From a virus, in IMG/VR virus record IMGVR_UViG_3300045988_055134, positions 1,364 through 65,363 of that record: a stretch of 64,000 bases of DNA, one strand, 5' to 3'. Under the pieces are notes generated by a model. The model was not told the origin of the DNA. It ran no database searches and was given only the letters and a program-made list of their open reading frames with translations. Below are positions 1 through 64,000 of this stretch, piece after piece. How positions within the stretch are numbered: position 1 is the first letter of the stretch; each line of letters begins with the position of its first letter. The position numbers and the translations under genes are program-made.

Positions 1-91
1 TAAGTAGGGGATACTTGAGGAGTAGTTATAGGTGAAGCCCCACCTCCACCTTCCTCATTATAATAAAGACACTTACAGCAAACTTGCTTAA

Positions 92-167
92 AAGCAATTA
101 GCTCAGTTGGTTAGAGCATTAAAGTTTATTTTAATTATGGGTTGGTTCGATTCCAACATTCGCTTCA
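92..167 (+). tRNA. tRNA-like element with canonical D-arm (GCTCAGTTGGTTAGAGC) and T-arm (GGTTCGATTCC) but only 5/7 acceptor pairs and an apparent 6-nt anticodon loop; anticodon undetermined, possibly a pseudo-tRNA
   Basis: Manual cloverleaf folding; D and T arms are clear, anticodon arm TTAAA/GTTTAT/TTTAA. Confidence 0.35.
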
Positions 168-184
168 AAAGGGTGTCTTGATAT

Positions 185-260
185 GCTGGCGTAGCTCAGT
201 TGGTAGAGCGCTTCACTTGTAATGAAGATGTCGCAGGTTCGACTCCTGTCGCCAGCTCCA
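185..260 (+). tRNA. tRNA-Thr (anticodon UGU), CCA encoded
   Basis: Acceptor GCTGGCG/CGCCAGC, anticodon stem CTTCA/TGAAG, loop CTTGTAA, T-arm GCAGG-TTCGACT-CCTGT. Confidence 0.85.
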
Positions 261-263
261 TAT

Positions 264-340
264 GTCCCTTTAGCTTAGTTGGATAAAGCGTACGGCTACG
301 AACCGTAAGACCGGGAGTTCGAATCTCTCAAGGGATGCCA
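264..340 (+). tRNA. tRNA-Arg (anticodon ACG), CCA encoded
   Basis: Acceptor GTCCCTT/AAGGGAT, anticodon stem TACGG/CCGTA, loop CTACGAA. Confidence 0.85.
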
Positions 341-341
341 T

Positions 342-418
342 GTGGCTGTAGCTCAGGTGGTTAGAGCACTTGATTGTGGCTCAAGTTGTCGTGGATTCAA
401 ATTCCACCAGTCACCCCA
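342..418 (+). tRNA. tRNA-His (anticodon GUG), discriminator C73, CCA encoded; position -1 is T, not G
   Basis: Acceptor GTGGCTG/CAGTCAC, anticodon stem CTTGA/TCAAG, loop TTGTGGC. Confidence 0.8.
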
Positions 419-483
419 TGAGACCCAAACAGCGATTTTCAATCATATGTTTTTGGTACATACAAGATGAAAGGGGTCTAGAA

Positions 484-636
484 ATGAATAAGAAGACTTA
501 TAAGCAAGCTATGAAGAGGACTGGCGATGAACTACAAGAGTGGCTTCAGTTCAAGCGTCGAGGATCTTCTGTACAAGCTAAGAAGGGCAAGGGATCGTAT
601 TCCCGCAAACAAAAGCATAAAGATAAGGAGTGGTAA
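484..636 (+). CDS. small highly basic hypothetical protein (about 50 aa)
   Basis: ATG with AAAGGGG RBS; K/R-rich; lies between tRNA genes. Confidence 0.3.
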   Translation: MNKKTYKQAMKRTGDELQEWLQFKRRGSSVQAKKGKGSYSRKQKHKDKEW

Positions 637-638
637 TT

Positions 639-953
639 ATGGCTCGTTCATATCGGAAACAACCGGTTTGGAAGGATCATAACCGTGGCATGAAGAAGAT
701 TGCTAATCGTAAAGTGCGGCGGGCGCTTAATAGAAACATTAACCTCGACTTATCGAATTCTGCTTACAAGAAATATACTTGTCAGTGGGATATTTGTGAT
801 TATTGCTCTCTTGTTCCAAGTTCTTTTGAACAGTTCTATCATATCTCTGTTAATAGATGGAAAGAACGTAAAAGCTATTGGTTCTGGAAAGATGAACCAA
901 GTCCTACGAGAGAAGAAGCCTACAGAGATTGGCTTAAATATCGAATGAAATAA
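639..953 (+). CDS. hypothetical basic protein (104 aa)
   Basis: AAGGAG RBS 10 nt upstream of ATG; ORF ends TAA. Confidence 0.45.
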   Translation: MARSYRKQPVWKDHNRGMKKIANRKVRRALNRNINLDLSNSAYKKYTCQWDICDYCSLVPSSFEQFYHISVNRWKERKSYWFWKDEPSPTREEAYRDWLKYRMK

Positions 954-1030
954 GTGCTATTAGCTCAGTTGGACAGAGCATCGGTCTTCTAAACCGAGGG
1001 TCATTGGTTCGAGTCCAATATAGCATACCA
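954..1030 (+). tRNA. tRNA-Arg (anticodon UCU), CCA encoded
   Basis: Acceptor GTGCTAT/ATAGCAT, anticodon stem TCGGT/ACCGA, loop CTTCTAA. Confidence 0.85.
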
Positions 1031-1107
1031 TTAAGACTCTAACAGCAATTCTTTAGCTTATTGAGCATCTAACCGTTAATTAGACTATAATAGAGTCTTG
1101 ATAATAA

Positions 1108-1134
1108 GCAGAGATGGCCGAGCGGTGTTAAGCG
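1108..1134 (+). pseudogene. 5' fragment of a class II (Ser/Leu-like) tRNA (GCAGAGATGGCCGAGCGGT...) with no matching 3' half
   Basis: Resembles the acceptor plus D-arm of tRNA-Ser/Leu; downstream sequence runs into a CDS. Confidence 0.3.
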
Positions 1135-1153
1135 TAGTAACTATTGTTAAGAA

Positions 1154-1591
1154 GTGGTGATTTCTTTGTATGACGTACTGACAATCTCAGATTACATTCT
1201 TAGACGCTGTTCTGACGAAGGGCACACTGTTAGTAATCTGAAGCTACAGAAATTACTGTACTTTGTTCAGGCTGAATTCCTTGTTACAACTGGAAAACCA
1301 TGTTTCCGAGAAAAAATTGTCGCTTGGGATTTTGGACCAGTAATTCCTGAAGTATATCGCAAGTTTTGCATTTTTGGTTCTGCTCATATTCCGGTATCCG
1401 CAGTCGCGAATCCGATATTATCTAAGGGAACCAAAGAACTTATTGATGGTATTGTATTCACTTGCTTACCATTTAGTTCGTCACAGCTCGTTGAAATCAC
1501 TCAGCATCAGACTCCGTGGCTCAACGCTTATATTAAAGGCTATGGCAGCGAGATCACAAATGAGTCAATTCTCAATTTCTTCGCAGAATAA
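1154..1591 (+). CDS. Panacea-domain (DUF4065, SocA-like antitoxin domain) protein
   Basis: Motif LKLQKLLYFVQAEF...WDFGPVIPEVY typical of DUF4065; GTG start. Confidence 0.65.
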   Translation: MVISLYDVLTISDYILRRCSDEGHTVSNLKLQKLLYFVQAEFLVTTGKPCFREKIVAWDFGPVIPEVYRKFCIFGSAHIPVSAVANPILSKGTKELIDGIVFTCLPFSSSQLVEITQHQTPWLNAYIKGYGSEITNESILNFFAE

Positions 1592-1661
1592 TATGCTCAG
1601 TCGGTAGAGCGTTCGATTGATAATCGAAAGGTCGTAAGTTCAAGTCTTATCTGGACTACCA
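1586..1661 (+). tRNA. tRNA-Ile(GAU)-like element: good D, anticodon (TTCGA/TTGATAA/TCGAA) and T arms and encoded CCA, but the 5' acceptor strand does not pair; probably defective
   Basis: Manual folding; 3' acceptor CTGGACT has no complementary 5' strand. Confidence 0.4.
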
Positions 1662-1723
1662 TTTGGGAATATTTCTTTAATTTAATTATCTGCTTCTTTA
1701 TAAATACTGAGGAAGGTGATAAA

Positions 1724-2583
1724 ATGAAGATTTATAATCCAACTAACTATTCTTATATCACTGTTGTAGAAATCCCTAAGACAGAGATTTCAAAGTTTGA
1801 TATGGCATTATGTCAATAGCCACGTTAGACTTTGAAAGCCTATTATGATAGCTGTACTGTTAAGCCTTCTATTATTTCAAATGGTGGTTTCTTTAACATG
1901 AGTAATGGTTCAACTATTTTGAATTATTCTGATGAAGGAAAAATCATTAGCTCTAATTCTTCTTATAAAGAAGGGTTTGGAACTATAAATGGAGAGCTAA
2001 GATACGGTGTAATTGGTCAAGAGAAGTTTGAAGACTTCGTAAGTGGTTATCCAGTTTTGATTAAGGCTGGCGCCGCAGTTCCTATTACTATTGCTTCTGA
2101 GATTAACTATAAAGCTAGAAGAACTGTTTTAGCTTATAATAAAGAGAATATCTTTATTGTGGCTATTGAATCTCCAGGTATGAACTTCTCGCAAATGCAA
2201 TCTTTCTTGCAGACTCTCAAGGTTGATTATGCTATTAACCTTGATGGAGGCGGAAGTACCAAGGTATTACATGATGGTAAGTGTATCACAAAAGCACTTA
2301 CTAATCGTCCTGTTGATAATGTAATGGCTGTTTATTTAAAGCCAAAAGTTATTTATAGAGTATAGCTTGGTGCATTTAGCAAGAAAGCTAATGCAAACGC
2401 ATTTTTGGCTAAGATTAAAGTTCTTCCAGACACAATCAATGCAGGATATAAAAACGCTTATGTCCGCAAGGTTGGTAGTTATTGGAAGGTACAAGTTGGT
2501 GCGTTTTCTGTGAAGACTAACGCAGCAAGAGTAGTTCATGATCTAGCTAACAAGGGATATAATGCTTTTGTTACAACAATTTG
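1724..2583 (+). CDS. phosphodiester-glycosidase (DUF2233/NAGPA-like, NLDGGGST motif) plus C-terminal SPOR domain protein; three in-frame TAG codons (1817, 1826, 2363)
   Basis: GAGGAAGGTGA RBS before ATG 1724; the reading frame is continuous through the TAGs to a TGA at 2581; SPOR motif YRV-TAG-LGAFS. Confidence 0.75.
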
Positions 2584-2658
2584 ATTTTGTATAAATATTA
2601 TGATATAATATTTATACAAGATAAGGAAAGACACATATTACAATATGTGTCTTTATAA

Positions 2659-2730
2659 CGGGGTGTAAGTCAGTGGTAGACGGCGATATTTGGGGTATCG
2701 AGGTCGCAGGTTCGAATCCTGTCACTCCGA
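2659..2730 (+). tRNA. tRNA-Pro (anticodon UGG)
   Basis: Acceptor CGGGGTG/CACTCCG, anticodon stem CGATA/TATCG, loop TTTGGGG, T-arm GCAGG-TTCGAAT-CCTGT; CCA not encoded. Confidence 0.75.
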
Positions 2731-2813
2731 GTCTTTTGTGATATAAACCTCCACGCGGTAAAAGATGGGTAACGCTAATTATATCAAAGTAAAAAGAAAG
2801 GAGTCATTTAGTT

Positions 2814-3437
2814 ATGGCATACATCTATTAGATCACTAATGACATAAATGGTAAAATTTATGTCGGTAAAACTGAATTCTCTATCGAGAAACGCTTTAAG
2901 GAACATTGTCGAGATGCTTTCAAAGAGCGTAACGAAAAGCGTCCATTATATTCTGCTATGCGGAAATATGGAATTGAACATTTCCATATTGAGCTAATTG
3001 AAGAAACGGATGATCCAGAAGAGCGAGAAGTTTATTGGATTGAACAAAAACGTTCTTTCAAGAATGGATATAATGCAACCCTTGGCGGCGATGGAAAGAG
3101 ATATTGTGACTATGATTTAATATATTCTTTATATAAAGAAGGATTAAATATTAAAGAAGTTGCAAAAATTTTGAATTATTCTACGGACACTTGTTCAAAG
3201 GTGTTAAATCAATATGGTATTTCCAAAGAAGAGCGAAGTATTAAAAGTCGTTTAGGTATTATTAAGCCTGTTATACAGATAGATAAAAATACCAATCAAA
3301 TTTTGAATATTTTCCCTTCAATTAAAGCTGCTTATGATCGTTTGGGTAAACAACATTCAGGGCATATAGCTGCTGTATGCAATGGCAAACGAAAAACTGC
3401 TTATGGATACAAATGGAAATACGGTGAAACCTCGTAA
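2814..3437 (+). CDS. GIY-YIG homing endonuclease (Seg/I-TevI-like) with in-frame TAG at codon 6
   Basis: N-terminus MAYIY-TAG-ITNDINGKIYVGKT...R..H matches the GIY-YIG motif; C-terminal NUMOD-like DNA-binding region; AAAGGAG RBS. Confidence 0.8.
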
Positions 3438-3898
3438 CTTGCCAGAGCTTAGATAAGGTTATCCCTTATAGTTACGGCCACTTCCCCATTAAATGGGGTT
3501 ATGTATCACTCCTTTCCTATGTTATGGAAAAGACCCATACAGCAAATTCTTCTATTTACTTGAATACAAGAATGTTTATTGGTAAGTATATTACCTCCAG
3601 ACTATGATATATCTCTTTAAGACGGAAACAAGCGAGAGATATGGAGTCATTAGCTTGAGTTTCTGTGGGTCTTGATTTGAAAAAATAATAAACCTACACG
3701 GTTAAGCATAAATCATAAATCGTGTAGTAAAACGCTATATCAGCAAACTTTTGTGCTACTAATTTGAATAAATATAAAAGATATTTATGGTTTTAAGACC
3801 ACGATCTTAAAACTTAGTTCTTTTGGGTAGTGAACATATGGGGAACCGACAAAAGGACGAAAAGGAATTGGTTATGCCCGTTAGCGTCTTGTAAATAT

Positions 3899-3973
3899 TG
3901 GGGTGTCGCCAAGCGGCAAGGCAACGGACTTTGACTCCGGTATTCGTGAGTTCGAATCTCACCATCCCAGCCA
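3899..3973 (+). tRNA. tRNA-Gln (anticodon UUG), CCA encoded
   Basis: Close to E. coli tRNA-Gln (TGGGGT.TCGCCAAGCGG.AAGGCA); loop CTTTGAC. Confidence 0.8.
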
Positions 3974-3975
3974 TT

Positions 3976-4090
3976 TGGAAGTTAGTGTAAGAAATAACAC
4001 GCGCGTAAGATTTAGCCTAGCAATAGGTTGTAACAGCAGTTTTATCGTATGGGACGCGAGATATGGGTTCAAATCCTGTACTTCCAACCA
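3976..4090 (+). tRNA. tRNA-like gene (acceptor, D-arm, anticodon stem CGCGT/ACGCG, T-arm, CCA) with a 47-nt insertion in the anticodon-loop position that includes a GCCTA-GCAA-TAGGT GNRA hairpin
   Basis: Manual folding; class I spacing is exact except for the anticodon-loop insert; the insert contains CTA. Confidence 0.4.
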
Positions 4091-4112
4091 CATGAAAGAG
4101 AGGAGAATGTAT

Positions 4113-4544
4113 ATGTCACAATATCTTAACTTCTTTGTTCGTCACAATGAGGATTTTATTCCTCTCGCAAACTACTCTCGTAATACTCATGTTTATGATA
4201 TTGCAGAAGCCCCTTATGAAAAGATTAGGCGGTTTAGTCAAGAACAGCTTGAATCAATAGCAAGCAGATTGCGGGAGAGCAAGACTTCTGCTCATAAAGA
4301 GATTGCTCGTCTACAGCAAGAAATCGAGATTGTAAAAGGAATTATCATTACCGTGGATAATTTCGATGAATTGCTTTGCGCTATTCACAATATCACGAAC
4401 ATGATTTCTGAATATCAAGAGGATATTGAAGCTCTCGAGCGAGAAGCAATCGAGATTGAGTTTATGCGGAATATGACCTATGATGATTGCGAAATCTTCG
4501 CAGGCATTGAAATTAGTGATCCAACAATGGATGATATTTGTTAA
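4113..4544 (+). CDS. hypothetical protein (coiled-coil)
   Basis: AGGAGA RBS; ORF ends TAA. Confidence 0.55.
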   Translation: MSQYLNFFVRHNEDFIPLANYSRNTHVYDIAEAPYEKIRRFSQEQLESIASRLRESKTSAHKEIARLQQEIEIVKGIIITVDNFDELLCAIHNITNMISEYQEDIEALEREAIEIEFMRNMTYDDCEIFAGIEISDPTMDDIC

Positions 4545-4557
4545 GAGGAAGAAAGAT

Positions 4558-4743
4558 ATGTATATTTGTCCAACTTGTCATAAGGCTTTCAGTTCAGAGA
4601 GCTACATCAAAAAGCATTTCTTAGATTGTTGGAAGGAGCAACACCCATTCCATCAATCAACTCCAGCACCTCGTTCAGAGGATATTGTAGAAGTTCAAGC
4701 AGATGATGATGTATTGGCTTTCTTTGCGAGGTTAAAAGCATGA
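4558..4743 (+). CDS. small C2H2/zinc-finger-like protein
   Basis: GAGGAAG RBS; CPTCHKAFSS...H motif. Confidence 0.5.
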   Translation: MYICPTCHKAFSSESYIKKHFLDCWKEQHPFHQSTPAPRSEDIVEVQADDDVLAFFARLKA

Positions 4744-5093
4744 CAGAAGATGTTATGATTAAGACCCATCTGATTGTTACAGATGTTCACGAAGAATATT
4801 CAATTAGATGGTGCGGACGGATCATTGATACGAAGCCTTTATTAGTAAACAATAAACCTATTTTTGTAATCATTGGTAGAAACAAGCGTGTTGAGGTCAA
4901 TACTATTGATATGAAGCACGTCGAAGAGTGCGCGAAGCGTGTAACAAATCCACGAGGCCGTGCCGCAATCACAAGCGATCAGGCTTCTATTTACATTAAA
5001 GAAGTAGATGACAAAGAAACTTGTATTGGAGTTATTACTCATCGTCATGTGAAAAGTTATGCTCCAATGTATGATGCAGTAGGTTATGAATAA
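4740..5093 (+). CDS. hypothetical protein
   Basis: ATGA overlap with the upstream gene; 117 aa. Confidence 0.5.
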   Translation: MTEDVMIKTHLIVTDVHEEYSIRWCGRIIDTKPLLVNNKPIFVIIGRNKRVEVNTIDMKHVEECAKRVTNPRGRAAITSDQASIYIKEVDDKETCIGVITHRHVKSYAPMYDAVGYE

Positions 5094-5101
5094 GAAAGTA
5101 T

Positions 5102-5187
5102 GCCGCCATGGTGGAACTGGTAGACACAGGGGACTTAAAATCCCCCGGTGTAGAACCGTGCGGGTTCGAGTCCCGCTGGCGGCACCA
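5102..5187 (+). tRNA. tRNA-Leu (anticodon UAA), class II, CCA encoded
   Basis: Acceptor GCCGCCA/TGGCGGC, anticodon stem GGGGA/TCCCC, loop CTTAAAA, long variable arm. Confidence 0.85.
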
Positions 5188-5191
5188 ATTT

Positions 5192-5265
5192 ACCGGTTTA
5201 GTATAATGGTAGTACAGAGGACTCTGACTCTTCTGACGGTAGTTCGACTCTACCAACCGGTGCCA
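5192..5265 (+). tRNA. tRNA-Gln (anticodon CUG), CCA encoded
   Basis: Acceptor ACCGGTT/AACCGGT, anticodon stem GAGGA/TCTTC, loop CTCTGAC. Confidence 0.8.
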
Positions 5266-5311
5266 TTTTCTCCTTCTTTACGGACTCCTGGCGGCTTTAA
5301 TGCCGTCATAT

Positions 5312-5388
5312 GGTTCTTTAGCTGAGTTGGTTACAGCCTTCCGCTCATAACGGAAAGATCCAGAGTTCGAGCCTCTGAAGAACCACCA
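5312..5388 (+). tRNA. tRNA-Met/Ile2 (anticodon CAU), elongator type, CCA encoded
   Basis: Acceptor GGTTCTT/AAGAACC, anticodon stem TTCCG/CGGAA, loop CTCATAA. Confidence 0.8.
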
Positions 5389-5391
5389 TAC

Positions 5392-5465
5392 GCGGGGTTA
5401 GGCTATAGGTAGACCATCAGCGTTAAAAGGCTGAAAAAGCGGTTCGAATCCGCAACCCCGCACCA
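5392..5465 (+). tRNA. atypical class I tRNA with an apparent 8-nt anticodon loop GTTAAAAG (UAA or UUA anticodon) and a 3-nt variable loop; CCA encoded
   Basis: Acceptor GCGGGGT/ACCCCGC is perfect; T-arm GCGG-TTCGAAT-CCGC; only the stem TCAGC/GCTGA fits. Confidence 0.5.
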
Positions 5466-5489
5466 TATACATTTGAAAGGAAGTAAAGT

Positions 5490-6602
5490 ATGAATATTGT
5501 AAATGCAGGTTCTCGCTATCAGGTGTATGGCGAAGATGTTCAGACATACAAAGAGTTGCCTACTGCAACTTACACAGTCGGTTTCCATCCGCAGATGGGT
5601 TTTTGGCTTACCAAGCATGATGACCTTGTAATCAATGAGGGCACGATTTATGGCGATCATGCTCGCAAGGCAGATAAAATCCTTAAATCGTTTCAGATTA
5701 GCGCAAGAAACTTCGGTGTTATTCTTTCTGGTAAGAAGGGTATCGGTAAGTCTTTGCTCGCTCGAATGATTGCTAACAAATCTATTGAAAATGATATGCC
5801 TGTTATTATTGTTGATGCGGCTGTGCCCGGTATCAGCAATTTTCTTAGCTCTATTCAGCAAGAGGTAACAATCATTTTCGACGAGTTCGAAAAGACTTTC
5901 CACAAGACAGATGATGGTGATCCGCAGATAGAAATGCTTAGTCTATTTGACGGCATTGATAATGGCAAGAAATTATTCGTTATCACCTGTAACGACCCGC
6001 GTGACCTCAATGAGTTTCTTGTTAATAGACCTGGTCGTTTCCATTATCATTTCGAGATTACTTGCCCTGCACCTGAGGAAATTCGTGCTTACATGACTGA
6101 TAAGCTCGGCACTGGCTGGGACGACGAGATTGATAAGATTATTAAGCTGTCTCAGATGTCGAATATCACCTTCGACTGTTTGCGGGCTATTGCTTTTGAT
6201 CTTAAGCAGGGATACCCTCTCGAGGAAACTCTCATGGATCTAAATATCAACTACGAGCGTGATGTCGCTTATGATATTACCATTAGACTTTCTAATGGTT
6301 GGACTAATACCAAGTATAGTTACAGAGTTAACCTGTATTCTGCGGGATGGGTATATTGTGAATTTTACAATAAAGAGTTCTGCTACCACGTTAAATTCGA
6401 TGTGAAGAGTGTCGTTGCTGAGAATGGCGTGCTTTGTGTTGATCCCGATAAGGTCACACTATCGTTGCCGTGGGATGCTTTTGATGAGCTGCCAGACAAC
6501 GATGCAGAGATTGCTAAGAAACAGTGGCTCAATTCCACCTCCATTCTTTCTCTCACACTCACTAAGGTAAACGACTTGATGATTAACAAGTTTGGTGTGT
6601 AA
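5490..6602 (+). CDS. AAA+ ATPase (Walker A GKKGIGKS, sensor NRPGRFH)
   Basis: Motif content; GGAAG RBS. Confidence 0.75.
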   Translation: MNIVNAGSRYQVYGEDVQTYKELPTATYTVGFHPQMGFWLTKHDDLVINEGTIYGDHARKADKILKSFQISARNFGVILSGKKGIGKSLLARMIANKSIENDMPVIIVDAAVPGISNFLSSIQQEVTIIFDEFEKTFHKTDDGDPQIEMLSLFDGIDNGKKLFVITCNDPRDLNEFLVNRPGRFHYHFEITCPAPEEIRAYMTDKLGTGWDDEIDKIIKLSQMSNITFDCLRAIAFDLKQGYPLEETLMDLNINYERDVAYDITIRLSNGWTNTKYSYRVNLYSAGWVYCEFYNKEFCYHVKFDVKSVVAENGVLCVDPDKVTLSLPWDAFDELPDNDAEIAKKQWLNSTSILSLTLTKVNDLMINKFGV

Positions 6603-6612
6603 GTAAATATAA

Positions 6613-6647
6613 ACCCTGTCATTATTATATAATGACAGGGTTTTTTG
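6613..6647 (+). terminator. rho-independent terminator (CCCTGTCATTA...TAATGACAGGG then a T-run)
   Basis: Perfect inverted repeat followed by TTTTTT. Confidence 0.7.
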
Positions 6648-6776
6648 TTGCATATATGTGGGCATTGGACCGCGCTCGGTGCAAACGCAAAGTAGTTTTA
6701 GAATTTTTCGGGCCAAATATGGGAAAATGACTTGCTACAATTTTTATATCTATGTGAGAGGAGGGATTTATAAGAA

Positions 6777-6989
6777 TGGCTGATTTAGTAGTTCTTAAAG
6801 GTTCTTTTGCCAATCTCGATAGCATCCCGATTAAAGAGGGCTAGTTGATTTTCACGACAGATGAGGGTAATCGTCTGATTTTCTTGGATACTGATAACAG
6901 TACTCGAGTATAGATCACTTCTCCCGCGATTGAGGATACTGATACAATCATTTTGGACGCCGGCGGCGCTCCTATAACAATAGGAGGTT
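6777..6989 (+). CDS. small protein with two in-frame TAG codons; its N-terminal motif is shared with the neighbouring fibre-like genes
   Basis: GAGGAGGG RBS; ATG 6777; ends TAA 6987. Confidence 0.5.
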
Positions 6990-6996
6990 AAGGCAT

Positions 6997-7509
6997 ATGG
7001 CTGTTAAAACAATTTAGATTGTCTTAAAGATGCGCCGTGATAATGATTACAATTACGAGAAGGTAAAGGATAGTTTTATTCCCGAAAAGGGCGAAATTTG
7101 TTTAGTAGATACTGCTAAGCAAGGCCTTTGCGTGATTGTTGGCGATGGCGTGTCAACTTATGGAAGTCTTGAGTATGAGAATACTATCTTCCAACGCGCT
7201 TATTTCATTGGTGAAAAGATTTTCAAAGATGTTGATGGCACTCAAGAAATCACTCCTAATGAAAATAAAATTTATATTGATGCCAATAACTCAAATGCTT
7301 TATATTATTATAATGGTGTTGAGTTTGTTGGCATTGGACCGGGTTCGCTTCCCGTAGCGTCTGCGGAAACCGCTGGTATTATGAAACTTTACACTGGTAG
7401 TGGAGAGAATACTGATGGCACCATGACGCAAAAAGCGATTACAGATGTACTGAACACCAAAATTGGCGTTACAGTTAATTTAGAAGATGAAATAGCTATC
7501 TTCAAATAA
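6997..7509 (+). CDS. tail-fibre/structural-like protein with in-frame TAG at codon 7
   Basis: TAGGAGG RBS; ATG 6997 is in frame with ORF 7030-7509. Confidence 0.6.
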
Positions 7510-7532
7510 TCTTATAGGAAGAAATTAATTTT

Positions 7533-8741
7533 ATGGCTATTTTTGATCCTAAGAATGTTCCTGTTATTTCCAAACTAACTATTGGAGATCAGACTTATTA
7601 TCTAAAGGACGCTGAAGTTCGTGAGCTGCTTAAGACTCTTGGTACTGCTGCTCAGAAAGATGTTGCCGCGGGTGTTGGCGCTGATGAGCAGGGTCTTGTA
7701 ACTGGTGCTCAGGTTCAGGCTGCCATTGCTAGCTCTATGCACTTCCGCGGTGTTGTTACTTCTTTTGATGACATTACCGATCCTGCCGCAGGTGATGTAA
7801 TTATCATTGGTGTTAAGGAGTACGTGTATGGCGGTGAGCCTGCTACATGGCATGAGCTTGGCGATGAGAGCATTTATGCTTTAAAGACTGTTACTATTGG
7901 TACTCAGAATCTGTCTGCTAATATTAACCTTGATACCCTTGCTGCGGATATGGGTCTTGGCAAGCTGGCTAAGAAGGATTCCGCTACTGGTACCGTAGCT
8001 GGCCAGACTATTACCGGTCTGAAGGCTAAGGGCAATGCCGCGGGTTCTATTGAGGTTGGTCTTACTCAGACTGCAACTGATGCTACTCTAACCAAGAGTG
8101 ATTATACTCCAGCAGGTACTGTAACCGGTACGACAACTGCTGCTGGTACTGTTAGTATTGCTAAGGATGCTGAAAACGGTGTTCAAATTTCCGGTTCTGT
8201 GTCTGCACCAAACGTAACCGTAACCCCAGCTAAGGATAGTATTAAAAAGGTAACTTCCGTTGGTTCTTTGCCGTCTAAGGCTAAGGATACTTTTGTTACC
8301 AACGGCGATGATACTTTTACTCAAGGTTCTCAGGCTTCTTGGAGTGCTTCTGTTGATGATGCCACTGAGACTTTAAGTTTTAGCTTTACCGCGAATGTAC
8401 TTCCTACTTTTGTGCAGGGCGCAAAGGCTTCTTATACAGAAGGTGCATTTGATGCAGGTACTCTTCCAGAACTTGCTGAAACCGCAACCGATGTTGTAAC
8501 TGGTATTACTAGCGCGACTGCTACGGCTCCAGTATTTACTGGCGATAAATTTGCAGCTACCTTTGCTGGTAATGAAGTCGATGTTAATGCTACCTTCGCA
8601 GGCACTAAGACTCAGGTTGTTACCGGCGTATCTTACGATAAGGCTGGCGTAGACACTGACAAGACCAAGTTCACTGGCGCTGCTGTTGAGCTTGATGTTG
8701 ACGACGTAGTAGTTACCGCTAAGGAAGTTACTGTTAAGTAA
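7533..8741 (+). CDS. Ala/Thr/Gly/Val-rich structural (fibre-like) protein
   Basis: Low-complexity TGT/TAT repeats; high GC; N-terminal motif ..YYLKDAEVREL. Confidence 0.6.
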   Translation: MAIFDPKNVPVISKLTIGDQTYYLKDAEVRELLKTLGTAAQKDVAAGVGADEQGLVTGAQVQAAIASSMHFRGVVTSFDDITDPAAGDVIIIGVKEYVYGGEPATWHELGDESIYALKTVTIGTQNLSANINLDTLAADMGLGKLAKKDSATGTVAGQTITGLKAKGNAAGSIEVGLTQTATDATLTKSDYTPAGTVTGTTTAAGTVSIAKDAENGVQISGSVSAPNVTVTPAKDSIKKVTSVGSLPSKAKDTFVTNGDDTFTQGSQASWSASVDDATETLSFSFTANVLPTFVQGAKASYTEGAFDAGTLPELAETATDVVTGITSATATAPVFTGDKFAATFAGNEVDVNATFAGTKTQVVTGVSYDKAGVDTDKTKFTGAAVELDVDDVVVTAKEVTVK

Positions 8742-8794
8742 TTTAGCACTAGCGAGTTAAATGCTCATTTATGAAAATAAAGGATGGTGAGTAA

Positions 8795-9265
8795 ATGGCG
8801 AATAAGTACATTTCCCATGTAGAACTCGGCAGTACCATTTACTCCCTTAAAGATGAAGAAGCAAGAGCCGCGGTCAATGCATTGCAAACTGCGGTTTCTT
8901 CTTCTCTAGTCTTTAAAGGTGTCGTCTCTAGTGCTGCCGATCTTACTGGTCTAAAGAACTACAAAATTGGTTGGACATATAAAGCTAATGCTTCTTTCGA
9001 GATTGCTTCTTTGGGCAAACTTGAAGTAGGCGATATGATTATATGTATCGGCGATTATAGCTCTAGCTATAAAGCAAGTGACTGGACAGTAGTTCAAAAC
9101 AATGTAGATACTATGACTGGAGCTTCCTCTACGGCCGGAGGCACGAGAGGTTTAGTACCAGCGCCTCAAGCAGGAGATACTGATAAGTATCTTAAAGGTG
9201 ATGGATCGTGGGGTTCTCCTTCTGCGTCTGTTGCTTGGGGCAATTTCTCTGATTTAATAGGATAA
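8795..9265 (+). CDS. structural/fibre-like protein paralogue
   Basis: N-terminus ...IYSLKDEEARAAV resembles the 7533 and 18180 genes. Confidence 0.55.
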   Translation: MANKYISHVELGSTIYSLKDEEARAAVNALQTAVSSSLVFKGVVSSAADLTGLKNYKIGWTYKANASFEIASLGKLEVGDMIICIGDYSSSYKASDWTVVQNNVDTMTGASSTAGGTRGLVPAPQAGDTDKYLKGDGSWGSPSASVAWGNFSDLIG

Positions 9266-9295
9266 AGCCATTAGGCTTTATCCTATTTTTTTATT
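9259..9295 (+). terminator. rho-independent terminator
   Basis: GGATAAAGCC/GGCTTTATCC followed by a T-run. Confidence 0.7.
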
Positions 9296-9377
9296 TTTCT
9301 CAAAAATTATTGTATTATATGTATATAAACAAAAGGAAATATGATAAGGATCGACACTAAGCTAGCTTAGATGATCT

Positions 9378-9406
9378 TTGACATATATGAAATTTTATTA
9401 TATAAT
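9378..9406 (+). promoter_or_regulatory. sigma70-type promoter: TTGACA, 17-nt spacer, TATAAT
   Basis: Exact consensus hexamers with 17-nt spacing. Confidence 0.65.
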
Positions 9407-9439
9407 ATATATAGTAAATGAGAAAAGGAGTTACAAGTT

Positions 9440-9772
9440 ATGTTTCCGATTGAGAAGTACAAGTTTTATACCAATGGTTCTCGTGTAATTGTGGTTTCCA
9501 CCTACGCAGGCAGGGTAGTGCGTGGTGTTGCAGTATGCCATGCAGATGACGAGTTTTCACTGGAGAAGGGTAAGCAGCTTGCTGCTCTGCGATGCGCAGA
9601 AAAGATTGCTACTAAGCGTATGAAGCGCGCAACGGCGAAGAAACTTGAGGCTAGACGCATTTATGATGATGCGGTTGCTCATTATTCTGATATGGCTGAT
9701 TATGAGAATGAGGCTGCGCATGAACTGCATGAAGTTATGGAAGCTAAACGAGAGTTTCTTGAAACTCTATAA
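9440..9772 (+). CDS. hypothetical protein
   Basis: AAAGGAG RBS. Confidence 0.55.
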   Translation: MFPIEKYKFYTNGSRVIVVSTYAGRVVRGVAVCHADDEFSLEKGKQLAALRCAEKIATKRMKRATAKKLEARRIYDDAVAHYSDMADYENEAAHELHEVMEAKREFLETL

Positions 9773-9809
9773 GTTGCTATCCTGAGCAAGATATAAAACT
9801 GCTCTATTT

Positions 9810-9903
9810 GGAGGATTAACCCTAATTGGTAAGGGAGCGGTCCTGAAAACCGCTAGTACCCGTGAACAACGGCGTAAGAGTTCAAGTCTCTTATCCTCCG
9901 CCA
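9810..9903 (+). tRNA. tRNA-Ser (apparent anticodon UGA, unusual C33), class II, CCA encoded
   Basis: Acceptor GGAGGAT/ATCCTCC, anticodon stem GCGGT/ACCGC, loop CCTGAAA, 22-nt variable arm. Confidence 0.7.
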
Positions 9904-9960
9904 ACAAATTAGACGAGAAATAGGAGGCAGAATAATGGACGCTTTAGAATTTGCAAAAGA

Positions 9961-10272
9961 ATGTGCAGGAGCCACGAGAGATGTCTCGACTGTCCGCTTA
10001 AAGGAGTCAAATGTAACGAGATTGATGAAAGTTACAGTAAAATCATTGCTATCGTTGAACAATGGTCGAAGGATCATCCACGCAAAACGCGACAGAGTGT
10101 ATTTCTAGAGCAGTGGCCTGATGCCGTCCTTGATAGGTTTGGAGTAATGCAGCTTTGTCCGATGAATGTTTCTGCTGCTCACAGAAGAAGAGACAATAGC
10201 GAAAAGTGTAAGAATCCAGAAAAACTGTGTATAGACTGCCGCCGCGAATTCTGGATGCAGGAAGTAGAATAA
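9961..10272 (+). CDS. Cys-rich (CxxC) hypothetical protein
   Basis: ORF of 103 aa; weak RBS; there is an alternative ATG at 9935 in another frame. Confidence 0.4.
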   Translation: MCRSHERCLDCPLKGVKCNEIDESYSKIIAIVEQWSKDHPRKTRQSVFLEQWPDAVLDRFGVMQLCPMNVSAAHRRRDNSEKCKNPEKLCIDCRREFWMQEVE

Positions 10273-10351
10273 TGAGAGATAAAAATCTCATAAATGCGGA
10301 AACTACACGCTGACTCATGAGACTGTAACGGATGCCGATGGAGGAGGAAAT

Positions 10352-10765
10352 GTGATGGAAAATGTTAATTGCCTGCGTTGCCGCTTTAGGCATAAGGATA
10401 ACGGAAACTGTACTGCGGTCGGTGGATTCTGCACGGCGGTCCCGGCGGCGCACTGCCCGCTACTGCGGGAATATTTGGACGGAGGTCAGTTAATGGGTAA
10501 ATACATCACGAAAGAAGCCGCGCTGAATACAATCTTCAGCGAACCGCCGGAAGCGCATTATCCGAGTTGGTACGCAGAGAGGATTAAGGCGCTGCCAGCT
10601 GCCGATGTTGCGCCGGTGGCGCATGGGTGGTGGAACGCAGACGAAACTTGCTCATTGTGCGGAGAGAAGTCAACGGAAGGACTGGACGCAACGAAGTGGA
10701 ACTATTGGCTCCCTAACTACTGCCCCAACTGTGGTGCAAAGATGGGCGGAAAGGATGGCTGCTAA
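10352..10765 (+). CDS. Cys-rich hypothetical protein in a GC-rich segment
   Basis: GAGGAGGAAATG RBS. Confidence 0.55.
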   Translation: MMENVNCLRCRFRHKDNGNCTAVGGFCTAVPAAHCPLLREYLDGGQLMGKYITKEAALNTIFSEPPEAHYPSWYAERIKALPAADVAPVAHGWWNADETCSLCGEKSTEGLDATKWNYWLPNYCPNCGAKMGGKDGC

Positions 10766-10827
10766 GCAGTCCTGGATTATTTACAATAAAAGCAAGAAAT
10801 GAGAAATTTGCAATAAAATAAATATTA

Positions 10828-10836
10828 TGATATAAT
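10828..10836 (+). promoter_or_regulatory. extended -10 promoter element TGATATAAT
   Basis: Member of the repeated promoter family. Confidence 0.5.
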
Positions 10837-10857
10837 ATGAAAGTGAGGGATTTAATA

Positions 10858-10950
10858 ATGCTGAATAAAGTAAGACACTTCTTCAAGGGTGTTTATCAGG
10901 CTGAGATGGATTATCAAAAGAAGAATAATGTTCGCTTCTTCTTGCGATAA
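10858..10950 (+). CDS. 30-aa peptide
   Basis: GAGGGA RBS directly downstream of a promoter element. Confidence 0.3.
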   Translation: MLNKVRHFFKGVYQAEMDYQKKNNVRFFLR

Positions 10951-10969
10951 TTCTCTTCTCTTCTTTTAA

Positions 10970-11051
10970 GGGCGAGTGGTGGAATGGTAGACACGGCAGA
11001 CTCAAAATCTGCTGCTTACGCGTGAGGGTTCGAATCCCTCCTCGCCTACCA
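10970..11051 (+). tRNA. tRNA-Leu (anticodon CAA), class II, CCA encoded
   Basis: Acceptor GGGCGAG/CTCGCCT, anticodon stem GCAGA/TCTGC, loop CTCAAAA. Confidence 0.8.
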
Positions 11052-11078
11052 TTAACTTACAGAAAGGGTTATAAAACA

Positions 11079-11330
11079 ATGAAAAAGAAGATTGTGGCAC
11101 TGGTTGCAGCTGCGGGTTTAGCATTCTGCTTAACTGGATGCGGAAACCATCAGATTTTAGATACTAATTTCTATTTTAATAGAGCAATTATCTCGATACC
11201 AGATGGCACAGTAGTTGATGGTATAGTTCAGTCTTGGAAAGACTTTGACGATGGTGATACTATTCAAATCAAGATTGATGATGTAACATATCTTACACAT
11301 ATTTCCAATGTAGTCTTAATGACCGATTAA
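11079..11330 (+). CDS. small lipoprotein (signal peptide plus lipobox LTGC)
   Basis: MKKKIVALVAAAGLAFCLTGCG. Confidence 0.65.
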   Translation: MKKKIVALVAAAGLAFCLTGCGNHQILDTNFYFNRAIISIPDGTVVDGIVQSWKDFDDGDTIQIKIDDVTYLTHISNVVLMTD

Positions 11331-11350
11331 GCGGCTTTTGTCGCTCTTAT

Positions 11351-11437
11351 GCGAACGTAGTCAAGTGGATTAAGACCCCGGCCTGCAAAGCTGTGTGACC
11401 CGTAAGGGCGTGAGTTCGAATCTCACCGTTCGCTCCA
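11351..11437 (+). tRNA. class II (long variable arm) tRNA with apparent anticodon GCA (Cys codons); anticodon stem is weak
   Basis: Acceptor GCGAACG/CGTTCGC, loop CTGCAAA, variable arm with CCC-GTAA-GGG hairpin, T-arm GTGAG-TTCGAAT-CTCAC, CCA. Confidence 0.5.
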
Positions 11438-11440
11438 TAA

Positions 11441-11515
11441 GACCTTAACAGCAAAGGAATGGACTGTAAATCCGTCGCTTATGCTACGCAGGTTCGAATC
11501 CTGCCCTCCTCACCA
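11441..11515 (+). tRNA. tRNA-Tyr(GUA)-like element lacking a complementary 5' acceptor strand; it abuts the CCA of the preceding tRNA
   Basis: Anticodon arm ATGGA-CTGTAAA-TCCGT, T-arm GCAGG-TTCGAAT-CCTGC, 3' CCTCCTC-A-CCA. Confidence 0.45.
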
Positions 11516-11628
11516 CTATATGCGGAGGTAGGGAAGTGGTCAAACCCAACGGAACCAAAAACAATAGGTCTAGAATTTAATCTCCCTTGTCCAAGGGAGC
11601 GACTAAAAATCAAAAGGAGATTGATACA

Positions 11629-13116
11629 ATGAATACTTTTATGAACGCTATGAAGCAGGACACTAACTTCACTCTGACTGAGAATGGCGCTATTACTCAT
11701 AAGTCTACGCTAAATGGACTTATGGATCTTTTTGCGCTTGGAGGCGCTTATCGTCAGCGCACTGATGCAGATTGCATCACTCTGTTCAAGGCTGCTTTTG
11801 ATGAGGACGAGGCTCATGCGCTGAAGTGTCTGTTTTATCTGCGCGATGTGCGTGGTGGACAGGGAGAACGTCGTTTCTTCCGCGTGGTTTCTCGTTGGCT
11901 TGCCTTCAATGAAACTGCAGCAATGCGCCGTAATCTGAAGTTCGTGCCCGAGTATGGTCGCTGGGATGATTTCTACGTCTTTGTCGGCACTCCTCTGGAG
12001 GACGAGGCTTTCAAGATTATGCGGCATCAGCTTGCGCTCGATGTTTCTTGTAAGACTCCGTCGCTTCTTGCTAAGTGGCTGAAGTCTGAGAACACTTCTT
12101 CTAAGGAGTCGCGCCGTCTGGCAACGATCTCTCGCAATCATTTCCATATGACTCCGAAGGAGTATCGCAAGACTCTGTCTGTACTGCGCGAGCGCATCCG
12201 CATTGTCGAACGTCTTATGTCTGAAAACCGTTGGGATGAGATTGAGTTTGATAAAATTCCTTCTCGCGCAGGCATTATCTATCGTAACGCATTTGCGCGT
12301 CGCGATATGATTAAGGCAAAGTATGAGGCTTTTGCTAAGGATACTGAAACTACCGTTAACGCTGGTGCGCTGTATCCGCATGACATTGCTCATCGTGCCT
12401 TCAACTCTCGCCATAAGAGCCTGGAAGAGCCTGAGCGTCTAATGCTCCAGAAATATTGGGATAATCTGCCCAATTTCTATGGCGACAATGCAGAGAATGG
12501 GATCGCGATTGTCGATGTTTCTGGCTCTATGTCTGGTGTTCCTATGGAAGCGGCTGTTTCTATGGGCGCATACATTGCAGATAAGGCGCACGGTCCGTTT
12601 GCTAACCACTTCATTACTTTTTCTGGCTCTCCGAAGCTGGTAAAGTTCGAAGGCGCAGATATTACGGATAAGCTGTGTCGCTGCATTAGCGCGGATTGGG
12701 GTATGAATACTAATATCGAAGCTGTTTTCGATATGCTGCTTGCGACCGCTATGAAGCAGTCTGTCCGTGCGGAAGATATGCCTGAGCGCGTATATATCTT
12801 TTCGGATATGGAATTTGATCGCTGTGTAACGAGTAATCATTTTACTGGCGGATGGTTTCGTGGCATGGAAATGCAGCAGATCAACACTCTCTTTGAAGAC
12901 ATGAAGGCTAAGTGGGCGCGTTGCAGTTACAAGATGCCGAGCTGTGTCTTTTGGAACTTGAACGCGCGTAATAACAACATTCCCGCGATTGGGGATGGCT
13001 TTAGCTATGTAAGCGGCTTTAGCCCTATTATGATCCAGCAGATTCTGAGTGGTAAGGACGGACTTGATCTTGTTCTTGAGAAGCTGGATAGTGAGCGTTA
13101 CGCGCGGATTCACTAA
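11629..13116 (+). CDS. vWA-domain protein (MIDAS motif DVSGSMSG), DUF2828/TROVE-like
   Basis: Motif content; AAAAGGAG RBS. Confidence 0.7.
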   Translation: MNTFMNAMKQDTNFTLTENGAITHKSTLNGLMDLFALGGAYRQRTDADCITLFKAAFDEDEAHALKCLFYLRDVRGGQGERRFFRVVSRWLAFNETAAMRRNLKFVPEYGRWDDFYVFVGTPLEDEAFKIMRHQLALDVSCKTPSLLAKWLKSENTSSKESRRLATISRNHFHMTPKEYRKTLSVLRERIRIVERLMSENRWDEIEFDKIPSRAGIIYRNAFARRDMIKAKYEAFAKDTETTVNAGALYPHDIAHRAFNSRHKSLEEPERLMLQKYWDNLPNFYGDNAENGIAIVDVSGSMSGVPMEAAVSMGAYIADKAHGPFANHFITFSGSPKLVKFEGADITDKLCRCISADWGMNTNIEAVFDMLLATAMKQSVRAEDMPERVYIFSDMEFDRCVTSNHFTGGWFRGMEMQQINTLFEDMKAKWARCSYKMPSCVFWNLNARNNNIPAIGDGFSYVSGFSPIMIQQILSGKDGLDLVLEKLDSERYARIH

Positions 13117-13120
13117 TATA

Positions 13121-13155
13121 AACGAGGAAATAGAAATATTTCCTTGTTTTTTCTT
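13121..13155 (+). terminator. rho-independent terminator
   Basis: AACGAGGAAATA/TATTTCCTTGTT followed by a T-run. Confidence 0.7.
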
Positions 13156-13226
13156 TTCTATTTGAAAATAATAAATAATTATTATATAATATATACATAA
13201 GGAAATAGGAAAGGAAGTTTATAAGA

Positions 13227-14045
13227 GTGTCTTATAATATGTATAAAGAAGAATTTAGCAGCATTTTTGAGCTTATGAACACGCTTAAAGAACGACCAAA
13301 CAATAGGTTTATGAGAGATGAACATAGTTCTCAAAAGACTGGTAACTCGAATTGGAGCGGTACAAATACTTATGAGGAAGCTGAATCTCTCTTGATTTAT
13401 GGATATCATGATCCAGTTAAAAATATCAAGAGCAATCTGATAAAGAACAAAAAGTTGGTTAGTAAGATGTATAATCTTATTCCTAAGCCGATTGCAACTA
13501 ATCAGATTGTAGGTTTCGTGCCTAATGTACCAAATGCGCTAATGGGCTTGCCGAAGTCTATGATTTCAGTAGAGAAAATCAATAGAAAGAAGAAAACTAT
13601 TTCTATTATCTATGCTACCGGTGGCGCGGCTATGGTAGAAAAAGAAGCGCTAGAAAGTGCGGGTGCAGCTCTTGTATCTGCTATTAACCTTATTGAACTT
13701 GCGGGAATTCAGACCAGACTCTCGATAGGATTTATTCCTTCTGTCTATAATAGACAGATAATTTTCCCTACTGTAAATATCAAAAATTTCAATGAGCGCT
13801 TTAGTCTGCAAAAGATTTGTTTCCCTATGGTTCACCCCAGTATGTTTAGGCGTATTGGTTTTAAGTATCTAGAGACTTGTCCTGGTATGGAAGAAGATTT
13901 TTCTTGTGGATATGGTAGACCAGCCTCGTTAGAAGAGATTAAAACTTGCTTAAAGGAAAAAGATACTTACATTATCAACAGAGAGTGGATTACAGATCAT
14001 GATAACAACATTGAAGAAATTCTTAAATACATGGAGGTATGCTAA
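13227..14045 (+). CDS. hypothetical protein; possible partner of the MoxR/vWA pair
   Basis: AGGAAAGGAAG RBS. Confidence 0.5.
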   Translation: MSYNMYKEEFSSIFELMNTLKERPNNRFMRDEHSSQKTGNSNWSGTNTYEEAESLLIYGYHDPVKNIKSNLIKNKKLVSKMYNLIPKPIATNQIVGFVPNVPNALMGLPKSMISVEKINRKKKTISIIYATGGAAMVEKEALESAGAALVSAINLIELAGIQTRLSIGFIPSVYNRQIIFPTVNIKNFNERFSLQKICFPMVHPSMFRRIGFKYLETCPGMEEDFSCGYGRPASLEEIKTCLKEKDTYIINREWITDHDNNIEEILKYMEVC

Positions 14046-14046
14046 T

Positions 14047-15006
14047 ATGGATAACGAGAAGATGCTTAAAGCAATGATGCAGGCGGTGACTAATGCCGTA
14101 GTTGATGTTAACGCGGACGAAGTTTTCGATCAGCTGTATCCTAAGATCGAGGAAAAGATCCATCAGACTTATGGTTTTCTCCCCGAAATTCATGAAATTC
14201 GCTCTCCCGAAGGTATTCATAAGATTGTCGGCACTACGCATGAGAAGTTCGATGAAGTAGCCAATATTGTTAATCTGGATATTCCAGTATATCTGACCGG
14301 TAAAGCAGGCACCGGCAAGAATGTTATTTGTCAGCAGGTTGCGGAAGCTCTGGGTCTGGATTTTTACTTCACCAATGCCGTTACGCAGGAGTACAAACTC
14401 ACTGGCTTTATTGATGCAAATGGCAATTATCAGGAGACCCAGTTTTATAAGGCTTTTACGAAGGGCGGTCTGTTCTTCTTGGACGAGATGGATGCGTCTA
14501 TCCCCGAGACTCTGATTATTTTGAACGCGGCCATCGCGAATAGATACTTCGATTTCCCCACCGGTAAAGTCAATGCGCACCCTAATTTTAGAGTTATTGC
14601 TGCCGGTAACACGGTTGGTACCGGTGCTGATAATAACTACACTGGTCGCTATTGCTTGGATAGAGCAAGTCTTGATCGTTTTGCAATGGTGAATATCGAC
14701 TATTCTGAGAAGATTGAGATGGCAATGGCGCATGATAACAAGAAGCTCGTTTCTTTCTGTCATTGTTTTCGTAATATTACTGATAAAACCGGCATTGAGT
14801 GTCTGTTCTCTTATCGTACTCTTGATAGAATTGCAAAACTGGAGCAGGTAATTAGTAACCTGTCTGAAGTTATGGCTATCTCTCTGCTCAAGGGTATTGA
14901 CGAAGATACTCTTACTATTCTGCGGAATGAACTGTCTAATGCGCCCGGAATGTCTAACAATAAGTATGCTAAAGCAATTATTAATAGCAATGCTTGGGAT
15001 TTTTAA
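14047..15006 (+). CDS. MoxR-like AAA+ ATPase (AAA_5; GKAGTGKN, FLDEMD)
   Basis: Walker A/B motifs; GGAGGT RBS. Confidence 0.75.
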   Translation: MDNEKMLKAMMQAVTNAVVDVNADEVFDQLYPKIEEKIHQTYGFLPEIHEIRSPEGIHKIVGTTHEKFDEVANIVNLDIPVYLTGKAGTGKNVICQQVAEALGLDFYFTNAVTQEYKLTGFIDANGNYQETQFYKAFTKGGLFFLDEMDASIPETLIILNAAIANRYFDFPTGKVNAHPNFRVIAAGNTVGTGADNNYTGRYCLDRASLDRFAMVNIDYSEKIEMAMAHDNKKLVSFCHCFRNITDKTGIECLFSYRTLDRIAKLEQVISNLSEVMAISLLKGIDEDTLTILRNELSNAPGMSNNKYAKAIINSNAWDF

Positions 15007-15019
15007 GGGAAGGTAAATC

Positions 15020-15283
15020 ATGAATAAAGAAAACTTTATTAAGCACGCACATAATCTCGCGCTCTATAATAAAAAAACAGTTGAACTCAGCAATATTCTT
15101 GATTACGGAGAGAGTTTTATTGACCTCATTGTAGGTGAGTATGGTGTTGCTCTTATTGAAGCTGTCAATCCGAATATCTCTGATGCCACTTATGAAGAGT
15201 TTTGGAGCAACATTTTCCGCGATACCTCTGATAATGGTCCCGTAGACTGGGGCGCATATTATGATAAAATGCGAGGTGAGTAA
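15020..15283 (+). CDS. hypothetical protein
   Basis: GGGAAGG RBS. Confidence 0.5.
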   Translation: MNKENFIKHAHNLALYNKKTVELSNILDYGESFIDLIVGEYGVALIEAVNPNISDATYEEFWSNIFRDTSDNGPVDWGAYYDKMRGE

Positions 15284-15285
15284 TC

Positions 15286-15387
15286 ATGTAGATAGGTTGG
15301 ATTTGTCCAAAGTGCGGACACGCAAATGCTCCGTGGGTAAAGTAGTGCGGCTGTGGCTACTTTAGAGAGCCATGTAAGCAAGAATAA
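15286..15387 (+). CDS. 33-codon zinc-ribbon peptide (CPKCG...CGCG) with two in-frame TAG codons (codons 2 and 20)
   Basis: GAGGTGAG RBS; the frame is open only if TAG is sense. Confidence 0.4.
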
Positions 15388-15390
15388 TGG

Positions 15391-15428
15391 TAAAGGAGAG
15401 CTAGATTAATAGCTCTCCTTTATTTTAT
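15391..15428 (+). terminator. rho-independent terminator
   Basis: AAGGAGAGCT/AGCTCTCCTT followed by a T-run. Confidence 0.7.
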
Positions 15429-15483
15429 TATAAAAATATCATATAATATATATAGAAAGTAAAGAAAGAGGGTAAATGAATTT

Positions 15484-16287
15484 ATGAAGTATTTTGTTGA
15501 CTTTGAAGCTACTCAGTTCGCGGGAGAGATTATTTCGATTGGTTGCGTGCGGGAAGATGGCAAGACTTTTTACTCGCTTGTGGCTCCCAGTAATTTTAAT
15601 AAAGTCACTGAATTTATCACTAAGCTGACAGGTCTCACGGTAGATATGCTGAAAAGTGCGCCGTCCGCGGACAAGGCTTTTGAAGAGTTCTATGATTGGG
15701 CTTTTGATGATGTTGATGATATGCCAGAGTTCTATGCTTGGGGTAACGCTGATATTGAATATCTGCGCCATACGTTCCATAATACGACTTCTATGAAAGC
15801 ACGTACTATGATGGGTTATATGTGCGGTGATATGAGAAATGCAGCCAAATGGTTCAGTAAGAGAACTAAAATTAAGGATTGCGCTTTGATTAGAGCCTAT
15901 AACCTCTTGATTGACAATGCAGCAGTTCAGACTCATAATTCTCTTGATGATGCAATGATGTTGGCTAAGGTCGTTAAGATTACTGATTCTATTCCTGCTG
16001 AAGAGCTGCGAGAGAAAATGGGTGTTAAGAAGAAAGAGGAAGTAGCTCCTTCTGTTAAGTTGAATGAAGTAGAATTTTCTGTCGGGACTGTTTGTATTGT
16101 AAACAAGAAGAAAGCAGTAATCAATCATTTTGATAACTTGCAGGCAGCTGCCGAGTGGGTTATTACCACAAAGGTTGGTGTAAAGCAACAGGAAACTATT
16201 AATGAGGATAATGTTGCTAAGAAAATTAAGCGAGCTTGCTTGAACGGTAAACTCTATTTTAGCTATAAATGGAGACTTATTGCATGA
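15484..16287 (+). CDS. DEDDh 3'-5' exonuclease (DnaQ-like; Exo I VDFEATQ, Exo III HNSLDDAMM)
   Basis: Motif content. Confidence 0.7.
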   Translation: MKYFVDFEATQFAGEIISIGCVREDGKTFYSLVAPSNFNKVTEFITKLTGLTVDMLKSAPSADKAFEEFYDWAFDDVDDMPEFYAWGNADIEYLRHTFHNTTSMKARTMMGYMCGDMRNAAKWFSKRTKIKDCALIRAYNLLIDNAAVQTHNSLDDAMMLAKVVKITDSIPAEELREKMGVKKKEEVAPSVKLNEVEFSVGTVCIVNKKKAVINHFDNLQAAAEWVITTKVGVKQQETINEDNVAKKIKRACLNGKLYFSYKWRLIA

Positions 16288-16595
16288 AATTATGGATTGA
16301 TGATACAAGACCCGCTCCCGTCGGATATATCTGGATTAAAAGCGTAGACTCAGCTAAAACCGCAATTTGGCACTATGAGCATAACATGGTAGATGATAAT
16401 ATCTTGATTGACCTTGATCATGATGCTGGTGACTATGTATCTAAAGGTGGGGACTATATCAAGTTACTCGATTGGCTAGAAGCTAAAGGTATTGTAGATA
16501 CTGGATATAGCTTTCATATACATAGTATGAATCCTGTCGGCGTCCAGAATATGAGAGTGATCATTGAGAAAAATAGATGGAGGGAGATTAGATAA
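16284..16595 (+). CDS. receiver-like phage domain protein (LWIDDTRP...LDHDAG motif)
   Basis: Conserved motif of unknown function. Confidence 0.45.
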   Translation: MKLWIDDTRPAPVGYIWIKSVDSAKTAIWHYEHNMVDDNILIDLDHDAGDYVSKGGDYIKLLDWLEAKGIVDTGYSFHIHSMNPVGVQNMRVIIEKNRWREIR

Positions 16596-16777
16596 TGGTT
16601 ATTATTAAGAAGCATAGATATATTGGTTATCGAGTTAAATGCGAAAAGTGCAAGTGCGTTTTTCATTGTAAGTTTAATGAAGTTACCCGTGGGGTTGGCA
16701 CTGGCCGACTTTTGACAGTTTGTCCTGCTTGTAACGAAATAGTTTACTACAATCATTTTAATTGGAGGAAGATTTAA
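16595..16777 (+). CDS. zinc-ribbon small protein
   Basis: CEKCKC...CPAC. Confidence 0.45.
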   Translation: MVIIKKHRYIGYRVKCEKCKCVFHCKFNEVTRGVGTGRLLTVCPACNEIVYYNHFNWRKI

Positions 16778-16839
16778 TAGGTAAGTTTTCAGAACTTAAT
16801 CTAAGATGGTATAAAAAAGAGAGGAAGAGGTGTAAAGTA

Positions 16840-17145
16840 ATGGGACGAATTACAAGACATAGCAAAGAGCGTATTGTTCAGCGAACCGATGGTTGCACTA
16901 GTTTTGCAGAAGCTAAAAAGCTAGCTAAGCAAGCTAAACGCTCCGGTGCGACGATTAATCAATTCCAGAAGTTTCCGCGATTTTTCTCTTACTTACAGAA
17001 CAAAAGAAATCAAACAAATACTTGCTCTATCAGAATATATCGGGGAAACATCTACATCTGGAGAGGTAAGGATACGCTCATTACCGCGCATCCTATTCCC
17101 GAGAGATATGTTAAAGAAATGGAGGCTATTGATAATGAAAAATGA
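16840..17145 (+). CDS. DUF4258-like (RelE/ParE-fold) small protein
   Basis: ITRHSKERIVQR motif; GAGAGGAAGAGG RBS. Confidence 0.4.
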   Translation: MGRITRHSKERIVQRTDGCTSFAEAKKLAKQAKRSGATINQFQKFPRFFSYLQNKRNQTNTCSIRIYRGNIYIWRGKDTLITAHPIPERYVKEMEAIDNEK

Positions 17146-17926
17146 AATTATGCAGCGTGTTCATGATCATCTGGAGGAAGCAAGAGAGACATTTGATAGC
17201 TCTCGTATCGTAGGTATTTTCCTTCAAGGCTCTCAAAATTATGGTTTGCAAATCCCGACTAGTGATGTGGATACCAAATTGATCCTCACTCCTACCTTTA
17301 AGGAGATTGTTTTCAATAAGAAACCAATCAGTACCACTCATGTTCGTGCCAACGATGAGTATACTGACCTTAAAGATATTCGCCTGATGTTCTCTACTTT
17401 CCGCAAGCAAAATCTCAATTTCATCGAGATCCTGTTCACTCCTTATCTGTGGGTAAATCCGCTTTTCGCAGATGAATGGAATAGACTGACTGCGGAACGC
17501 GAGAAAATTGCGCATTATTCTCCTTATAGTGCGGTAAAAACCATGAAGGGTATTGCTATGGAGAAGTACCATGCGATGGAGCATGAGTATCCTAGTAAAG
17601 TCGCCGTTCTCGCTAAATATGGCTACGACCCAAAACAGCTGCACCATCTACTGAGAGTACAGGAGTATATCCATCGTTATACTGAAGGCGAGTCTTACGA
17701 GGATTGTCTGCATCCCCGCAATCCAGAATTTCTTGTCGCAGTTAAGCAGGGATATTTTAATCTTGAGCAAGCGCGCATTTCTGCCAACAGTGCGATGGAA
17801 GATGTTCTTGCAACTGCGGACGCATTTTGTGAGAAAGTAGGCAAGTCTTTCGATCCTGAAGTCGATGAACTGCTTGATGATGTGCAATATAATATCGTGA
17901 AAGCCGCAATCCAGAAGGAGTTTTAA
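17135..17926 (+). CDS. Pol-beta superfamily nucleotidyltransferase (G-S-x10-SDVD)
   Basis: GSQNYGLQIPTSDVD motif; GGAGG RBS. Confidence 0.65.
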   Translation: MKNEIMQRVHDHLEEARETFDSSRIVGIFLQGSQNYGLQIPTSDVDTKLILTPTFKEIVFNKKPISTTHVRANDEYTDLKDIRLMFSTFRKQNLNFIEILFTPYLWVNPLFADEWNRLTAEREKIAHYSPYSAVKTMKGIAMEKYHAMEHEYPSKVAVLAKYGYDPKQLHHLLRVQEYIHRYTEGESYEDCLHPRNPEFLVAVKQGYFNLEQARISANSAMEDVLATADAFCEKVGKSFDPEVDELLDDVQYNIVKAAIQKEF

Positions 17927-17928
17927 GT

Positions 17929-18138
17929 ATGGGTACATTATATTTCGATAGAAGCAATGGCGAGCGCATTACTATTGCTGAGAATATTTCTAAACAAGAG
18001 GTATATAAATGTATTACTAAGGCTGTCAAGGATATGAACCCCAATTATAAGATTTATTATATGCGTGAGTGGGAGACCGCAGACGGCACAAGATATGACG
18101 TAGGTAGTCATACCGAGTTTTTCCAATTTGTTAAATAA
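17929..18138 (+). CDS. hypothetical protein
   Basis: ORF of 69 aa. Confidence 0.45.
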   Translation: MGTLYFDRSNGERITIAENISKQEVYKCITKAVKDMNPNYKIYYMREWETADGTRYDVGSHTEFFQFVK

Positions 18139-18186
18139 AAAAAAATAAGGGTCGAAGTATTTTAACTTCGACCCTTTAATTAAAAA
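18136..18186. terminator. bidirectional rho-independent terminator between convergent genes
   Basis: AAGGGTCGAAGT/ACTTCGACCCTT flanked by an A-run and a T-run. Confidence 0.7.
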
Positions 18187-18437
18187 TCTTTCCAAGTAAT
18201 TGTTTGCGGACTTCCAGTTCCACCGATCTCTTGATAGCGACCTTCGGAAGTGTAAATCAAAATAGCATCTTCTACAAAATAGATCTTTCCTTCTTCGCCA
18301 ACCTCGGGAAGTTCTGCTCTTGTAGTAATTTCTGCGCTTGTAGCGTTATCAATCTATTCCTTAACCCAGTTTTTTAGTTTGGCGTCATAGTGTGATAACA
18401 AGTTAAGGTCAATCAGTTTTTCTAATGCAACGCTCAT
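18180..18437 (-). CDS. fibre-family small protein with one in-frame TAG
   Basis: AAGGAGTG RBS on the minus strand; N-terminus MSVALEKLIDL. Confidence 0.5.
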
Positions 18438-18448
18438 TTTTTCACTCC

Positions 18449-18712
18449 TTAACCAAATAAATTATCAATGTCAGAAATATCGGCTAAGCTGCCATCAACG
18501 ACAACTGTCCCACCGCCTCCGCCACTACTTGACTTTTGTTTAATCCATTGACCCTGGTTATTCAATCTATAAACATTAGAGGTTGCAATAACCTCACAGG
18601 TACTGCCAGGGGCATAGTGGGTAGGAAGGGTGGCAATCTCGTCTTCGGTATCAGCTACTAAACGCACTAAATAGGGAGTTACTTTTTCCCCGCTCATCAT
18701 CTGAGAATACAT
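18449..18712 (-). CDS. hypothetical protein (Gly5 linker)
   Basis: Minus-strand ORF; start at the MYSQ methionine. Confidence 0.45.
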   Translation of the reverse strand: MYSQMMSGEKVTPYLVRLVADTEDEIATLPTHYAPGSTCEVIATSNVYRLNNQGQWIKQKSSSGGGGGTVVVDGSLADISDIDNLFG

Positions 18713-18856
18713 AGACAATCTGCCCCTTTCATTATTTTCTCTATTGTTATCTAAAAAATGATAATAAGAGTATATCAACTTTTGACCAAATAATAAGAGC
18801 AATTTGAAAATATTATATATTTATTATATAATATATATAGAAAGTGAGGGAAAGTA

Positions 18857-19255
18857 ATGAATAAGAACTTAAACAGCTACTTTAATTTAAGAGAACTTGT
18901 AAAAGACTATGGAGGTATTGAGAACTTTAGATTCTTTGGGCATTTGGACAAACCCGCAGGGTTATTTTTCTCTAGCTATTCCGATGATTGGGTAGAGTGT
19001 AAGTTGGAAGATGACCATTCTTATGGTGATCTTTACACGCTTGAAGGTGGCTATAAAGTAAAGGTTGTTCCTGCGAGAGATATGCGATATATTGGTCGCC
19101 ATTTCTATCAGCACGATCTACTTTCTATGATTAAAAATGGTTGTTTCATTCTTAAGACTGAAGATGGCGATCGTATTGTTGAACGAGAGGGAATTGAACC
19201 TTTGTGCGGAAGTGCCTATCTCTATCATCGTTGGCAAGAAGTTGTTAAGGAGTGA
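18857..19255 (+). CDS. hypothetical protein
   Basis: AGTGAGGGAAAG RBS downstream of a promoter element. Confidence 0.5.
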   Translation: MNKNLNSYFNLRELVKDYGGIENFRFFGHLDKPAGLFFSSYSDDWVECKLEDDHSYGDLYTLEGGYKVKVVPARDMRYIGRHFYQHDLLSMIKNGCFILKTEDGDRIVEREGIEPLCGSAYLYHRWQEVVKE

Positions 19256-19656
19256 TTATTATTCGTATCTGGCACCAAAAACTTATTCCCTATCTTGACC
19301 GTCAGCGTCTCTTAGGTCAGCATCGAGAATGCGCGGCTCTAAGAGGAAAAGGTTGGGGCAAGAAGCACGCAACTGTAGACTACGCTTTTACACATGACCC
19401 TGCTCTACTTGTCGCTTATCATTATCTGATTATGGACGAGATGGAGAAGCGTGGTTACCATCCAGATAAGATTTGGAAGAATCCGAACTGGCGAGGTGCT
19501 ACGCTAGGGGAAGATACATGGATTTCTGATTCCCGATATAAGGAAATTTATGAAACCGCAAAGCAGGGTAATATGATTTATCCTGAACATGATGACAGCT
19601 ATCTGCAAGAGTGTATTCGCATTTTGCATGATAAAGGAATTGACATTATGCTTTAA
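19252..19656 (+). CDS. denV: pyrimidine-dimer DNA glycosylase (T4 endonuclease V family)
   Basis: RIW..L..QRLLGQHRE motif; GTGA coupling to the upstream gene. Confidence 0.7.
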   Translation: MIIIRIWHQKLIPYLDRQRLLGQHRECAALRGKGWGKKHATVDYAFTHDPALLVAYHYLIMDEMEKRGYHPDKIWKNPNWRGATLGEDTWISDSRYKEIYETAKQGNMIYPEHDDSYLQECIRILHDKGIDIML

Positions 19657-19677
19657 TTAACAAGAGGAGGTTATAAT

Positions 19678-19851
19678 ATGATGCCTTATGTATGCAAAGG
19701 TACTATCGTTAATGTGGCTGGTGGTTACACCGGCAAGATCATTGGCATAAATCGTAAGACCAAGGTTGCGGTAATCTATACCGGCAAGGTATCTATTGCA
19801 ACCAAACTTGAGAATGTGGAAGTGGTTTCCTATAAAGATGTAGATGAATAA
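19678..19851 (+). CDS. 57-aa hypothetical protein
   Basis: Strong AGGAGG RBS. Confidence 0.5.
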   Translation: MMPYVCKGTIVNVAGGYTGKIIGINRKTKVAVIYTGKVSIATKLENVEVVSYKDVDE

Positions 19852-20188
19852 AGATATAAGATCTTATTATAAGGAAGAAAATCTTAATTTTAGACCTAGG
19901 TCAGAACAGATACGAGAGCTGGCGCGAGAATTTCAAGACAATCTGCAACAATTTGGTGAATGTATTCAGAAAACCCAAGAGTGTGCAAAACAGACGATGG
20001 GTATTATTGATGAAGCGAAGGGTCTTAATCAATCAATGATGAATTCGTGTCAAAAGATTTCAACTGCGTGTCAAGAGGTTTCGACTTCATGTCGAGAAAT
20101 TTCAGATGGTTGTCAAAATATAATTACCGCTACTAATAAAGCAAAAGAAGTAGGAAACACAATTAAACAAACTATAAGGAGAGTGTAA
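19844..20188 (+). CDS. hypothetical protein
   Basis: ORF of 114 aa. Confidence 0.5.
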   Translation: MNKDIRSYYKEENLNFRPRSEQIRELAREFQDNLQQFGECIQKTQECAKQTMGIIDEAKGLNQSMMNSCQKISTACQEVSTSCREISDGCQNIITATNKAKEVGNTIKQTIRRV

Positions 20189-20191
20189 GTT

Positions 20192-21457
20192 ATGGCATAT
20201 TTTGGTTTGATAACTCGACTGCAGAACTGCCGCAAGGACGAGAACTCTGATCGTCTGTATCTCGCCGATTGCTTTAATGAAGGCGTCATCATCGGTCCTG
20301 ACATGAAGACCGGCGACCCTGTTCTGTATCTGCCTACCGACGGCGAGATTGACCATTGGTTTGGTGATAAATTCAAACTCTTCCGCAAGAATGAGGATGG
20401 TACTGAGCAGGGTGGTTATCTGGAGAATAATGGCCATGTGCGGGCGATTAAGCTCCGTGGCAACCAGAGTTCTGGTATTGTCATTTCTCTTCCTCATGTC
20501 TATGAGGTATTTGGCGATCAGCATTGGGAGGATGGCGACAAGGTAAATACCGTCAATGATAAAGAGTTCTGCCGCAAGTATATCCCGAAGCGTAAATATC
20601 CGCAGACTGCGGCCAAGACTTCTTATAAGGGTCGTAAGGCAGAGGGTATTGTATATCCGGATTTTGCAATGCACATTGATACTGCGCAGCTTGCTTACAA
20701 TCTTGATGCGTTCCGTCCGGGTGATCAGTTGAACATGACTCTCAAGATGCACGGTACTTCTCAGCGTTCTATGAATACTGTTGCGGAGCTGCCGAATGGC
20801 TTCTTTCGTCGTCTGTTTCATATGAAGAAGCGTACTAAGCAGGCTTATGTACTTGGTACTCGTCGTTGTGTAGTTTCTGAGGATGATGGTGGCTACTACG
20901 GTGATAATAAGTTTCGACTGCCGCATCACGAGGCGCTGAAGCCGTTCCTTGAGCCGGGCATGGAAGTCTTTTACGAGGTCGTAGGTTACTATGGTCTTGG
21001 CGATGGAGATACTATCATGCCGATTGGCGATAACTCGAAGCTGAAAGATAAGGCTTTCCAGAAGCAGTTCGGCAAGCGTTCTATTTTCTCTTACGGGTGC
21101 GAGCCGGGTGAGTCTCATATGTGGATTTACCGCATCACTTCTGAGAACGGCGAGCGCGAGTGGACTCCTGACGAGATTACTGCATGGTGCGATAAGCATG
21201 GCTTTAATCGAGTACCAGTGATTGACAACTTTGAGTTTACTACCGTAGATGATCTGTTGAAGCGCATCAATGATTACTTCGAGGATCTTGCAGACCCGAT
21301 TGGCAAAACTCATGTCAAGGAGGGCGTTGTAATCCGTATTGTAAATCGTCGTTCTTTCACTGCTTTCAAGTCTAAGACCTACGAGTTTAAGGTACTTGAA
21401 GGTATCATTAAGGAGACTGAAACCGCTCCAGATATGGAGGAAGCGCAGGAGGTATGA
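20192..21457 (+). CDS. RNA ligase, Rnl2/Rnl5-like (motif I KMHGTS) with N-terminal extension
   Basis: KxHGT nucleotidyltransferase motif. Confidence 0.6.
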   Translation: MAYFGLITRLQNCRKDENSDRLYLADCFNEGVIIGPDMKTGDPVLYLPTDGEIDHWFGDKFKLFRKNEDGTEQGGYLENNGHVRAIKLRGNQSSGIVISLPHVYEVFGDQHWEDGDKVNTVNDKEFCRKYIPKRKYPQTAAKTSYKGRKAEGIVYPDFAMHIDTAQLAYNLDAFRPGDQLNMTLKMHGTSQRSMNTVAELPNGFFRRLFHMKKRTKQAYVLGTRRCVVSEDDGGYYGDNKFRLPHHEALKPFLEPGMEVFYEVVGYYGLGDGDTIMPIGDNSKLKDKAFQKQFGKRSIFSYGCEPGESHMWIYRITSENGEREWTPDEITAWCDKHGFNRVPVIDNFEFTTVDDLLKRINDYFEDLADPIGKTHVKEGVVIRIVNRRSFTAFKSKTYEFKVLEGIIKETETAPDMEEAQEV

Positions 21458-21606
21458 AAATTATTTGTTTTCTCTTGTGGATTGCTACAATCATTATTGG
21501 TCAGATTATTGGAGCTGACCAAGAAGATTTGGCAACCGCTTATCAGGCAGGGTTTATGTTTGGCAACTTAGCGGTTGCATTTGCGTATATTGCATTATTT
21601 GGGTAA
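21454..21606 (+). CDS. small membrane peptide
   Basis: ATGA overlap with the upstream gene; hydrophobic. Confidence 0.4.
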   Translation: MKIICFLLWIATIIIGQIIGADQEDLATAYQAGFMFGNLAVAFAYIALFG

Positions 21607-21618
21607 AGGAGAATATAA

Positions 21619-22008
21619 ATGGTTAATTGGATGATTGTTGCATTGATCGCGGCGATGCTGTTTGTAATGCTGCTTATCGTTTCTATTAAGGTATTTGGCC
21701 ATGAATACGATTGGATTGCGGCGCTCGGCGCAGCTTTTTGTGGCGTGACGGCCTTAGTTATTCTGCTTGTTGCTATTTCTTATAGCATGGAATATAAAAA
21801 CTTTGAAGCATCGTTTGAAATCCAGAGACAGACTATTGCTGCACTAACTGAAAAAAATAACATCAATAGTGACAATCTACTCTATATGGCTGATATGGTA
21901 GAAGCTAATAAACAGCTCGCAGAAATGCAGGCAAGCAAGAGAAATTGGAAAAACTGGAGTATGTATCCAGATAGTGTGCTTGATATTAAGCCTATTGGTC
22001 TGGATTAA
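21619..22008 (+). CDS. membrane protein (2 TM)
   Basis: AAGGAGAA RBS. Confidence 0.5.
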   Translation: MVNWMIVALIAAMLFVMLLIVSIKVFGHEYDWIAALGAAFCGVTALVILLVAISYSMEYKNFEASFEIQRQTIAALTEKNNINSDNLLYMADMVEANKQLAEMQASKRNWKNWSMYPDSVLDIKPIGLD

Positions 22009-22012
22009 AAAC

Positions 22013-22047
22013 ATGAGAGCCTTGTTCAAAGGCTCTCTTTTATTTTT
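22013..22047 (+). terminator. rho-independent terminator
   Basis: GAGAGCCTT/AAGGCTCTC followed by a T-run. Confidence 0.7.
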
Positions 22048-22048
22048 A

Positions 22049-22057
22049 TAAATAATT
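22049..22057 (+). promoter_or_regulatory. extended -10 element TGATATAAT
   Basis: Promoter family member. Confidence 0.5.
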
Positions 22058-22095
22058 ATGATATAATTAAAGAATAAGGAAAGGAGTTTTCCCCT

Positions 22096-22608
22096 ATGAA
22101 GAAAATTCTTATTGTAATTGATATGCAGAATGATTTTGTGACCGGCGCACTCGGTTCTGAAGCTGCTCAGACTGCGACAAAGAACATTGCCGATCATATT
22201 AAGGACTACGATATGGTTGTCTTTACTCGTGACACTCACAATGATGATTATCTCAATACTCTTGAAGGCAAGTATCTGCCGGTTCAGCATTGTGTGAAGA
22301 ATACTGAGGGTTGGGATATTGTTCCCGAATTAACAGACGCGGCTTCTGCAATTAAGAACTTTTATGTTATTGATAAGGATACTTTTGGTACCTTTATGTG
22401 GAAGAATATGCCGGTAAAGGATACTGCACAGATTGAGATTTGCGGTGTTTGCACTGACATTTGTGTTGTATCGAATGCACTGATCCTTCGAGCACTCTAT
22501 CCCAATAGAGAAATTGTATGCCATAAGGATTGGTGCGCCGGTACTACCAAGGAAGCGCATGAAGCAGCTCTGGCAGTAATGAAGTCTTGCCAGATTAAAA
22601 TTGTGTAA
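22096..22608 (+). CDS. isochorismatase-family hydrolase (nicotinamidase PncA-like)
   Basis: ILIVIDMQNDF; catalytic Cys in CGVCTDICV. Confidence 0.75.
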   Translation: MKKILIVIDMQNDFVTGALGSEAAQTATKNIADHIKDYDMVVFTRDTHNDDYLNTLEGKYLPVQHCVKNTEGWDIVPELTDAASAIKNFYVIDKDTFGTFMWKNMPVKDTAQIEICGVCTDICVVSNALILRALYPNREIVCHKDWCAGTTKEAHEAALAVMKSCQIKIV

Positions 22609-22620
22609 GGAGAATATATT

Positions 22621-23433
22621 ATGCTTTCTGTTAAAACTTTCTCTTACCCCGGAATTTGGCTGCCAGTTATTCAGAGTCATTTTCCAGATGGGACTTTACG
22701 TTTGGAACCTCCGGAGTTGAGTAATACTTTTGCTTCCGCAATACGGTGGGACTATGAAAACGATGCAGAATTATTCTCGCTTATTTGTTTAAAGAACCAC
22801 TATTGCAATGATAATATCTCGCTTTATATGCCCTACTGTCCGCACGCCCGCATGGACAGAGTAAAGAGTTCTAATGATGTTTTTACTCTCAAGAGTTTTG
22901 CAGGCATTATCAACTCGCTTAATTTCTCTAAGGTAGTTGTCTATGATGCACACAGTAATGTAAGTCTAGCACTTATTGATCGTGTTGAAAATCGTGATAA
23001 CACTCCTTTTGTTGAACGTGCAATCAACAAAATCAGCGATCCAGATCTTGTTATGTATTATCCTGATGAGGGAGCAATGAAGAGATACTCTGAACAGTTT
23101 AATCGTCCTTATAGTTTCGGCATGAAGAAGCGAGATTGGGCGACTGGTAACATTAAAGGCATTGATATTATCAACAAGGAAGCTGTAAGAGGCAAGAATA
23201 TTCTTATTGTTGATGATATTTGTTCGCGCGGCGGCACCTTCTTCCATTCTGCTAAGGCACTTAAAGCTGAGGGTGCGAAGAATATTTATCTCTTTATCAC
23301 TCATTGCGAAACCACTATCATGGAAGGAGAGCTAATCAAGAGTGGACTGATTAAGCACATCTTTACGACCAACTCTCTTGCTAGTAATTTCCCAACTAAT
23401 CTCATCACTGTCGACCCTATTATTCTTTCATAA
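22621..23433 (+). CDS. ribose-phosphate pyrophosphokinase (Prs)-family enzyme; candidate ADPR-PP synthetase (Adps-like)
   Basis: PRPP-binding motif ILIVDDICSRGGT and overall Prs-like layout. Confidence 0.7.
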   Translation: MLSVKTFSYPGIWLPVIQSHFPDGTLRLEPPELSNTFASAIRWDYENDAELFSLICLKNHYCNDNISLYMPYCPHARMDRVKSSNDVFTLKSFAGIINSLNFSKVVVYDAHSNVSLALIDRVENRDNTPFVERAINKISDPDLVMYYPDEGAMKRYSEQFNRPYSFGMKKRDWATGNIKGIDIINKEAVRGKNILIVDDICSRGGTFFHSAKALKAEGAKNIYLFITHCETTIMEGELIKSGLIKHIFTTNSLASNFPTNLITVDPIILS

Positions 23434-23448
23434 AGGAGTTTTGCATAA

Positions 23449-25173
23449 ATGTTTAATCCTCTGTTAATGATTGATTTCTATAAGAGCACTCACCATGAGC
23501 AGTATCCCGCGGGATTAACTAAGATGGTTAGTTACTATACTCCTCGTATGAGTAGGCTGCAGGGAGTTGATAAAGTTACTCTCTTTGGTCTGCAAGCCTT
23601 TATTAAAGAATATCTTATTGCAGGCTTCAACGATAGTTTCTTTAATCGCTCGGAGGATGAGGTAGTGACCGAGTATGAACGTGTGCTCAATGCCACGCTC
23701 GGTAAAGGTGCTTTCCAGTCTGATAAGATTAGAGAACTGCATCGACTCGGTTATTTGCCGCTTGAAATCTCCGCTGTCCCGGAAGGTACTAGAACTGCGA
23801 TTGGAGTTCCACAGATTGAGATCACTAATACCCATCCAAACTTTGTTTGGCTTGTAAATACCATTGAAACTCTGCTGTCTGCAACTATGTGGCATACGCA
23901 GGTATCCGCGGAAGTCGGCTATCGGTATCGTCAGATTGTGCAGCAGTATCACGATATTAGTTGTGATGATGATGTTTCTGTCGCTCGACTGCTTGGTGAT
24001 TTCTCTATGCGCGGTCAGCAGTCTGCAGAATCCGCGATTAAGAGTTCTGCGGGTTGGTGTCTTTCTTTCTTGAATACTGCTACTGTACCCGCAATTATGT
24101 GGCTTGAGAAGAACTATAATTGTGATTGTGCTACTGAGCCTGTTGCTTATGGCGCAATCTCTACAGAGCACAGTGTTATGTGTTCTAATTACGCGGTTGA
24201 TGGTGATGAGATCACTCATATCCGCAGACTTCTAACAGAGATTTATCCTCACCACAATTTCTCTATGGTATCTGATAGTTATGACTATTGGAGACTCGTA
24301 GATAAGATCCTTCCGCAGTTGAAAGACGAAATTATGGCGCATGATGGTTGTCTTTCTATTCGTGGTGACAGCGGCGATCCTGTGGAGATTATCGCAGGAA
24401 AAGAAATCTTCTATCTCGACGAGAAGGAATGGAAGAACCTAAAAGATGACCCCAGCGAATTCGTTGCTGAGTTCTTTGAACGAGACTTAAAGGAGGACAC
24501 TCAGCAGATTTTCTCTTACAATGGAGAGTATGCTCTTGCTGACATCACAGTCGAATGGACTAATGAGCGTGGGGCTTGGACTGATTGCAAATATTGGTTC
24601 ATTGAAGGCTATAACGTCAAACTGACTGAAAACTATGAGCTTACTTCCGAAGATAAAGGAACCGTCTGGCGCCTGTGGGATATTTTCGGTGGCACCATCA
24701 ATAGCAAGGGTTATAAGGTTCTTGATCCCCACATTAAAGCTATCTATGGTGATAGTATTACTCCTCAGCGTTGCGCTCGTATTTATCATCGCCTTGTGAA
24801 TAATGGATTTGCCATTAACAACACTTCACTTGGCGTGGGTTCGTTCTCGTTCATGTGTCTTGAGGAAGATGGTAAGTTTAATCCTTATACGAGAGATACT
24901 TTCGGCATTGCGGTAAAAGCTACTTACGCAGAAGATGCAAATGGCAAGCCTATTATGATCTATAAGCAGCCTAAAGCGCTTAGCTGGAAGAAGTCTCAAA
25001 AGGGTTGCTGTCGAGTTTGTCTTGATGGTCAGAGTTATGAAGATGAGCTGACTTGGAATGAACACCTTGGTGAAGACAACCTGCTTCAACCCATTTTCCG
25101 TAATGGCACTATGATTAAGGAGGATACATTGCATGATATTAGAGCAAGACTCTACCGAGAAGGTTTTATGTGA
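23449..25173 (+). CDS. nicotinamide phosphoribosyltransferase family (NAMPT/NadV/Namat-like)
   Basis: N-terminus NPLLMIDFYKSTHHEQYP resembles NAMPT. Confidence 0.8.
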   Translation: MFNPLLMIDFYKSTHHEQYPAGLTKMVSYYTPRMSRLQGVDKVTLFGLQAFIKEYLIAGFNDSFFNRSEDEVVTEYERVLNATLGKGAFQSDKIRELHRLGYLPLEISAVPEGTRTAIGVPQIEITNTHPNFVWLVNTIETLLSATMWHTQVSAEVGYRYRQIVQQYHDISCDDDVSVARLLGDFSMRGQQSAESAIKSSAGWCLSFLNTATVPAIMWLEKNYNCDCATEPVAYGAISTEHSVMCSNYAVDGDEITHIRRLLTEIYPHHNFSMVSDSYDYWRLVDKILPQLKDEIMAHDGCLSIRGDSGDPVEIIAGKEIFYLDEKEWKNLKDDPSEFVAEFFERDLKEDTQQIFSYNGEYALADITVEWTNERGAWTDCKYWFIEGYNVKLTENYELTSEDKGTVWRLWDIFGGTINSKGYKVLDPHIKAIYGDSITPQRCARIYHRLVNNGFAINNTSLGVGSFSFMCLEEDGKFNPYTRDTFGIAVKATYAEDANGKPIMIYKQPKALSWKKSQKGCCRVCLDGQSYEDELTWNEHLGEDNLLQPIFRNGTMIKEDTLHDIRARLYREGFM

Positions 25174-25594
25174 TCCATATATCTACACTCATAATGCCGC
25201 TGAGAGACTATACAATGAATATAAGAAGTATGGCAGTATAATCATAGCATTTGACTTTGATTATACTGTCCATAATTTCAAAGATGAACAATGGCGCTAT
25301 GATGGTGTAATTAACTTGCTGCGGGCATGGCAACCATATGCCAAGCTCGTTGTATTTACAGCTTCCGCGGAAGAGCGTTATCCATATATTGAAAAATATT
25401 TACGCGATAATGATATTCCATTTGGCTATATCAATGAAGATATTCTTCCACCAGAAAAGCATACCCCAGCGCGAAAAATTTATTACAATATTTTGCTCGA
25501 TGATCGCGCTGGGCTTGGTAATGCGTTCGCAATATTGAGAGAAGTATACAATAGACTTGAAGCAGAAGGAGAACTTAAAACATGGAGAAAGTAA
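25133..25594 (+). CDS. HAD-superfamily phosphatase/nucleotidase-like
   Basis: DxDxT motif FDFDYTV; LDDR. Confidence 0.5.
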   Translation: MILEQDSTEKVLCDPYIYTHNAAERLYNEYKKYGSIIIAFDFDYTVHNFKDEQWRYDGVINLLRAWQPYAKLVVFTASAEERYPYIEKYLRDNDIPFGYINEDILPPEKHTPARKIYYNILLDDRAGLGNAFAILREVYNRLEAEGELKTWRK

Positions 25595-26316
25595 TTCCTA
25601 AGATTTTAGATTGGACTAAGAACTATTTTGTGCAGAATGGCGCAGATTGCAAGGCAATCATCGGTATTTCTGGCGGTAAAGATAGCACTGTAACTGCGGC
25701 GCTTCTCGTTAAAGCGCTCGGAAAAGACAGGGTAATTGGTGTAAAGATGCCGCAGGGCAATCAGCATGACATCGACATTGCCAATAAAGTAATTGATTAT
25801 CTCGGTATTCGGAGTTACGAAATCAATATTGGCGATGTCTGTGAATCCTTATATCATGCTATTGATGAGGGGTATGATTTTGATAGTACGGTTAAAAACA
25901 ATCCCCAAGTTACTTCTAACTCTCCTGCCCGCGTCCGCATGACAGTGCTTTATGCTATTGCTGCGCTTGAACATGGTAGAGTAGCAAATACCTGCAACAA
26001 GAGCGAGGATTTTATTGGTTACTCTACTAAGTTTGGCGACTCCGCAGGTGATTTTTCTCTTCTGTCGAACCTTACAGTAAAGGAAGTTCTTGCTATTGGT
26101 AGAGAACTGGGCTTGCCGGAAGAGTTTATTAGCAAAGCACCGGAAGATGGTCTTAGTGGAAAAACTGACGAAGATAATCTTGGTTTTACCTACAAAGAGC
26201 TAGATGATTTTCTTGTATTTGGCAATGTACCTGACTACGACACCTTTGCCAATATTATGGAACGTCACCACCGTAATCTCCATAAGGTAGAACCGATGCC
26301 TACTTTTCCGTGGTAA
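25582..26316 (+). CDS. nadE: NH3-dependent NAD+ synthetase
   Basis: PP-loop GISGGKDST. Confidence 0.8.
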   Translation: MEKVIPKILDWTKNYFVQNGADCKAIIGISGGKDSTVTAALLVKALGKDRVIGVKMPQGNQHDIDIANKVIDYLGIRSYEINIGDVCESLYHAIDEGYDFDSTVKNNPQVTSNSPARVRMTVLYAIAALEHGRVANTCNKSEDFIGYSTKFGDSAGDFSLLSNLTVKEVLAIGRELGLPEEFISKAPEDGLSGKTDEDNLGFTYKELDDFLVFGNVPDYDTFANIMERHHRNLHKVEPMPTFPW

Positions 26317-26325
26317 ACATAGATT

Positions 26326-26356
26326 TTAAGGGAGCTTAAAGCTCCCTTTATTTTTT
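26326..26356 (+). terminator. rho-independent terminator
   Basis: AAGGGAGCTT/AAGCTCCCTT followed by a T-run. Confidence 0.7.
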
Positions 26357-26485
26357 ATAAAATATATGTTATTATATATACATAAAATAAAGAAGAATGA
26401 AAAGCAATAGCTGTTATATCTTATTTGATTTAGATTATCCGTTTATTGCAGATAATGCGATTGATTTAACTAAGGAGGTTTTGTA

Positions 26486-27394
26486 ATGATCCCTGGACTC
26501 TATAAGATCTTTGACCACTGGCACGCTGAAGGCACGGTGTATATCTACTCTGATCCCCACTTCAATGATGAAGAGATTGTAGCAGGTGTGCCGGAACGAC
26601 CCTCCGCAGAAGAACAGGTTAAACTTATCAATAGTAAAGTTGGTAAGAAGGATACGCTCATTATTCTTGGAGATTGCGGCGATCCAGCTATGTGCGCCAA
26701 ACTGCGTGGTTACAAGGTACTTATTATGGGAAACCATGACGCCGGTCGCAGTAACTATGAGCGCAAAAAGATTTCTCGTAAGTTTCCCAAAGAAGTCTTT
26801 CAGAAATCTGAGGCTCTTGATGAAATGAAACGCGTCTATCCCGGTTGTCAGTATTTTATTACCGAAGGATATGACTTCCACTCTCCCTTTGAGTATTGGG
26901 AAGTCTTTGCGGACAATAATCTCTTTGACGAGATCTATGAAGGGCCTCTCATGATTGGTGAGAAACTTATTCTATCGCATGAACCGCTTCCTATGATGCC
27001 TTGGGTATTCAACATTCATGGTCATATCCATGATCGTTGTCACAAAGATGATGACAGACATCTGAATGTTTGCTCTGATGTAATTAACTACACGCCAGTC
27101 AATCTGAACAGGTTAATGAAGAGAGGATTAACGGCAAAAATCCAATCTGTGCATAGACAGACCATTGATGTAGCTACGAAAAGAGCGAGAAAAAGAAAAC
27201 TGAAGAACAAAGAATGTTATGATTGTAAACATTTTTACCGTGAATGGTTCCGCGGCCATGCTGCTTGTAGATGTCATAAGCATGGTTCTTTAGATTGCGA
27301 CCAGCCTAAGGAACATAGACCTGATACCGCTGCGAAACATTGCAAAGATTACTGCTACGAAAAGGGGCATCAAAAACAGAAATGTTATTTTTAA
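26486..27394 (+). CDS. calcineurin-like metallophosphoesterase with C-terminal Cys-rich tail
   Basis: DPHFND...GDCGD...GNHD motifs. Confidence 0.7.
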   Translation: MIPGLYKIFDHWHAEGTVYIYSDPHFNDEEIVAGVPERPSAEEQVKLINSKVGKKDTLIILGDCGDPAMCAKLRGYKVLIMGNHDAGRSNYERKKISRKFPKEVFQKSEALDEMKRVYPGCQYFITEGYDFHSPFEYWEVFADNNLFDEIYEGPLMIGEKLILSHEPLPMMPWVFNIHGHIHDRCHKDDDRHLNVCSDVINYTPVNLNRLMKRGLTAKIQSVHRQTIDVATKRARKRKLKNKECYDCKHFYREWFRGHAACRCHKHGSLDCDQPKEHRPDTAAKHCKDYCYEKGHQKQKCYF

Positions 27395-27567
27395 TGCTTT
27401 TAGCTATGCTGTTTATTAGCATATTCTTAATCGTTGGAGTCGGCTCTCGACTTGCCATTTGGGGAGGACTTATTATAGGTTCGTGGGCGCTTATGATCTC
27501 TATTGTCTATTTTATTTATTTTATCGTGAGGAGTATAATCGGATGTTTGATGATTTTCTGTCTGTAA
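27382..27567 (+). CDS. small 2-TM membrane peptide
   Basis: Hydrophobic ORF. Confidence 0.4.
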   Translation: MLFLMLLAMLFISIFLIVGVGSRLAIWGGLIIGSWALMISIVYFIYFIVRSIIGCLMIFCL

Positions 27568-27812
27568 TTGGCGCGTTAGTAAGTATCGTTTTCCTGATTG
27601 TAATTAAGCCATTCGTATATTTTTGGTTCGCTTACCTTGGTGGTTGGATTGCTTCAATCACGATTGGTAATATTCTCGCTACTGGTTTGAATACTATGTT
27701 CAATGTAGCATGGTTCACTAAGGATATGATCCCGCTGTGTGCAGGTACTCTTGGTTGGATCGGTGGCTTCTTTAAGAATGATACCTCTATTTTCGGAAAG
27801 GATAAAGACTAA
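27543..27812 (+). CDS. membrane protein
   Basis: GAGGAG RBS. Confidence 0.45.
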   Translation: MFDDFLSVIGALVSIVFLIVIKPFVYFWFAYLGGWIASITIGNILATGLNTMFNVAWFTKDMIPLCAGTLGWIGGFFKNDTSIFGKDKD

Positions 27813-27962
27813 TGAAGCTACGTAAGCTATCTAAGACTCTCGAAAACATGGAACGAGATCTCGCCAAAATGGACGATGAAACTTTCTTCGCTCTTCTTGG
27901 GACAAGTATTGAGGAACTTAAACAAAAAGCGAAAGAAATGGAAGGAGCAAACAAAGAATGAC
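27813..27962 (+). CDS. 49-aa hypothetical protein
   Basis: Short ORF coupled to the next gene. Confidence 0.35.
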
Positions 27963-28800
27963 TGATAAACTTGGTATGCGCATGAAAGAGTTTTATGAAA
28001 CGGTTCCTAAGGCTAGATTGATGCGCAGAACTCCTGTCGCAATCCGCATTGATGGCAAGGTTTTCCACACTTTCACTCGTGGTTTTAACAAGCCTTTCGA
28101 TCATATTCTTGGAACTGCTATACAAGAAACTATGAGATACCTGTGTCAAAATATTCAAGGTTGTGTACTTGGATATACCCAGAGTGATGAAATTACTCTG
28201 ATCCTTGTAGATTATAAACGACTAAATAGCTCCGCATGGTTTGATTATGAGGTTCAGAAAATGTGCTCTGTCGCCGCATCTATGGCGACTATGGCTTTCA
28301 ATAAAGCCTTCCATAAGGCAGTTGAAGACGCAGATTTCTTCTGGAAAACTAGTCTAACTCCTCAAAGCGTTGAAATCCAGCAAGGGCATCAAAAGTACAT
28401 GGAAATTCTGCGGGCCGCCAGCTCTAAAGGCGCCATGTTTGATGCACGTTGCTTCAATATCCCGAGAGAAGAAGTTACTAACCTTATCTATTGGCGCCAG
28501 TTAGACGCAACCCGCAATTCTATCCAGATGGCAGGCCAGGCTAATTTCTCTCATAAAGAACTTCAAGGTAAATCTTGTATCCAAATCAAGAAAATGCTCT
28601 CTGATATTGGTATTGAATGGGACGATTATCCCATTTCTTATCAGCGCGGCTCTTGTTGTATTAAGACTTATATCCAAGATGTCGCTCCCGATGGAATTGA
28701 GCATATTCGTTCTGAATGGATTATTGATAAAAACATCCCGCTGTTTATCGGAGAGGGACGTGAATATATCGAATCTCTAATCCAGAGCGAGGAGGAATAA
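27958..28800 (+). CDS. Thg1-like protein (tRNA-His guanylyltransferase family, 3'-5' nucleotide addition)
   Basis: VAIRIDGKVFHTFTRGFNKPFD...YTQSDEITL signature. Confidence 0.75.
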   Translation: MTDKLGMRMKEFYETVPKARLMRRTPVAIRIDGKVFHTFTRGFNKPFDHILGTAIQETMRYLCQNIQGCVLGYTQSDEITLILVDYKRLNSSAWFDYEVQKMCSVAASMATMAFNKAFHKAVEDADFFWKTSLTPQSVEIQQGHQKYMEILRAASSKGAMFDARCFNIPREEVTNLIYWRQLDATRNSIQMAGQANFSHKELQGKSCIQIKKMLSDIGIEWDDYPISYQRGSCCIKTYIQDVAPDGIEHIRSEWIIDKNIPLFIGEGREYIESLIQSEEE

Positions 28801-28802
28801 TT

Positions 28803-29282
28803 ATGGCTGAATGGCAAAGAGGAACAGGATGGAAAGAATGGTTTGAAATCACTGGCGCAGATGGAGTAGATTTCCACCCAATTGGTCAAGATCCGCGTAA
28901 AACCCCGGTCATGATATTGCAGTCTAATACCAAGGAAGATATTCTAGAAAGAAAAGTCGGCTATCCAAAGAGTGACTATTCATTTTGGAAGAAAATCAAT
29001 GGTAAGAAGTATTATATCTCTCTTGATAATCCAATGGAACTAACCCATAAAATTAATGTAACAGTTGAGGTAGAGTACGTCATAGGCCATCTGCAAAACG
29101 GCTATTATAATGGAAACCTTGAGCTTTCTGATGAAGAGTATAAAAAGTTCCGAAAAGCACCGGAGGTTTTTCTATTAACCCATCCGAATCTATGGGAAGA
29201 TTGGCCTCTTACAGTAGATAGCTATGAGGTTGATGAAATTGGAGATATTGACAAAATCTATTTTACCGATCAAACTAATTAA
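28803..29282 (+). CDS. hypothetical protein
   Basis: ORF of 159 aa. Confidence 0.5.
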   Translation: MAEWQRGTGWKEWFEITGADGVDFHPIGQDPRKTPVMILQSNTKEDILERKVGYPKSDYSFWKKINGKKYYISLDNPMELTHKINVTVEVEYVIGHLQNGYYNGNLELSDEEYKKFRKAPEVFLLTHPNLWEDWPLTVDSYEVDEIGDIDKIYFTDQTN

Positions 29283-29286
29283 ATAA

Positions 29287-29330
29287 AAATCAAAAGGTTC
29301 TAAGGAAATAGAACCTTTTGATTTTTTTAT
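29287..29330 (+). terminator. rho-independent terminator
   Basis: ATCAAAAGGTTC/GAACCTTTTGAT followed by a T-run. Confidence 0.7.
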
Positions 29331-29380
29331 AAATATATATTATAATATATATAGAAAGTGAAAGAGAGGAGAAAATAAAT

Positions 29381-29530
29381 ATGATTGATAAGAACAAGGC
29401 TCTTGAAGCATGGAAGCACCTTGATGCAATTATTGACAGCCTCGATTGGAGTGGTGCATTTGCCAATAGCGAGATGTGTACAGTTGAAGAGTCTATGAAT
29501 ATTATCTATCGGTTTATTAAGGAGGAATAA
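29381..29530 (+). CDS. 49-aa hypothetical protein
   Basis: AGAGGAGAAAA RBS. Confidence 0.4.
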   Translation: MIDKNKALEAWKHLDAIIDSLDWSGAFANSEMCTVEESMNIIYRFIKEE

Positions 29531-29531
29531 T

Positions 29532-29717
29532 ATGTATACCGTCCCTTTTCTTTCGTTTGCCGAACATCAACAAGATCTTGAGGACGCGGTTAATATCATT
29601 CTTGAAGCAAGAGCAAAAGGAGAGAATTGTTCGATCGAGTTTGAAACCGAAGTATCTGATGAAGATATTGCGTGGGTTATGGCAGAAGCTAATCGAAGAA
29701 TGAGAGGGGTTATTTAA
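29532..29717 (+). CDS. hypothetical protein
   Basis: ORF of 61 aa. Confidence 0.45.
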   Translation: MYTVPFLSFAEHQQDLEDAVNIILEARAKGENCSIEFETEVSDEDIAWVMAEANRRMRGVI

Positions 29718-29758
29718 GATGTGGGATCCTTTTATTGAGATTTGGGAGGGAAAAAGCT

Positions 29759-29959
29759 ATGAGATGGCTATGTTTCTTTGGTGTCCATGAGTTAGAAGAC
29801 AAAGATCGTTTTTCTAATTTGCTTGATGACACGTGGATAAAGAAATGCAAATACTGTAACCGTTATACGGTATATTGTCATGGTATAAAAACAAATATGT
29901 CGCAGAAAGCAGCTAAACGCCTTATAAGAAAGGTAAATAGCATTGCAACGGGAGAATGA
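29759..29959 (+). CDS. Cys-containing small protein
   Basis: GGGAGGG RBS. Confidence 0.4.
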   Translation: MRWLCFFGVHELEDKDRFSNLLDDTWIKKCKYCNRYTVYCHGIKTNMSQKAAKRLIRKVNSIATGE

Positions 29960-30041
29960 TTGCAAATACTGTAGTGCACCAAATACAAGATGTATTCATT
30001 GGCAAGGTATCTTTTGTGAGCTAGATATGGAGGTACGAAGA

Positions 30042-30560
30042 ATGACGACTGAACTTAAAGTAATGGTAGGTGTACCCGGTAGTGGTAAATCTACTTGGGT
30101 CGAGCAAGAGATTGCTCGACTGGAAGATGATCACCGCACCACTTGTGTAGTTTCCAGAGATTTCGTGCGGAAGTCCCTCTTAAACGATCACGATGGCTAC
30201 TTCGATAAGGAAACCGAAGTATTCAATGAGTTCGTGCGGCAGATCAATGAAGCCATGGAGCTTGGTATTGATGTTGTGTTTGCTGATGCAACGCATATCA
30301 GTCCTGCTTCTCGAGCCAAATTGCTTGGTCGGTTGGCAGCAGACCCGCACACTAAGCTGACCTTTGAGGTTATTGATGTTCCTCTTGATGTTGCTATTAA
30401 GCGCAATGCACAGCGTAGTGGTTTCGCGAGAGTGCCGGATTCTGCAATCAAGAACATGAAGAAAGGATTTTCTATCCCGAGTGCAAAGGAGTTCCCTAAG
30501 ACTAAGTGGGGCTTTTCGGATATTAAAATCAATGTACATGGATACGAGAGAAAAGATTGA
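30042..30560 (+). CDS. polynucleotide 5'-kinase (T4 Pnk kinase-domain-like)
   Basis: GVPGSGKSTW...DVP..VAIKRN..R motifs parallel T4 Pnk; GGAGG RBS. Confidence 0.75.
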   Translation: MTTELKVMVGVPGSGKSTWVEQEIARLEDDHRTTCVVSRDFVRKSLLNDHDGYFDKETEVFNEFVRQINEAMELGIDVVFADATHISPASRAKLLGRLAADPHTKLTFEVIDVPLDVAIKRNAQRSGFARVPDSAIKNMKKGFSIPSAKEFPKTKWGFSDIKINVHGYERKD

Positions 30561-30656
30561 ATGTAGAGGAGGGTTTTAGCTATGCAGTAGTAGAAGATTT
30601 AGCAAGAGTAATGGATAACAAATTAAAGATATTACTTTATTAACTAATCAAAAGGA

Positions 30657-31226
30657 GTGATAACACTGAATATTTATGTTTCTAGCGACTACCACCTGAA
30701 CCATGATAAAGAATTTATCTGGAAGGCTCGCGGTTTTGATAGTGTCGAAGAGATGAATGAAGCCATTATCACACGAAATAATGAGCTTGTTTCTCCAGAT
30801 GATCCTTTGATTATCTGCGGCGACCTAATGCTTGGTGGAAGCGAGAACCTTGAAAAAGGTATTGAAATGCTAAACCGCATGAATGGTAAGAAACTCATTG
30901 TTGGCGGTAATCACGATACTCGCGCTAGACGCGAAGCATATCTTAAAGCAAATATTCCGGTATTTGATGCTTATGCTTTCACTTATCGCAAGTATCATTT
31001 TTACGCATCGCATTATCCAACTTTGACCGGCAATCTTGAAAAAGAGTCGCTCAAAAAGACGGTATGCAATCTTTTTGGGCATACCCATCAGACTACTAAC
31101 TTCTACAATGAAATTCCTTTTATCTACCACGTAGGTGTTGATTCACATAATTGCTATCCCGTTCATCTCGATACTGTAATCGAAGATATGGAACAGCAGG
31201 CAAAGAAATGTATTGAAATGCTTTAA
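30657..31226 (+). CDS. calcineurin-like metallophosphoesterase (candidate 2',3'-phosphatase or phosphodiesterase)
   Basis: SDYHLNHD...GDLM...GNHD...GHTH motifs. Confidence 0.7.
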   Translation: MITLNIYVSSDYHLNHDKEFIWKARGFDSVEEMNEAIITRNNELVSPDDPLIICGDLMLGGSENLEKGIEMLNRMNGKKLIVGGNHDTRARREAYLKANIPVFDAYAFTYRKYHFYASHYPTLTGNLEKESLKKTVCNLFGHTHQTTNFYNEIPFIYHVGVDSHNCYPVHLDTVIEDMEQQAKKCIEML

Positions 31227-31273
31227 TTGGCATTTATAAATAAATAAACAATTTAATATTAAGGAGTAAACAC

Positions 31274-32761
31274 ATGGAAATTCTAACTACTATCCTTCCT
31301 TTTGTCCCCGTAGCGATTATCGTAATTGCGATTATCGTATTTCTTGTTTCGAGCTATGTAAAGGCTCCGCCGGATGTGGCATATATTATCTCTGGTATGC
31401 ACAAGAAACCGCGAGTACTTGCTGGTAAGGCTGGTATTAAAATTCCTTTCCTTGAGCGAATGGATAAGTTGGCACTTGGCGCTATTCAGATCGACGTAAA
31501 GACAGGATCTGCCGTTCCCACCGCGGAATACATCAATGTACGCGTTGACTCCACTGTTTCTGTACGAGTAGGACAGACTGATGAAATGATTGCTCTTGCT
31601 GCACAGAACTTTCTGAATGTATCCCGTGCGGAGATTGCTCAGAAGATTAACGATCTCCTTGAAGGTAATATCCGTGAGATTGTAGGTCAGATGAAGCTGA
31701 CCGAGATGGTTGGCGACCGCAAGGCATTCTCCGAAAAGGTACAGGAAAATGCAGTGCCTGATCTGGCTCGTTTCGGCCTGGAACTGGTTTCCTTTAATGT
31801 TCAGAACTTCTCTGATGACAATGATGTTATCACCAACCTTGGTATTGATAATGTCGAGCAGATTCGCAAGGATGCTGCTATTGCTAAGTCTAATGCCCAG
31901 CGTGAGATTGCAGTCGCTGAAGCAGAAAATGCTAAGGCTTCTAATGACGCTCGTGTAAAGGCTGAGGAAGAGATTGCTAAGCGCAATAATAGTCTTGCTA
32001 TCCAGAAGGCTCAGCTGAAGCAGGAATCCGATACTAAGCAGGCTCAGGCTAATGCTGCTATGGAAATCGAGTCTGAGAACCAGCGCAAGCTGCGTGATGT
32101 TGCAGCGGCTGACGCAGATATTGCTCGTCAGGAGAAGGAAATCGACCTTAAGGAACGCGAAGTTACTATCAAGGAACGTGCTCTGGAAGCTGAGGTAAAG
32201 AAGACCGCTGAGGCTAAGAAGTATGCCGCTCAGCAGGAAGCTGATGCGCGACTCTACGCAACGCAGAAGCAGTCTGAGGCTGATCTCTATGAGCGTCAGA
32301 AGACCGCAGAGGCTGAGCGTTTCGAAGCAGAGCAGCGAGCTGAAGCACAGCGTGCAACCGCGGAAGCTATTCGTATTCAGGGTGAGGCTGAAGCCGCAGC
32401 TGCAAAGGCTCGTGGTGAAGCAGAGGCAGCTGCTATTCAGGCAAAGGCTGAGGCAGAAGCTGAAGGTCTTATGAAGAAGGCAGAAGCCATGAAACAGTAT
32501 GGTGAAGCCGCTAAGATGGATATGCAGATGGAAGCCCTCAAGATGTACTTCCAGCAGCTCCCGGCTATCGCAGAAGCAACTGGTCAGGCGTATACCAATG
32601 TTGATAAGATTGTGATGTTTGGCGACAACACAAGCAAGCTCTCTGGAGATATTATCAACAATGTCGCTCAGATTTCTGAGGGACTGAGTGAGTCTCTCGG
32701 CATTGATGTAAAGGCTATGCTGGCTGGCTTCCTTGGTGGAAAGATCGCTGATAAGAACTAA
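31274..32761 (+). CDS. SPFH/band-7 (flotillin/YqiK-like) membrane protein with long Ala/Glu coiled coil
   Basis: N-terminal TM, SPFH region, EA-rich repeats. Confidence 0.7.
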   Translation: MEILTTILPFVPVAIIVIAIIVFLVSSYVKAPPDVAYIISGMHKKPRVLAGKAGIKIPFLERMDKLALGAIQIDVKTGSAVPTAEYINVRVDSTVSVRVGQTDEMIALAAQNFLNVSRAEIAQKINDLLEGNIREIVGQMKLTEMVGDRKAFSEKVQENAVPDLARFGLELVSFNVQNFSDDNDVITNLGIDNVEQIRKDAAIAKSNAQREIAVAEAENAKASNDARVKAEEEIAKRNNSLAIQKAQLKQESDTKQAQANAAMEIESENQRKLRDVAAADADIARQEKEIDLKEREVTIKERALEAEVKKTAEAKKYAAQQEADARLYATQKQSEADLYERQKTAEAERFEAEQRAEAQRATAEAIRIQGEAEAAAAKARGEAEAAAIQAKAEAEAEGLMKKAEAMKQYGEAAKMDMQMEALKMYFQQLPAIAEATGQAYTNVDKIVMFGDNTSKLSGDIINNVAQISEGLSESLGIDVKAMLAGFLGGKIADKN

Positions 32762-32764
32762 TTT

Positions 32765-32805
32765 TAAGAACCTCGTCTATATAGACGAGGTTCTTTTTTT
32801 TTTTA
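32765..32805 (+). terminator. rho-independent terminator
   Basis: AAGAACCTCGTCTAT/ATAGACGAGGTTCTT followed by T10. Confidence 0.75.
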
Positions 32806-32897
32806 TCGCCAGCGTCGTCAGGCTCCGAGTTTCCGTGCGCATAGGCCCAGCAATTTTTTTTAGTAATTAGGCCAAATTTGATTTATCTATAAAAATG

Positions 32898-32906
32898 TGC
32901 TATTAT
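32898..32906 (+). promoter_or_regulatory. extended -10 element TGCTATTAT
   Basis: Promoter family member. Confidence 0.45.
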
Positions 32907-32939
32907 ATAAATAAAGAGATAGATAAGGAGAATCAAACA

Positions 32940-33404
32940 ATGAAACTAATTAAATCTATATATAAAGCTCCTGTAGTTGTAAAAGAATATTGCGAAGAGC
33001 AAGGTATAACTTTTGTAATAATCAATTATAATGGAAAAAATTTTTATGGTACAGCCATTTTAAGCAAGCAAGATGAAGGTTTTTATTCTAAAAAAGTAGG
33101 TTACAACATCGCCCTATCAAAAGCAAGAATTCAAGCTCTTAAATACTCTTATGAGAAAGAGGAAAGTAAGCTCAATTCCCGCAAGCAATTCTATCAAGAG
33201 GTATTAGGCTTCGGTGCTAAAACTTCTGCGGAAGTTGATCCCTCTAACGCTTTCCACCACAATATTGCGCGTATTGAATCTCGCCTTTCCGCAATTAAAT
33301 CAGCTCTTGATAAAGAGGAAGATATGTTAAATAAATATATTGTTGGTCAAGATAAAGCGATTGAATCTGTAAAGCGTTTTAGACGTAAGGCCAACGATAA
33401 TTAA
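32940..33404 (+). CDS. hypothetical protein
   Basis: AAGGAGAA RBS. Confidence 0.5.
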   Translation: MKLIKSIYKAPVVVKEYCEEQGITFVIINYNGKNFYGTAILSKQDEGFYSKKVGYNIALSKARIQALKYSYEKEESKLNSRKQFYQEVLGFGAKTSAEVDPSNAFHHNIARIESRLSAIKSALDKEEDMLNKYIVGQDKAIESVKRFRRKANDN

Positions 33405-33663
33405 AAATTCTTTTTTATTTATCATTATAAATAAGAGGTGGTTTTATTGACAATATTATTATATATCTTACTGGGAGTTCTTTTGATCACTGTGGGTACC
33501 ACCTTATTGACTAGTGTTACTGAAATCATCAGCACACTAACAGAACTTGTTAAAGCTAATATAAATGAAAGGATTGTTCGACACAATGTTACCATTAGTG
33601 AACTTAATGAGTAGAAAACTCAAACTAGAACAATCGGATTCACTACCACAACTGAAGAGGACA

Positions 33664-34935
33664 ATGAATATGTATAATGAATTTCGCTTCCCAACAGACA
33701 CTTATTTTTATGATACTTGCTCTCTGTTGTTGGGAGGAGAAGAGTTATTTGAGCAAGATACTAAGCCATTTTTAGTATCCTCTATTACACTTAAAGAGCT
33801 TGAAAGAATTAAGACAGCATCTAATAAAGACGCTGATATAAAATATGCCGCTCGTCTCTTGTTACATCTATTTGAGAAATATCCAGATAGATATGAAGTA
33901 GTCCCGCATAAGATTTGTTACGAAAAGGTCATTCTTAAAAAGGGATTTGATATTACTGATGACACTAGAATCTTGTCTGACGCAATCGCAAGAGATAAGA
34001 ATGAAGATATTGTATTCGTAACTAATGATCTTAGTCTCAAACATATCGCAAATCAATTTCTTGGTCACGGAATGATAGAAAGCGTGAACGAAGATGCTGA
34101 TAACTATACAGGTTATGTAGAAGTAATCTTAGATGATAATGAGCTAAATGACTTCTATCAAAAGGCAGATAATAACTTTGGTTTACTGCCAGGACAGTAT
34201 CTCATTATTAAAGATAAAGACAATAAGATTGTAGACCTGCGAGTTTGGACAGGTAATGAGTTCAAATATCTTGTTTCAAAGCCCATTAAATCTAAATGGT
34301 TTGGCAAGATTATCCCGTATCAAGATGACATCTATCAAAAAATGTTATTTGATAGTTTACGAAATAATAAGTTGACTTTAGTGAAAGGCCCTGCTGGTAG
34401 CGGAAAAACTTATGTTTCTCTTGCTTATTTAATGGCGAAATTAGAAGCCGGAGAGCTAGATAAAATTATCGTATTTTGTAACACTATTGCCACAGCAAAT
34501 TCTGCTAAATTGGGTTATTACCCTGGAACAAAAGATGAAAAACTACTAGATTCTCAGATCGGTAATTTGCTGAGTAGTAAATTTGGAGGCAGAGAAGCTG
34601 TTGAAAAAATGATTGCAGACGGCAAGCTAGTTCTTCTACCTTTTTCCGATATTCGTGGATATGATACAACAGGAATGAGCGCAGGCATCTATATTTCCGA
34701 AGCTCAAAATCTAGATCGTACACTTATGAAACTAGCTTTACAGCGAGTTGGCGAAGATTGTATTTGTATTATTGATGGTGACGAAAAAACCCAGGTAGAT
34801 GACATTCATTTTTCTGGAGCTAATAACGGTATGAAACGTGTCTCTAAAATCTTTAGAGGACAAGACAGTTATGGTGAAGTCACTCTTAAGAATATCTATC
34901 GAAGCAAGATTGCGGCGATTGCTGATAAAATTTAA
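33664..34935 (+). CDS. PIN-domain plus PhoH-like ATPase (YlaK-like)
   Basis: N-terminal PIN, Walker A GPAGSGKT. Confidence 0.75.
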   Translation: MNMYNEFRFPTDTYFYDTCSLLLGGEELFEQDTKPFLVSSITLKELERIKTASNKDADIKYAARLLLHLFEKYPDRYEVVPHKICYEKVILKKGFDITDDTRILSDAIARDKNEDIVFVTNDLSLKHIANQFLGHGMIESVNEDADNYTGYVEVILDDNELNDFYQKADNNFGLLPGQYLIIKDKDNKIVDLRVWTGNEFKYLVSKPIKSKWFGKIIPYQDDIYQKMLFDSLRNNKLTLVKGPAGSGKTYVSLAYLMAKLEAGELDKIIVFCNTIATANSAKLGYYPGTKDEKLLDSQIGNLLSSKFGGREAVEKMIADGKLVLLPFSDIRGYDTTGMSAGIYISEAQNLDRTLMKLALQRVGEDCICIIDGDEKTQVDDIHFSGANNGMKRVSKIFRGQDSYGEVTLKNIYRSKIAAIADKI

Positions 34936-34942
34936 TAGTTAA

Positions 34943-34975
34943 GCCAAGAGTCTGAAAAAGACTCTTGACTTTAAT
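34943..34975 (+). terminator. rho-independent terminator
   Basis: CAAGAGTCT/AGACTCTTG followed by a T-rich tail. Confidence 0.6.
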
Positions 34976-35061
34976 TATATCCTTAGCAACAACTAAGATT
35001 TAATTAATTGCTACTAAGATAAAACTAAATAACTTAATTCACATTTGGAGGTGAACCATTA

Positions 35062-35805
35062 ATGGAAATAAAATTTATTCCCGCTCATTCATCTAATTAT
35101 TATAGTGGGCGTAGTGGTAACTCTATTCTATATATTGTAGTCCACTATACTGCGAATAACGGAGATACAGCAGCCGGTAATGGCAACTATTTCTCTGGAG
35201 CTAATCGCCAGGCTTCCGCGCACTACTTTGTAGATGAAAACAGCATAGTTCAATCTGTGAAGGATTCAGATGGTGCTTGGCATTGCGGCGGCTCTTTAGA
35301 GTCTTCACATCACCCATATCGAAATATCTGCACAAACCGAAATTCTATTGGTGTCGAGATGTGCAGCGATATTGTAAATGGTAAATATGTCATTACCGAA
35401 GCAACAGTAAATCGTACAGTTGAACTAGTAAAGATGTTAATGAAAAAGTATAATATTGCGGCAGACCATGTTATTAGACATTATGACGTAACTGGTAAGC
35501 GTTGCCCAGAACCTTGGGTACGCGATGAAAGCAAGTGGATTGATTTCAAAAAGCGTCTGACCGCGACTGCACCAGCTAAATAGGAGGAAGAAATTGTGAC
35601 ACAGGATCAATTTAATAAAATGATGGATACTTACCTTGCGCAAAGAGATGTAAAGCCTATGACTTGGGAACAAGAGGCAATGAAATGGGCACAGGAGCAA
35701 GGTCTAATTAAAGGTAACGAAAAGGGTCAATTGATGCCAAAAAGCTTCCTGACTCGTGGCGAATTCGTTACTGTATTGAAGCGCTATGCTGAAAAGCAAA
35801 ACTAA
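35062..35805 (+). CDS. endolysin: N-acetylmuramoyl-L-alanine amidase (Amidase_2/PGRP) joined through an in-frame TAG (35581) to a C-terminal SLH-like wall-binding segment
   Basis: YIVVHYTANNG...AHYFVD...HCGG motifs; ORFs 35062-35583 and 35596-35805 are contiguous in frame across the TAG. Confidence 0.7.
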
Positions 35806-35878
35806 ATCAACTTAGCAAAAAAAGCATAGACAAAAATCTAAGAAAGAGTTTTCTAAATAGTTAATTTGCGATATTCGC

Positions 35879-36133
35879 TTGCTGTTATGGGTCGTAACTC
35901 TTTCTGGTATTTTGTTAGCGTTTTATTGCGTGCACTTAGGATATCTGGGATCTTTACCTTGGATTAGTGCGTTAGTTGGTTTACCTTGGTCAGCTCATGG
36001 GATAGTTTGCTCATTCTATCTTAATATGAGCAAGTCAGATCATAAAAAGGGTGGGATTACCTACGATCTAGCTATGTATAATGCATAGTAGTAGATGACA
36101 TACCCTTCTGATGAAGATTCAACGATCTAATAA
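35879..36133 (+). CDS. holin-like 2-TM protein whose frame runs through TAGTAGTAG (36086-36094) to a TAA at 36131
   Basis: Hydrophobic small ORF downstream of the endolysin. Confidence 0.4.
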
Positions 36134-36178
36134 TAAAGCTCGATAGACTTTCGTCTATCGAGCTTTTATTTGTTTTTA
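36134..36178 (+). terminator. rho-independent terminator
   Basis: AAAGCTCGATAGAC/GTCTATCGAGCTTT followed by a T-run. Confidence 0.75.
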
Positions 36179-36200
36179 ATTTGATTTTTTATAAAAAATA

Positions 36201-36209
36201 TGATATTAT
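36201..36209 (+). promoter_or_regulatory. extended -10 element TGATATTAT
   Basis: Promoter family member. Confidence 0.45.
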
Positions 36210-36267
36210 ATATACAGAAAAGGAAAAGGAGAACTTAAAAATAAATGAAGTATTTGAGGTATTCGCT

Positions 36268-36771
36268 ATGATTGTGATTTATACAGATGGTTCAACCTTG
36301 AAGAACGGCGATAAAAACGCTAAAGGTGGTTTCGGTGTTGTAGTTTGTGAAGCCGAACCGTATCAGGATCCAGAAACTTATAAGGTAATTGCCGCATACT
36401 CAGAACGAGCTGAAGGCACTACAAACAATAGAATGGAAATGTCCGCAATCTTGTGGGCTATCAATAACTATGGAGCTAAAGATGGTGATTTCTTTGTTCC
36501 TGTTGTTTATAGCGATTCTATGTATTGCGTGAATAGTTTCACTAATTGGATTAAGAACTGGAAGGCAAATGGCTGGGTTCGCGCCGGCAACAAACCATTA
36601 GAAAACAAGGATTTAATTCTTGAATATGATAGACTTACATCAAAAGAAGGATTAAAAATAGATTTACGATATGTAAAAGGACATAATGGAACACTATTTA
36701 ATGAGCTTGCTGATCAATTAGCTACTGGCAAAATTACTGAACAGCAAGTATTAGATATGTATGGAGGTTAA
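36268..36771 (+). CDS. rnhA: ribonuclease HI
   Basis: IYTDGS...TNNRMEM...GHNG..NELAD motifs. Confidence 0.8.
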   Translation: MIVIYTDGSTLKNGDKNAKGGFGVVVCEAEPYQDPETYKVIAAYSERAEGTTNNRMEMSAILWAINNYGAKDGDFFVPVVYSDSMYCVNSFTNWIKNWKANGWVRAGNKPLENKDLILEYDRLTSKEGLKIDLRYVKGHNGTLFNELADQLATGKITEQQVLDMYGG

Positions 36772-36773
36772 AG

Positions 36774-38672
36774 ATGGGAAAACTATATGATGAGAAGTCA
36801 ATTGAGTCACTCTCGCCTCTTGAATTTACAAGACTGCGGCCAGGTGTTTACGTCGGCAGTACTGAGTATTCTACTCAGCTGTTGATTGAGATTGTATCTA
36901 ACGCGGTTGACGAGTTTAAAGCTGGGCATGGTAATAAAATTAACGTGACTATTAAGAAAGATAATACTATTATCGTGGAAGATAATGGTCAGGGTTTTAT
37001 TCCTAACGCCAAGCGAGACGATGGAAAGACCGTTCTTGAAGCATCTTTTAGCGTACTCAATACTTCTGGTAAGTATTCTGATGATGGCGTTTATGAAGGT
37101 ACAGCTCTTGGCTTGAACGGTATCGGTAGTAAGCTGACCACTTATCTTTCTCATTGGCTCGAAGTAATCAGTCATAGAGATGGTAAGTATGAACATATCT
37201 GGTTCAAGGAAGGCGTCTTCGAGAAGCGTGAATGTGGCGCATGGGATAATAAAAATTATCCTTCTGGTACTCTTGTTCAGTGGCAGCCAAGTGAAGAGTT
37301 CTTCACTCATCCAGAAGTAGATATGCCAGTTATTATCAACCTCTTTAAAGTAATTGCGTGTCTGTGTCCCGGTCTGACTATCGAGCTAAATAGAGAGAGA
37401 CAGCCGCAGATTATTTTCGCTTCTAAGAATGGTCTTATGGACTTAGTAGATGAAGCAGTAAAGGGCAAGGAGATTTTGAAAAACCGTCTGAACTTCAACT
37501 TTTCTGATAACAAGAACAAGCTGGATTTAGTTCTGACCTACACAAATTCTTATTCTGCAACCATTGTTCCGTATGTAAATACTGGTCTTACAGATTCAGG
37601 TCCGCATATTACGCAGGTAAAGACTATTCTCACTAGAGAAATGAATAAGTTCTTCCGTGAGAAAGGTTGGCTGAAAGACAAGGACGAAAATCTCACGGGT
37701 GAAGATTGTCAAGAAGGCGTATATATCGCATTCAACGTAACTGCGCCGGGTGTTGCATATGATGCGCAGACCAAGAGTAGAGTAGTTAAACTTGACATGA
37801 AGCCATTTACCTCGGCAATCGCTGAAGAGCTTCAATATTGGCTCGCAGCGAATGAAAAAGATGTCAAGAAGATTGCGGATAAGGCTCTTAATGCGCGTAA
37901 GGCTAGAGAAGCAGCACGTAAAGCGCGTGATGCTGCTCGTGGTGTAAAGGGTAAGAAAGAAACCGGTTTAAAGGCAAAAATGCAAATCAGTAATAAGTTT
38001 ATTGATTGCACAAATAAGAACCCCAAAAACCGTAATCTTCTGGTAGTAGAGGGCTTGTCTGCAGGTGCCTCCGCAGTAGAAGCCCGCAATCCAAAGACAG
38101 ATTGCATCTATATGTTGCGTGGTAAAATTGTATCTCCGCTTAAAACTGCGGTAGAAAAAATTCTTGCTAATCAAGAGATGTCTGATATTGTGCGTGTAAT
38201 TGGCGCCGGATTTGGTTCTTCTTTTGATGTCAACAAGATGAATTTCGACAAGGTTGTTATTACTTCTGATGCTGATAGTGATGGCGCGGACATTGAGTTG
38301 CTGCTGATTACTTTCTTCTATACTTATATGCGCCCTCTTGTGGAAGCTGGTAAGCTATACAGAGCTGTAACTCCGTTGTATATTATTCGTCATAAGGGAA
38401 ATGAGTATTACTGTTACACAGAAGATGAACTGACTGAATGGAAGAATACTCATACCGGTTCATACGACCTGCTTCGCGCAAAGGGCCTTGGTGAGTTAAA
38501 TCCTGAGGATTTGCAGAAAGTATGTTTTATGAATGAGAGATATAAACGTATTTCTATCTCTGATGCAGAGAAAACCACGGAATTGTTAAATATTCTCATG
38601 GGTAGTGCAGTGGAACCTCGCAAGCAGTATATCTATGATAATGCTAATGAATTAGGTTTCAATTTTGAGTAA
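36774..38672 (+). CDS. type II DNA topoisomerase ATPase/Toprim subunit (GyrB/T4 gp39-like)
   Basis: GHKL ATPase and Toprim EGLSAGAS motifs. Confidence 0.8.
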   Translation: MGKLYDEKSIESLSPLEFTRLRPGVYVGSTEYSTQLLIEIVSNAVDEFKAGHGNKINVTIKKDNTIIVEDNGQGFIPNAKRDDGKTVLEASFSVLNTSGKYSDDGVYEGTALGLNGIGSKLTTYLSHWLEVISHRDGKYEHIWFKEGVFEKRECGAWDNKNYPSGTLVQWQPSEEFFTHPEVDMPVIINLFKVIACLCPGLTIELNRERQPQIIFASKNGLMDLVDEAVKGKEILKNRLNFNFSDNKNKLDLVLTYTNSYSATIVPYVNTGLTDSGPHITQVKTILTREMNKFFREKGWLKDKDENLTGEDCQEGVYIAFNVTAPGVAYDAQTKSRVVKLDMKPFTSAIAEELQYWLAANEKDVKKIADKALNARKAREAARKARDAARGVKGKKETGLKAKMQISNKFIDCTNKNPKNRNLLVVEGLSAGASAVEARNPKTDCIYMLRGKIVSPLKTAVEKILANQEMSDIVRVIGAGFGSSFDVNKMNFDKVVITSDADSDGADIELLLITFFYTYMRPLVEAGKLYRAVTPLYIIRHKGNEYYCYTEDELTEWKNTHTGSYDLLRAKGLGELNPEDLQKVCFMNERYKRISISDAEKTTELLNILMGSAVEPRKQYIYDNANELGFNFE

Positions 38673-38686
38673 TAAGGAGTGATTTT

Positions 38687-41050
38687 ATGAGTTTGATTAC
38701 TGAAGTTGATATTCTTGATGAAGCGAAAGATAATTTCTTGACATATGCAGAAGAAGTCTTGACTGATCGAGCCATCCCCGCCGCAGAGGATGGACTCCTT
38801 AGTGCTCAACGAAAAATCCTGTGGACTATGGAAGATTACTTAAAAATGGATAGCAAGAGTAAAACAAAGAAGTGTAATGCTATCATTGGCTCTACGCTTG
38901 CGACCTCTTATTTCCATGGCGATATTGCTTGTTATGGCGTTCTTCGTAAGATGGCACAGGAATTTCTTATGCGTTATCCTCTTGTTACAGGACAGGGGCA
39001 GCTGGGTACGCAAGAGAGCAATGATATGTTCTCGTCTTCTCGTTATACTGAAGCTAAGCCATCTAAGTTTACTGATCTAATGATGAATGACTTTGCTAAG
39101 AAAGTTGTTCCAACAAAAGAAACTTATAATGGTGAGTTCCAGGAGCCAATTATTCTCCCGTCGTTGTTCCCTAATGCTATCTGCAATGGTCGTCAAGCTA
39201 TTGGTATTTCAATGGCACATAATTCCGCGCCACACAATCTTACTGAGGTATGTAACGCGGCAATTGCACTAATTAAAAAGGGCAATCTTTCTATTGATGA
39301 AGTATTGTCTTATATTCCCGGTCCAGATTTTCCTCTCGGCGGCACAGTTCTTAATATTAAGGATGTGCGGACTGCGTTTGCATCTGGCAAATCTAATGTA
39401 TCACTTAAAATTCAAGGTGATTATGAGATTGACGGGCAAGACATTATTTTTACAAGTATCCCTTATCGCACTTATCGTAACAAGATTAAAGAGCAGATCG
39501 AAAAGAATATTGATGTTCTGAGCGAGATGATTGACGACTTTGATGATGAGTCTAATATCGGTCAGAATAGACTGGTGTTTCATATTAAAGATGGTGTTTC
39601 TGTATCTAAAGCCTTGAACAAGCTGTTTCTGCTGACTGATTTGCAGTCTACGCTATCTTACAATATGAATTACATTGTCAATGGTACACCTAAGTTATGT
39701 TCTATGGTGGATCTACTGCGAGCTTATGTAGACCATCAGGAAAATGTGTTAATCAATGCGATAACCTTTGATAAAGAAAAAGCAGAAGCAAGAGCACATA
39801 TCTTAGAAGGTCTGATTGCGGCAGTTGATAAAATTGACGATGTAATCGCGCTTATCAAACAGTCTGCTGGTCGCGCAGATGCCCGCGCTAAGTTGATGGA
39901 ATTTCTTACCGTTGATGAAGTGCAGGCAAATGCAATTCTTGATATGAAGCTCGGTAAATTAACACGCATTGACAAGGAAGAACTTGTAAATGAGTTGAAA
40001 GAAAAGAGAGTTTTTATCGAGGAGTGTATCAATCTTTTAACTAATAAGGAAATCCGCAACCGAGTTCTTATCGAGAAAATCTCTAAGTTAAGAGATACTT
40101 ATGGTGACGCTCGTAGAACTAAACTTCTCAATGTCGATATTCCTAAGCAGGAAAAAGAGATGGTAGTAGTCGAACCAAAGGACTGCGTTGTAGTAGTTTC
40201 TAAAAAGAACATTATCAAGAGAATTGATGCTAAGAGTTTTAAAGCGCAGAAACGCAATACTGTTGGTGTTAAGACTGGAGATATTATTATCTTTTCGCAG
40301 AGAACTAATACTCAGGATACTTTAATGGTATTCTCGTCTAAGGGTAAAATGTATCGTATACTGGTAGACAATATTCCAGAGGGTACTAATGCATCTAATG
40401 GTGCGCCTATCTCTAGCTTAATTGAATTTGAGAATGGCGAAGTACCTATGGCATTTACTACTCTAACAAGAGATACAGATAAGAAATTTATTTTCTTTGC
40501 TACCAAAAATGGCACTATTAAAAAGGTTCCGTTAAATGAGTACGATAAAATGAAGCGTACTGGCATTATTGCAATTAGCTTCAAGGGCGATGATGAACTC
40601 GTAGATGTTACATTTATTAATCAAGAGCAGATGATTCTTGTAACTAAAAATGGTATGACCATTCGCTTTGGAACCGCGGAAATGCCCATTTCTTCGCGTA
40701 CAGCGCAAGGTGTAAAGGGTATGAAACTAAATGATGGAGATAGCGTAATCGCGGCTTTGCCGATCACAGATCCCGCAGACTATCTTGCTATTGTTTCTAA
40801 GAATGGCTTAGGCAAGAAAATTAAGATTGATGAACTTACACTCCAGAATCGTGGAGGTAAGGGTCTGATGTGCTATAAGGAAGAAATTGCGGGTGCGGAG
40901 ATTATTAAGGAAACTGATAATCTCCTCATCAATGGTAATAAATCTTCTATTGTTATTAGTGGTAAGGATATTCCCACTCTTGGAAGAGCTTCTATGGGTA
41001 ATATCATGCTGAAGAATAACGATCAGACTATCTCTATTACGCGAGTATAA
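38687..41050 (+). CDS. type II DNA topoisomerase subunit A (GyrA/T4 gp52-like)
   Basis: AAEDGLLSAQRKILW region; C-terminal beta-pinwheel repeats. Confidence 0.8.
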   Translation: MSLITEVDILDEAKDNFLTYAEEVLTDRAIPAAEDGLLSAQRKILWTMEDYLKMDSKSKTKKCNAIIGSTLATSYFHGDIACYGVLRKMAQEFLMRYPLVTGQGQLGTQESNDMFSSSRYTEAKPSKFTDLMMNDFAKKVVPTKETYNGEFQEPIILPSLFPNAICNGRQAIGISMAHNSAPHNLTEVCNAAIALIKKGNLSIDEVLSYIPGPDFPLGGTVLNIKDVRTAFASGKSNVSLKIQGDYEIDGQDIIFTSIPYRTYRNKIKEQIEKNIDVLSEMIDDFDDESNIGQNRLVFHIKDGVSVSKALNKLFLLTDLQSTLSYNMNYIVNGTPKLCSMVDLLRAYVDHQENVLINAITFDKEKAEARAHILEGLIAAVDKIDDVIALIKQSAGRADARAKLMEFLTVDEVQANAILDMKLGKLTRIDKEELVNELKEKRVFIEECINLLTNKEIRNRVLIEKISKLRDTYGDARRTKLLNVDIPKQEKEMVVVEPKDCVVVVSKKNIIKRIDAKSFKAQKRNTVGVKTGDIIIFSQRTNTQDTLMVFSSKGKMYRILVDNIPEGTNASNGAPISSLIEFENGEVPMAFTTLTRDTDKKFIFFATKNGTIKKVPLNEYDKMKRTGIIAISFKGDDELVDVTFINQEQMILVTKNGMTIRFGTAEMPISSRTAQGVKGMKLNDGDSVIAALPITDPADYLAIVSKNGLGKKIKIDELTLQNRGGKGLMCYKEEIAGAEIIKETDNLLINGNKSSIVISGKDIPTLGRASMGNIMLKNNDQTISITRV

Positions 41051-41086
41051 TAAGAAAGAATGGCTATGCCATTCTTTCTTTTATTG
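41051..41086 (+). terminator. rho-independent terminator
   Basis: AAGAAAGAATGGC/GCCATTCTTTCTT. Confidence 0.7.
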
Positions 41087-41143
41087 ACTTTTCTTTTTAA
41101 TTATTATATTATATTCATATAAAAGAAAGGGTAATAACAATAA

Positions 41144-42292
41144 ATGAGTTTTGATAAAGAAAAGATACATGAATTGTATCCCGAAGCAGAGGAGCTAATG
41201 ATTGAGCCGATGCTTATTTGGAAGCTCCCAGCAGGCAAGGAATCTATGCTTTCTGAAGTATGCTCTAATGGAGAATACTTTCTTGAAGAGAAGATCGATG
41301 GAGCCTTTTATCAGTTTGTAAAAACCGAAAATCATTGTTATCTTTTTGGTCGCACGGTAAGTAAATTATCTGGTATTCTTACAGAAAAAAGTGACAATGT
41401 ACCTCACCTAAAAGAAGCATTGAACTGCCTTCCCGCGGGAACAATTCTCATTGGAGAAATTTATGTTCCCGGTGGTACATCGAAAGATACTGTAAGTATT
41501 ATGGGTTGTCTTCCAACTCTTGCTATCAAGAGACAGAAAGACGCTCCAATTCATTACTATGTGCATGACATTATTGCATATGATAGCGTCAATCTTATTA
41601 ACTCACCTGCGGATTTGCGCTATAAAATTCTTGCAGCAATCTGGGAGAAACATAATCTTAACCAGTATAGTTTCTTGAGACTTGCTACTCGTGTTGACGA
41701 AGATATGGAAGCTGAAATCTCTCGTATCTTAAAATCTGGTGGTGAGGGCGTAGTTCTAAAGAAGAAAGACTATCCATATAGTCCTGGTAAAAGACCCGCT
41801 TGGTCTACTATTAAAGTTAAACAGATGGATTCTATTGACCTAATTTGTACGGGTTTTTGTGATGCTACTAAAGAATATACTGGTAAGGAGCTAGAAACCT
41901 GGCCCTATTGGGAAGAGCGCGGTGAGCAAAATCAAGATGGTGAATATACTTGGCTATTAAGCGAAGGTCAGTATTATGAGGATTATATTCATAATCCTCA
42001 TATTTATAGACCAGTAACCAAACCTTATTTTCTTGGCTGGAAAACCGCAATTAGAATTGGAGCATACAATGATAAAGGTGAACTTATTGACTTAGGTACA
42101 GTTAGCTCTGGTTTAACTGACGATAACAAAAGAGAGATGACTGAACATCCAGAATTGTGGCTTGATAAGGTTGTAGCTCTTGATTGTATGCAAGTTGACA
42201 AGAAAGAACACACTCTGCGGCATCCTGTTTTCAAGTGTAAGAGAGATGATAAGGATGCGAAAGATTGCGTAATATCAGAAATTTTTTGTTGA
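41144..42292 (+). CDS. ATP-dependent DNA ligase
   Basis: Motif I EEKIDGA (KxDG). Confidence 0.75.
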   Translation: MSFDKEKIHELYPEAEELMIEPMLIWKLPAGKESMLSEVCSNGEYFLEEKIDGAFYQFVKTENHCYLFGRTVSKLSGILTEKSDNVPHLKEALNCLPAGTILIGEIYVPGGTSKDTVSIMGCLPTLAIKRQKDAPIHYYVHDIIAYDSVNLINSPADLRYKILAAIWEKHNLNQYSFLRLATRVDEDMEAEISRILKSGGEGVVLKKKDYPYSPGKRPAWSTIKVKQMDSIDLICTGFCDATKEYTGKELETWPYWEERGEQNQDGEYTWLLSEGQYYEDYIHNPHIYRPVTKPYFLGWKTAIRIGAYNDKGELIDLGTVSSGLTDDNKREMTEHPELWLDKVVALDCMQVDKKEHTLRHPVFKCKRDDKDAKDCVISEIFC

Positions 42293-42308
42293 CTTAAAAA
42301 ATATTTTC

Positions 42309-42317
42309 TGATATAAT
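42309..42317 (+). promoter_or_regulatory. extended -10 element TGATATAAT
   Basis: Promoter family member. Confidence 0.5.
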
Positions 42318-42363
42318 ATATAATGTAATCAGGAAGCAATAGAAAAGTTAAAGGACAGATTAT

Positions 42364-42564
42364 ATGACCCGAAAACAGATGAAGAAGTTCGCGGACGAAA
42401 TCTACAAATGCGAACTTATTCACCAAGATGAAAATGCTTCGAAAGAAGCAAAATCTCGTGCTGAAGATAGAATCATATCTCTTACTAATCAAATTATGGC
42501 TCTATCAGACGGGATAAATGCTTTACTGGAAATTGATGCAATGATAGCATCGAAAAATAAATAA
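42364..42564 (+). CDS. hypothetical protein
   Basis: ORF of 66 aa. Confidence 0.45.
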   Translation: MTRKQMKKFADEIYKCELIHQDENASKEAKSRAEDRIISLTNQIMALSDGINALLEIDAMIASKNK

Positions 42565-42589
42565 ATGTATTAAGAGAGGAAAAATTATT

Positions 42590-42853
42590 ATGGCTATGAA
42601 GGAAAACACTCGTAAGGTTTTTGATTATCTAAAGGACAATGCTGGCAAGGATCTGACCGCTGCTGACATCGCTGAGGTTCTTGGTCTTGAGAAGCGCCAG
42701 GTTGATGGCATCTTTACATCTGCTCTACAGCGCAAGGATCTTGGCGTTCGTGAGCCGGCTGAGGTTGAGCTTGCCGATGGCTCCCATCAGAAGGTTAAGT
42801 ATCTCCGCTTGACCGACAAGGGCATGGCTTTCGATCCTGATGCACAGGAGTAA
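42590..42853 (+). CDS. hypothetical protein (GC-rich)
   Basis: GAGAGGAAAAA RBS. Confidence 0.5.
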   Translation: MAMKENTRKVFDYLKDNAGKDLTAADIAEVLGLEKRQVDGIFTSALQRKDLGVREPAEVELADGSHQKVKYLRLTDKGMAFDPDAQE

Positions 42854-42861
42854 TAAATTGA

Positions 42862-42898
42862 GAGTCGGTAAGAGAATATCTCTTACCGACTTCTTTTA
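42862..42898 (+). terminator. rho-independent terminator
   Basis: AGTCGGTAAGAGA/TCTCTTACCGACT followed by a T-run. Confidence 0.75.
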
Positions 42899-42901
42899 AT
42901 T

Positions 42902-43813
42902 ATGATATATTTACTATTAGGTTTAATTATTGCTGCTTTGGCAGGATATGCTGTCCACCTCCGCAATGATCGGCTTAAAGTAGTATCAATAAATAGAGAG
43001 CGATAGGCAGAAAATGAGCGCATTGAATCAGATATTGAACGACATAATCTAGATTTAATGTAGCTAAAAGCTAACATAGATTAGTAGAATGAAGTTATCA
43101 ACTCTTTAATTGATACAGCTACTAAAATGCGGGAAAACGCAGAGCAGCAAGCTAAAGAAAGCGCAAAGACAATATATGCGCGAGAAACTGAAAAGTTAGA
43201 AAAAGTCTATCAAGAGTTCGAACAGCAAAAGGAAAAAGAACTCGCGGAAATCGCCTAGTAGGTTCTAGTAGAACAAGACAAACTGGAGCAGTTAGAAGCT
43301 AAATAGTTAGCATATATCCAAGCTCAATAGCGTCAAGAAGAGAGTGCCGCAAATTAGGACTATTATAGACTAACTATTGATGATTTAAGTGTTAATGATA
43401 TAAGTCTGTTGCGAGAATTATAGACTCGTTTCTTCAAGAAAGAAGCTATTGATAAGTTAATTTGGGAAACTTATTATAAGCCATCTTATGATGCACTTAT
43501 GAGTAAGTTATTTCCAAAAGCCTCTAAAGTCTGTGGTATCTATAAGATTACCAATTTAATCACTGGCTAGGCCTATATTGGTCAATCTGTTGATATTAAA
43601 GAACGTTTTAGGCAACATATTAAAACTTCTTTAGCTTACGGTCCAGCAACTAATAAGCTATATCAGGCAATGCAAAAATCCGGACAGCATAATTTCATGT
43701 TCGAAGTTTTGGAAGAAGTGCCTCGAGCTTAGTTGAATGAGCGAGAGACTTATTGGATTGAGTTCTATAAAACAAAAGATTATGGTCTAAATAGTACCAG
43801 AGGAGGCTCCTAA
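42902..43813 (+). CDS. 303-codon ORF carrying about 12 in-frame TAG codons: N-terminal TM helix, Gln/Glu coiled coil, C-terminal GIY-YIG nuclease domain (possible internal start at 43499)
   Basis: Continuous frame from ATG 42902 to TAA 43811 if TAG is sense; GIYKITNLITG-TAG-AYIGQS...YWIEFYK motif. Confidence 0.55.
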
Positions 43814-44118
43814 TGTTTAAGGTAATTACAAATAGAGGAGCTGGTAAAACAGCTACCTTAATGCGATATGCTAATTAGCTTGCTAAAGAAAATCCCGACA
43901 AGCAAGTTTTATTTGTTGGTAATGCCCCTTCTTCTCAGGTAAAACGATTTATTACAGAAGTGGGACCTCTTCCATCAAACTTGGGATTTATTAGCTATTC
44001 ATATTATATGGATAACTTTAGAGGCAAGAGATGCGTCGCCGTTGTAGATGATTTAGATTATTGGTTAGCTAGTAATTTTAATGTAGTAGGCTATTCTAAT
44101 ACAGTGGGAGAATCATAA
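43813..44118 (+). CDS. 101-aa protein with P-loop-like TNRGAGKT and one in-frame TAG
   Basis: TAATG coupling; frame open to TAA 44116. Confidence 0.45.
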
Positions 44119-44756
44119 TGCAAGTAAATAATGTAAAAATTTATGACCTTGAAGAGAGCTTGGTCGCGGCAGGCTATCCAATGCGGACGACCGTGGAAAT
44201 GCGTGAAGCAACAGAGTAGGATGTAAAGCGTGGTACTAGACTATCAAAAGCAGCATCGGGTGGCAATGGCGCACATAATCAGTTTATGACTGGTATTAGA
44301 GTAGCTTTTGATTTAACCTGCTCTAATAAAATGTGGGTAGAGGCTGAGAGATACCGCTTCTTGGAGTTTGTAAGTTCTCAAAGCACGATGCACCGCATTA
44401 CCAAATTTGATGTGCGAGAGCAGTATAATGAATATGTTGATCCTCGTGTTATTGATATTATGGAAGAAAAAATCGCTCGTTATAACGCACTTGATCAAGC
44501 AAGAGCGCAGGCTGTAAAGGATAATAAGGTTGCTCTTGTTGTCAAATTAACCGAACAGATGAAACAATTATATCTTGAAATTCTTTATACAAATCCCGCG
44601 GGATTTGAGCTTACTGCGCGCATGACAACGAATTATCGTTGCCTAAAGAATATTTATGTTCAGCGTCACGACCATCGTCTCCCCGAATGGAGAGAGTTTT
44701 GCAAGTGGATTGAAACTCTTCCGTACGCACAAGAATTGATTCTTTGTGAAGCATGA
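44118..44756 (+). CDS. 212-aa hypothetical protein with one in-frame TAG (44217)
   Basis: ATG 44118 is in frame with ORF 44286-44756. Confidence 0.5.
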
Positions 44757-44769
44757 TAGACAACGCTAG

Positions 44770-44798
44770 TTGACATAACTTCTTTTTTATTGTATTAT
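44770..44798 (+). promoter_or_regulatory. promoter: TTGACA, 17-nt spacer, TG-TATTAT
   Basis: Consensus -35 plus extended -10. Confidence 0.6.
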
Positions 44799-44828
44799 AT
44801 ATACATAAAAAATAAAGGAAATGAATAA

Positions 44829-45209
44829 ATGAATAATAAGTATAAGCGTTTTATTGAATATTTCGATTGGCTCGTGCAGAATTGTAAAGAGCCAGTAAAT
44901 CTTCCTGACGAGGTTCAGGATGTCTATAATCTGTTGCGTGAGCAGCAAAATATGGAGAAGCCAATGTTCACAGAGAGTGGACTGGCAATTTTAGAATACT
45001 TACAGTCCTGTGATGCTACAAGTTAGAAAGCAAAAGATATTGCAGATGGAATGATTATTTCATCTCGTAAGATCTCTGGAGCTATTCGAAAACTCGTAAC
45101 CGATGGGTTTGTAGATAAATATGGCCAGAATCCTGTCATTTATAGCTTGACGGAAAAGGGTAAAAATTTTGATATTGACGGCTATAAAAACAATTTGAAC
45201 GAGAACTAA
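44829..45209 (+). CDS. winged-helix (MarR/PadR-like) DNA-binding protein with in-frame TAG (45024)
   Basis: The frame continues past the TAG into the wHTH segment ...ISGAIRKLVTDGFV... Confidence 0.5.
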
Positions 45210-45222
45210 AAGGAGAATAATA

Positions 45223-46176
45223 ATGTCCAAGAAAATGAAAAATGAATCTCATGTTGAAGGTTATGTTTACGAGCACAAGCTGGAAATGAAGAAGAGTGGT
45301 CCAAACTCTAAGAATCCGGGTACTGAGTTTATTAGCGGTATTCTGAGTGTCGCAACAGACGATGAACTGCTCAATGTTGTGCAGACTCATTTCACTTATG
45401 TTACTGCGGTAACTGCCAAGGGTAAGCCCAACAACACTTTCAATGTTCTTCAGTCTATTATCAGTGGTAAGATTGGTTCTGTTATGGAACATGGTAAGGA
45501 AAATGCGGGTAAGGTTCGTATTGATACTGCCATTGGTCTGAATGAGTGGTATGATAAGGATGACAAGCTCGTCTCTATTCGCCGCAATGAGGGTGGTTTT
45601 GTTCACCAGGTACAGGAGCTGTGTGAGCCAAAGAGCCGCGCAACTTTCAATACTGATATGGTAATTACCAATGTTCGTCGCATTGAGGCAGATGAAGAGC
45701 GCAATACTCCGGAAAAGGTAATTGTTAAGGGTTGTGTATTTGATTTCCGCAATGCACTGCTCCCTGTTGAGTTCAGTGTTTACGAGCCTCATGCTCCGGC
45801 AAAGGCACTTGATTACTTTGAAAATCTCGGTGCTTCTAGTAGTAATCCGGTATTTACTCGTGTTCAGGGTATTCAGGTATCTCGAACTATTGTTCGTAAG
45901 ATTGAGGAGGAAAATGCTTTTGGTGAAGCAATCGTCAAGGAAAGCCGTTCTTCTCAGCGTGATCTGGTAATCAACTGGGCACAGCCAGAAATTTATGAGT
46001 GGGATAGCGAAGATACTCTGCTCGCATCCGAGTTTGCTGAAATGATTTCTAATCGTGAGGTTCACCTCGCTGAAATCAAGCGACGTCAGGACGAGTATCA
46101 GGCTTCTCGCGGTAACGCATTGACCGGTGGCGCGACTAAGACTGCAACTCCTGCGAAGGGCGACTACAACTTCTAA
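45223..46176 (+). CDS. putative ssDNA-binding protein
   Basis: Position ahead of the replication genes; GC-rich and probably highly expressed; weak call. Confidence 0.4.
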   Translation: MSKKMKNESHVEGYVYEHKLEMKKSGPNSKNPGTEFISGILSVATDDELLNVVQTHFTYVTAVTAKGKPNNTFNVLQSIISGKIGSVMEHGKENAGKVRIDTAIGLNEWYDKDDKLVSIRRNEGGFVHQVQELCEPKSRATFNTDMVITNVRRIEADEERNTPEKVIVKGCVFDFRNALLPVEFSVYEPHAPAKALDYFENLGASSSNPVFTRVQGIQVSRTIVRKIEEENAFGEAIVKESRSSQRDLVINWAQPEIYEWDSEDTLLASEFAEMISNREVHLAEIKRRQDEYQASRGNALTGGATKTATPAKGDYNF

Positions 46177-46251
46177 TTGAATAAGGGGTAGTTAATCTAC
46201 CCCTTTTAATTCCTCATTAAATAAAAGAATATATAAAGGAGAAAATCATTT

Positions 46252-47226
46252 ATGAGTTTGCTAGACCTTAAACCGCATGAAGTATCAAGAGATCTAAGAG
46301 GATATTCCGTTTTGTTCTATGGCACTCCTAAGTCTGGTAAGACTACGATTGCCAGTAAGTTTCCGGGAGCACTGCTTCTCGCTTTTGAGAAAGGTTATAA
46401 TGCACTGCCAGGTGTATATGCCCAGCCGATCAATAGCTGGGGCGAATTTAAGAAGCTATTTACAGAGTTAAAAACTCCAGAAGTACAGGAAAAGTTCCAG
46501 ACCATTGTTATTGACACCGCAGATATTGCTTACAGCTATTGCGAAAAGTATATTTGCAACCGCGAAGGTGTTGATACCATCGCCGACCTTGCTTATGGTA
46601 AAGGCTATTCCATGGTTGGTACCGAATTTGACGAGGCAATCCGCAAGATTCTCCAGTTGAATTATGGTCTAATTCTTATTTCTCACTCTACCGATAAGGT
46701 ATTTAAAGACGAGGAAGGTAATGAGTATAATCAGATTGTTCCTACTCTTGATAAGAGAGGCCGTTTAATTTGCGAAAGAACTTGTGACATCATTGGTTAT
46801 TCTACTTCCGTAAATACTGATGAAGGTGTCCAAACCCGTCTCTTTATGAGAGGTACTCCTCGTTACGTAGCAGGTTCTCGTTTCAAGTATATTCCTAATT
46901 CTATTGAATTTACTTATGACAACTTGGTAAGCGCGATTGCGGGAGCTATTGATAAGCAGGCAGAAGAAACTGGTGGTAAGTTCATCTCTAACGAAGCAAC
47001 ACAGGTTGTTACAGAAGATGTTACTTATGATTTTGACCGACTAACAGCTCGTTTTCAGGAGCTTGTTGGTGAGCTGATGTCTGCAAATCAGTCCAATGCC
47101 GCGAAGATTACAGCTATTGTTGACAAGTATCTCGGTAAAGGAAAGAAAGTCGGAGAATGTTCTCCTGAGCAAGCTGAACAGATTGATCTTATTGTTCACG
47201 ACTTGGAGCTTCTGATCGCTGGCTAA
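46252..47226 (+). CDS. Sak4-like/AAA_24 RecA-fold ATPase
   Basis: LFYGTPKSGKTT Walker A. Confidence 0.7.
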   Translation: MSLLDLKPHEVSRDLRGYSVLFYGTPKSGKTTIASKFPGALLLAFEKGYNALPGVYAQPINSWGEFKKLFTELKTPEVQEKFQTIVIDTADIAYSYCEKYICNREGVDTIADLAYGKGYSMVGTEFDEAIRKILQLNYGLILISHSTDKVFKDEEGNEYNQIVPTLDKRGRLICERTCDIIGYSTSVNTDEGVQTRLFMRGTPRYVAGSRFKYIPNSIEFTYDNLVSAIAGAIDKQAEETGGKFISNEATQVVTEDVTYDFDRLTARFQELVGELMSANQSNAAKITAIVDKYLGKGKKVGECSPEQAEQIDLIVHDLELLIAG

Positions 47227-47228
47227 TA

Positions 47229-47272
47229 TAAAGGAGAGTATTATAAATAATACTCTCCTTTGATTTTTTATC
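47229..47272 (+). terminator. rho-independent terminator
   Basis: AAGGAGAGTATTAT/ATAATACTCTCCTT followed by a T-run. Confidence 0.75.
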
Positions 47273-47279
47273 ATAAATT

Positions 47280-47288
47280 TGATATAAT
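47280..47288 (+). promoter_or_regulatory. extended -10 element TGATATAAT
   Basis: Promoter family member. Confidence 0.5.
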
Positions 47289-47325
47289 ATATATAGAAAA
47301 GTAATAAAGAAAGGAGCGTAATATT

Positions 47326-47856
47326 ATGGCAAAGCACATGGTCAAATGTTTATATTGTGGCAAAATGTTTGACGCTAATATGGAGCCATTTGTGAAACCA
47401 AATCCTAGACGTTACGCTCATGAGTCGTGCGCGAAAGCAGCAGAAGAAAATCAAAATCAAGAAGAGAAAGATAAGAAAGAATTAGAAACATATATCAAGA
47501 GCTTATTTGGAATTAACAGTATCTCCGTTAAAATTAGAAAACAGATGGAGACCTTTAGAAAGGATAATAATTATACCTATTCTGGCATGAGAAAGACGTT
47601 AAAGTATTTCTTTGAGATACGAGGAAACTCGATCGAAAAGGCTAATGGTGGTATTGGTATTATCCCATATGTCTATGATGAAGCGTTCAATTATTGGAGA
47701 GCTTTATGGGAAGCTAAGCAACGCAATCAAGGAATAGAAATTCAGAAATATAATTTGCCAGTAAGAGAAGTTCACATTGTTCCTCCTAAGCGAGAACCGA
47801 TGAAGCATACGCGGCAATTATTTACATTCTTAGATGAACAGGAGGAAGATACATGA
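47326..47856 (+). CDS. hypothetical protein with N-terminal zinc ribbon
   Basis: AAGGAG RBS. Confidence 0.5.
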   Translation: MAKHMVKCLYCGKMFDANMEPFVKPNPRRYAHESCAKAAEENQNQEEKDKKELETYIKSLFGINSISVKIRKQMETFRKDNNYTYSGMRKTLKYFFEIRGNSIEKANGGIGIIPYVYDEAFNYWRALWEAKQRNQGIEIQKYNLPVREVHIVPPKREPMKHTRQLFTFLDEQEEDT

Positions 47857-49397
47857 ATAGTAGCTTTGTTGATACTGCTGCTATCACTCAAATCATTGGA
47901 TGTGTCTTTAATAATGCCGCAATTCTCGATGATACAGATAAGTATATAATCCACGAAGATGACTTTGTAGAGAACTTCCACAAGATTGTATTCGGTAGTA
48001 TGTATAATATTCATCAGACAGGAAGCCAGGTGAATATTGATGCAATTATTGATTATCTCGCAAATCGACCGAAATTTGATGCTATCTTTAAGCAGAATAA
48101 AGGCGTTGAATATCTTCTAGAAGCATCCCAGAATGCTCGACAGGATACTTTCAATTACTATTATGGCAGAATGAAGAAATTTTCATTGCTGCGAGCATAT
48201 GATAGCTATGGTGTAAATGTAAGCGAGCTTTACGATCCAGATAATCTACTCGATACTAAGAAGCGCCAACGACAAGAGGATTGGCTTGATGCAACTTCAT
48301 TAACTGATATAGCCAATACTATTGATAAGCGTATTGATGAAATCAAAAGCAAATATATCGAAGATGATTTAGGCTTGGGATACCAGGCGGGCGACGGTAT
48401 TATAGATTTGATCGAGCGTTTGGAAGAGCATCCTGAGGTTGGTATTCCTCTTTACGGACCACTTATCAACACGGTAACAAGAGGTGCAAGATTAAAGAAG
48501 TTTTATTTACGATCTGCGGCCACTGGCATTGGTAAGACACGAAGTCTAATCGCGGATGCCTGTAACTTTGCTTGTAATAGAATTTATCACGAACAATTTG
48601 GTTGGATAAAAAATGGCGCGTCACAGCCTACTTTATTTATTGCAACAGAGCAAGATAAAGAAGAGGTTCAAACTATGATGTTAGCTTTTCTTTCTTCTGT
48701 TAATGAGGATCATATCTTGAATGGTCAGTATCTTGAAGGAGAAAGAGAACGCGTAGTAGAAGCTGGTAAGATTATCCAAGAAAGTCCAATTTGGGTTGAA
48801 GAATTGCCGGATTTCTCGTTACAGGATGTTGAAAACAAGATTAAGAAGAATATTCGCGAGCATGATGTGAAATACGTCTTGTTTGATTATATTCAGACCT
48901 CGCTAAAAATTCTAGAAGAAATTTCACGAAGAAGTGGCGGAGTTCGATTAAGAGAAGATAATATCTTGTTTATGTTATCTGCTCGACTAAAAGATTTGGC
49001 GAATAAATATGGTATCTTTATTATGTCAGCTACTCAGCTAAATGGTGATTATAAAGATAGTGAAACTCCAGATCAGAACTTGCTGCGCGGTGCTAAAAGT
49101 ATCGCAGATAGAATTGACGTAGGCATGATTTTGTTAGGTGTATCAGAGGAAGACTTGGTAAAGCTAGAACCTATTTTGGAAGCAAATCCAAATCTTCAAA
49201 GACCAAATGTTAAAATGTCAGTATATAAAAATAGACGAGGAGCCTATAAAGGAGTATTCCTATGGTGCACCGCAGACTTAGGCACTTGTCGTATTCATCC
49301 TCAGTTCTGTACCACTTGGCATCATGAGATGGTAGGTATCGAGGATCTGCGGGTTATTATAGATGACGAACCCAGCGCATGGGATAATAAAAATTAA
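47853..49397 (+). CDS. DnaB-like replicative helicase
   Basis: SAATGIGKT Walker A; DnaB-like N-terminal domain. Confidence 0.75.
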   Translation: MNSSFVDTAAITQIIGCVFNNAAILDDTDKYIIHEDDFVENFHKIVFGSMYNIHQTGSQVNIDAIIDYLANRPKFDAIFKQNKGVEYLLEASQNARQDTFNYYYGRMKKFSLLRAYDSYGVNVSELYDPDNLLDTKKRQRQEDWLDATSLTDIANTIDKRIDEIKSKYIEDDLGLGYQAGDGIIDLIERLEEHPEVGIPLYGPLINTVTRGARLKKFYLRSAATGIGKTRSLIADACNFACNRIYHEQFGWIKNGASQPTLFIATEQDKEEVQTMMLAFLSSVNEDHILNGQYLEGERERVVEAGKIIQESPIWVEELPDFSLQDVENKIKKNIREHDVKYVLFDYIQTSLKILEEISRRSGGVRLREDNILFMLSARLKDLANKYGIFIMSATQLNGDYKDSETPDQNLLRGAKSIADRIDVGMILLGVSEEDLVKLEPILEANPNLQRPNVKMSVYKNRRGAYKGVFLWCTADLGTCRIHPQFCTTWHHEMVGIEDLRVIIDDEPSAWDNKN

Positions 49398-49409
49398 GGA
49401 GAGAAAACT

Positions 49410-49571
49410 ATGAAGATCGGTTATCAGATGAATAAGAAGCAGTTTGACGCACTTGTTGCAACTCGTAAGGGCGCAGACGCAAAGAAGAATCCGTATCAGT
49501 ATGTCATGGAGATTATCAACACATCTTATGGTCTGCGTGGCACTGTAACTCGTCTTTCTATTGTAGACTGA
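49410..49571 (+). CDS. 53-aa hypothetical protein
   Basis: AAGGAGAG RBS. Confidence 0.45.
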   Translation: MKIGYQMNKKQFDALVATRKGADAKKNPYQYVMEIINTSYGLRGTVTRLSIVD

Positions 49572-50677
49572 TGTCGCGTTACTATGATAAAGACGAGCTA
49601 AAGGAGAAACTTGAACTTGAGCAGATATATGATTTAATTGAAGCCTGGGGAGGTGAGCCTGAATATACAGATGGCGGGCTTATCTCCCAAACTATCTGTC
49701 ATAATCTGCCGGGAGAGGGTTCTCGCAAGCTCTATTATTACACAAATACAAGATTGTTCAGATGTTACACTGGGTGTGTAGATCCTACCTTCGATATTTT
49801 TGATTTGTGTATTAAGGTAATGAAAAATCAAAAGGACTTGAAGTGGGAGATGTATGATGCAATGGATTATATTGCATCATACTTTGGCTTTGACGGCGTA
49901 GAACAACGAGATGACGAACAGCCAGAACTGAAAGATTGGGAAGTGTTTAAGCGACATAATTTGCGGATGGCAGAGAAAAAATCTACCAATCAGCTAAAAG
50001 AATATGATCCAATTATTCTTAGTCGTTTCGCCTATCCAAGAATAGAAAGTTGGGAACGAGAAGGAATTAGCGATGAGGTGAGTAAGAAGAATCTCATTGG
50101 CTACTATCCTGGCGGTGAGCAGATCACAATCCCGCATTTCGACATTAATAATCGTTTAATTGGCATCAGAGGTCGTTCATTAGCAGAAGATGAAGCTGAA
50201 CGATATGGCAAGTATAGACCTCTATTGATTGGCAAGAAGCTGTATAATCACCCTCTTAGTATGAATCTATATAATCTCAACAATAGCAAAGATAATATTG
50301 CTAAGATGCACGCAGCAGTTATCTTCGAGTCTGAGAAGTCTTGCCTTATGTATCAGTCTTATTATGGTCATGAAAATGATATTTCTGTGGCAATTTGCGG
50401 AAGTAGCTTATCAAGCTATCAAGTTGATTTATTAAAGCAGGTTGGAGCGAGAGATATTGTAATTGCTCTTGATCGACAATTCCAAGAAATTGGAGATGAT
50501 GAGTTTAAGCGATTAAAAGCTAAATTAATTCATTTCTACAACAAGTATAATAACTCTATTAGAGTAACCGCTATATTCGATAAAGCTATGATTTCTCCTT
50601 ATAAGGCAAGTCCGATAGATGAAGGTCCGGAAGTCTTTGAGAAGCTATTAGCTTCGCGAATTATTCCTAAAAACTAA
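49571..50677 (+). CDS. DnaG-like DNA primase (CHC2 zinc finger plus Toprim)
   Basis: CHNLPGEG...CYTGC zinc finger; FESEKS; DIVIALDRQ. Confidence 0.75.
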   Translation: MSRYYDKDELKEKLELEQIYDLIEAWGGEPEYTDGGLISQTICHNLPGEGSRKLYYYTNTRLFRCYTGCVDPTFDIFDLCIKVMKNQKDLKWEMYDAMDYIASYFGFDGVEQRDDEQPELKDWEVFKRHNLRMAEKKSTNQLKEYDPIILSRFAYPRIESWEREGISDEVSKKNLIGYYPGGEQITIPHFDINNRLIGIRGRSLAEDEAERYGKYRPLLIGKKLYNHPLSMNLYNLNNSKDNIAKMHAAVIFESEKSCLMYQSYYGHENDISVAICGSSLSSYQVDLLKQVGARDIVIALDRQFQEIGDDEFKRLKAKLIHFYNKYNNSIRVTAIFDKAMISPYKASPIDEGPEVFEKLLASRIIPKN

Positions 50678-50688
50678 GGAGGTTAATC

Positions 50689-52437
50689 ATGGATTATCAA
50701 TTAATCAAGCCTATTCAAGAAAACTATTCAGCGATTGAATAGGTTCTTACTAATCGAGGTATTAAGTTTGAAGACATCGCTCATTATCTTAATGTAACAG
50801 AGGAAGATAACTTATCTCCACTGCTATTAGACAATATAGAACAAGCCGCTAAGATGCTGTTTAACCAGTTACATAAAGACGGTTTCCATATTCATGTGCA
50901 AGTAGATAGTGATTGCGATGGTTATACTTCAGCAGCCTTACTATTGAATTACATTCATGCAATTATTCCATCTGCTATTGAGCATATCTCTTATAGTTTC
51001 CATAATGGCAAAATGCACGGAATTAATCCAGCTCTTATTCCATCAGAAACAACGCTGGTGATTGCTCCAGACTCGAGTTCAAACGATTATGATATTCATA
51101 AGATGTTGCATAATAAAGGAGTTGAAGTTCTTGTACTGGACCACCACCAAGCAGAAAAGATTTCTGAATATGCGTGTATTGTAAATAATCAGTTATGTGA
51201 TTATCCAACCAAATCATTATCTGGTGTTGGTGTTGTGTATAAGTTATGCCAGTTTATTGATTCTTTACTCCCAGCCAGTGAGCAAAAGGCAAATCAATTC
51301 TTAGATATGGTTGCAGTTGGTCTCGTTGGAGATATGATGGATTTACGAGATTTTGAAACCCATTATCTTGTTCAAACTGGTTTAAGTCAGCTTCAAAATC
51401 CTTTTATCAAGGGTATGGCAGAAAAAAACCATTATCAATTAGGTGACAATCCCACTCCAATAGGCGTAGCGTTCTACATTGTTCCTTTAATCAACTCGAT
51501 TACACGAGTAGGTACGTTAGAAGAAAAGACTTTATTATTCGAATCTATGTTGAATTGGAAAGCCTTTGACCTGGTGCCCTCCACTAAACGAGGATGCGCT
51601 GGCCAGCAAGAGACAAGATTAGATCAAAGTTTGCGGACTTGCACTAATGTCAAAAACCGCCAGACTAGAAACCAAGATGCTGCGGTTGAATAGGTTAAAA
51701 GTATTATCAAAGAAAATAATCTTTTAGATCATAAAATCTTACTTGTTAAGTTAGAACATCCGTCTTTTGATAGAGGTATTACTGGTCTAATTGCTAACAA
51801 GCTAATGGCAGAATATCAGCGTCCTGTTGCTCTACTTGTTGAAGTAGACGAAGATGGTAAAAAGGCTTGGAGTGGTTCTGCACGAGGATATGAGAAATCT
51901 AAGCTCAATGATTTTAGAGGTTTCTGCCGAGATAGTGGTTTGATTTATCTCGCGGAAGGACATCCTAATGCGTTTGGCTTTGGTATCTTAGATGAAAATT
52001 TTGATGCTTTTGTTGAGTACGCAGATACAACTCTTAAAGATATTGAGTTCTCACCTAGTTACAAGGTAGACTTTATTCATTCAGCCAATGACGTTAGACC
52101 TAAAGAAATCTTAGAACTAGGTAATATGAAGAATCTTTGGGGACAGAATGTAGATGAGCCGCTTATCGCGGTAGAACATTTATCTATCACTAAAGATATG
52201 ATTACCTTAATGTCTAGAGATCGAAATCCCACTTTAAAGATACAGTTATCCAATGGAATAACCTGTATCAAGTTTAAGTCTAGCGAAGAAGAACTAGAAA
52301 GTTTGTTTAGCGAGAATGGTTGTGTTACGATTAATCTCGTTGGCAAGGCGGAGGTAAACAAGTATTTCAATAGCGTGACACCACAGCTAATTATTCAGAA
52401 CTATGAAATCATAAATCGTCAAGAGTATTTCTTTTAA
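50689..52437 (+). CDS. RecJ-like DHH/DHHA1 phosphoesterase-exonuclease with two in-frame TAG codons (50740, 51691)
   Basis: AAGGAGG RBS; ORFs 50854-51693 and 51805-52437 are joined in frame across the TAGs; DHH motif VLDHHQ. Confidence 0.7.
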
Positions 52438-52529
52438 ATAGATTGAGGAAACTGCGGACTGGCCGGAGCCTAGACGATCGTCCGCAGAAACCAAAATAGG
52501 GTTTACTATTTTTTGAAAGGAAAAGCGGT

Positions 52530-52739
52530 ATGAATATTTTATATGTAGATTTGACTAGCATGAATACTTCAAAAGCGGAACAGATACATAAGCAACTCTC
52601 ACATGAACTAAATGGTGATTTGATTACATTGCCGATGAATACTAGATTACTCTATGATGTGAAATTGGAAGATCTGTATAATTTAAAAGCTAAAGTAGAT
52701 GCAGCGATTAAGGAGAAGGAAAATGGAACTAACACGTAA
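52530..52739 (+). CDS. hypothetical protein
   Basis: ORF of 69 aa. Confidence 0.45.
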   Translation: MNILYVDLTSMNTSKAEQIHKQLSHELNGDLITLPMNTRLLYDVKLEDLYNLKAKVDAAIKEKENGTNT

Positions 52740-53880
52740 GCAAGAGCAAGGACTCAAGATTGCTATTGATAGATACCATAACGGAGAAGCATATACTGTA
52801 ATTAGTGGTTACGCAGGAACAGGTAAATCTACTCTTATCAAGTTTATTATCTCCGCTCTCGATATTGACCCCGAAAGAGTTGGATATATCGCTTATACTG
52901 GCAAAGCTGCACAGGTACTAAGAAATAAAGGTTGTCCCACTGCTATGACCGCACATAGACTCTTATATAAATCTGTCCCGCGCGCAGATGGCAGCTTTAT
53001 TCATATCCCTAAAGACAGTATTTCTGATTATGATATTATCGTAGTTGATGAGGTATCTATGCTACCTAAGCTTATGTGGAATTTGCTGCTGTCGCATGGC
53101 ATTTATGTAATTGCTTGCGGCGATCCTGGTCAGCTACCGCCTATTGGCGAAGAAAATGGCATTCTTGAACATCCGCATATTTTTCTCGATGAAATTATGC
53201 GTCAGGCTGCGGAAAGCGAGATTATTCGTCTGTCCGCGGACATTCGAGAGGGTAAACTTATCAAGCCTTATAAGGGTACTGAAATCAATATTGTGCGTCA
53301 TAGAGAAATGTGTGATGGCATGTTTACATGGGCAGATCAGATTCTTTGCGGGAAAAATATTACTCGTCATACATTAAATAATTATTACCGCAATATGCGC
53401 TATGGTGAAGACATTCCTAATCCTATTGTTGGAGATAAAGTTATTTGTCTTAAAAACAACTGGGATAAGATTACTGAGACTGGAGACGCTCTTGTCAATG
53501 GCACTATTGGCACTATTGATAAGATTGCTACCGCCCCAAATAAGTGGCTTAATCCTATGTGCTTAATTGATTTTACTCCTGAGACGATTGATAATGCTGA
53601 TAAAAGAGATCAGACATTTCATGACCTCTTGATGGATTGGAAACTTATTACCACCAAAGAAACAACAGTAAATCGAGAAAACTTTCGACTGTTTCCTAAG
53701 CAGTTGCGGCCGGAGCAGTTTGATTATGGCTATTGTATCACGACTCATAAATCCCAAGGTAGCGAGTATGATAAGGTATTAGTAGTCGAGGAAGTATTAA
53801 GACAAGCAGATCATGCTCGGTGGCTTTACACAGCTTGTACTCGTGCGGCACAGAAATTAACTTTGGTGTTAAAAGATTGA
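52723..53880 (+). CDS. Dda/RecD-like SF1B DNA helicase
   Basis: GYAGTGKST, VVDEVSM, TTHKSQGSE motifs. Confidence 0.75.
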   Translation: MELTRKQEQGLKIAIDRYHNGEAYTVISGYAGTGKSTLIKFIISALDIDPERVGYIAYTGKAAQVLRNKGCPTAMTAHRLLYKSVPRADGSFIHIPKDSISDYDIIVVDEVSMLPKLMWNLLLSHGIYVIACGDPGQLPPIGEENGILEHPHIFLDEIMRQAAESEIIRLSADIREGKLIKPYKGTEINIVRHREMCDGMFTWADQILCGKNITRHTLNNYYRNMRYGEDIPNPIVGDKVICLKNNWDKITETGDALVNGTIGTIDKIATAPNKWLNPMCLIDFTPETIDNADKRDQTFHDLLMDWKLITTKETTVNRENFRLFPKQLRPEQFDYGYCITTHKSQGSEYDKVLVVEEVLRQADHARWLYTACTRAAQKLTLVLKD

Positions 53881-53904
53881 TGAATTGCTTTTTATTATAA
53901 AATA

Positions 53905-53913
53905 TGATATAAT
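53905..53913 (+). promoter_or_regulatory. extended -10 element TGATATAAT
   Basis: Promoter family member. Confidence 0.5.
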
Positions 53914-53942
53914 TATTATAGAAAGATTAAAGGAGGAAGTGT

Positions 53943-56900
53943 ATGAGTTATTTTAACAACCATGCTCATACTGAGTATAGTAATTTGCGCCTTCTCGATT
54001 GTATCAATCATCCAGAAGAGTTGATTGATAAGGCTATTGAGCTTGGTTTGACTGGTATTGCCATCACAGATCACGAATCCTTAAGTTCGCATATGCGAGT
54101 AAATAAGTATGCAAAGAAACTTCAGGAAACTCATCCTGAGTTTACTGTAGCATTGGGTAATGAGATTTATCTTACCGATACTCGAGATATGGGACAAAAG
54201 TATTATCACTTTATTTTGCTTGCAAAGAACGAGCATGGATACAGAGGTCTTAAAGAGCTATCTTCTATTGCGTGGACTAATAGTTACTATGATCGTGGTA
54301 TGGAACGAGTTCCGCTTTTGAAATCAGAATTACAGGAAGTTATGCAGAGATTTAAGGGAGATATTATCGGCACGACTGCATGTATCGGTGGTGAATTAGG
54401 TAGTTCTATTCTTAATCTCGATGCTCGCGAAAAAGCTAATGATACTGACAACGCGTATCGTTACCATAGACAGATTATTGACTTTATGGAATTTTGTATT
54501 GGCGTTTTTGGCAAGGACGATTTCTATGTTGAGTGCGCTCCTGCAAGCAACAATGATCAGATTACTGCAAATAAGAGAATGCTCAAAATTGCTCAAGCAT
54601 TTGATGTAAAGATGTGCGTTGGTACGGATGCTCATTATCTAACTAAAGAAGATAGATATGTTCACAAGTCTTATCTTAATTCTAAGGGTGGTGAGCGAGA
54701 AGTTGATTCATTCTATGAATTCACATATCTTATGACTGAGCAAGAGACAACTGATTTACTTTTGTCTAGCTTTGACTTAAATACAGTTTACTCTATCTAT
54801 GACAATTCTAATGAGATCAAGGATAAGATTGAGTTTTATTCTCTTGAGAAGCATCAGTCTGTCCCAGAAGTAGCAGTAACTCATTATAATCGCAGCGACT
54901 GGTCTCGCGTTCCCGCGGATATGATGGATACTTTCCGTGATGATTATAAGGTACTAACTTCCTTGATTGAGTCTGATAATGAGCAAGAGAAATATTGGAT
55001 TCAGGAGTGCATCATTGCAATGCAGGAGAAAGGTCTTATCCACAAGAAAGAGTATTGGGAAAGACTCGAAGAAGAAGCAAGAGTAAAGAGAGTTATTGGT
55101 GAGAAGTTGCAGACTTGTATGTTCGCATATCCTAATACATTGAAGCACTATGTAGATTTGTTCTGGAATTGCGGCAGTACAGTCGGCGCAGGTCGTGGTT
55201 CTGCGTGTGCAGCTTTAAATCATTATCTCCTTGGTATTACTCAGCTTGACCCCCTTGAATGGGACTTACCTTTCTGGCGTTACATTAATGATGAACGTGT
55301 TGAGTTAGGTGATATTGATCTTGACTTGGCGCCGTCTAAAATTCAGAAGATTTTTGCCGAAATCCGCAAGGAAAGAGGAGAACTTGGTCTTATTCAGGTT
55401 TGCACTTTCGGTACAGAGGGCACAAAATCTGCAATCTTGACTGCGTGTAGAGGTTATCGTTCTGAGGAATATCCCGACGGCATTGATGTTGATGAAGCCC
55501 AGTATTTAAGTTCTTTGATTCCTCAAGAGCGTGGTTTCCTGTGGCCGATTGAAGATGTTGTAAATGGTAATCAAGAGAAAGGCAGAAAGCCTGTTAAAGC
55601 ATTTGTAACCGCGGTTTCGCAGTATGAAGGCTTGCTTGATATTATTATTCGTATTCAAGGCATGGTTAATAAAAGAAGTAGTCACGCTTCTGGTGTTATC
55701 CTTTTTGATGAAAACATCTATGACTCTGCCGCGGTTATGCGAACTCCTAAGGGCGCGTTAATTACACAGTGGGATCTGCATGACCAAGAGGCTGCAGGTT
55801 CTGTAAAGTATGACTTCCTGCTAACAAGTGTACAGGACATTATCATTCAGACTATTGAGCTGCTTCAAGCAGATAAAGTTATTGAGCAAAACTTAACTCT
55901 TAGAGAGGTCTATAATAAGTATCTGCATCCATCTATTTTGCCGCAAGATGATGAAGCTATGTGGAACGCTCTGGCTAACAATGATGTAATTGGTTGTTTT
56001 CAGTTTGATAGCGCAGTTGGCGCACAGGCAGCTAAGAAAATCCGTCCGCATAATCCGTTAGAGATGGCGGATGCCAATGGTTTGATGCGTCTTATGGCTT
56101 CTGAGCCGGGCGCGGAAACTCCGATGGAAAAGTATGTTCGTTATAAGCATGATATTTCTCTTTGGTATAAAGAGATGGACAATAATGGCTTGACTAAGCA
56201 AGAACAGAAAACTTTGGAACCTTACTTCTTATCTTCTTATGGCGTACCTCCTTCTCAGGAGCAGCTAATGAAGATGTTGCGGGATCCAGATATTTGTAAC
56301 TTTAGTCTGGCTGAAGCGAATGCCGCGAGAAAGATTGTTGGTAAGAAACAGATGCATAAAATTCCAGAGCTTCATCAGAAAGTTTTGGATACGGCGAAAT
56401 CCGAGAAGTTAGGTAAGTACGTCTGGAAGTTTGGTCTCGGTCCGCAGATGGGTTATTCATTCTCCGTCATTCATGCTCTTGCTTATAGCTTCGTTGGTAT
56501 GCAGACTCTTTATCTTGCTACACATTTCAATCCTGTATATTGGAATACAGCATATCTTATCGTTAATAGTGGTGCTATTGATGAAGATGAGAGTGAGCAG
56601 TCAGATTATACAAAGTTAGCAAAGGCGATTGGTGAAATTCGTAACAAGGGTATTAAGGTATCTCTTGTTGATATTAACCATTCTGAGCTTGGCTTTAAAC
56701 CCGATACAGAGAATAATCAGATTTTGTTTGGCTTAAAAGGTTTAACAAATGTCAATAACGATTTGATTAAGACTATTATTGCAAATCGCCCATACGCATC
56801 TATGATAGATTTCTATTATAGAATAGCTCCTAATAAGCAAGCTATGATTGCTCTTATTAAGGGTGGCGCATTTGATCAATTCAAAGACCGCAAGAAGACT

Positions 56901-57833
56901 ATGGTAGAATATTTGTGGTTAACTTGCGACAAGAAGAAGCGATTAACTTTGCAGAATATACCGGGTCTTATTCGTTATGATTTAATTCCAAAGAATGATA
57001 CTTTTGCTTTACCAAAGCGAGTATTTGAGTTTAATAGATATTTAAAGGCTGAATGTAAAGATCCATTTGACCATGAGAGATACCATCTTGATGTAAGAGC
57101 GATTAACTTCTTAACTGAGATTGATTGTGAAGGACTCCTTGATGGTGAACTCGAGTCTTGGTATATCAATATTAAGACTTGGGATAAAGTTTATCAGAGT
57201 TATATGGATATTTTTAGAGATTGGATTAAAGAGAATAAGGATAGTATTCTTGATGAGTTGAACTCTCGTATCTTTATGCAAGATTGGGAAAAGTATGCTA
57301 GTGGTAACATCTCGTCTTGGGAAATGGAAGTTCTTTGCTTCTATTATCACGACCATGAATTAAGTAATGTAAATACTACTAAGTATGGTTTAGTTAATTT
57401 CTTTTCTCTTCCTGAAGAACCGGTTATTGAGAAAACTTTCAAGAAGGGTGCATCTCTTATTCCAATTTACAAGCTCAACCGCATTTGCGGAACTTGTATT
57501 GCAAAGAATAAAACCAAGAGTGTTGTATATCTTTTGACAACGACTGGTGTAGTATCTGTTAAGTTTAGACAGGAATATTTTTCACTGTTTGATAGACAGA
57601 CATTCCGCCGAAATAGCGATGGTACTAAGATTGTCATTGAGAAATCTTGGTTTAATCGCGGTAATATGATTGTTGTACAGGGCATCCGTCGTGGTGATGA
57701 ATTTGTAACCAAGAAGTATGCAAGTTCTGGTGGACATCAGTTGTATCATATTGACGAGGTATTAACAGATGGTTCGCTTATTCTTAGAAGTGAGCGAGCA
57801 ACAGGAGAGGAAGAAGATAATGGAGAAAACTAA
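53943..57833 (+). CDS. DNA polymerase III alpha-like (DnaE family) replicative polymerase with N-terminal PHP domain
   Basis: HTEYSNLRLLD...GIAITDHE PHP motifs; length 1296 aa. Confidence 0.8.
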   Translation: MSYFNNHAHTEYSNLRLLDCINHPEELIDKAIELGLTGIAITDHESLSSHMRVNKYAKKLQETHPEFTVALGNEIYLTDTRDMGQKYYHFILLAKNEHGYRGLKELSSIAWTNSYYDRGMERVPLLKSELQEVMQRFKGDIIGTTACIGGELGSSILNLDAREKANDTDNAYRYHRQIIDFMEFCIGVFGKDDFYVECAPASNNDQITANKRMLKIAQAFDVKMCVGTDAHYLTKEDRYVHKSYLNSKGGEREVDSFYEFTYLMTEQETTDLLLSSFDLNTVYSIYDNSNEIKDKIEFYSLEKHQSVPEVAVTHYNRSDWSRVPADMMDTFRDDYKVLTSLIESDNEQEKYWIQECIIAMQEKGLIHKKEYWERLEEEARVKRVIGEKLQTCMFAYPNTLKHYVDLFWNCGSTVGAGRGSACAALNHYLLGITQLDPLEWDLPFWRYINDERVELGDIDLDLAPSKIQKIFAEIRKERGELGLIQVCTFGTEGTKSAILTACRGYRSEEYPDGIDVDEAQYLSSLIPQERGFLWPIEDVVNGNQEKGRKPVKAFVTAVSQYEGLLDIIIRIQGMVNKRSSHASGVILFDENIYDSAAVMRTPKGALITQWDLHDQEAAGSVKYDFLLTSVQDIIIQTIELLQADKVIEQNLTLREVYNKYLHPSILPQDDEAMWNALANNDVIGCFQFDSAVGAQAAKKIRPHNPLEMADANGLMRLMASEPGAETPMEKYVRYKHDISLWYKEMDNNGLTKQEQKTLEPYFLSSYGVPPSQEQLMKMLRDPDICNFSLAEANAARKIVGKKQMHKIPELHQKVLDTAKSEKLGKYVWKFGLGPQMGYSFSVIHALAYSFVGMQTLYLATHFNPVYWNTAYLIVNSGAIDEDESEQSDYTKLAKAIGEIRNKGIKVSLVDINHSELGFKPDTENNQILFGLKGLTNVNNDLIKTIIANRPYASMIDFYYRIAPNKQAMIALIKGGAFDQFKDRKKTMVEYLWLTCDKKKRLTLQNIPGLIRYDLIPKNDTFALPKRVFEFNRYLKAECKDPFDHERYHLDVRAINFLTEIDCEGLLDGELESWYINIKTWDKVYQSYMDIFRDWIKENKDSILDELNSRIFMQDWEKYASGNISSWEMEVLCFYYHDHELSNVNTTKYGLVNFFSLPEEPVIEKTFKKGASLIPIYKLNRICGTCIAKNKTKSVVYLLTTTGVVSVKFRQEYFSLFDRQTFRRNSDGTKIVIEKSWFNRGNMIVVQGIRRGDEFVTKKYASSGGHQLYHIDEVLTDGSLILRSERATGEEEDNGEN

Positions 57834-58374
57834 AATAATTGCTATTTGCGGCAAGGCGGGAAGCGGGAAGGATAGTATCCTTCACGCTCTCGTTAAACGT
57901 TACCCCGATAAATTTAATGAGATCATTAGTTGCACTACTCGTCCTGCACGACAGGGGGAGCGTTATGGCGTTAACTATTATTTCTTGACAGTAGATGAAT
58001 TTACTACTAAGGTATTAAATGGTGATATGCTAGAAGCTACGGAATTTAATGGCTGGCATTATGGCACTGCTTTATCGAGTTTATCAAAAGATAAAGTCAA
58101 CGTTGGTGTCTTTAATCCAGAAGGTATCCGCTGTCTTATGGAGGATGGCCTTATTGACTTAACCGTATATTATGTACAGGCTAGCGATAAAGAACGCTTG
58201 CTTCGTCAGCTTAAAAGAGAACAGGATCCAGACGTTAAAGAAATTATTCGACGTTTTTCCGCAGACGAACAAGATTTTAGCGATCTAACGGATATTGATT
58301 ATCAGGTACTTGCAAACCAAGATATAGGAAACTTTTTTCAAGCTATTGATCTTATCGCTGGGCAGTTTTGTTAA
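57820..58374 (+). CDS. guanylate-kinase-family nucleoside monophosphate kinase
   Basis: GKAGSGKDS...CTTRPARQGE..GVNYYF. Confidence 0.7.
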   Translation: MEKTKIIAICGKAGSGKDSILHALVKRYPDKFNEIISCTTRPARQGERYGVNYYFLTVDEFTTKVLNGDMLEATEFNGWHYGTALSSLSKDKVNVGVFNPEGIRCLMEDGLIDLTVYYVQASDKERLLRQLKREQDPDVKEIIRRFSADEQDFSDLTDIDYQVLANQDIGNFFQAIDLIAGQFC

Positions 58375-58430
58375 ATTTGCCTATCAAAAATACCAAATAT
58401 AGTATCCGTCTAAAAAAATAAATACAAGGG

Positions 58431-60659
58431 GTGTTTCTATTGCTACAAGTAAAGAAAAGAAATGGTATCCTTGTACCATTTGATAAGCAAAGAATTGTAA
58501 ACGCTATCAACAAGGCTTTTATCGAGGTTGATGGCATTCTGTATGAAGAAGATACGGCGAAAGATATTGCCGATGAAATTAAATATAGCGTAAAGACTGC
58601 GGATGATATTATCTCAGTTGAAGAAATTCAAGATATGATTGAGAATTTCTTAATGCGCTCTGAAAGAAAAGATGTTGCCAAGGCTTATATCAGATATAGA
58701 TATAAGAGAGAAATGGTGCGCTCTAGTAATGATGACTTTATTCAAGCGTTCTCTGAAAAAGTTAGCGGCTCTTCTATTGAACGACAAAACGCTAATGTTG
58801 ATGAGCTATCGTTTGGAGGTCGTGTTGGCGCAAGTTCAGACCTTTAGATGAAGAAATATGCGCTTGATTATTGCGTATCTGATATGGCTCGCAATAATCA
58901 CCGCAATAATGAAATTTATATCCATGATTTATCCGCTTATGCAGTTGGTATGCACAACTGTCTATCTATTCCTTTTGATCACTTGCTTGCCGATGGGTTT
59001 AACACTAGACAAACTGATGTAAGACCCGCAGGTTCAGTGAATACTGCATTTCAGTTGGTAGCAGTGATTTTCCAACTTGAATCTCTCCAGCAGTTTGGTG
59101 GCGTAAGTGCAACACACCTCGACTGGACGATGGTTCCTTATGTAAGAAAAAGTTTTAGAAAGTACTATATTGAAGGCTTAAAATATATTGAGAATATCTC
59201 CGATAAAGAGCTTTTTGACCATATTCCAGATAATGCTGGAATTGAAGATGATGAATATATGATTTATGATAAAGCATATCAATATGCTCTTGATATGACT
59301 ATTAAAGAAGTACATCAAGCTGTAGAAGGTATGTATCATAATCTTAATACTCTTCAGTCTCGCTCTGGTAATCAACTACCATTCACATCTATTAACTATG
59401 GTACTTGCACTTTGCCCGAAGGTAGAATGGTAATTAAAGCATTACTTGATGTCTCTATTGAGGGACTTGGTAAACTGCATAAAACTTCTATCTTCCCATG
59501 CGGTATCTTCCAATGTATGAAGGGCGTCAATCAAAAGCCAGATGATCCGAACTATGATTTGTTTAGACTGGCTCTAAGATCCACTGCAACTAGACTCTAT
59601 CCTAACTATGCTAACGTTGATTGGTCTGGCAATGCAGGATATGACCCGAATGATCCCAAGACCTATTTTAGCACGATGGGTTGCCGCACCGCGAATGGTT
59701 GGGACGTCAATGGCATGGGTCAAACAAAAGATGGTAGAGGTAATATCTGCCCTGTAACCATCATCATGCCTACTCTTGCTATGGAAGCAAAAGAAGCAGC
59801 AGATGCCGCATATCCTGACGCAAACGCCATTGATTGTTTTATGTCTCTACTTGACCAGAAAATTCATGAAGCTAAGGATATGCTGCTAGAACGATTTGAT
59901 TATATTTGCTCTCAGCCTGCTGAATCCGCGAAGTTCATGTATGAAAATGGCGTAATGGCTGGCTATGATGGCAAGACAACCCGTAGTGCATTAAAGCATG
60001 GTACTCTTGCTGTTGGTCAATTAGGCCTTGCAGAAACGCTACAAATTCTTATTGGTCAGGATCATACTACTTCGCAGGGTATGGAACTAGCTAAGAAGAT
60101 TGAGCAGCTCTTCCAAGATAGATGTGCAGCTTTCAAACAACAGTATCAGTTAAACTTTGGCGTTTATTATACACCTGCGGAGAACCTCTGTTACACTGCT
60201 ATGACGAAGTTTAAGGACAAGTATGGAGAAATTCCAAACGTAAGTGATAGAGATTATTTCACTAACTCTATTCATGTTCCGGTATGGAAGAAGATGTCAC
60301 CTTTTAAGAAGATTGATATTGAAAGCCAGCTGACCGGTTATTCTTCTGCTGGCTGCATTACTTACGTTGAACTTGATAGTGGCGTTAAGAATAACATTGA
60401 CGCTCTGGAAACTTTGGTACTTTATGCTATGGAACATGATATTCCGTATTTCGCAATTAACGTTCCTAACGACACTTGTCTTGAGTGTGGTTACATGGAC
60501 GAATTTAATGATCACTGCCCAGTTTGCGGAAGTCACCATATTCAACAGCTTCGACGTGTTACAGGCTATCTAACCGGTAATTATACAACTGCCTTTAATG
60601 CAGGTAAAGTTGCCGAAGCCAATGATAGAGTAAAACATTCAGGTCGATTGGAGGAATAA
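58431..60659 (+). CDS. nrdD: anaerobic ribonucleoside-triphosphate reductase with N-terminal ATP-cone; in-frame TAG at 58845 at the cone/catalytic junction
   Basis: ATP-cone VKKRNGILVPFD; glycyl-radical RVTGYL; C-terminal CxxC..CPVC. Confidence 0.8.
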
Positions 60660-60662
60660 CTC

Positions 60663-61157
60663 ATGCAGTACGCAGGAATTATTTATGATGACTTTTCAGC
60701 CGCGCCAGGCGTGTGCCTATCTTTCTTTGTCCAAGGTTGTCCTTTCCGTTGTGAAGGATGTCACAATCCAGAAACATGGGATTTTAGTGGAGGTAGAGAG
60801 TTCACTCAAGGAACTCTCGACTCCATTATTAAAGGACTGCGCGCTAATGGTGTGCATAGAAATCTTTGTATTATGGGCGGAGAACCTCTTTGTCCAGAGA
60901 ACTCTTTCCTTACTAGGTTGGTCGTAACAACAGTAAAGAAGGAATTACCGGATACTAAGATCTATATTTGGACAGGTAATACCTATGAAAATCTCGCAAT
61001 CTTCTCAGACTTAAATATGCGAGAAATCTTTAATAACGCGGATTTCTTGATTGATGGCCCCTATATTCAAGCTGAACGCGATTTAACTCTACCTATGCGC
61101 GGCAGCCGCAATCAACGTATTATTGATTTGCACGAGGTATGCCATGAAGAAGCGTGA
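60663..61157 (+). CDS. nrdG: anaerobic RNR activating protein (radical SAM)
   Basis: CPFRCEGCHN. Confidence 0.8.
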   Translation: MQYAGIIYDDFSAAPGVCLSFFVQGCPFRCEGCHNPETWDFSGGREFTQGTLDSIIKGLRANGVHRNLCIMGGEPLCPENSFLTRLVVTTVKKELPDTKIYIWTGNTYENLAIFSDLNMREIFNNADFLIDGPYIQAERDLTLPMRGSRNQRIIDLHEVCHEEA

Positions 61158-61182
61158 GTAGATCAAAAGAGAAGTTACCTTA

Positions 61183-61779
61183 ATGAATGATAAGATTTAG
61201 GCTGGAGTAGAATCCAGCCTAAATCAAATTGTTCAGCAGGTTATTACGTATAGTAATAAACCGGAACAATCAAAAACTTTATTAGATAAAACGCAACAGT
61301 TGTTCTATGACTCCCTTACTCAAACTTATAGCACGACTTCGGGTGATTTAAAACGGATTTATTCTAGAACAAAGGATTTTGAAGTCAAGGATATTTTATC
61401 TTTAACATATAATAAAGATAATAAAACCTTGAATGAAAGAATTGCAGAACACTGGAATAAAGCATCAGAGTATTCTAATAAAACAGCGATGCAAGCATAT
61501 TTAATTGATAAATATGATAGACTACTAAGAAACGAAACACAGATTGTTAAAAATGCCGTTATGTTTAATAAAGTAGGTACACTTAGTCAACTTGCTATTG
61601 TTGAAAATAGCGGCGGAGATTGTGATGGTGGTTGCGCTGAATATGCAGGTGAGTGGCCAGTAGATGAGGTAATCCTCCCTCCGTATCATCCTAATTGTTG
61701 TTGCCAAGTGTACTATGATGATACAGATAACGAGGATGACATAGAAGATTTGGAGCTAGAAAATGAAGATATTGTCTAA
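61183..61779 (+). CDS. hypothetical protein with in-frame TAG at codon 6; Cys cluster and acidic tail
   Basis: ATG 61183 is in frame with ORF 61300-61779. Confidence 0.45.
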
Positions 61780-62317
61780 CTCAATTCTTGGAGGAGTAAT
61801 GATAGCAATAGCAAGCTATATTTACCTACAAATAGGTGGTATCGCTGGCGCTTTCTTATTCTCCATTGGATTATTAAGTATATTAAATATGGATTTTAAG
61901 TTATACACTGGCGCGATAGGATTTTATCACTCTTCATTACAAGACATGAAGATGCTAACGACCATACTTATCGGCAACTGCATAGGCACATCTTTGCTTT
62001 TGATGTTTCCTAACGCGGAAGCCCAGGTTTTAGTTGCCACCAAACTAGCTTTATTACCGGGCATAGTGTTTATTAAAGCAGTGGTTTGCGGGATGTTTAT
62101 GTATATAGCAGTAGCCTGTTTCCGCAATTCGGCTTACTATATGGTTCCAGTATGTGTAGCAGGATTTATCCTATTTGGTGGAGAACACTGTATCGCTGAT
62201 CTATGTTACTTTATAGCATCTAATTCATTTGATTATAGGATGTTTCCTTTCTTTATTACCACTCTCATAGGCAACTCTACGGGAGCAATTTTAATTGACA
62301 AAATTAAAGTTTTATGA
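61763..62317 (+). CDS. polytopic membrane protein (about 6 TM), transporter-like
   Basis: Hydrophobicity pattern. Confidence 0.55.
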   Translation: MKILSNSILGGVMIAIASYIYLQIGGIAGAFLFSIGLLSILNMDFKLYTGAIGFYHSSLQDMKMLTTILIGNCIGTSLLLMFPNAEAQVLVATKLALLPGIVFIKAVVCGMFMYIAVACFRNSAYYMVPVCVAGFILFGGEHCIADLCYFIASNSFDYRMFPFFITTLIGNSTGAILIDKIKVL

Positions 62318-62347
62318 TATTATAATAATAGAAAAGGAGATTTGTAT

Positions 62348-62692
62348 ATGACTTTATATGAAATCAACTAGGCTGCTTATAGCAACCTTTCTAAGATGAC
62401 TAAGGCCGACGTGCAGAAGGCAGCTGAGAAGCTAGAAGAGTTTCTTACAAAGCACGACGCAAAATATTATCTCATGCTTAATGTAGAAGGTAGATATTAT
62501 ACTATGTACACCTATAATCAAGAGCATGATGTTAAAAAGATGGCTTACGAGATGATTGATGTAGCAAAGACTCTCGGCGTCCTCAAAGGCATTCAGATCG
62601 AAAAGGATATGGTAGAGTTCTGGATTCAAAATGGCAAGACCTGTGAAATGTATGCTATGTTCGACTATACAAAAGGAGTGATTGAAGTATGA
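62348..62692 (+). CDS. hypothetical protein with in-frame TAG at codon 8
   Basis: Strong AAAGGAG RBS before ATG 62348; in frame with ORF 62396. Confidence 0.5.
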
Positions 62693-62949
62693 ATCAGACA
62701 ATGGTAATTCTATATGATCCATTTGCCGTAGACTCTACAATTTATGTATTTCAAGATGGACATATTATCAATCAAGCGTCTATCCCATCTGATGCTTCAA
62801 CGCTCGCTGCTAATATCGCGGCGTATGCAGATGCAACTAATATTTTTTCTGTAAAGATTGAGGCTTCACCTTCTTTAGTAGAAGAAATTAAACAACAGCT
62901 AAATACAACTAATTATACAAAGCAAAAAATTGAAGTGGAAGGTATTTAA
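62689..62949 (+). CDS. hypothetical protein
   Basis: ATGA coupling. Confidence 0.45.
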   Translation: MNQTMVILYDPFAVDSTIYVFQDGHIINQASIPSDASTLAANIAAYADATNIFSVKIEASPSLVEEIKQQLNTTNYTKQKIEVEGI

Positions 62950-63200
62950 TGATGTATACTTTGAAAACAACTACTGTATATCGCGTGCCCACGGTTGAAG
63001 ATGCTCTTCGTCTGCGGGAATGGCTTGATAAGAATTGCACTGGCGAGCTAACCGGCTTTAAGTATACCACCAAGTATATCAAGGCTAAGGGTGAAATTAT
63101 TGAAGAATATCAGCTCGTTACTGCTACTATTACTATCGACAATGAGAAAGAACCAGAAGGCATTATGCCGATTATGATGGAGGATGTAAATAATGGTTAA
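62949..63200 (+). CDS. hypothetical protein
   Basis: TAATG coupling. Confidence 0.45.
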   Translation: MMYTLKTTTVYRVPTVEDALRLREWLDKNCTGELTGFKYTTKYIKAKGEIIEEYQLVTATITIDNEKEPEGIMPIMMEDVNNG

Positions 63201-63756
63201 GTTTCAGAAGGTATCTCGTTTTGCTGACATTGATCTCCCTCTGCCGACTCGAGCAACCGCAGATTCCGCAGGTTATGATTTTGTAGTCGCAGAGGATATT
63301 GTAATTCCTCCATATGACTTCCTGAGAACTAAGATTCAGGACGACTTGTTCGAGAAGGAACGTCACGAAGACTTCTATGGTTTTATCGACCCTCTTACTC
63401 TTGATGATATGGCAAGTATTACTAAGGCCCTCAAGGCAAAGATCCCGCTTGTATCTACTGGTATGAAATGTCATCTGGAGCCAGGTCAGTATCTTGAACT
63501 AAGTGTCCGCAGTTCTACTCCCCTTAAACACTGGTTGATTATGGGTAATAGCGTTGGTATTATTGATGCTGATTATTGTGATAATCCGGATAATGAGGGC
63601 GAGATTTTCTTCCAGCTTATCAACCTTTCTCCTTTTGCTATTCAGCTTAAGCGCGGTGATAAGATTGGACAGGGTATTATTAAGACTTACGGTGTAACCG
63701 ATGATGACTCTGCGACTGGCGAGCGTTTGGGTGGTTTCGGTTCTACAAGCAAGTAA
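63193..63756 (+). CDS. dut: dUTP pyrophosphatase
   Basis: AGYDF, IIDADY, GERLGGFGSTS motifs. Confidence 0.75.
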   Translation: MVKFQKVSRFADIDLPLPTRATADSAGYDFVVAEDIVIPPYDFLRTKIQDDLFEKERHEDFYGFIDPLTLDDMASITKALKAKIPLVSTGMKCHLEPGQYLELSVRSSTPLKHWLIMGNSVGIIDADYCDNPDNEGEIFFQLINLSPFAIQLKRGDKIGQGIIKTYGVTDDDSATGERLGGFGSTSK

Positions 63757-64000
63757 TGAGTCGCCTTTTAGCTTTAGATTAGGCTTCGAAGGTTACTGGT
63801 TGGGCAATCTTTGAAGATGGTAAGTTAGAAAAGTATGGTAAGATTTCCTTAGACGATCCTAATATCGACACTAGACTAGTTTAGTTACGATAGAATATCT
63901 GGGCTTTAATTGAAAGCGAAAATATCAACGAAGTAGTATTTGAAGATATTCAACAATAGAATAATGTCGCTAATAACGTCTAGACCTTTAAGATTTTAGC
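63757..64000 (+). CDS. RuvC-like Holliday-junction resolvase, 5' partial, with at least 5 in-frame TAG codons in 80 codons
   Basis: LLALD-TAG-ASKVTGWAIFEDGKL resembles the RuvC N-terminus. Confidence 0.5.

What the first reader, a model, noticed from the sequence alone, without database searches (positions are those of the whole stretch)
1..64000. TAG is never used as a stop: code-15-like recoding
All 81 ORFs called in this window that terminate inside it end with TAA (about 80%) or TGA; none ends with TAG. Every ORF in the six-frame track that stops at TAG continues in frame into sequence that is clearly the same protein. The cases are the NAGPA to SPOR protein (2363), the endolysin amidase to wall-binding tail (35581), the two RecJ DHH halves (51691), the NrdD ATP-cone to catalytic domain (58845), the wHTH protein (45024), the GIY-YIG endonuclease N-terminus (2829), the fibre gene (7015) and the RuvC-like gene. 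In at least 7 genes the best RBS-linked ATG lies upstream of an early TAG. This is the signature of amber recoding, most likely to Gln, as reported for some crAss-like and other gut phages.
Basis: seen in the sequence. Interest (0 to 1): 0.85.

Follow-up and report, generated by a model that had tools for sequence, protein, structure and literature searches.

The report
Amber-to-glutamine recoded gut phage
This window is part of a roughly 145 kb gut phage that reads the stop codon TAG as glutamine, a known kind of recoding, but its suppressor tRNA carries an extra arm that looks like a glutamine anticodon loop, which may be new.

Summary
I mapped 83 public gene calls for the same contig onto the window. 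They end in TAA (65) or TGA (18) and never in TAG. 31 TAG codons lie in frame in 15 of these genes, and 5 more lie in the gene cut by the window end.

Homology runs through the TAGs in NrdD, RecJ, the endolysin, NAGPA-SPOR, two GIY-YIG genes and a phrog_6721 protein. One 303-codon gene holds 12 TAGs.

Across 58 related phage loci, 197 alignment columns contain TAG. Gln is the majority residue in 75 of them (background 3.4%) and in 39 of the 45 strictly conserved ones. So TAG means Gln.

The decoder is a 91-nt tRNA(CUA) that lies 1.5 kb upstream of the window, not inside it.

This is a new member of a known kind (code 15 phages). Its nearest described relative is phAss-1, and public pipelines already call this contig with TAG read through.

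One thing was unexpected. The suppressor's long variable arm is a hairpin whose 7-nt loop reads U-CUG-A, a Gln anticodon loop. The same design recurs in most long-arm CUA tRNAs of phage contigs. Long-arm UCA suppressors carry the Trp counterpart, U-CCA-A. I found no description of this in the literature I could search.

The parts
1724..2584 (+). NAGPA-SPOR cell-wall protein (286 aa) with in-frame TAG at 1817, 1826 and 2363
   Evidence: Pfam finds NAGPA at residues 50-204 and SPOR at 211-284. The SPOR alignment to B. subtilis CwlC (1X60) starts before the TAG and pairs IYRVxLGAF with LYKVQIGAF, so TAG aligns with Gln. The called ATG has a Shine-Dalgarno motif, AGGTGA.
2814..3437 (+). GIY-YIG/NUMOD1 homing endonuclease (207 aa) with TAG at 2829 (codon 6)
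   Evidence: The Pfam GIY-YIG match covers residues 1-87 and model positions 1-78 of 78, so it spans the TAG. The next ATG, at 2958, would remove the catalytic motif and has no Shine-Dalgarno motif.
6776..6991 (+). Hypothetical 71-aa gene with TAG at 6842 and 6911
   Evidence: Public call. The TAGs are conserved in 5 loci. There is no homology evidence, so this is a weak case.
6997..7509 (+).
   Evidence: A 7-nt Shine-Dalgarno motif (AGGAGGT) lies 8 nt before the upstream ATG, and none lies before ATG 7030. No family hit.
18180..18437 (-). Hypothetical 85-aa gene on the minus strand with TAG at 18354
   Evidence: Public call. The TAG is conserved in 5 loci.
19838..20188 (+). Hypothetical 116-aa gene with TAG at 19841 (codon 2). 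The start is uncertain.
   Evidence: Neither ATG 19838 nor ATG 19844 has a Shine-Dalgarno motif, so this TAG may lie outside the gene.
35062..35805 (+). Endolysin with Amidase_2 and a C-terminal SLH-like wall-binding tail (247 aa), TAG at 35581 (codon 174)
   Evidence: Pfam finds Amidase_2 at 19-151 and SLH at 196-235. A full-length alignment (residues 1-241, 50% identity) to the single 238-aa CDS of cultured Agathobaculum phage AB434P3 crosses the TAG.
42902..43813 (+). Coiled-coil plus GIY-YIG endonuclease gene (303 codons) with 12 in-frame TAGs
   Evidence: TAGs at 43004, 43061, 43082, 43085, 43256, 43259, 43304, 43328, 43355, 43421, 43568 and 43730. Pfam GIY-YIG covers residues 211-292, and PHROG homing-endonuclease families reach 4e-21. 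All 12 TAGs are conserved in 10 loci. No standard-code ORF of 80 aa or more exists in 42853-44286.
43813..44118 (+). Small P-loop protein (101 aa) with TAG at 43876 (codon 22)
   Evidence: The Shine-Dalgarno motif AGGAGG lies before the upstream ATG. A relative has TAG where the window has CAG at 43936.
44118..44756 (+). phrog_6721 protein (212 aa) with TAG at 44217 (codon 34)
   Evidence: The PHROG match covers residues 2-210 and profile positions 9-217 of 218, E = 3.5e-55, and spans the TAG.
44829..45209 (+). Winged-helix protein (126 aa) with TAG at 45024 (codon 66)
   Evidence: Pfam HTH_27 at residues 53-111 spans the TAG. 6 of 10 near-identical genomes have TGG here, and more distant homologs have W, L or V.
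50689..52437 (+). RecJ-like exonuclease (582 aa) with TAG at 50740 and 51691
   Evidence: DHH, DHHA1 and RecJ_OB lie in one frame, and the next ATG after 51691 falls inside DHHA1. Homologs have Q in 19 of 20 sequences at codon 18 and 23 of 34 at codon 335. Two relatives have CAG at 51691.
58440..60659 (+). Anaerobic ribonucleotide reductase NrdD with N-terminal ATP-cone, TAG at 58845. The start at TTG 58440 is inferred from the Shine-Dalgarno motif AAGGGGTG.
   Evidence: The Pfam NRDD domain starts 19 residues before the TAG, and the ATP-cone covers residues 6-94. The alignment to PDB 8P23 (743 aa) is continuous, residues 5-344. Homologs have Q in 20 of 33 sequences, and one relative has CAG. 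Sequence read.
61144..61779 (+). Hypothetical 211-aa protein with TAG at 61159 and 61198
   Evidence: The Shine-Dalgarno motif GAGGT lies before the upstream ATG. TAG 61198 is present in all 12 distinct homologs. At 61159 the other 7 have Leu.
62348..62692 (+). Hypothetical 114-aa protein with TAG at 62369 (codon 8)
   Evidence: The Shine-Dalgarno motif AAGGAG lies before the upstream ATG. All 10 homologs without TAG have Q at this position.
63756..64000 (+). 5' part of a 159-codon gene that runs out of the window, with in-frame TAG at 63780, 63882, 63891, 63957 and 63981
   Evidence: This is where the TAG-rich part of the genome begins.
93..11504 (+). tRNA gene array. ARAGORN finds 14 genes and Rfam adds 2. 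None has a CUA anticodon. The tRNA(CUA) lies in the same array 1.5 kb upstream of window base 1 (L001:2945-3035).

Best explanation
The window is the TAG-poor replication, nucleotide-metabolism, tRNA and lysis part of a roughly 145 kb gut phage with an SPbeta/EF1-like replication module. The host is probably a Clostridia or Oscillospiraceae bacterium. In this phage UAG is translated as glutamine, and only UAA and UGA terminate, which is NCBI genetic code 15.

Shown:
- TAG lies inside conserved genes and domains.
- TAG aligns with Gln across the phage clade.
- The phage encodes a tRNA with anticodon CUA, in the tRNA array 1.5 kb upstream of the window.

Inferred:
- The tRNA is charged with Gln by the host's Gln-charging machinery and outcompetes release factor 1 at UAG. 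No synthetase or release-factor gene is visible in the 83 kb I examined.
- TAG is rare in this region (1.7 per 1000 codons) and about 6-7 times denser in the next 10 kb. In the window it sits mostly in the first 35 codons. It therefore probably also acts as a gate, so that full-length product needs enough suppressor tRNA. This is the timing model that Borges et al. proposed for other phages.
For: Stops and in-frame TAGs. Stops are 65 TAA, 18 TGA and 0 TAG. There are 31 in-frame TAGs in 15 of 83 genes.

Continuity across TAG:
- Pfam domains span the TAG in NrdD, two GIY-YIG genes and the wHTH protein.
- The PDB NrdD alignment is continuous across the TAG.
- phrog_6721 matches full length.
- The SPOR motif VxLGAF aligns with VQIGAF of CwlC.
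- The endolysin aligns end to end with a single CDS of a cultured Agathobaculum phage.

Amino acid identity:
- 197 TAG-containing alignment columns come from 58 IMG/VR relatives plus the close relatives.
- Q is the majority residue in 75 of them, against a 3.4% background.
- Q is the conserved residue in 39 of the 45 columns that are at least 90% conserved.
- The BLOSUM log-likelihood puts Q 87 nats above the next residue.
- The window's own sites 50740, 51691, 58845 and 62369 are Q-majority.
- TAG and CAG swap at 5 sites among near-identical genomes.

Decoder. The tRNA(CUA) is at L001:2945-3035 on the same contig. Rfam scores it as a tRNA at 53.6 bits with anticodon loop CUCUAAA. It is conserved in relatives.

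Ribosome-binding sites lie upstream of early TAGs in 9 of 11 genes.

TAG density and position. The 5' bias is 13 of 19 TAGs in the first 35 codons, p = 3e-7.

Precedent. Code 15 phages are described in Borges et al. (10.1101/2021.08.26.457843), Peters et al. (PMC9523058, proteomic proof of TAG = Gln) and Babkin et al. (PMC10607447).
Against: - There is no protein-level evidence for this phage.
- At a few window sites the homologs do not have Gln: 45024 has W, L or V; 61159 has L; 2829 has K or Y; and 35581 aligns with E in a linker.
- TAG and TGG swap at two sites.
- The suppressor tRNA has a 20-nt variable region and G73, features that would normally suggest Ser identity.
- The public calls assumed read-through, so a rare genuine TAG terminator cannot be excluded. 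One candidate is the uncalled holin-like ORF with TAGTAGTAG at 36086-36094.
- About 60 kb of the genome was not examined for RF2 or synthetase genes.
Confidence: 0.93

Rival explanations
1. The standard code applies. The TAGs are real stops, and the affected genes are naturally split (for example a separate ATP-cone and NrdD), truncated or pseudogenes.
For: TAG 58845 is followed immediately by ATG. Most long genes in the window have no TAG at all. No CUA tRNA lies inside the window.
Against: - Domains span the TAGs.
- The next start after TAG 51691 falls inside the DHHA1 domain.
- A 303-codon frame holds 12 TAGs and no TAA or TGA.
- The TAGs are conserved in many independent assemblies.
- TAG aligns with conserved Gln.
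- A CUA tRNA is present 1.5 kb upstream.
- Shine-Dalgarno motifs sit before the upstream starts only.
Confidence: 0.01
2. TAG is a sense codon for an amino acid other than Gln. Candidates are Ser (long variable arm plus G73 recruiting SerRS), Trp (TAG and TGG swaps), Glu (non-discriminating GluRS without amidation) or pyrrolysine (the label ARAGORN gives any CUA tRNA).
For: - The tRNA is 91 nt, with a 20-nt variable region and G73.
- TAG and TGG swap at 45024 and 41951.
- Many Firmicutes lack GlnRS (general knowledge, not tested here).
Against: - The column statistics favour Q by 87 nats over R and E and by 124 nats over S.
- S is the majority residue in only 8 of 197 columns, and W in 2.
- The D-arm and the U1/G73 end resemble the phage's own tRNA-Gln and not its tRNA-Ser, which has a 3-bp D-stem and G1.
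- The tRNA lacks the short variable loop that defines tRNA-Pyl.
- No pyl genes appear in the Pfam listings.
Confidence: 0.04
3. TAG has a dual meaning. It is mainly a conditional stop that times expression and is only partly suppressed, so it is not a fully reassigned codon. This refines the best explanation and does not exclude it.
For: - TAG makes up only 4.9% of Gln-type codons in the window (31 of 634).
- 13 of 19 TAGs lie in the first 35 codons.
- Density rises about 6-7 fold in the next 10 kb.
- The large replication genes (pol III alpha, gyrase A and B, DnaB) have none.
- This is the model of Borges et al. (10.1101/2021.08.26.457843).
Against: - TAG also occurs in the replication and nucleotide-metabolism genes RecJ and NrdD.
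- The 5' bias is weak across the wider clade (p = 0.06).
- No expression data exist, and suppression efficiency is unknown.
Confidence: 0.4

Closest known systems
Genetic code 15 (TAG to Gln) gut phages: crAss-like, Lak and the 'gemstone' clades (Borges et al. 10.1101/2021.08.26.457843; Peters et al. PMC9523058)
   Same: In-frame TAG aligns with Gln. The phage encodes a tRNA(CUA). TAA and TGA remain stops. TAG is sparse in some replication genes and dense in other modules. The host presumably uses the standard code.
   Different: This is a different phage lineage, with an SPbeta/EF1-like replication module. No RF2 or synthetase was seen in the 83 kb examined. In this window the TAGs show a strong 5' position bias. 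The suppressor tRNA carries an extra arm.
Phassvirus group: phAss-1 OQ749652 (Babkin et al. PMC10607447), placed by NCBI in the 'Caudoviricetes code 15 clade'
   Same: The genome is about 136-145 kb with about 30-36 tRNAs and TAG to Gln recoding. Shared genes include pol III alpha, NrdD/NrdG, NAMPT, PRPP synthetase, gyrase, ligase and RecJ. phAss-1 also has a long Sup-CTA tRNA (88 nt) with the same anticodon arm and T-arm and a variable-arm loop CUCUGAA.
   Different: Protein identity is only 24-49%, and megablast finds no nucleotide match. phAss-1 also has a normal-length Sup-CTA next to the long one. None was seen here in the tRNA array.
SPbeta-like Bacillus phages and Enterococcus phage EF1/VRE9 (standard code)
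   Same: They are the best GenBank phage matches to the pol III alpha, at 39% identity over its full length. YorF- and YorH-like proteins are shared. Genome size is similar.
   Different: Those phages are not reported as recoded (PMC10607447 states this for EF1). The relationship is distant.
Classical amber suppressor tRNA-Gln (E. coli supE) and the GlnRS identity rules
   Same: The anticodon is CUA with U35 retained. The discriminator is G73. The 1:72 pair is weak or unpaired (U1.C72 here), and G2:C71 and G10 are present (read; the rules come from general knowledge).
   Different: The 3:70 pair is C:G and not G:C, and position 38 is A. There is a 17-20 nt insertion in the variable region that no known tRNA-Gln has.
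Engineered tRNAs with a 'pseudo-anticodon' variable arm (Mukai, PMC7590224)
   Same: A hairpin in the variable arm that copies a cognate anticodon stem-loop was shown to help recruit a synthetase carrying a matching anticodon-binding domain.
   Different: That system is synthetic and uses HisRS fused to an extra binding domain. Here the design occurs naturally in phage stop-codon suppressors, and its function is untested.

Membership tests
Code 15 (amber to Gln) recoded phage | In-frame TAG inside conserved genes, with homology continuing downstream | tested here: met
   31 TAGs lie in 15 of 83 genes.
Code 15 (amber to Gln) recoded phage | TAG positions align with Gln in homologs | tested here: met
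   Q is the majority residue in 75 of 197 columns (background 3.4%) and in 39 of 45 conserved columns. The likelihood favours Q by 87 nats.
Code 15 (amber to Gln) recoded phage | TAG is not used as a terminator, and TAA and TGA still terminate | tested here: met
   Stops are 65 TAA, 18 TGA and 0 TAG. No TAG lies within 25 codons of a called end. Caveat: the calls assumed read-through, and one uncalled ORF (35786-36130) is ambiguous.
Code 15 (amber to Gln) recoded phage | Phage-encoded suppressor tRNA with anticodon CUA | tested here: met
   L001:2945-3035, on the same contig 1.5 kb upstream of the window. It is not in the window itself.
Code 15 (amber to Gln) recoded phage | Gln found at TAG positions in peptides | not testable with these tools
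   This needs proteomics, as done for crAss-like phages in PMC9523058.
Code 15 (amber to Gln) recoded phage | Accessory factors present in some members (RF2, GlnRS) | tested here: inconclusive
   None appears among the Pfam labels of called genes in the 83 kb examined. About 60 kb of the genome was not seen. This is not a required feature.
Phassvirus genus (phAss-1) | Nucleotide identity around 80% or more and shared synteny with phAss-1 | tested here: not met
   Megablast finds no match, and protein identity is 24-49%. This phage is a distant relative, not a member of the genus.
Pyrrolysine decoding of UAG | tRNA-Pyl architecture (3-nt variable loop, small D-loop) and pylS/pylBCD genes | tested here: not met
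   The tRNA has a standard D-arm and a 20-nt variable region. No pyl genes appear in the listings. The alignments point to Gln.
tRNA-Ser-type (class II) amber suppressor | Long variable arm with a Ser-type D-arm, and TAG aligned with Ser | tested here: not met
   The D-arm has 4 bp and resembles tRNA-Gln(CUG). S is the majority residue in only 8 of 197 columns. The variable-arm loop is conserved as a Gln anticodon loop.
tRNA-Gln identity set (E. coli GlnRS rules, from general knowledge) | Weak 1:72 pair, G73, G2:C71, G3:C70, G10, U35, G36, A37, U38 | tested here: inconclusive
   Present: U1.C72, G73, G2:C71, G10, U35 and A37. Absent: G3:C70 (C:G here), G36 (A36; a G36 equivalent occurs only in the variable-arm loop) and U38 (A38). 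Read. The host enzyme is unknown.

The most novel reading that the evidence does not exclude
The phage's amber suppressor is a tRNA with two anticodon-like arms. The canonical arm (5 bp, loop CUCUAAA) reads UAG. The 'variable arm' is a short hairpin whose 7-nt loop copies a tRNA-Gln anticodon loop. In this phage the loop is UUCUGCA, and the family consensus is CUCUGAA.

I propose that this pseudo-anticodon arm is an identity element. It would let the Gln-charging machinery (GlnRS, or non-discriminating GluRS plus GatCAB) accept a tRNA whose real anticodon has lost G36.

Support for the pattern:
- Among 53 distinct long-arm CUA tRNAs from IMG/VR phage contigs, 37 carry CUG or UUG at loop positions 34-36 under a strict hairpin rule, and 47 do with stems of 2 bp or more.
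- In those 47 loops U33 is kept in 44, U35 and G36 in all 47, and A37 in 43, while the stems covary.
- Among 53 long-arm UCA (opal) suppressors, 29 instead carry N-U-CCA-A-A, a Trp anticodon loop, on 4-7 bp stems.
- The cross-classification is 37/1 against 2/29, Fisher p = 6e-16.
- Ser, Leu and Tyr variable arms in the same loci show the Gln motif in 2 of 110 and the Trp motif in 0 of 110.
- All 43 ordinary tRNA-Gln and tRNA-Trp genes in the same loci are 72-77 nt and lack the arm.

Six literature searches found only an engineered analogue (PMC7590224). That library lacks many subscription-journal papers, so prior description cannot be excluded.

The pattern itself is solid. The function is inferred. 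The stated probability refers to the arm being a functional determinant of aminoacylation identity.
Probability: 0.5. Interest if true: 0.88.

Novelty: new member of a known kind. Interest (0 to 1): 0.5.

Why it matters
Recoding itself. This matters practically. With the standard table, 15 of 83 genes in this window are truncated or split, including the endolysin, RecJ and NrdD, and one gene disappears altogether. The TAG-rich remainder of the genome would fragment far more. Public pipelines already handle this contig correctly, so the finding adds a lineage and not a principle.

The suppressor tRNA. This is where the finding could matter more. An open question is how a phage gets a stop-codon-reading tRNA charged with the right amino acid when the relevant synthetases (GlnRS, TrpRS) depend heavily on the anticodon. 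A second arm that displays the cognate anticodon, found in parallel for Gln with UAG and Trp with UGA, would be a natural solution. It is directly testable by loop mutations and charging assays, and it would offer a design rule for engineering orthogonal suppressor tRNAs.

Tried and rejected
- Megablast of 25 kb against GenBank phages found no match, so no close deposited relative exists.
- An exact tRNA-Thr pattern found nothing in IMG/VR.
- A search for a CUA anticodon stem-loop inside the window found no tRNA-like site.
- Ser, Leu or Tyr identity for the suppressor, suggested by its 91-nt length and G73, was rejected by the alignment statistics.
- Pyrrolysine, which is ARAGORN's label for any CUA tRNA, was rejected on tRNA architecture and on the alignments.
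- PHROG and Pfam gave nothing for the holin-like ORF or for the genes at 6997, 61144, 62348, 43813 and 19838.
- In the fetched loci, homologs of the 12-TAG protein align only over its GIY-YIG domain, with K at TAG 43568 and E, N or Q at 43730. This does not help identify the amino acid.
- NrdD's TAG aligns with T or V in solved structures. This shows the protein continues across the TAG but says nothing about the residue.
- The 5' position bias of TAG did not generalise to the wider clade.
- GTDB genome contigs yielded only phage-sized contigs binned into Oscillospiraceae, Eubacterium, Clostridiales and Bacilli MAGs. There was no integrated prophage, so the host remains a hint only.
- I did not use the three large protein-database searches or structure prediction, because the answer did not depend on them.

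Full report
**What the window is.** The sequence is 39.5% G+C, and all but two genes lie on the + strand. It is 100% identical to ENA metagenome contig ERZ27261476 k99_36653, which is 144.5 kb. The window wraps across the ends of that record, which suggests a circular or circularly permuted genome. Dozens of near-identical contigs of 142-148 kb exist in other samples. Gene content includes:
- a tRNA array;
- NAD salvage genes, Thg1 and an RNA ligase;
- an endolysin;
- gyrase, ligase, DnaB, RecJ and a Pif1-like helicase;
- pol III alpha and NrdD/NrdG;
- SPbeta YorF- and YorH-like proteins.

The best GenBank phage matches to the polymerase are Enterococcus EF1/VRE9 and Bacillus SPbeta phages, at 39% identity.

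**Observation check.** I mapped the 83 public gene calls for this contig onto the window. They end in TAA (65) or TGA (18) and never in TAG. 31 TAG codons are in frame in 15 genes, and 5 more lie in the gene cut by the window end. These calls clearly treated TAG as sense. They give, for example, a 286-aa NAGPA-SPOR protein, a 247-aa amidase-SLH protein, a 582-aa RecJ and a 303-aa GIY-YIG protein. The absence of TAG stops therefore needed independent support. Cutting the same genes at TAG lowers coding density only from 87.2% to 83.9%, because TAG is rare in this region.

**Read-through, gene by gene.**
- NrdD. The Pfam NRDD domain begins 19 residues before TAG 58845, and an ATP-cone precedes it. 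The alignment to the 743-aa NrdD of PDB 8P23 runs without a break from residue 5 to 344. This matters because the TAG is followed directly by ATG.
- RecJ. DHH, DHHA1 and the OB domain lie in one frame, and the next ATG after TAG 51691 falls inside DHHA1.
- GIY-YIG at 2814. The catalytic domain match starts at residue 1, and the TAG is codon 6.
- NAGPA-SPOR. The SPOR alignment to CwlC starts before the TAG and pairs VxLGAF with VQIGAF. The same protein's second SPOR repeat reads VQVGAF with an ordinary Gln codon.
- Endolysin. It aligns over residues 1-241 (50% identity) with the single 238-aa CDS of cultured Agathobaculum phage AB434P3.
- 44118-44756. It matches phrog_6721 end to end across codon 34.
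- 42902-43813. This is the strongest case. It has 303 codons and 12 TAGs with no TAA or TGA, and a GIY-YIG domain containing two of the TAGs. All 12 TAGs are conserved in 10 assemblies. The region has no standard-code ORF of 80 aa or more.
- Early TAGs. In 9 of the 11 genes with a TAG in the first 40 codons, a 5-7 nt Shine-Dalgarno match precedes the upstream ATG, and none precedes the first start after the TAG.

**Which amino acid.** Among near-identical genomes, TAG alternates with CAG at 5 sites, with TGG at 2 and with CGG at 1. I then fetched 58 IMG/VR loci that encode relatives of the polymerase at 53-99% identity. I translated them with TAG as X, built 43 family alignments and collected 197 columns that contain TAG.
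- Gln is the majority residue in 75 of these columns, against 3.4% of all columns.
- Of the 45 columns that are at least 90% conserved, 39 are Gln.
- A BLOSUM62 likelihood puts Gln 87 nats above Arg and Glu and 124 above Ser.

For the window's own sites, homologs give Q in 19 of 20 sequences at 50740, 23 of 34 at 51691, 20 of 33 at 58845 and 10 of 10 at 62369. Sites 45024 (W, L, V), 61159 (L) and 2829 (K, Y) are not Gln positions. TAG therefore means Gln. The few non-Gln sites are best read as tolerated substitutions.

**The decoder.** No tRNA in the window has a CUA anticodon. The array continues upstream. At L001:2945-3035, about 1.5 kb before window base 1 on the same contig, lies a 91-nt tRNA. 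Rfam's tRNA model scores it at 53.6 bits and shows:
- anticodon loop CUCUAAA;
- a U1.C72 mismatch and G73;
- a 17-nt insertion in the variable region.

Its D-arm resembles the phage's own tRNA-Gln(CUG). It is identical in one relative and differs by two T-loop bases in another.

**An unexpected feature of that tRNA.** The insertion folds as UUCC-UUCUGCA-GGAG, a short hairpin whose 7-nt loop reads U33-CUG-C37, in the format of a tRNA-Gln anticodon loop. phAss-1 has a homologous 88-nt Sup-CTA with loop CUCUGAA and a compensated stem.

A pattern scan of IMG/VR for this anticodon arm followed by a long variable region found 84 contigs, mostly 50-600 kb. Among the distinct long-arm CUA tRNAs (53-54, depending on the parsing rule), 47 have a 7-nt-loop hairpin with CUG or UUG at loop positions 34-36. 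In those 47:
- U33 is kept in 44, U35 and G36 in all 47, and A37 in 43;
- the commonest loop is CUCUGAA, in 26, which differs from the real anticodon loop CUCUAAA only at position 36;
- the stems covary (for example C-G 23, G-C 17 and U-A 5 at the second pair), and one has a 5-bp stem.

The matching scan for UCA suppressors found 77 stretches. 29 of 53 distinct long-arm UCA tRNAs carry N-U-CCA-A-A, a Trp anticodon loop, on 4-7 bp stems. Under one fixed rule the cross-table is 37 Gln-like and 1 Trp-like for CUA, against 2 and 29 for UCA, with Fisher p = 6e-16. Ser, Leu and Tyr variable arms in the same loci show 2 of 110 and 0 of 110. All 43 ordinary tRNA-Gln and tRNA-Trp genes there are 72-77 nt.

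Normal-length CUA tRNAs with the same anticodon arm are commoner, at 120 or more contigs, and they occur in 79%-identity relatives of this phage. The arm is therefore an option and not a requirement.

My inference is that the arm acts as a pseudo-anticodon that preserves Gln or Trp identity after the real anticodon has changed. How a short side arm could reach a synthetase's anticodon-binding domain is unresolved. One possibility is an alternative fold in which the two hairpins swap roles. The first hairpin sits at the canonical distance from the D-arm, and the second sits 4-8 nt (mostly 6-8) before the T-arm.

**TAG distribution.** TAG accounts for 31 of 634 Gln-type codons in the window (4.9%). 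In the 12-TAG gene it accounts for 12 of 27. Pol III alpha (1296 aa), gyrase A and B, DnaB and ligase have none. Outside the 12-TAG gene, 13 of 19 TAGs lie in the first 35 codons, against 15% expected (p = 3e-7). Only 13% of CAA and CAG codons lie there. This bias is weak across the wider clade (p = 0.06). In the 10 kb after the window, density is about 11 per 1000 codons against 1.7 in the window. This fits the published idea that recoded stops delay expression of some genes until the suppressor is available. I cannot test that idea here.

**Comparison with what is known.** TAG to Gln recoding in gut phages is established by:
- Borges et al., 10.1101/2021.08.26.457843;
- Peters et al., PMC9523058, who provided proteomic proof in crAss-like phages.

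NCBI taxonomy already has a 'Caudoviricetes code 15 clade'. The nearest described group is Phassvirus (PMC10607447). It shares genome size, tRNA load, many genes and the long Sup-CTA tRNA, but only 24-49% protein identity. This is therefore a new member of a known kind.

For the pseudo-anticodon arm, six full-text searches found only an engineered analogue (PMC7590224). A 2025 screen of 213 phage suppressor tRNAs (PMC12636597) does not mention it. The searched library omits much of the subscription literature, so I cannot claim priority.

**Not settled.**
- No protein-level data exist.
- About 60 kb of the genome was not examined for RF2 or a synthetase.
- The host is only hinted at. Relatives are binned into Oscillospiraceae, Eubacterium and Clostridiales MAGs, the endolysin's nearest homolog comes from an Agathobaculum phage, and the endolysin has an SLH-like tail.
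- The uncalled holin-like ORF 35786-36130, with TAGTAGTAG, might end at TAG or read through to TAA TAA just before a strong terminator.

Noticed in passing
L001:2945-3035 (about 1.5 kb upstream of window base 1); also L083:12445-12532 and loci L089-L249: The phage's tRNA(CUA) has a variable-arm hairpin whose 7-nt loop mimics a tRNA-Gln anticodon loop (U-CUG-A). Most long-arm CUA tRNAs in phage contigs share this. Long-arm UCA suppressors carry a Trp-type loop (U-CCA-A) instead.
   Followed up: yes
window 5392-5465: A tRNA-like gene has a perfect acceptor stem and an encoded CCA, but its anticodon loop has 8 nt (GUUAAAAG). ARAGORN reports anticodon 'taaa', and Rfam scores it at 37.9 bits. It is absent from relative L004. 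It could be a frameshift-type tRNA or an odd Leu(UAA) tRNA.
   Followed up: partly
window 93-166 and 1585-1658: Two tRNA-like genes look degenerate. The first has a 6- or 8-nt anticodon loop, a mismatched acceptor stem and no CCA. The second is tRNA-Ile(GAU)-like with a broken acceptor stem, whereas relative L004 has an intact tRNA-Ile in the same place.
   Followed up: partly
window 35786-36130, terminator at 36135-36176: An uncalled ORF directly after the endolysin looks like a holin, to judge by its two hydrophobic stretches. It has 5 in-frame TAGs, including TAGTAGTAG at 36086-36094. It ends in TAA TAA, followed by a terminator with a 14-bp stem. It has no Shine-Dalgarno motif and no family hit, so it is unclear whether it ends at TAG or reads through.
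   Followed up: partly
window, 14 TAG-containing genes other than 42902-43813: 13 of 19 in-frame TAGs lie within the first 35 codons, against 15% expected (p = 3e-7). Ordinary Gln codons show no such bias. The bias is weak in the wider clade.
   Followed up: yes
window 42902-43813: A coiled-coil plus GIY-YIG gene uses TAG for 12 of its 27 Gln-type codons, against 4.9% for the window as a whole. It may be a mobile gene acquired from a phage that uses TAG more heavily, or a gene under tight gating.
   Followed up: partly
window 45024 and 41951: TAG and TGG alternate among near-identical genomes in the wHTH gene and in DNA ligase. That implies Gln and Trp exchange at these sites, and more distant homologs have W, L or V at the first site.
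   Followed up: partly
L006:10564-19883 (the 10 kb after the window end): TAG density rises to about 11 per 1000 codons, and a minus-strand module appears (Peptidase_M78, resolvase domain, DUF4376). The 143-aa resolvase-domain gene itself has 4 TAGs, unlike the TAG-free integrases reported for some recoded prophages.
   Followed up: partly
L007:1-4642: In one relative the pol III alpha gene is split into 837-aa and 482-aa parts by an inserted 275-aa GIY-YIG gene.
   Followed up: no
window 58431-58653: The public NrdD call (668 aa, ATG at 58653) omits the ATP-cone. Pfam and the PDB alignment support a start near TTG 58440, which lies 6 nt after the Shine-Dalgarno motif AAGGGGTG.
   Followed up: partly
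window 20192-29282: The auxiliary gene set is unusual: an RNA ligase, Thg1 (tRNA-His guanylyltransferase), NAMPT, NAD synthase, a PRPP-synthetase-like gene and an isochorismatase. Together with about 30 tRNAs, this suggests heavy investment in tRNA repair and NAD salvage.
   Followed up: no

Follow-up and report, generated by a model that had tools for sequence, protein, structure and literature searches.

A tRNA-His gene without a templated G-1 and a bacterial-type Thg1-like protein in a phage family from gut metagenomes

Introduction

Classical bacterial tRNA-His genes combine a GUG anticodon and the discriminator C73 with a G-1 that pairs with C73, usually preceded by U-2. In bacteria, U-2 and the G-1 paired with C73 move the RNase P cut to −2/−1 (PMC5499578). 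The alpha-proteobacterial type lacks G-1 and carries A73, and in alpha-proteobacteria, at least in Caulobacter, tRNA-His identity is independent of G-1 (PMC3064791). Archaeal Thg1 enzymes and Thg1-like proteins (TLPs) supply G-1 opposite C73 in cases where the genome does not encode it (PMC3245924; summarised in PMC5499578). Eukaryotic Thg1, as in yeast and human, adds its G opposite A73 in a non-templated reaction and reads the GUG anticodon.

The closest characterised system for the locus described here is the TLP of B. thuringiensis (BtTLP; structures 4KGK and 4KGM), in which roles have been assigned to individual residues, including three active-site carboxylates (PMC3701042). BtTLP adds G-1 opposite C73 with a kcat/KM of 5500 M−1 s−1, equal to that of yeast Thg1 on its own substrate, and favours 5′-truncated tRNAs of any identity 5- to 160-fold (PMC3061083). 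Several G residues can be added by the enzyme in vitro on a C73-CCA template (PMC6471195). What bacterial-type TLPs do physiologically has been a question since 2010, as their hosts template G-1 and no damaged RNA is known to be their natural substrate (PMC3061083). B. thuringiensis is a case in point, as it templates its own G-1 and so leaves BtTLP without an obvious natural −1 substrate.

Phages encode TLPs as well, and these are routinely annotated as 'tRNA-His guanylyltransferase'. The description of phage CBB proposes that its TLP assists the phage tRNA-His (PMC5259590), and the role of phage TLPs has been speculated on before (PMC3601020, PMC7824862). We found no biochemical study of any phage TLP in the literature and no paper noting C73 phage tRNA-His genes that lack a templated G-1; a 2019 review of TLPs does not mention phages. 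Here we describe a phage genome that carries both a TLP gene and such a tRNA-His gene, and we weigh how the two may be connected.

Results

A tRNA-His gene with T at position −1

The 64-kb stretch of viral DNA analysed here (the window) is part of a genome and starts inside a tRNA cluster. Fourteen tRNA genes were identified by ARAGORN in its first 11.5 kb, one of which is tRNA-His(gtg). This gene and its 5′ junction are arranged as follows:

264..340, plus strand: tRNA-Arg(ACG), directly upstream of tRNA-His (ARAGORN; Rfam, 64.6 bits), with an encoded CCA at 338-340
341..341, plus strand: single spacer T, position −1 of tRNA-His, with no pairing to C73 (read from the sequence)
342..418, plus strand: tRNA-His(GUG) (ARAGORN, gtg; Rfam tRNA, 63.1 bits over 342-415)

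The acceptor stem has 7 bp (342-348, GTGGCTG, with 408-414, CAGTCAC), the GTG anticodon is located at 376-378 by both ARAGORN and direct reading, and the discriminator C73 (415) is followed by an encoded CCA (416-418). The register follows from U8 and A9 at 349-350, which place +1 of tRNA-His at G342. Position −1 is T341, the sole nucleotide separating the encoded CCA of tRNA-Arg from tRNA-His, and position −2 is A340, the final base of that CCA. The earlier note had described a tRNA-His(GUG) without a templated G-1 at this site, with T at 341, and ARAGORN, Rfam and the sequence itself bear this out.

Measured against the classical bacterial gene, the window gene has the GUG anticodon and C73 but lacks the G-1 that pairs with C73 and the usual U-2. 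It is also not of the alpha-proteobacterial type, as its discriminator C415 is not A. It fits a class that we delimited in this analysis and that is not a published family, namely phage genes in tRNA clusters with U-1, a 7-bp acceptor stem and C73 (U-1/C73). With A at −2 and, at −1, U, the base favoured for canonical cleavage, the expected RNase P product would be 5′-p-G1 tRNA-His, in which a 7-bp stem leaves the C73-CCA end free.

Degenerate tRNA-like genes are found in the same cluster at 93-166, 1585-1661 and 11442-11507. The one at 1585-1661 is tRNA-Ile-like and mismatched, and its truncation is due to an inserted ORF. The G+C content of the window is 39.5%.

The enzyme is a TLP of the bacterial type

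The second gene of interest is:

27958..28800, plus strand: bacterial-type TLP of 280 amino acids, a predicted templated 3′-5′ nucleotidyltransferase (Pfam, PHROG, alignment with BtTLP, AF2 model)

The protein matches the Pfam Thg1 family over residues 8-169 (PF04446, E = 1.4e-27, 96.6 bits against a cut-off of 29.2) and phrog_4717 over its full length (7.6e-84). It thus belongs to the same family as the phage TLPs CBB_152, Bc431v3 gp143, Fnu1 gp147 and XacN1 ORF126, and is a new member of a known family. The signature quoted in the earlier note is present in residues 29-48 (IRIDGKVFHTFTRGFNKPFD). The best sequence match is BtTLP (4KGK, E = 7e-55); archaeal MaTLP (5AXK) matches at E = 2e-07, and human, yeast and Candida Thg1 at only 1e-3 to 3e-3. 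The HINNLYN motif is a tentative rather than a curated marker separating Thg1 from TLPs, and the window protein has ATRNSIQ opposite the THINNLY of yeast Thg1 in the alignment.

D32, D77 and E78 align with the three carboxylates of BtTLP (D30, D75 and E76; D29, D76 and E77 in hTHG1) and are invariant across 26 family members. E14, R30, K45, S76, R164 and R180 align with BtTLP E12, R28, K43, S74, R131 and R147, and these activation and nucleotidyl-transfer residues are, K45 excepted, invariant in the alignment of 26 relatives. As M191 aligns with BtTLP M158, every BtTLP residue with an assigned role is present. The AF2 model (pLDDT 81.3, pTM 0.81) was compared with the PDB using Foldseek; all 32 matches at E <= 1e-3 are TLP or Thg1, and the best is BtTLP 4KGM (E = 6e-19, TM 0.78-0.81 on target). 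Besides being phage-encoded, the window protein differs from BtTLP in a helical insertion of about 35 amino acids (residues ~124-158) that is conserved in, and specific to, its family.

Judged by alignment and modelled fold, the ORF is an intact bacterial-type TLP and not Thg1 sensu stricto. The Thg1-family assignment made in the earlier note therefore stands at the level of the family, while the eukaryotic enzyme it invoked is not the appropriate type. With eukaryotic Thg1 the window protein shares the superfamily and, presumably, the three-step chemistry, and G-1 on tRNA-His would be a product common to both. By homology with BtTLP it would be expected to carry out Watson-Crick-templated 3′-5′ addition, both of G-1 opposite C73 and in the refilling of 5′-truncated tRNAs.

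The T-1 junction and the TLP are kept together in related gut phages

No close DNA match to the window was found among GenBank phages, and no GenBank phage sequence is more than 58% identical to its TLP. In IMG/VR there are at least 222 related TLP loci; the contigs concerned are roughly 70-200 kb long, and most of the loci come from one large metagenome dataset. Protein databases contain thousands of TLP homologues, one of them binned to Ruminococcus. The relatives of the window originate from gut metagenomes, and by sequence comparison its TLP belongs to a separate, abundant gut-metagenome clade.

Pattern searches revealed T-1, C73 and CCA in all relatives with a recovered tRNA-His (18/18), each with the same junction of an upstream tRNA ending in CCA, a single T and then GTGGCTG. 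For seven of these relatives a TLP was confirmed on the same contig, about 30 kb away as in the window, so that T-1 and TLP occur together in every related contig checkable for both (7/7). In none of 80 related IMG/VR loci was a tRNA-His found 10 kb or less from the TLP, as the distance between the tRNA clusters and the TLP is ~28-30 kb. The tRNA-His sequence and T-1 junction are kept in relatives whose TLPs are 66-69% identical to the window TLP, and a more distant sub-lineage ('agcaccaT') retains the junction. The earlier note had named an alternative tRNA-His with an encoded G-1 as something to look for. The ARAGORN scan found no second tRNA-His within the 64-kb window, and each relative has a single tRNA-His with T-1, even where 22-27 tRNAs are present in the sequence examined.

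U-1/C73 is common among phage tRNA-His genes

As a background we used an arbitrary sample of IMG/VR tRNA-His genes, collected with a pattern that had a free 3′ end and demanded a canonical D stem and T loop. The sample comprises 84 distinct genes with good acceptor stems, of which 64 are at loci with three or more tRNAs. Position −1 and discriminator are distributed as follows:

G-1/C73 (classical): 56 of all 84 loci; 38 of 64 loci with at least 3 tRNAs
U-1/C73: 21 of all 84 loci; 20 of 64 loci with at least 3 tRNAs
G-1/A73: 5 of all 84 loci; 5 of 64 loci with at least 3 tRNAs
U-1/A73: 1 of all 84 loci; 0 of 64 loci with at least 3 tRNAs
U-1/U73: 1 of all 84 loci; 1 of 64 loci with at least 3 tRNAs

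U-1/C73 accounts for 25-31% of the sampled genes, and A or C at −1 never occurs among the 84. A separate earlier sample, restricted to C73-CCA genes, had 70 G, 16 T and 2 A at −1. As some one-quarter to one-third of the sampled phage tRNA-His genes have T-1, T-1 and a TLP in one phage are not a statistically remarkable combination. A search of 120 sampled tRNA-His loci gave no TLP match, these loci being too short to be informative.

Cultivable phages are among the carriers of U-1/C73. The T4-like Tevenvirinae Serratia phage CHI14 and Klebsiella phage Mineola share the same tRNA-His ends (...TTGAT, then GTGGCCG...CGGTCAC-C-CCA), and crAss001 has CT followed by GTGTTAG...CTAACAC-C-CCA. Klebsiella and Bacteroides are outside the ten commonest organism names of the 161 GenBank phage records with a TLP (the tenth name has 4 records), despite at least 36 existing records of T4-like Klebsiella phages and at least 27 of crAss-like Bacteroides phages. 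On these counts we take the T4-like and crAss-like clades to be TLP-less. A GenBank search with concatenated U-1 tRNA-His sequences returned Streptomyces phages only. The tRNA-His of BRock was rejected as a clean U-1 example, having U73 and a mismatched acceptor stem.

Missing G-1 and TLP are distributed independently across phages

Five independent TLP-encoding lineages have a tRNA-His whose ends can be compared:

XacN1: classical U-2 and G-1:C73
Fnu1: G at −1, A73
CBB: G at −1, A73
Bacillus phage Bc431v3: C at −1, A73
Window family: U-1, C73

In other TLP-encoding phages a tRNA-His was not found. Staphylococcus phage PMBT8 has no tRNA genes at all, and vB_CoeS_P1 has none according to its authors' report. 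Variovorax phage V45v66 has 8 tRNAs and no tRNA-His in the 150 of 159.6 kb scanned, and probably lacks one. In mycobacteriophage Pound the 50 kb around the TLP contain only tRNA-Gly, and the 50-kb block around the TLP of Serratia phage BF contains no tRNA-His. No tRNA-His was retrieved from Rak2 for a comparison of phages without (Rak2) and with (CBB) a TLP. At least 23 of the 161 TLP-positive records are from phages that infect alpha-proteobacteria (Caulobacter, Brevundimonas, Sinorhizobium or Ruegeria), in which, at least for Caulobacter, G-1 is not used (PMC3064791). Since TLPs occur in phages without a tRNA-His and in those of alpha-proteobacteria, a role broader than G-1 addition is required.

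U-1/C73 is found in one of the five TLP lineages, compared with 20/64 background loci (Fisher p = 1.0). A gene deviating from the classical one in any way is found in 4/5 lineages and 26/64 background loci (Fisher p = 0.16), which is a trend only. An excess of A73 (3/5 versus 5/64, p = 0.01) is not trustworthy, because the background pattern needs a D stem and T loop of canonical form, and the three tRNAs concerned are without them. Within this small sample, the missing G-1 and the TLP appear to occur independently across phages, in both directions and with no enrichment. In the archaeal lineages with G-1-adding enzymes, by contrast, the missing G-1 and the enzyme go together. The idea that the missing G-1 explains the presence of the TLP is not sustained by these counts: U-1/C73 is common without a TLP, TLPs are common without such a tRNA, and neither is enriched with the other.

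The TLP lies among candidate RNA-repair genes

All genes of the window are on the plus strand. Those of interest around the TLP are:

16946..17926, plus strand: Pol-beta-type nucleotidyltransferase, weakly RlaP-like, with a possible role in RNA repair (phrog_388, 1.6e-20; Pfam RlaP, 0.007, below cut-off)
20192..21457, plus strand: RNA ligase (Pfam RNA_ligase, 2.7e-09; phrog_968, 1.3e-47)
26486..27394, plus strand: calcineurin-like metallophosphoesterase upstream of the TLP, a candidate for RNA 3′-end healing (Pfam Metallophos, 6.5e-06; phrog_547, 1.7e-28)
28803..29282, plus strand: ORF of 159 aa that follows the TLP stop codon immediately (no match to a family in Pfam or PHROG)
29943..30560, plus strand: P-loop polynucleotide-kinase-like protein, AAA_33 (Pfam AAA_33, 1.7e-18; phrog_505 polynucleotide kinase, 4.7e-21)
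30657..31226, plus strand: second metallophosphoesterase (Pfam Metallophos_2, 9.9e-07; phrog_547, 1.9e-40)

The row thus reads phosphoesterase, TLP, kinase, phosphoesterase, with the RNA ligase and the nucleotidyltransferase upstream. Kinase, phosphoesterase and RNA ligase domains, assigned at the family level, all lie within ~10 kb of the TLP. Other genes upstream encode a DUF2828/DUF7788 'RNA-binding protein', accompanied by a MoxR-type ATPase, and an RNase T-like exonuclease. That the cassette is no fixed operon is seen from 55 family loci, of which just 11-16 have the kinase or the second phosphoesterase beside the TLP. The 159-aa ORF is present in 9 of the 55 related loci; we rejected it as a conserved TLP partner, since it is absent near the TLPs of other lineages.

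Similar genes accompany the TLP in other phages. The window kinase is homologous to Pound PNK gp117, which begins ~600 bp past the end of the Pound TLP, and to the kinase domain of the Pnkp-like gp169 of Fnu1. Fnu1 encodes a TLP and a Pnkp-like ligase, Serratia phage BF a TLP, an RNA ligase and a CCA enzyme, and XacN1 an RNA ligase ~4 kb from its TLP. Such a gene context agrees with a role in repair, which has also been proposed for jumbo phages (PMC7824862). The candidate kinase, phosphoesterase and RNA-ligase genes of the window share a cluster with tRNA genes, as do their counterparts in T4, with its Pnkp/Rnl system, and in the jumbo-phage repair sets (PMC7824862), presumably so that tRNAs damaged in host-phage conflict can be restored. 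The lesions would differ, since T4 reseals breaks in the anticodon loop, whereas a TLP would rebuild the 5′ acceptor strand. To our knowledge, no host nuclease has yet been identified for such a 5′ acceptor-strand lesion, and we know of no nuclease damaging tRNA 5′ ends that is countered by a TLP-type repair system.

Discussion

Our leading, if tentative, reading is that the TLP serves, within the phage's set of RNA-repair functions, as a general templated polymerase for the repair of tRNA 5′ ends, and that the phage tRNA-His is an added, opportunistic substrate for G-1. The tRNA cluster would be transcribed as a polycistron, and host RNase P, in the absence of a G-1:C73 pair that could move its cut, would cleave between U-1 (341) and G+1 (342). 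The product would be a 5′-p-tRNA-His whose stem has 7 bp and whose 3′ end, C73-C-C-A, is single-stranded. The TLP would then activate the 5′-phosphate with ATP or GTP and add one G opposite C73, giving the G-1:C73 pair that ordinary bacterial HisRS recognises. The logic of this step, a canonical RNase P cut followed by templated G-1 addition, is that of the archaeal enzymes, which are cellular. On other 5′-clipped tRNAs the TLP would refill the acceptor stem, templated by the 3′ strand. Ends with a 5′-OH would receive their phosphate from the kinase encoded nearby, and other lesions would fall to the phosphoesterases and the RNA ligase. Mitochondrial-style 5′ editing by the TLP was considered and rejected, as all 12 well-formed tRNAs of the window have fully paired acceptor stems.

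Repair of 5′ ends, which the earlier note had offered as its second option, fits the biochemistry of TLPs and the local gene context better than does an explanation from the missing G-1. As the closest characterised homologue, BtTLP, adds G-1 opposite C73, the proposed maturation step is biochemically credible. The suggestion in the earlier note that the phage matures its own tRNA-His with this enzyme retains that much, given the BtTLP kinetics, and loses the further implication that the missing G-1 accounts for the enzyme. We regard the link between tRNA-His and TLP as plausible rather than demonstrated; that the TLP of this gut-phage family adds G-1 to its own U-1/C73 tRNA-His after canonical RNase P cleavage is a real but somewhat doubtful possibility. 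Given the T4-like and crAss-like carriers without a TLP, G-1 addition may be unnecessary for whatever U-1/C73 tRNAs do. By analogy with BtTLP in vitro, multiple G addition would be harmful unless limited in vivo.

Doubtful, and next in order, is the view that no functional link exists, the tRNA-His working or being tolerated without G-1, the TLP acting only on other substrates (damaged tRNAs of host or phage, or other RNAs), and their meeting in one genome being a coincidence. Consistent with this are the frequency of U-1/C73 in the sampled phage genes, its presence in the TLP-less clades of CHI14, Mineola and crAss001, the independence of TLP distribution from tRNA-His status, and the preference of BtTLP for truncated tRNAs over full-length tRNA-His. 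However, one would expect an active BtTLP-type enzyme that meets a 5′-p, C73-CCA tRNA-His in the cell to add G-1 fast enough to matter physiologically (5500 M−1 s−1 for BtTLP), and a complete lack of reaction would need exclusion of the tRNA, for example by rapid aminoacylation or EF-Tu binding.

It is unlikely that the two genes form a dedicated maturation pair, in which the templated G-1 was given up and the TLP serves chiefly to add G-1 post-transcriptionally to the phage's own tRNA-His, as is the case in eukaryotes and certain archaea. The tRNA-His would be an ideal templated substrate, with C73, CCA and, after RNase P, a 5′-phosphate; BtTLP acts on C73-tRNA-His with the efficiency that yeast Thg1 shows towards its natural substrate; T-1 and TLP co-occur in all seven checkable related contigs; and four of the five TLP lineages with a tRNA-His have a non-classical one, at the level of a trend. 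Nevertheless, U-1/C73 is no commoner in TLP lineages than in the background, and XacN1 combines a TLP with a classical U-2/G-1:C73 gene. PMBT8 and vB_CoeS_P1 have a TLP without any tRNA gene, V45v66 probably has one without a tRNA-His, and the TLP-positive phages of alpha-proteobacteria infect hosts in which G-1 is not used. Conversely, T4-like and crAss-like phages retain a U-1/C73 tRNA-His without a TLP. A decaying or non-functional tRNA-His copy, its absent G-1 being a defect, might be suspected from the degenerate tRNA-like genes in the same cluster, yet is highly improbable in view of the perfect cloverleaf with GUG, C73 and CCA (63 bits), the conservation of sequence and T-1 junction in relatives and in the distant sub-lineage, and the consistent use of U-1, RNase P's preferred base, which points to selection for clean canonical processing.

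The window offers what B. thuringiensis does not, a genome that itself encodes both a G-1-less C73 tRNA-His and a BtTLP-type enzyme, and hence a concrete candidate for a natural enzyme-substrate pair. If the TLP does add G-1, this would be the first natural post-transcriptional G-1 addition outside eukaryotes and archaea and the first physiological substrate of a bacterial-type TLP.

The wider, undescribed phenomenon is that roughly one-quarter to one-third of phage tRNA-His genes have no templated G-1. U-1 in many of them, cultivable T4-like and crAss-like phages included, contradicts the textbook rule for bacteria and may matter more than the window pair itself, since one must ask how, or whether, such tRNAs become charged with histidine. 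The T4-like and crAss-like phages without a TLP must use a G-1-independent route or another source of G-1. The G-1/A73 combination of Fnu1 and CBB is also found in Klebsiella phage KP13-26, whose host genus is not among the commonly TLP-positive ones.

tRNA-His genes with U at −1 across phages

Within the IMG/VR sample (loci L081–L200 and L310–L362), U replaces G at position −1 in combination with C73 in about 25–31% of phage tRNA-His genes, and neither A nor C occurs at −1 in the unbiased phage tRNA-His sample. This U−1/C73 class, to which the GenBank loci listed below belong, includes T4-like and crAss-like phages that encode no Thg1-like protein (TLP). The literature appears to be silent on the route by which such phage tRNAs are histidylated.

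NC_041996.1, 73512–73584: U−1/C73 tRNA-His
NC_055748.1, 69451–69526: U−1/C73 tRNA-His
NC_049977.1, 3817–3893: U−1/C73 tRNA-His

Five distinct viral tRNA-His genes in IMG/VR (L084, L086, L102, L156 and L161; g-TTGGCTG...CAGTCAC-C-CCA) have a U1-C72 mismatch topping the acceptor stem, yet carry a G−1:C73 pair. A73 was found in several further phage tRNA-His genes.

Fnu1, L219:44279–44353: A73, G at −1, U at −2
CBB, L229:39–116: A73, G at −1, U at −2
KP13-26, L363:35–112: A73, G at −1, U at −2
Bc431v3, L228:62–136, minus strand: A73, C at −1, C1:G72 pair

A73 is present in three of the five TLP-encoding lineages versus 5/64 background genes (p = 0.01), an excess that is only a lead because the search pattern biases the background sample. 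For both CBB and crAss001, the tRNA-His feature annotated in GenBank starts one base too late.

Aberrant tRNA-like genes in the window

Four tRNA-like genes in the window depart from canonical form.

1585–1661: tRNA-Ile(GAT)-like gene; D, anticodon and T arms intact, 3′ end CTGGACT-A-CCA
93–166: aberrant tRNA-like gene
5392–5465: aberrant tRNA-like gene
11442–11507: aberrant tRNA-like gene

The tRNA-Ile(GAT)-like gene, which is mismatched in its 5′ acceptor strand (AGAATAA), is overlapped at its 5′ end by an ORF (1154–1591) with a SocA/Panacea antitoxin domain (PF13274, 1.1e-15). Relatives carry an intact copy immediately 3′ of another tRNA, and the window gene appears to have been cut short by insertion of the ORF. 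Among the other three, one combines acceptor mismatches with a shortened anticodon loop, another folds well but its anticodon loop has 8 nt (GTTAAAAG) and reads as a four-base anticodon, 'taaa', and the third resembles tRNA-Tyr(GTA) but is a fragment without the 5′ part.

Genes near the tRNA cluster and the TLP

Adjoining the tRNA cluster (11587–15006) are genes for a DUF2828/DUF7788 protein, a DUF7192 protein and a MoxR-type AAA_5 ATPase. The first matches phrog_850 'RNA-binding protein' (1e-122); Fnu1 and Serratia phage BF also encode proteins that carry the annotation 'RNA-binding protein', in BF beside an RNA ligase.

An NAD salvage and synthesis block (22621–26316) immediately precedes the genes for the phosphoesterase, the TLP and the kinase. 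The block encodes the NAD synthase NadE together with proteins resembling PRPP synthetase and NAMPT, and it may counter NAD-depleting host defence. Co-occurrence of a TLP with an SPFH/Band-7 (prohibitin or flotillin-like) protein recurs in the window, Fnu1 and XacN1.

Window, 31274–32761: SPFH/Band-7 protein near the TLP
Fnu1 gp144, L219:25219–26028: SPFH/Band-7 protein near the Fnu1 TLP
XacN1 ORF080, L227:11115–12026: SPFH/Band-7 protein in one terminal-repeat region with the XacN1 TLP

What the first reader, a model, noticed from the sequence alone, without database searches (positions are those of the whole stretch)
2340..2400. TAG occupies the invariant glutamine of the SPOR motif
The SPOR-domain consensus begins Y-R-V-Q-V/L-G-A-F-S. 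Here the sequence is TAT AGA GTA TAG CTT GGT GCA TTT AGC, that is Y R V [TAG] L G A F S. This points to Gln, rather than Trp, Tyr or Leu, as the amino acid decoded at TAG.
Basis: partly seen in the sequence, partly recalled or inferred. Interest (0 to 1): 0.6.

Follow-up and report, generated by a model that had tools for sequence, protein, structure and literature searches.

The report
Amber codon read as glutamine in phage
A gut phage gene for a cell-wall enzyme has the stop codon TAG exactly where its wall-binding SPOR domain needs a near-invariant glutamine, which correctly shows that this phage reads TAG as glutamine, a recoding already known from other gut phages.

Summary
TAT AGA GTA TAG CTT GGT GCA TTT AGC lies at 2354-2380, in frame in one 286-codon gene (1724-2584, +). 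[quoted passage not shown] The TAG at 2363 falls on Pfam SPOR profile position 8, the beta-1 glutamine (FtsN Q251, RlpA Q270).

A search that left this column out found Q there in 63 of 64 diverse SPOR proteins. Public protein hits showing Q were circular, because their DNA also has TAG. So I read the codons in relatives' DNA: every SPOR-bearing homolog has TAG, CAA or CAG at this site, and nothing else.

Across the window, relatives put TAG at 6.7% of Gln codons, against 0.6% of Glu codons and less for every other amino acid; none of 190 Trp codons (odds ratio about 48, P about 1e-37).

The window has no tRNA(CUA). The closest relative has one 1.6 kb upstream of the window's start.

Verdict: interpretation supported, and ordinary. 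This is code 15 (TAG to Gln), already described and confirmed by proteomics in other gut phages. The only oddity is that the suppressor tRNA in the closest relatives is 91 nt long, with an inserted extra arm.

The parts
1724..2584 (+). Gene for a 286-residue NAGPA-SPOR protein, read through three in-frame TAG codons; stop is TGA
   Evidence: Translation; Pfam NAGPA 66.3 bits and SPOR 49.3 bits; 497 homologs, many 286 aa long; AF2 model of a 90%-identical homolog with pLDDT 93.3
2363..2365 (+). The TAG of the finding: codon 214, SPOR beta-1 glutamine position (Pfam profile position 8)
   Evidence: Relatives carry only TAG, CAA or CAG here. Q in 63 of 64 diverse SPOR proteins
1817..1819 (+). In-frame TAG, codon 32
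   Evidence: Relatives carry TAG, CAG or CAA; more distant ones GAA or GAG
1826..1828 (+). In-frame TAG, codon 35
   Evidence: Relatives carry TAG, CAA or CAG; more distant ones GAA or GAG
1871..2335 (+). NAGPA / DUF2233 (phosphodiester glycosidase) domain, residues 50-204
   Evidence: PF09992, E 5e-18; Foldseek match to NAGPA 6pky at 1e-11 and DUF2233 3ohg
2354..2575 (+). SPOR domain, residues 211-284, made of two half-repeats that each carry V-Q-x-G-A-F
   Evidence: PF05036; beta-alpha-beta-beta-alpha-beta layout in the AF2 model; CwlC 1x60 TM 0.73 and FtsN 1uta
2492..2494 (+). CAA codon for Gln257, the equivalent glutamine of the second SPOR half-repeat, in ordinary coding
   Evidence: invariant column Q257 in alignment A2
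3899..3973 (+). Phage tRNA-Gln(UUG), an ordinary Gln tRNA. No CUA-anticodon tRNA lies in the window
   Evidence: ARAGORN and Rfam
5192..5265 (+). Phage tRNA-Gln(CUG). In relative L001 its acceptor stem closely resembles that of the 75-nt suppressor tRNA(CUA)
35062..35805 (+). Amidase-type endolysin with one in-frame TAG (35581). Part of the same recoding
   Evidence: PHROG endolysin/amidase families, E 2e-42; TAG list
35786..36130 (+). Small membrane protein (putative holin) with five in-frame TAGs, including TAG-TAG-TAG at 36086-36094, where relatives have CAA or CAG
42902..43813 (+). GIY-YIG homing-endonuclease gene with 12 in-frame TAGs, the densest in the window

Best explanation
The window comes from a roughly 100-150 kb gut phage, distantly SPbeta/EF1-like and probably with a Firmicutes host, that uses genetic code 15: TAG is a sense codon for glutamine.

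Gene 1724-2584 encodes a two-domain cell-wall protein. The N-terminal NAGPA/DUF2233 glycosidase-like domain is followed by a C-terminal SPOR domain, the same layout as an endolysin with a catalytic domain and a wall-binding domain.

The TAG at 2363 encodes the beta-1 glutamine of SPOR. In RlpA and FtsN this side chain hydrogen-bonds the MurNAc lactyl and GlcNAc N-acetyl groups of peptide-free ('denuded') glycan strands. A phage tRNA with anticodon CUA is present in all close relatives that were examined upstream (not in the more distant L079). In the nearest relative it lies 1.6 kb upstream of the window's start. It is inferred to be charged with Gln by a host enzyme and to insert Gln at all three TAGs. 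Without it, translation would stop at codon 32 and no protein would be made.

Shown here: the sequence, the frame, the domain assignments, the near-invariance of Q, the TAG/CAA/CAG interchange in DNA, and the suppressor tRNA in relatives. Inferred: that Gln is actually inserted, that the window's own genome carries the suppressor, that the protein acts in lysis, and that the TAGs delay its expression (the published model for recoded phages).
For: The frame is continuous and both domains match across the TAGs. The 90%-identical homolog folds with pLDDT 93.3, with NAGPA and CwlC/FtsN-like folds.

The Q column: 63 of 64 in a search blind to that column, and Q214 is invariant in 62 homologs. RlpA Q270 = FtsN Q251 is the only highly conserved SPOR residue and contacts the glycan (PMC6895207).

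Codons in DNA: site 214 is only TAG, CAA or CAG in about 47 SPOR-bearing loci selected independently of that site, and TAG recurs in a 45%-identical lineage, L043.

Window-wide: Gln codons are about 11-fold more often replaced by TAG in relatives than the next amino acid, Glu (35/524 against 7/1175); Fisher odds ratio about 48, P about 1e-37. All 83 plus-strand ORFs end in TAA or TGA when TAG is read through.

A tRNA(CUA) was found in relatives L001, L002 and L070-L078, and sits 1569-1659 nt upstream of the point matching window position 1 in L070. The 75-76 nt versions classify as Gln in anticodon-masked isotype models. L001 carries such a Gln-like suppressor and has the same three TAGs as the window.

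Literature: only TAG to Gln and TGA to Trp have been seen in phages (bioRxiv 10.1101/2021.08.26.457843); proteomic proof of code 15 (PMC9523058); the same reasoning applied to TerL in phAss-1 (PMC10607447).
Against: No tRNA(CUA) lies inside the 64 kb window. The window's own contig was not found in IMG/VR, so its suppressor is inferred from a relative about 96% identical in DNA.

In that relative the suppressor is an atypical 91-nt tRNA with an inserted extra arm and a mismatched 1:72 pair. Its body does not classify as Gln: it scores as Trp or Asp depending on the masking, with low scores.

A few TAG sites pair with non-Gln codons in relatives: 45024 with TTG/TGG/GTG, 43061 with AAA, 43082 with TCA. 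Comparative evidence shows evolutionary equivalence with Gln, not the chemistry of what is inserted. No proteomic data were available.
Confidence: 0.88

Rival explanations
1. TAG is decoded, but as another amino acid. Candidates are Trp (the suppressor has a Trp-like anticodon arm), Ser, Leu or Tyr (tRNAs with long extra arms), or Glu (a Gln-type tRNA charged by a non-discriminating GluRS and not amidated).
For: The 91-nt tRNA(CUA) of the closest relatives has a long extra arm and G73. In my in-clade isotype models it scores best as Trp (33 bits with only the anticodon masked) or Asp (arm masked), and never as Gln. Distant homologs have Glu (GAA/GAG) at sites 32 and 35. Glu ranks second in the reciprocal census.
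Against: None of 190 Trp codons, 1 of 1274 Leu, 1 of 740 Tyr, 4 of 913 Ser and 7 of 1175 Glu codons are replaced by TAG in relatives, against 35 of 524 Gln codons. TGG, TTG, TCG and TAY are each one mutation from TAG, so they would dominate if they were synonymous with it. The SPOR site separates Gln from Glu: it is never E in 63 of 64 diverse SPOR proteins or in the roughly 47 SPOR-bearing homolog loci. Relative L001, with a Gln-like 75-nt suppressor, has the same three TAGs. From my own knowledge of classical genetics, not tested here: E. coli su+7, a tRNATrp with CUA anticodon, inserts mainly Gln, so a Trp-like body does not argue against Gln.
Confidence: 0.06
2. TAG is read as Gln with no dedicated suppressor in this genome. 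Low-level near-cognate read-through by tRNA-Gln(CUG) (window 5192-5265) or by host tRNAs would produce the protein.
For: No CUA-anticodon tRNA lies in the window. Published surveys find suppressor tRNAs in only 35-40% of recoded phages.
Against: All eight close relatives with the upstream region available carry a tRNA(CUA) in the same tRNA array, just beyond the window's left edge. Three TAGs in one gene and twelve in another would make the product vanishingly rare by leaky read-through alone.
Confidence: 0.04
3. TAG is a true stop. The gene is broken (a pseudogene or assembly error), and the SPOR part is a separate small ORF starting at TTG 2367.
For: Under code 11 the ORF list shows fragments 1832-2365 and 2367-2513.
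Against: One Pfam SPOR match spans the TAG. The same TAG is present in at least six independent contigs and in a 45%-identical lineage. TAG alternates only with Gln codons. In-frame TAGs recur in many conserved genes, while none of the 83 ORFs needs TAG as its terminator. The whole 286-residue protein folds as one confident two-domain model.
Confidence: 0.02

Closest known systems
Genetic code 15 (TAG to Gln) in gut phages: crAss-like phages, Borges et al.'s recoded clades, and the phAss-1 / 'Phassvirus' group
   Same: In-frame TAGs at Gln positions of conserved proteins. A phage tRNA(CUA) sits within a large tRNA array in relatives. TAGs are concentrated in lysis genes and homing endonucleases, while the replication genes tend to carry few or no TAGs. 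TAG is not needed as a terminator. The DNA polymerase is closest to Enterococcus phage EF1 and SPbeta-like phages, the same cultured comparators named for the phAss-1 group.
   Different: The window itself carries no suppressor tRNA. In the nearest relatives the suppressor is 91 nt with an extra arm, which I found described in none of the papers searched. No proteomic confirmation exists for this lineage. Direct relatedness to phAss-1 was not tested.
SPOR domains of FtsN, DamX, RlpA and CwlC (PF05036)
   Same: About 70 residues with a beta-alpha-beta-beta-alpha-beta fold and the motif (Y/W)-x-V-Q-x-G-(A/S)-F in beta-1. The glutamine matches FtsN Q251 / RlpA Q270, which contacts denuded glycan.
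   Different: Here the key glutamine is written as TAG. Both half-repeats carry the Q-x-G-A-F motif, as in CwlC and unlike FtsN. The domain is fused to a NAGPA/DUF2233 domain rather than to an amidase, a lytic transglycosylase or a membrane anchor.
Phage endolysins with a C-terminal SPOR wall-binding domain (Faecalibacterium phage FP_Lagaffe endolysin, Phage nd12 amidase)
   Same: An N-terminal enzyme domain plus a C-terminal SPOR with 43-46% identity to this one, with Q in both half-repeats and standard coding.
   Different: Their catalytic domain is an N-acetylmuramoyl-L-alanine amidase. Here it is NAGPA/DUF2233, whose substrate in bacteria or phages is unknown. This phage also has a separate amidase endolysin at 35062-35805.
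Classical amber suppressors that insert Gln (E. coli supE tRNAGln-CUA; su+7 tRNATrp-CUA), cited from established genetics and not tested here
   Same: CUA anticodon with U35, a weak or mismatched 1:72 pair, and G73. These are features linked to GlnRS recognition and are present in the relatives' suppressors.
   Different: The 91-nt phage version has a 17-nt insertion forming an extra arm. The host and its route for charging Gln are unknown.

Membership tests
SPOR domain (PF05036) | Profile-HMM match above Pfam's gathering score | tested here: met
   49.3 bits against a cut-off of 21, residues 211-284 on profile positions 5-75, with TAG written as X
SPOR domain (PF05036) | RNP-like beta-alpha-beta-beta-alpha-beta fold | tested here: met
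   AF2 model of the 90%-identical homolog P0003: E211-218, H221-232, E246-250, E253-261, H264-276, E281-284. Foldseek: CwlC 1x60 TM 0.73, FtsN 1uta
SPOR domain (PF05036) | Conserved glutamine in beta-1 (FtsN Q251 / RlpA Q270) | tested here: inconclusive
   The codon is TAG, so the feature is met only if TAG is Gln. Comparative evidence supports this strongly, but it has not been shown chemically
SPOR domain (PF05036) | Binds peptidoglycan glycan strands that lack stem peptides | not testable with these tools
   Needs binding assays; see PMC6895207 for the assay
Code-15 (TAG to Gln) recoded phage | In-frame TAGs in conserved genes whose read-through restores full-length homologs | tested here: met
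   Roughly 40 in-frame TAGs (28 in the strictly filtered set) in about 20 credible genes. Full-length NAGPA-SPOR, endolysin, GIY-YIG, RecJ-like and NrdD-like proteins result
Code-15 (TAG to Gln) recoded phage | TAG positions correspond to Gln codons in homologs, checked in DNA | tested here: met
   Gln 6.7% against at most 0.6% for any other amino acid, P about 1e-37
Code-15 (TAG to Gln) recoded phage | Phage-encoded suppressor tRNA with CUA anticodon | tested here: inconclusive
   Absent from the window. Present in relatives L001, L002 and L070-L078, 1.6 kb beyond the window's left edge in L070. Published surveys find one in only 35-40% of recoded phages
Code-15 (TAG to Gln) recoded phage | TAG not used as a terminator | tested here: met
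   With TAG read through, all 83 selected plus-strand ORFs end in TAA or TGA without implausible extensions. A TAG stop followed closely by TAA or TGA cannot be excluded for a few small ORFs
Code-15 (TAG to Gln) recoded phage | Gln detected at TAG positions in peptides | not testable with these tools
   Done for crAss-like phages only (PMC9523058)
NAGPA / DUF2233 phosphodiester glycosidase (PF09992) | Profile-HMM match and fold | tested here: met
   66.3 bits against a cut-off of 25. Foldseek: 6pky at 1e-11, 3ohg at 1e-9
NAGPA / DUF2233 phosphodiester glycosidase (PF09992) | Hydrolysis of a GlcNAc-1-phosphodiester or a related bond | not testable with these tools
Pyrrolysine decoding of UAG | tRNAPyl architecture and pylS/pylBCD genes | tested here: not met
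   ARAGORN's 'tRNA-Pyl' label only names the CTA anticodon. The tRNAs have an ordinary D-loop and a 7/5 cloverleaf. No Pyl genes appeared among the window proteins scanned. TAG aligns with Gln, not Lys

The most novel reading that the evidence does not exclude
In this lineage the amber suppressor is a new structural kind of tRNA. It is a canonical 7/5 cloverleaf with CUA anticodon, a mismatched 1:72 pair and G73, and it has gained a 17-nt extra arm, giving 91 nt (relatives L070-L078; independent long-arm versions in L134 and L158). It matches no isotype profile, yet it serves codons that evolve as Gln codons. If it is the working suppressor, host Gln charging tolerates, or the phage exploits, a class-II-like shape. 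Possible uses are keeping the tRNA away from other synthetases or from host tRNA-targeting defences. Alternatively, decoding of TAG is mixed. This tRNA lies outside the window, and its charging is untested.
Probability: 0.3. Interest if true: 0.55.

Novelty: new member of a known kind. Interest (0 to 1): 0.25.

Why it matters
For annotation, it settles which translation table to use for this window. Code 15 restores full-length lysis, endonuclease and replication proteins that code 11 fragments. The SPOR glutamine is an unusually clean diagnostic site, because it separates Gln from Glu, which the gene's other two TAG sites cannot do. It also exposes a trap: public protein databases already translate relatives with TAG as Q, so protein-level 'conservation of Q' is circular and the DNA must be checked. 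Biologically it adds nothing new in principle. TAG to Gln recoding in gut phages, and its enrichment in lysis genes, are published.

Tried and rejected
**Protein hits as evidence.** In the protein homolog search all 120 listed hits showed Q at codon 214. I rejected this as circular. The encoding contigs L001 and L002 have TAG at all three sites and 'do not translate to the query' under code 11.

**Known relatives.** Megablast of window 1-12000 against isolate phages found only tRNA-Thr matches to Klebsiella phages, so no close annotated relative exists there.

**Source contig.** An exact-match search for the window's first 50 nt in IMG/VR hit only the 96%-identical contig 059494. The source contig, and therefore its own suppressor tRNA, could not be recovered.

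**Solved structures.** phmmer of the SPOR region with X against PDB aligned the second half-repeat to beta-1 of CwlC and FtsN. This reflects the internal repeat and did not help place the TAG column. Pfam coordinates and the column-blind search were used instead.

**Pyrrolysine.** Considered because of ARAGORN's label, and rejected (see membership test).

**tRNA 93-166.** Its 6-nt loop reads GUUUAU, a possible 'UUA' ochre/amber reader. It was considered as the suppressor and rejected. TAA is the main terminator, the loop is abnormal, and relatives carry a proper CUA tRNA as well as this one.

**Isotype classification of the 91-nt tRNA.** HMMs were built from about 350 tRNAs of related phages. 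The result changed with the masking scheme (Trp, then Asp), so it counts as uninformative rather than as evidence for Trp.

**Literature.** Searches for long-extra-arm amber suppressors in phages found nothing relevant. Absence from this library does not prove novelty.

Full report
**1. The observation**

TAT AGA GTA TAG CTT GGT GCA TTT AGC occupies 2354-2380, and the TAG is at 2363-2365. They are in frame with an ATG at 1724, preceded by AGGAAGGTGA, and with a TGA stop at 2582-2584. This gives a 286-codon reading frame interrupted by three TAGs, at codons 32 (nt 1817), 35 (nt 1826) and 214 (nt 2363). Under the standard code the ORF list shows only fragments.

**2. The gene**

With the TAGs written as X, Pfam gives two matches:
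- NAGPA/DUF2233 (PF09992): residues 50-204, 66.3 bits against a cut-off of 25.
- SPOR (PF05036): residues 211-284 on profile positions 5-75, 49.3 bits against a cut-off of 21.

When the query starts at the Leu after the TAG, the match starts at profile position 9. The TAG is therefore profile position 8.

An AlphaFold2 model of a 90%-identical homolog, built on a 62-sequence alignment, is confident (mean pLDDT 93.3). Its SPOR part runs strand 211-218, helix 221-232, strands 246-250 and 253-261, helix 264-276, strand 281-284. Foldseek matches the N-terminal domain to vertebrate NAGPA (6pky, 1e-11) and to a Bacteroides DUF2233 protein (3ohg). It matches the C-terminal domain to the CwlC SPOR domain (1x60, TM 0.73, 34% identity) and to FtsN (1uta).

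The SPOR domain consists of two half-repeats, and both carry V-Q-x-G-A-F. The first reads YRV[TAG]LGAFS and the second reads WKVQVGAFS, with an ordinary CAA at 2492-2494. CwlC has the same arrangement.

**3. Is the glutamine really near-invariant?**

I searched 1.84 billion cluster representatives with window 2366-2581, a query that leaves out the TAG and the three residues before it. I then looked at the residue just before each full-length match. It is Q in 63 of 64 proteins, and the one exception is visibly misaligned. The common context is (L/I)-Y-R-V-Q-x-G-A-(F/Y).

Two standard-code phage endolysins with C-terminal SPOR domains also have Q in both half-repeats: Faecalibacterium phage FP_Lagaffe and Phage nd12.

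The literature agrees. In RlpA, Q270 (equivalent to FtsN Q251) is the only highly conserved side chain among SPOR domains of known structure. It hydrogen-bonds the MurNAc lactyl and GlcNAc N-acetyl groups of peptide-free glycan. Changing FtsN Q251 reduces septal localisation (PMC6895207).

**4. A circularity trap, and the codon census that avoids it**

The first protein search returned 497 homologs, and all 120 listed show Q at codon 214. This is not evidence. The contigs encoding the best hits (L001, L002) have TAG at all three sites and do not translate to the database protein under code 11. Those proteins had already been called with TAG as Q.

I therefore fetched DNA. IMG/VR loci were selected only by two NAGPA-domain peptide patterns, which makes the selection independent of all three TAG sites, and I read the codons directly.

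- **Site 214.** It is TAG in the window and in L004, L009, L011, L001 and L002. It is also TAG in L043, a lineage only 45% identical, where the context reads IYRI[TAG]VGAFA. It is CAA or CAG in every other SPOR-bearing homolog (about 47 such loci in all). No other amino acid occurs.
- **Sites 32 and 35.** Both show TAG, CAA or CAG in close relatives and GAA or GAG in distant ones.

Within the 90-92% identity clade, TAG, CAA and CAG alternate like synonymous codons. The chance that three random codons of this gene all fall on Gln columns is about 1.5e-5. Site 214 has extra value because it separates Gln from Glu, which sites 32 and 35 cannot do.

**5. The whole window**

When TAG is read through, the selected plus-strand ORFs (83 in all) every one end in TAA or TGA. 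In-frame TAGs are sparse, with 51 in the raw ORF list. Several of those lie in spurious ORFs that overlap tRNAs or longer genes.

The TAG-bearing genes are:

| Gene | Coordinates | In-frame TAGs |
|---|---|---|
| NAGPA-SPOR | 1724-2584 | 3 |
| GIY-YIG homing endonuclease | 2814-3437 | 1 |
| GIY-YIG homing endonuclease | 42902-43813 | 12 |
| Amidase endolysin | 35062-35805 | 1 |
| Small membrane protein next to it | 35786-36130 | 5, including TAG-TAG-TAG |
| Nucleotidyltransferase | 16889-17926 | 1 |
| Probable RecJ-like exonuclease (my reading of the sequence; not scanned) | 50689-52437 | 2 |
| Probable NrdD-like reductase (my reading of the sequence; not scanned) | 58635-60659 | 1 |
| A few small ORFs | various | few |

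The large replication genes have none: gyrase B and A, a probable helicase and primase (assigned by eye, not scanned), and the Pol III alpha-like polymerase.

I aligned the window by blastn to 243 fetched loci of relatives and mapped codons. Window TAGs in credible genes pair mainly with TAG, CAA and CAG. For the reciprocal test I used 16,127 window sense codons in genes of at least 100 codons, skipping the first ten codons of each gene. The table shows how often at least one relative has TAG at the site:

| Window codon | Sites with TAG in a relative | Rate |
|---|---|---|
| Gln | 35 of 524 | 6.7% |
| Glu | 7 of 1175 | 0.6% |
| Ser | 4 of 913 | 0.44% |
| Tyr | 1 of 740 | 0.14% |
| Leu | 1 of 1274 | 0.08% |
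| Trp | 0 of 190 | 0 |

The Fisher odds ratio is about 48 and P is about 1e-37. TGG, TTG, TCG and TAY are each one mutation from TAG, so their near-absence argues against Trp, Leu, Ser and Tyr. A few single sites do not fit, for example 45024, where relatives have TTG, TGG or GTG. These look like ordinary substitutions.

**6. The decoder**

The window has 14-15 tRNA genes, including tRNA-Gln(UUG) and tRNA-Gln(CUG), but none has a CUA anticodon. The source contig is not in IMG/VR.

The nearest relative is contig 059494, about 96% identical in DNA. It carries a tRNA(CUA) in the same tRNA array, 1569-1659 nt upstream of the point that matches window position 1. The other close relatives carry one at the equivalent place. 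The window therefore most likely just misses it.

These suppressors come in two forms:
- **75-76 nt, ordinary shape** (L001/L002, L088, L098-101). They have a U1·U72 or similarly weak first pair, G73, and, in L001/L002, an acceptor stem like the phage's own tRNA-Gln(CUG). In isotype HMMs that I built from about 350 tRNAs of these phages, they classify as Gln whichever part of the anticodon arm is masked.
- **91 nt** (L070-L078, including the closest relative). The same kind of cloverleaf carries a 17-nt insertion that folds into a 4-bp extra arm. Rfam's tRNA model still scores it at 51.4 bits. Its body does not classify stably: it scores as Trp, then as Asp, with low scores.

I treat the 91-nt form as uninformative about the amino acid. 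L001, which has a Gln-like suppressor, and the 059494 contig (loci L004/L070), which has the 91-nt one, share the same three TAGs with the window. The census in section 5 is also dominated by genomes that carry the 91-nt form. From classical genetics, which I recall and did not test here, a CUA anticodon with U35, a weak 1:72 pair and G73 favours GlnRS. Even a tRNATrp body with CUA (su+7) inserts mainly Gln.

**7. How it most likely works**

Shown: the gene is intact if TAG is sense, the TAG sits on the glycan-contacting glutamine of SPOR, TAG is evolutionarily interchangeable with CAA and CAG, and relatives encode an amber suppressor.

Inferred: the suppressor is charged with Gln by a host enzyme, since no synthetase appeared among the window proteins scanned. 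Gln would then be inserted at codons 32, 35 and 214, giving a full-length protein. The SPOR domain would anchor the NAGPA-like domain on peptide-free glycan, which is the product of amidases such as the phage's own endolysin at 35062-35805. Without suppression, translation stops at codon 32.

The published model holds that in-frame stops keep lysis genes and homing endonucleases silent until the suppressor accumulates (bioRxiv 10.1101/2021.08.26.457843). It fits the gene classes that carry TAG here, but timing was not testable. The suppressor lies in the same tRNA array, on the same strand, only about 3.4 kb upstream of this gene. That leaves the degree of temporal separation open.

**8. Comparison with what is known, and novelty**

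This is genetic code 15. The supporting literature:
- TAG to Gln in gut phages was predicted from alignments.
- It is the only amber reassignment seen in phages.
- It was confirmed by metaproteomics for crAss-like phages (PMC9523058).
- The same 'TAG sits where homologs have Gln' argument was applied to TerL in the 136-kb gut phage phAss-1, which carries tRNA-SUP-CTA genes and 36 tRNAs (PMC10607447).

The window's polymerase is closest (39%) to Enterococcus phage EF1 and SPbeta-like phages, the same cultured comparators named for the phAss-1 group. Direct relatedness to phAss-1 was not tested.

The finding is therefore correct and neatly argued, but it is a new member of a known kind, and public pipelines already translate its relatives with code 15. 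The one feature I could not find described is the 91-nt suppressor with an extra arm. It lies outside the window, and its function is untested.

**9. Limits**

No chemical evidence for the inserted residue exists for this lineage. The window's own suppressor tRNA is inferred from a relative. My gene set is a mechanical ORF selection, not a curated annotation. The census counts sites, not independent mutational events. The isotype classifier is home-made and is sensitive to how the anticodon arm is masked.

Noticed in passing
L070 7482-7572 (IMGVR_UViG_3300045988_059494), 1.57-1.66 kb upstream of the point matching window position 1; also L071-L078, L134, L158: The amber-suppressor tRNA(CUA) of the closest relatives is 91 nt long. 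It is a normal 7/5 cloverleaf with a 17-nt insertion that forms a 4-bp extra arm, a mismatched 1:72 pair and G73. Other relatives have ordinary 75-76 nt Gln-like versions. The 91-nt body fits no isotype profile stably. I found no description of such suppressors in the papers searched.
   Followed up: partly
window 5392-5465 and 93-166: Two tRNA-like genes have abnormal anticodon loops. One has an 8-nt loop (ARAGORN anticodon 'taaa', Rfam tRNA 37.9 bits). The other has a 6-nt loop GUUUAU ('tt', 33.9 bits). Both are conserved in relatives (L070, L071, L074, L075, L077, L078), and relatives also carry an 8-nt-loop 'tgtt' tRNA. They could be quadruplet or frameshift-type decoders, or decayed genes.
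   Followed up: no
window 1031-1658; compare L071 10397-10742: Several relatives carry a phage tmRNA (tag peptide DNNYFDSHMAA*) right after tRNA-Arg(UCU). At that place the window has a 145-codon ORF (1154-1591), followed by a tRNA-Ile(GAU)-like gene (1585-1658) that Rfam detects at 48 bits but ARAGORN does not.
   Followed up: no
window 42902-43813: A GIY-YIG homing-endonuclease gene carries 12 in-frame TAGs in 303 codons, by far the densest in the window. This matches the published observation that homing endonucleases in recoded phages are enriched in recoded stops. A second GIY-YIG gene (2814-3437), next to the NAGPA-SPOR gene, has one TAG at codon 6.
   Followed up: partly
window 35062-36130: A lysis cassette sits inside the replication/early region. 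It comprises an amidase endolysin (one TAG, between the catalytic domain and the C-terminal part) and an overlapping small membrane protein with five TAGs, including three in a row at 36086-36094 where relatives have CAA or CAG.
   Followed up: partly
window 45024 (gene 44829-45209): An in-frame TAG where 34 relatives have TTG (26), GVG-type GTG (4), TGG (3) or TTA (1), and none has TAG or a Gln codon. This is either a recent Leu-to-Gln change or a real nonsense mutation in this genome.
   Followed up: no
P0001-P0030; L001, L002: The public protein collection holds full-length versions of this protein in which TAG has already been translated as Q. Protein-level searches therefore give a circular answer for recoded phages, and the encoding contigs 'do not translate to the query' under code 11.
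   Followed up: yes
window 1-11500: A dense tRNA array of 14-15 genes in the window continues upstream in relatives, which have 26-34 tRNAs per 20 kb. It is interspersed with small ORFs, the NAGPA-SPOR gene and a homing endonuclease. The window also encodes an RNA ligase-like protein (20192-21457), NAMPT (23449-25173) and a PhoH/PIN protein (33565-34935).
   Followed up: no
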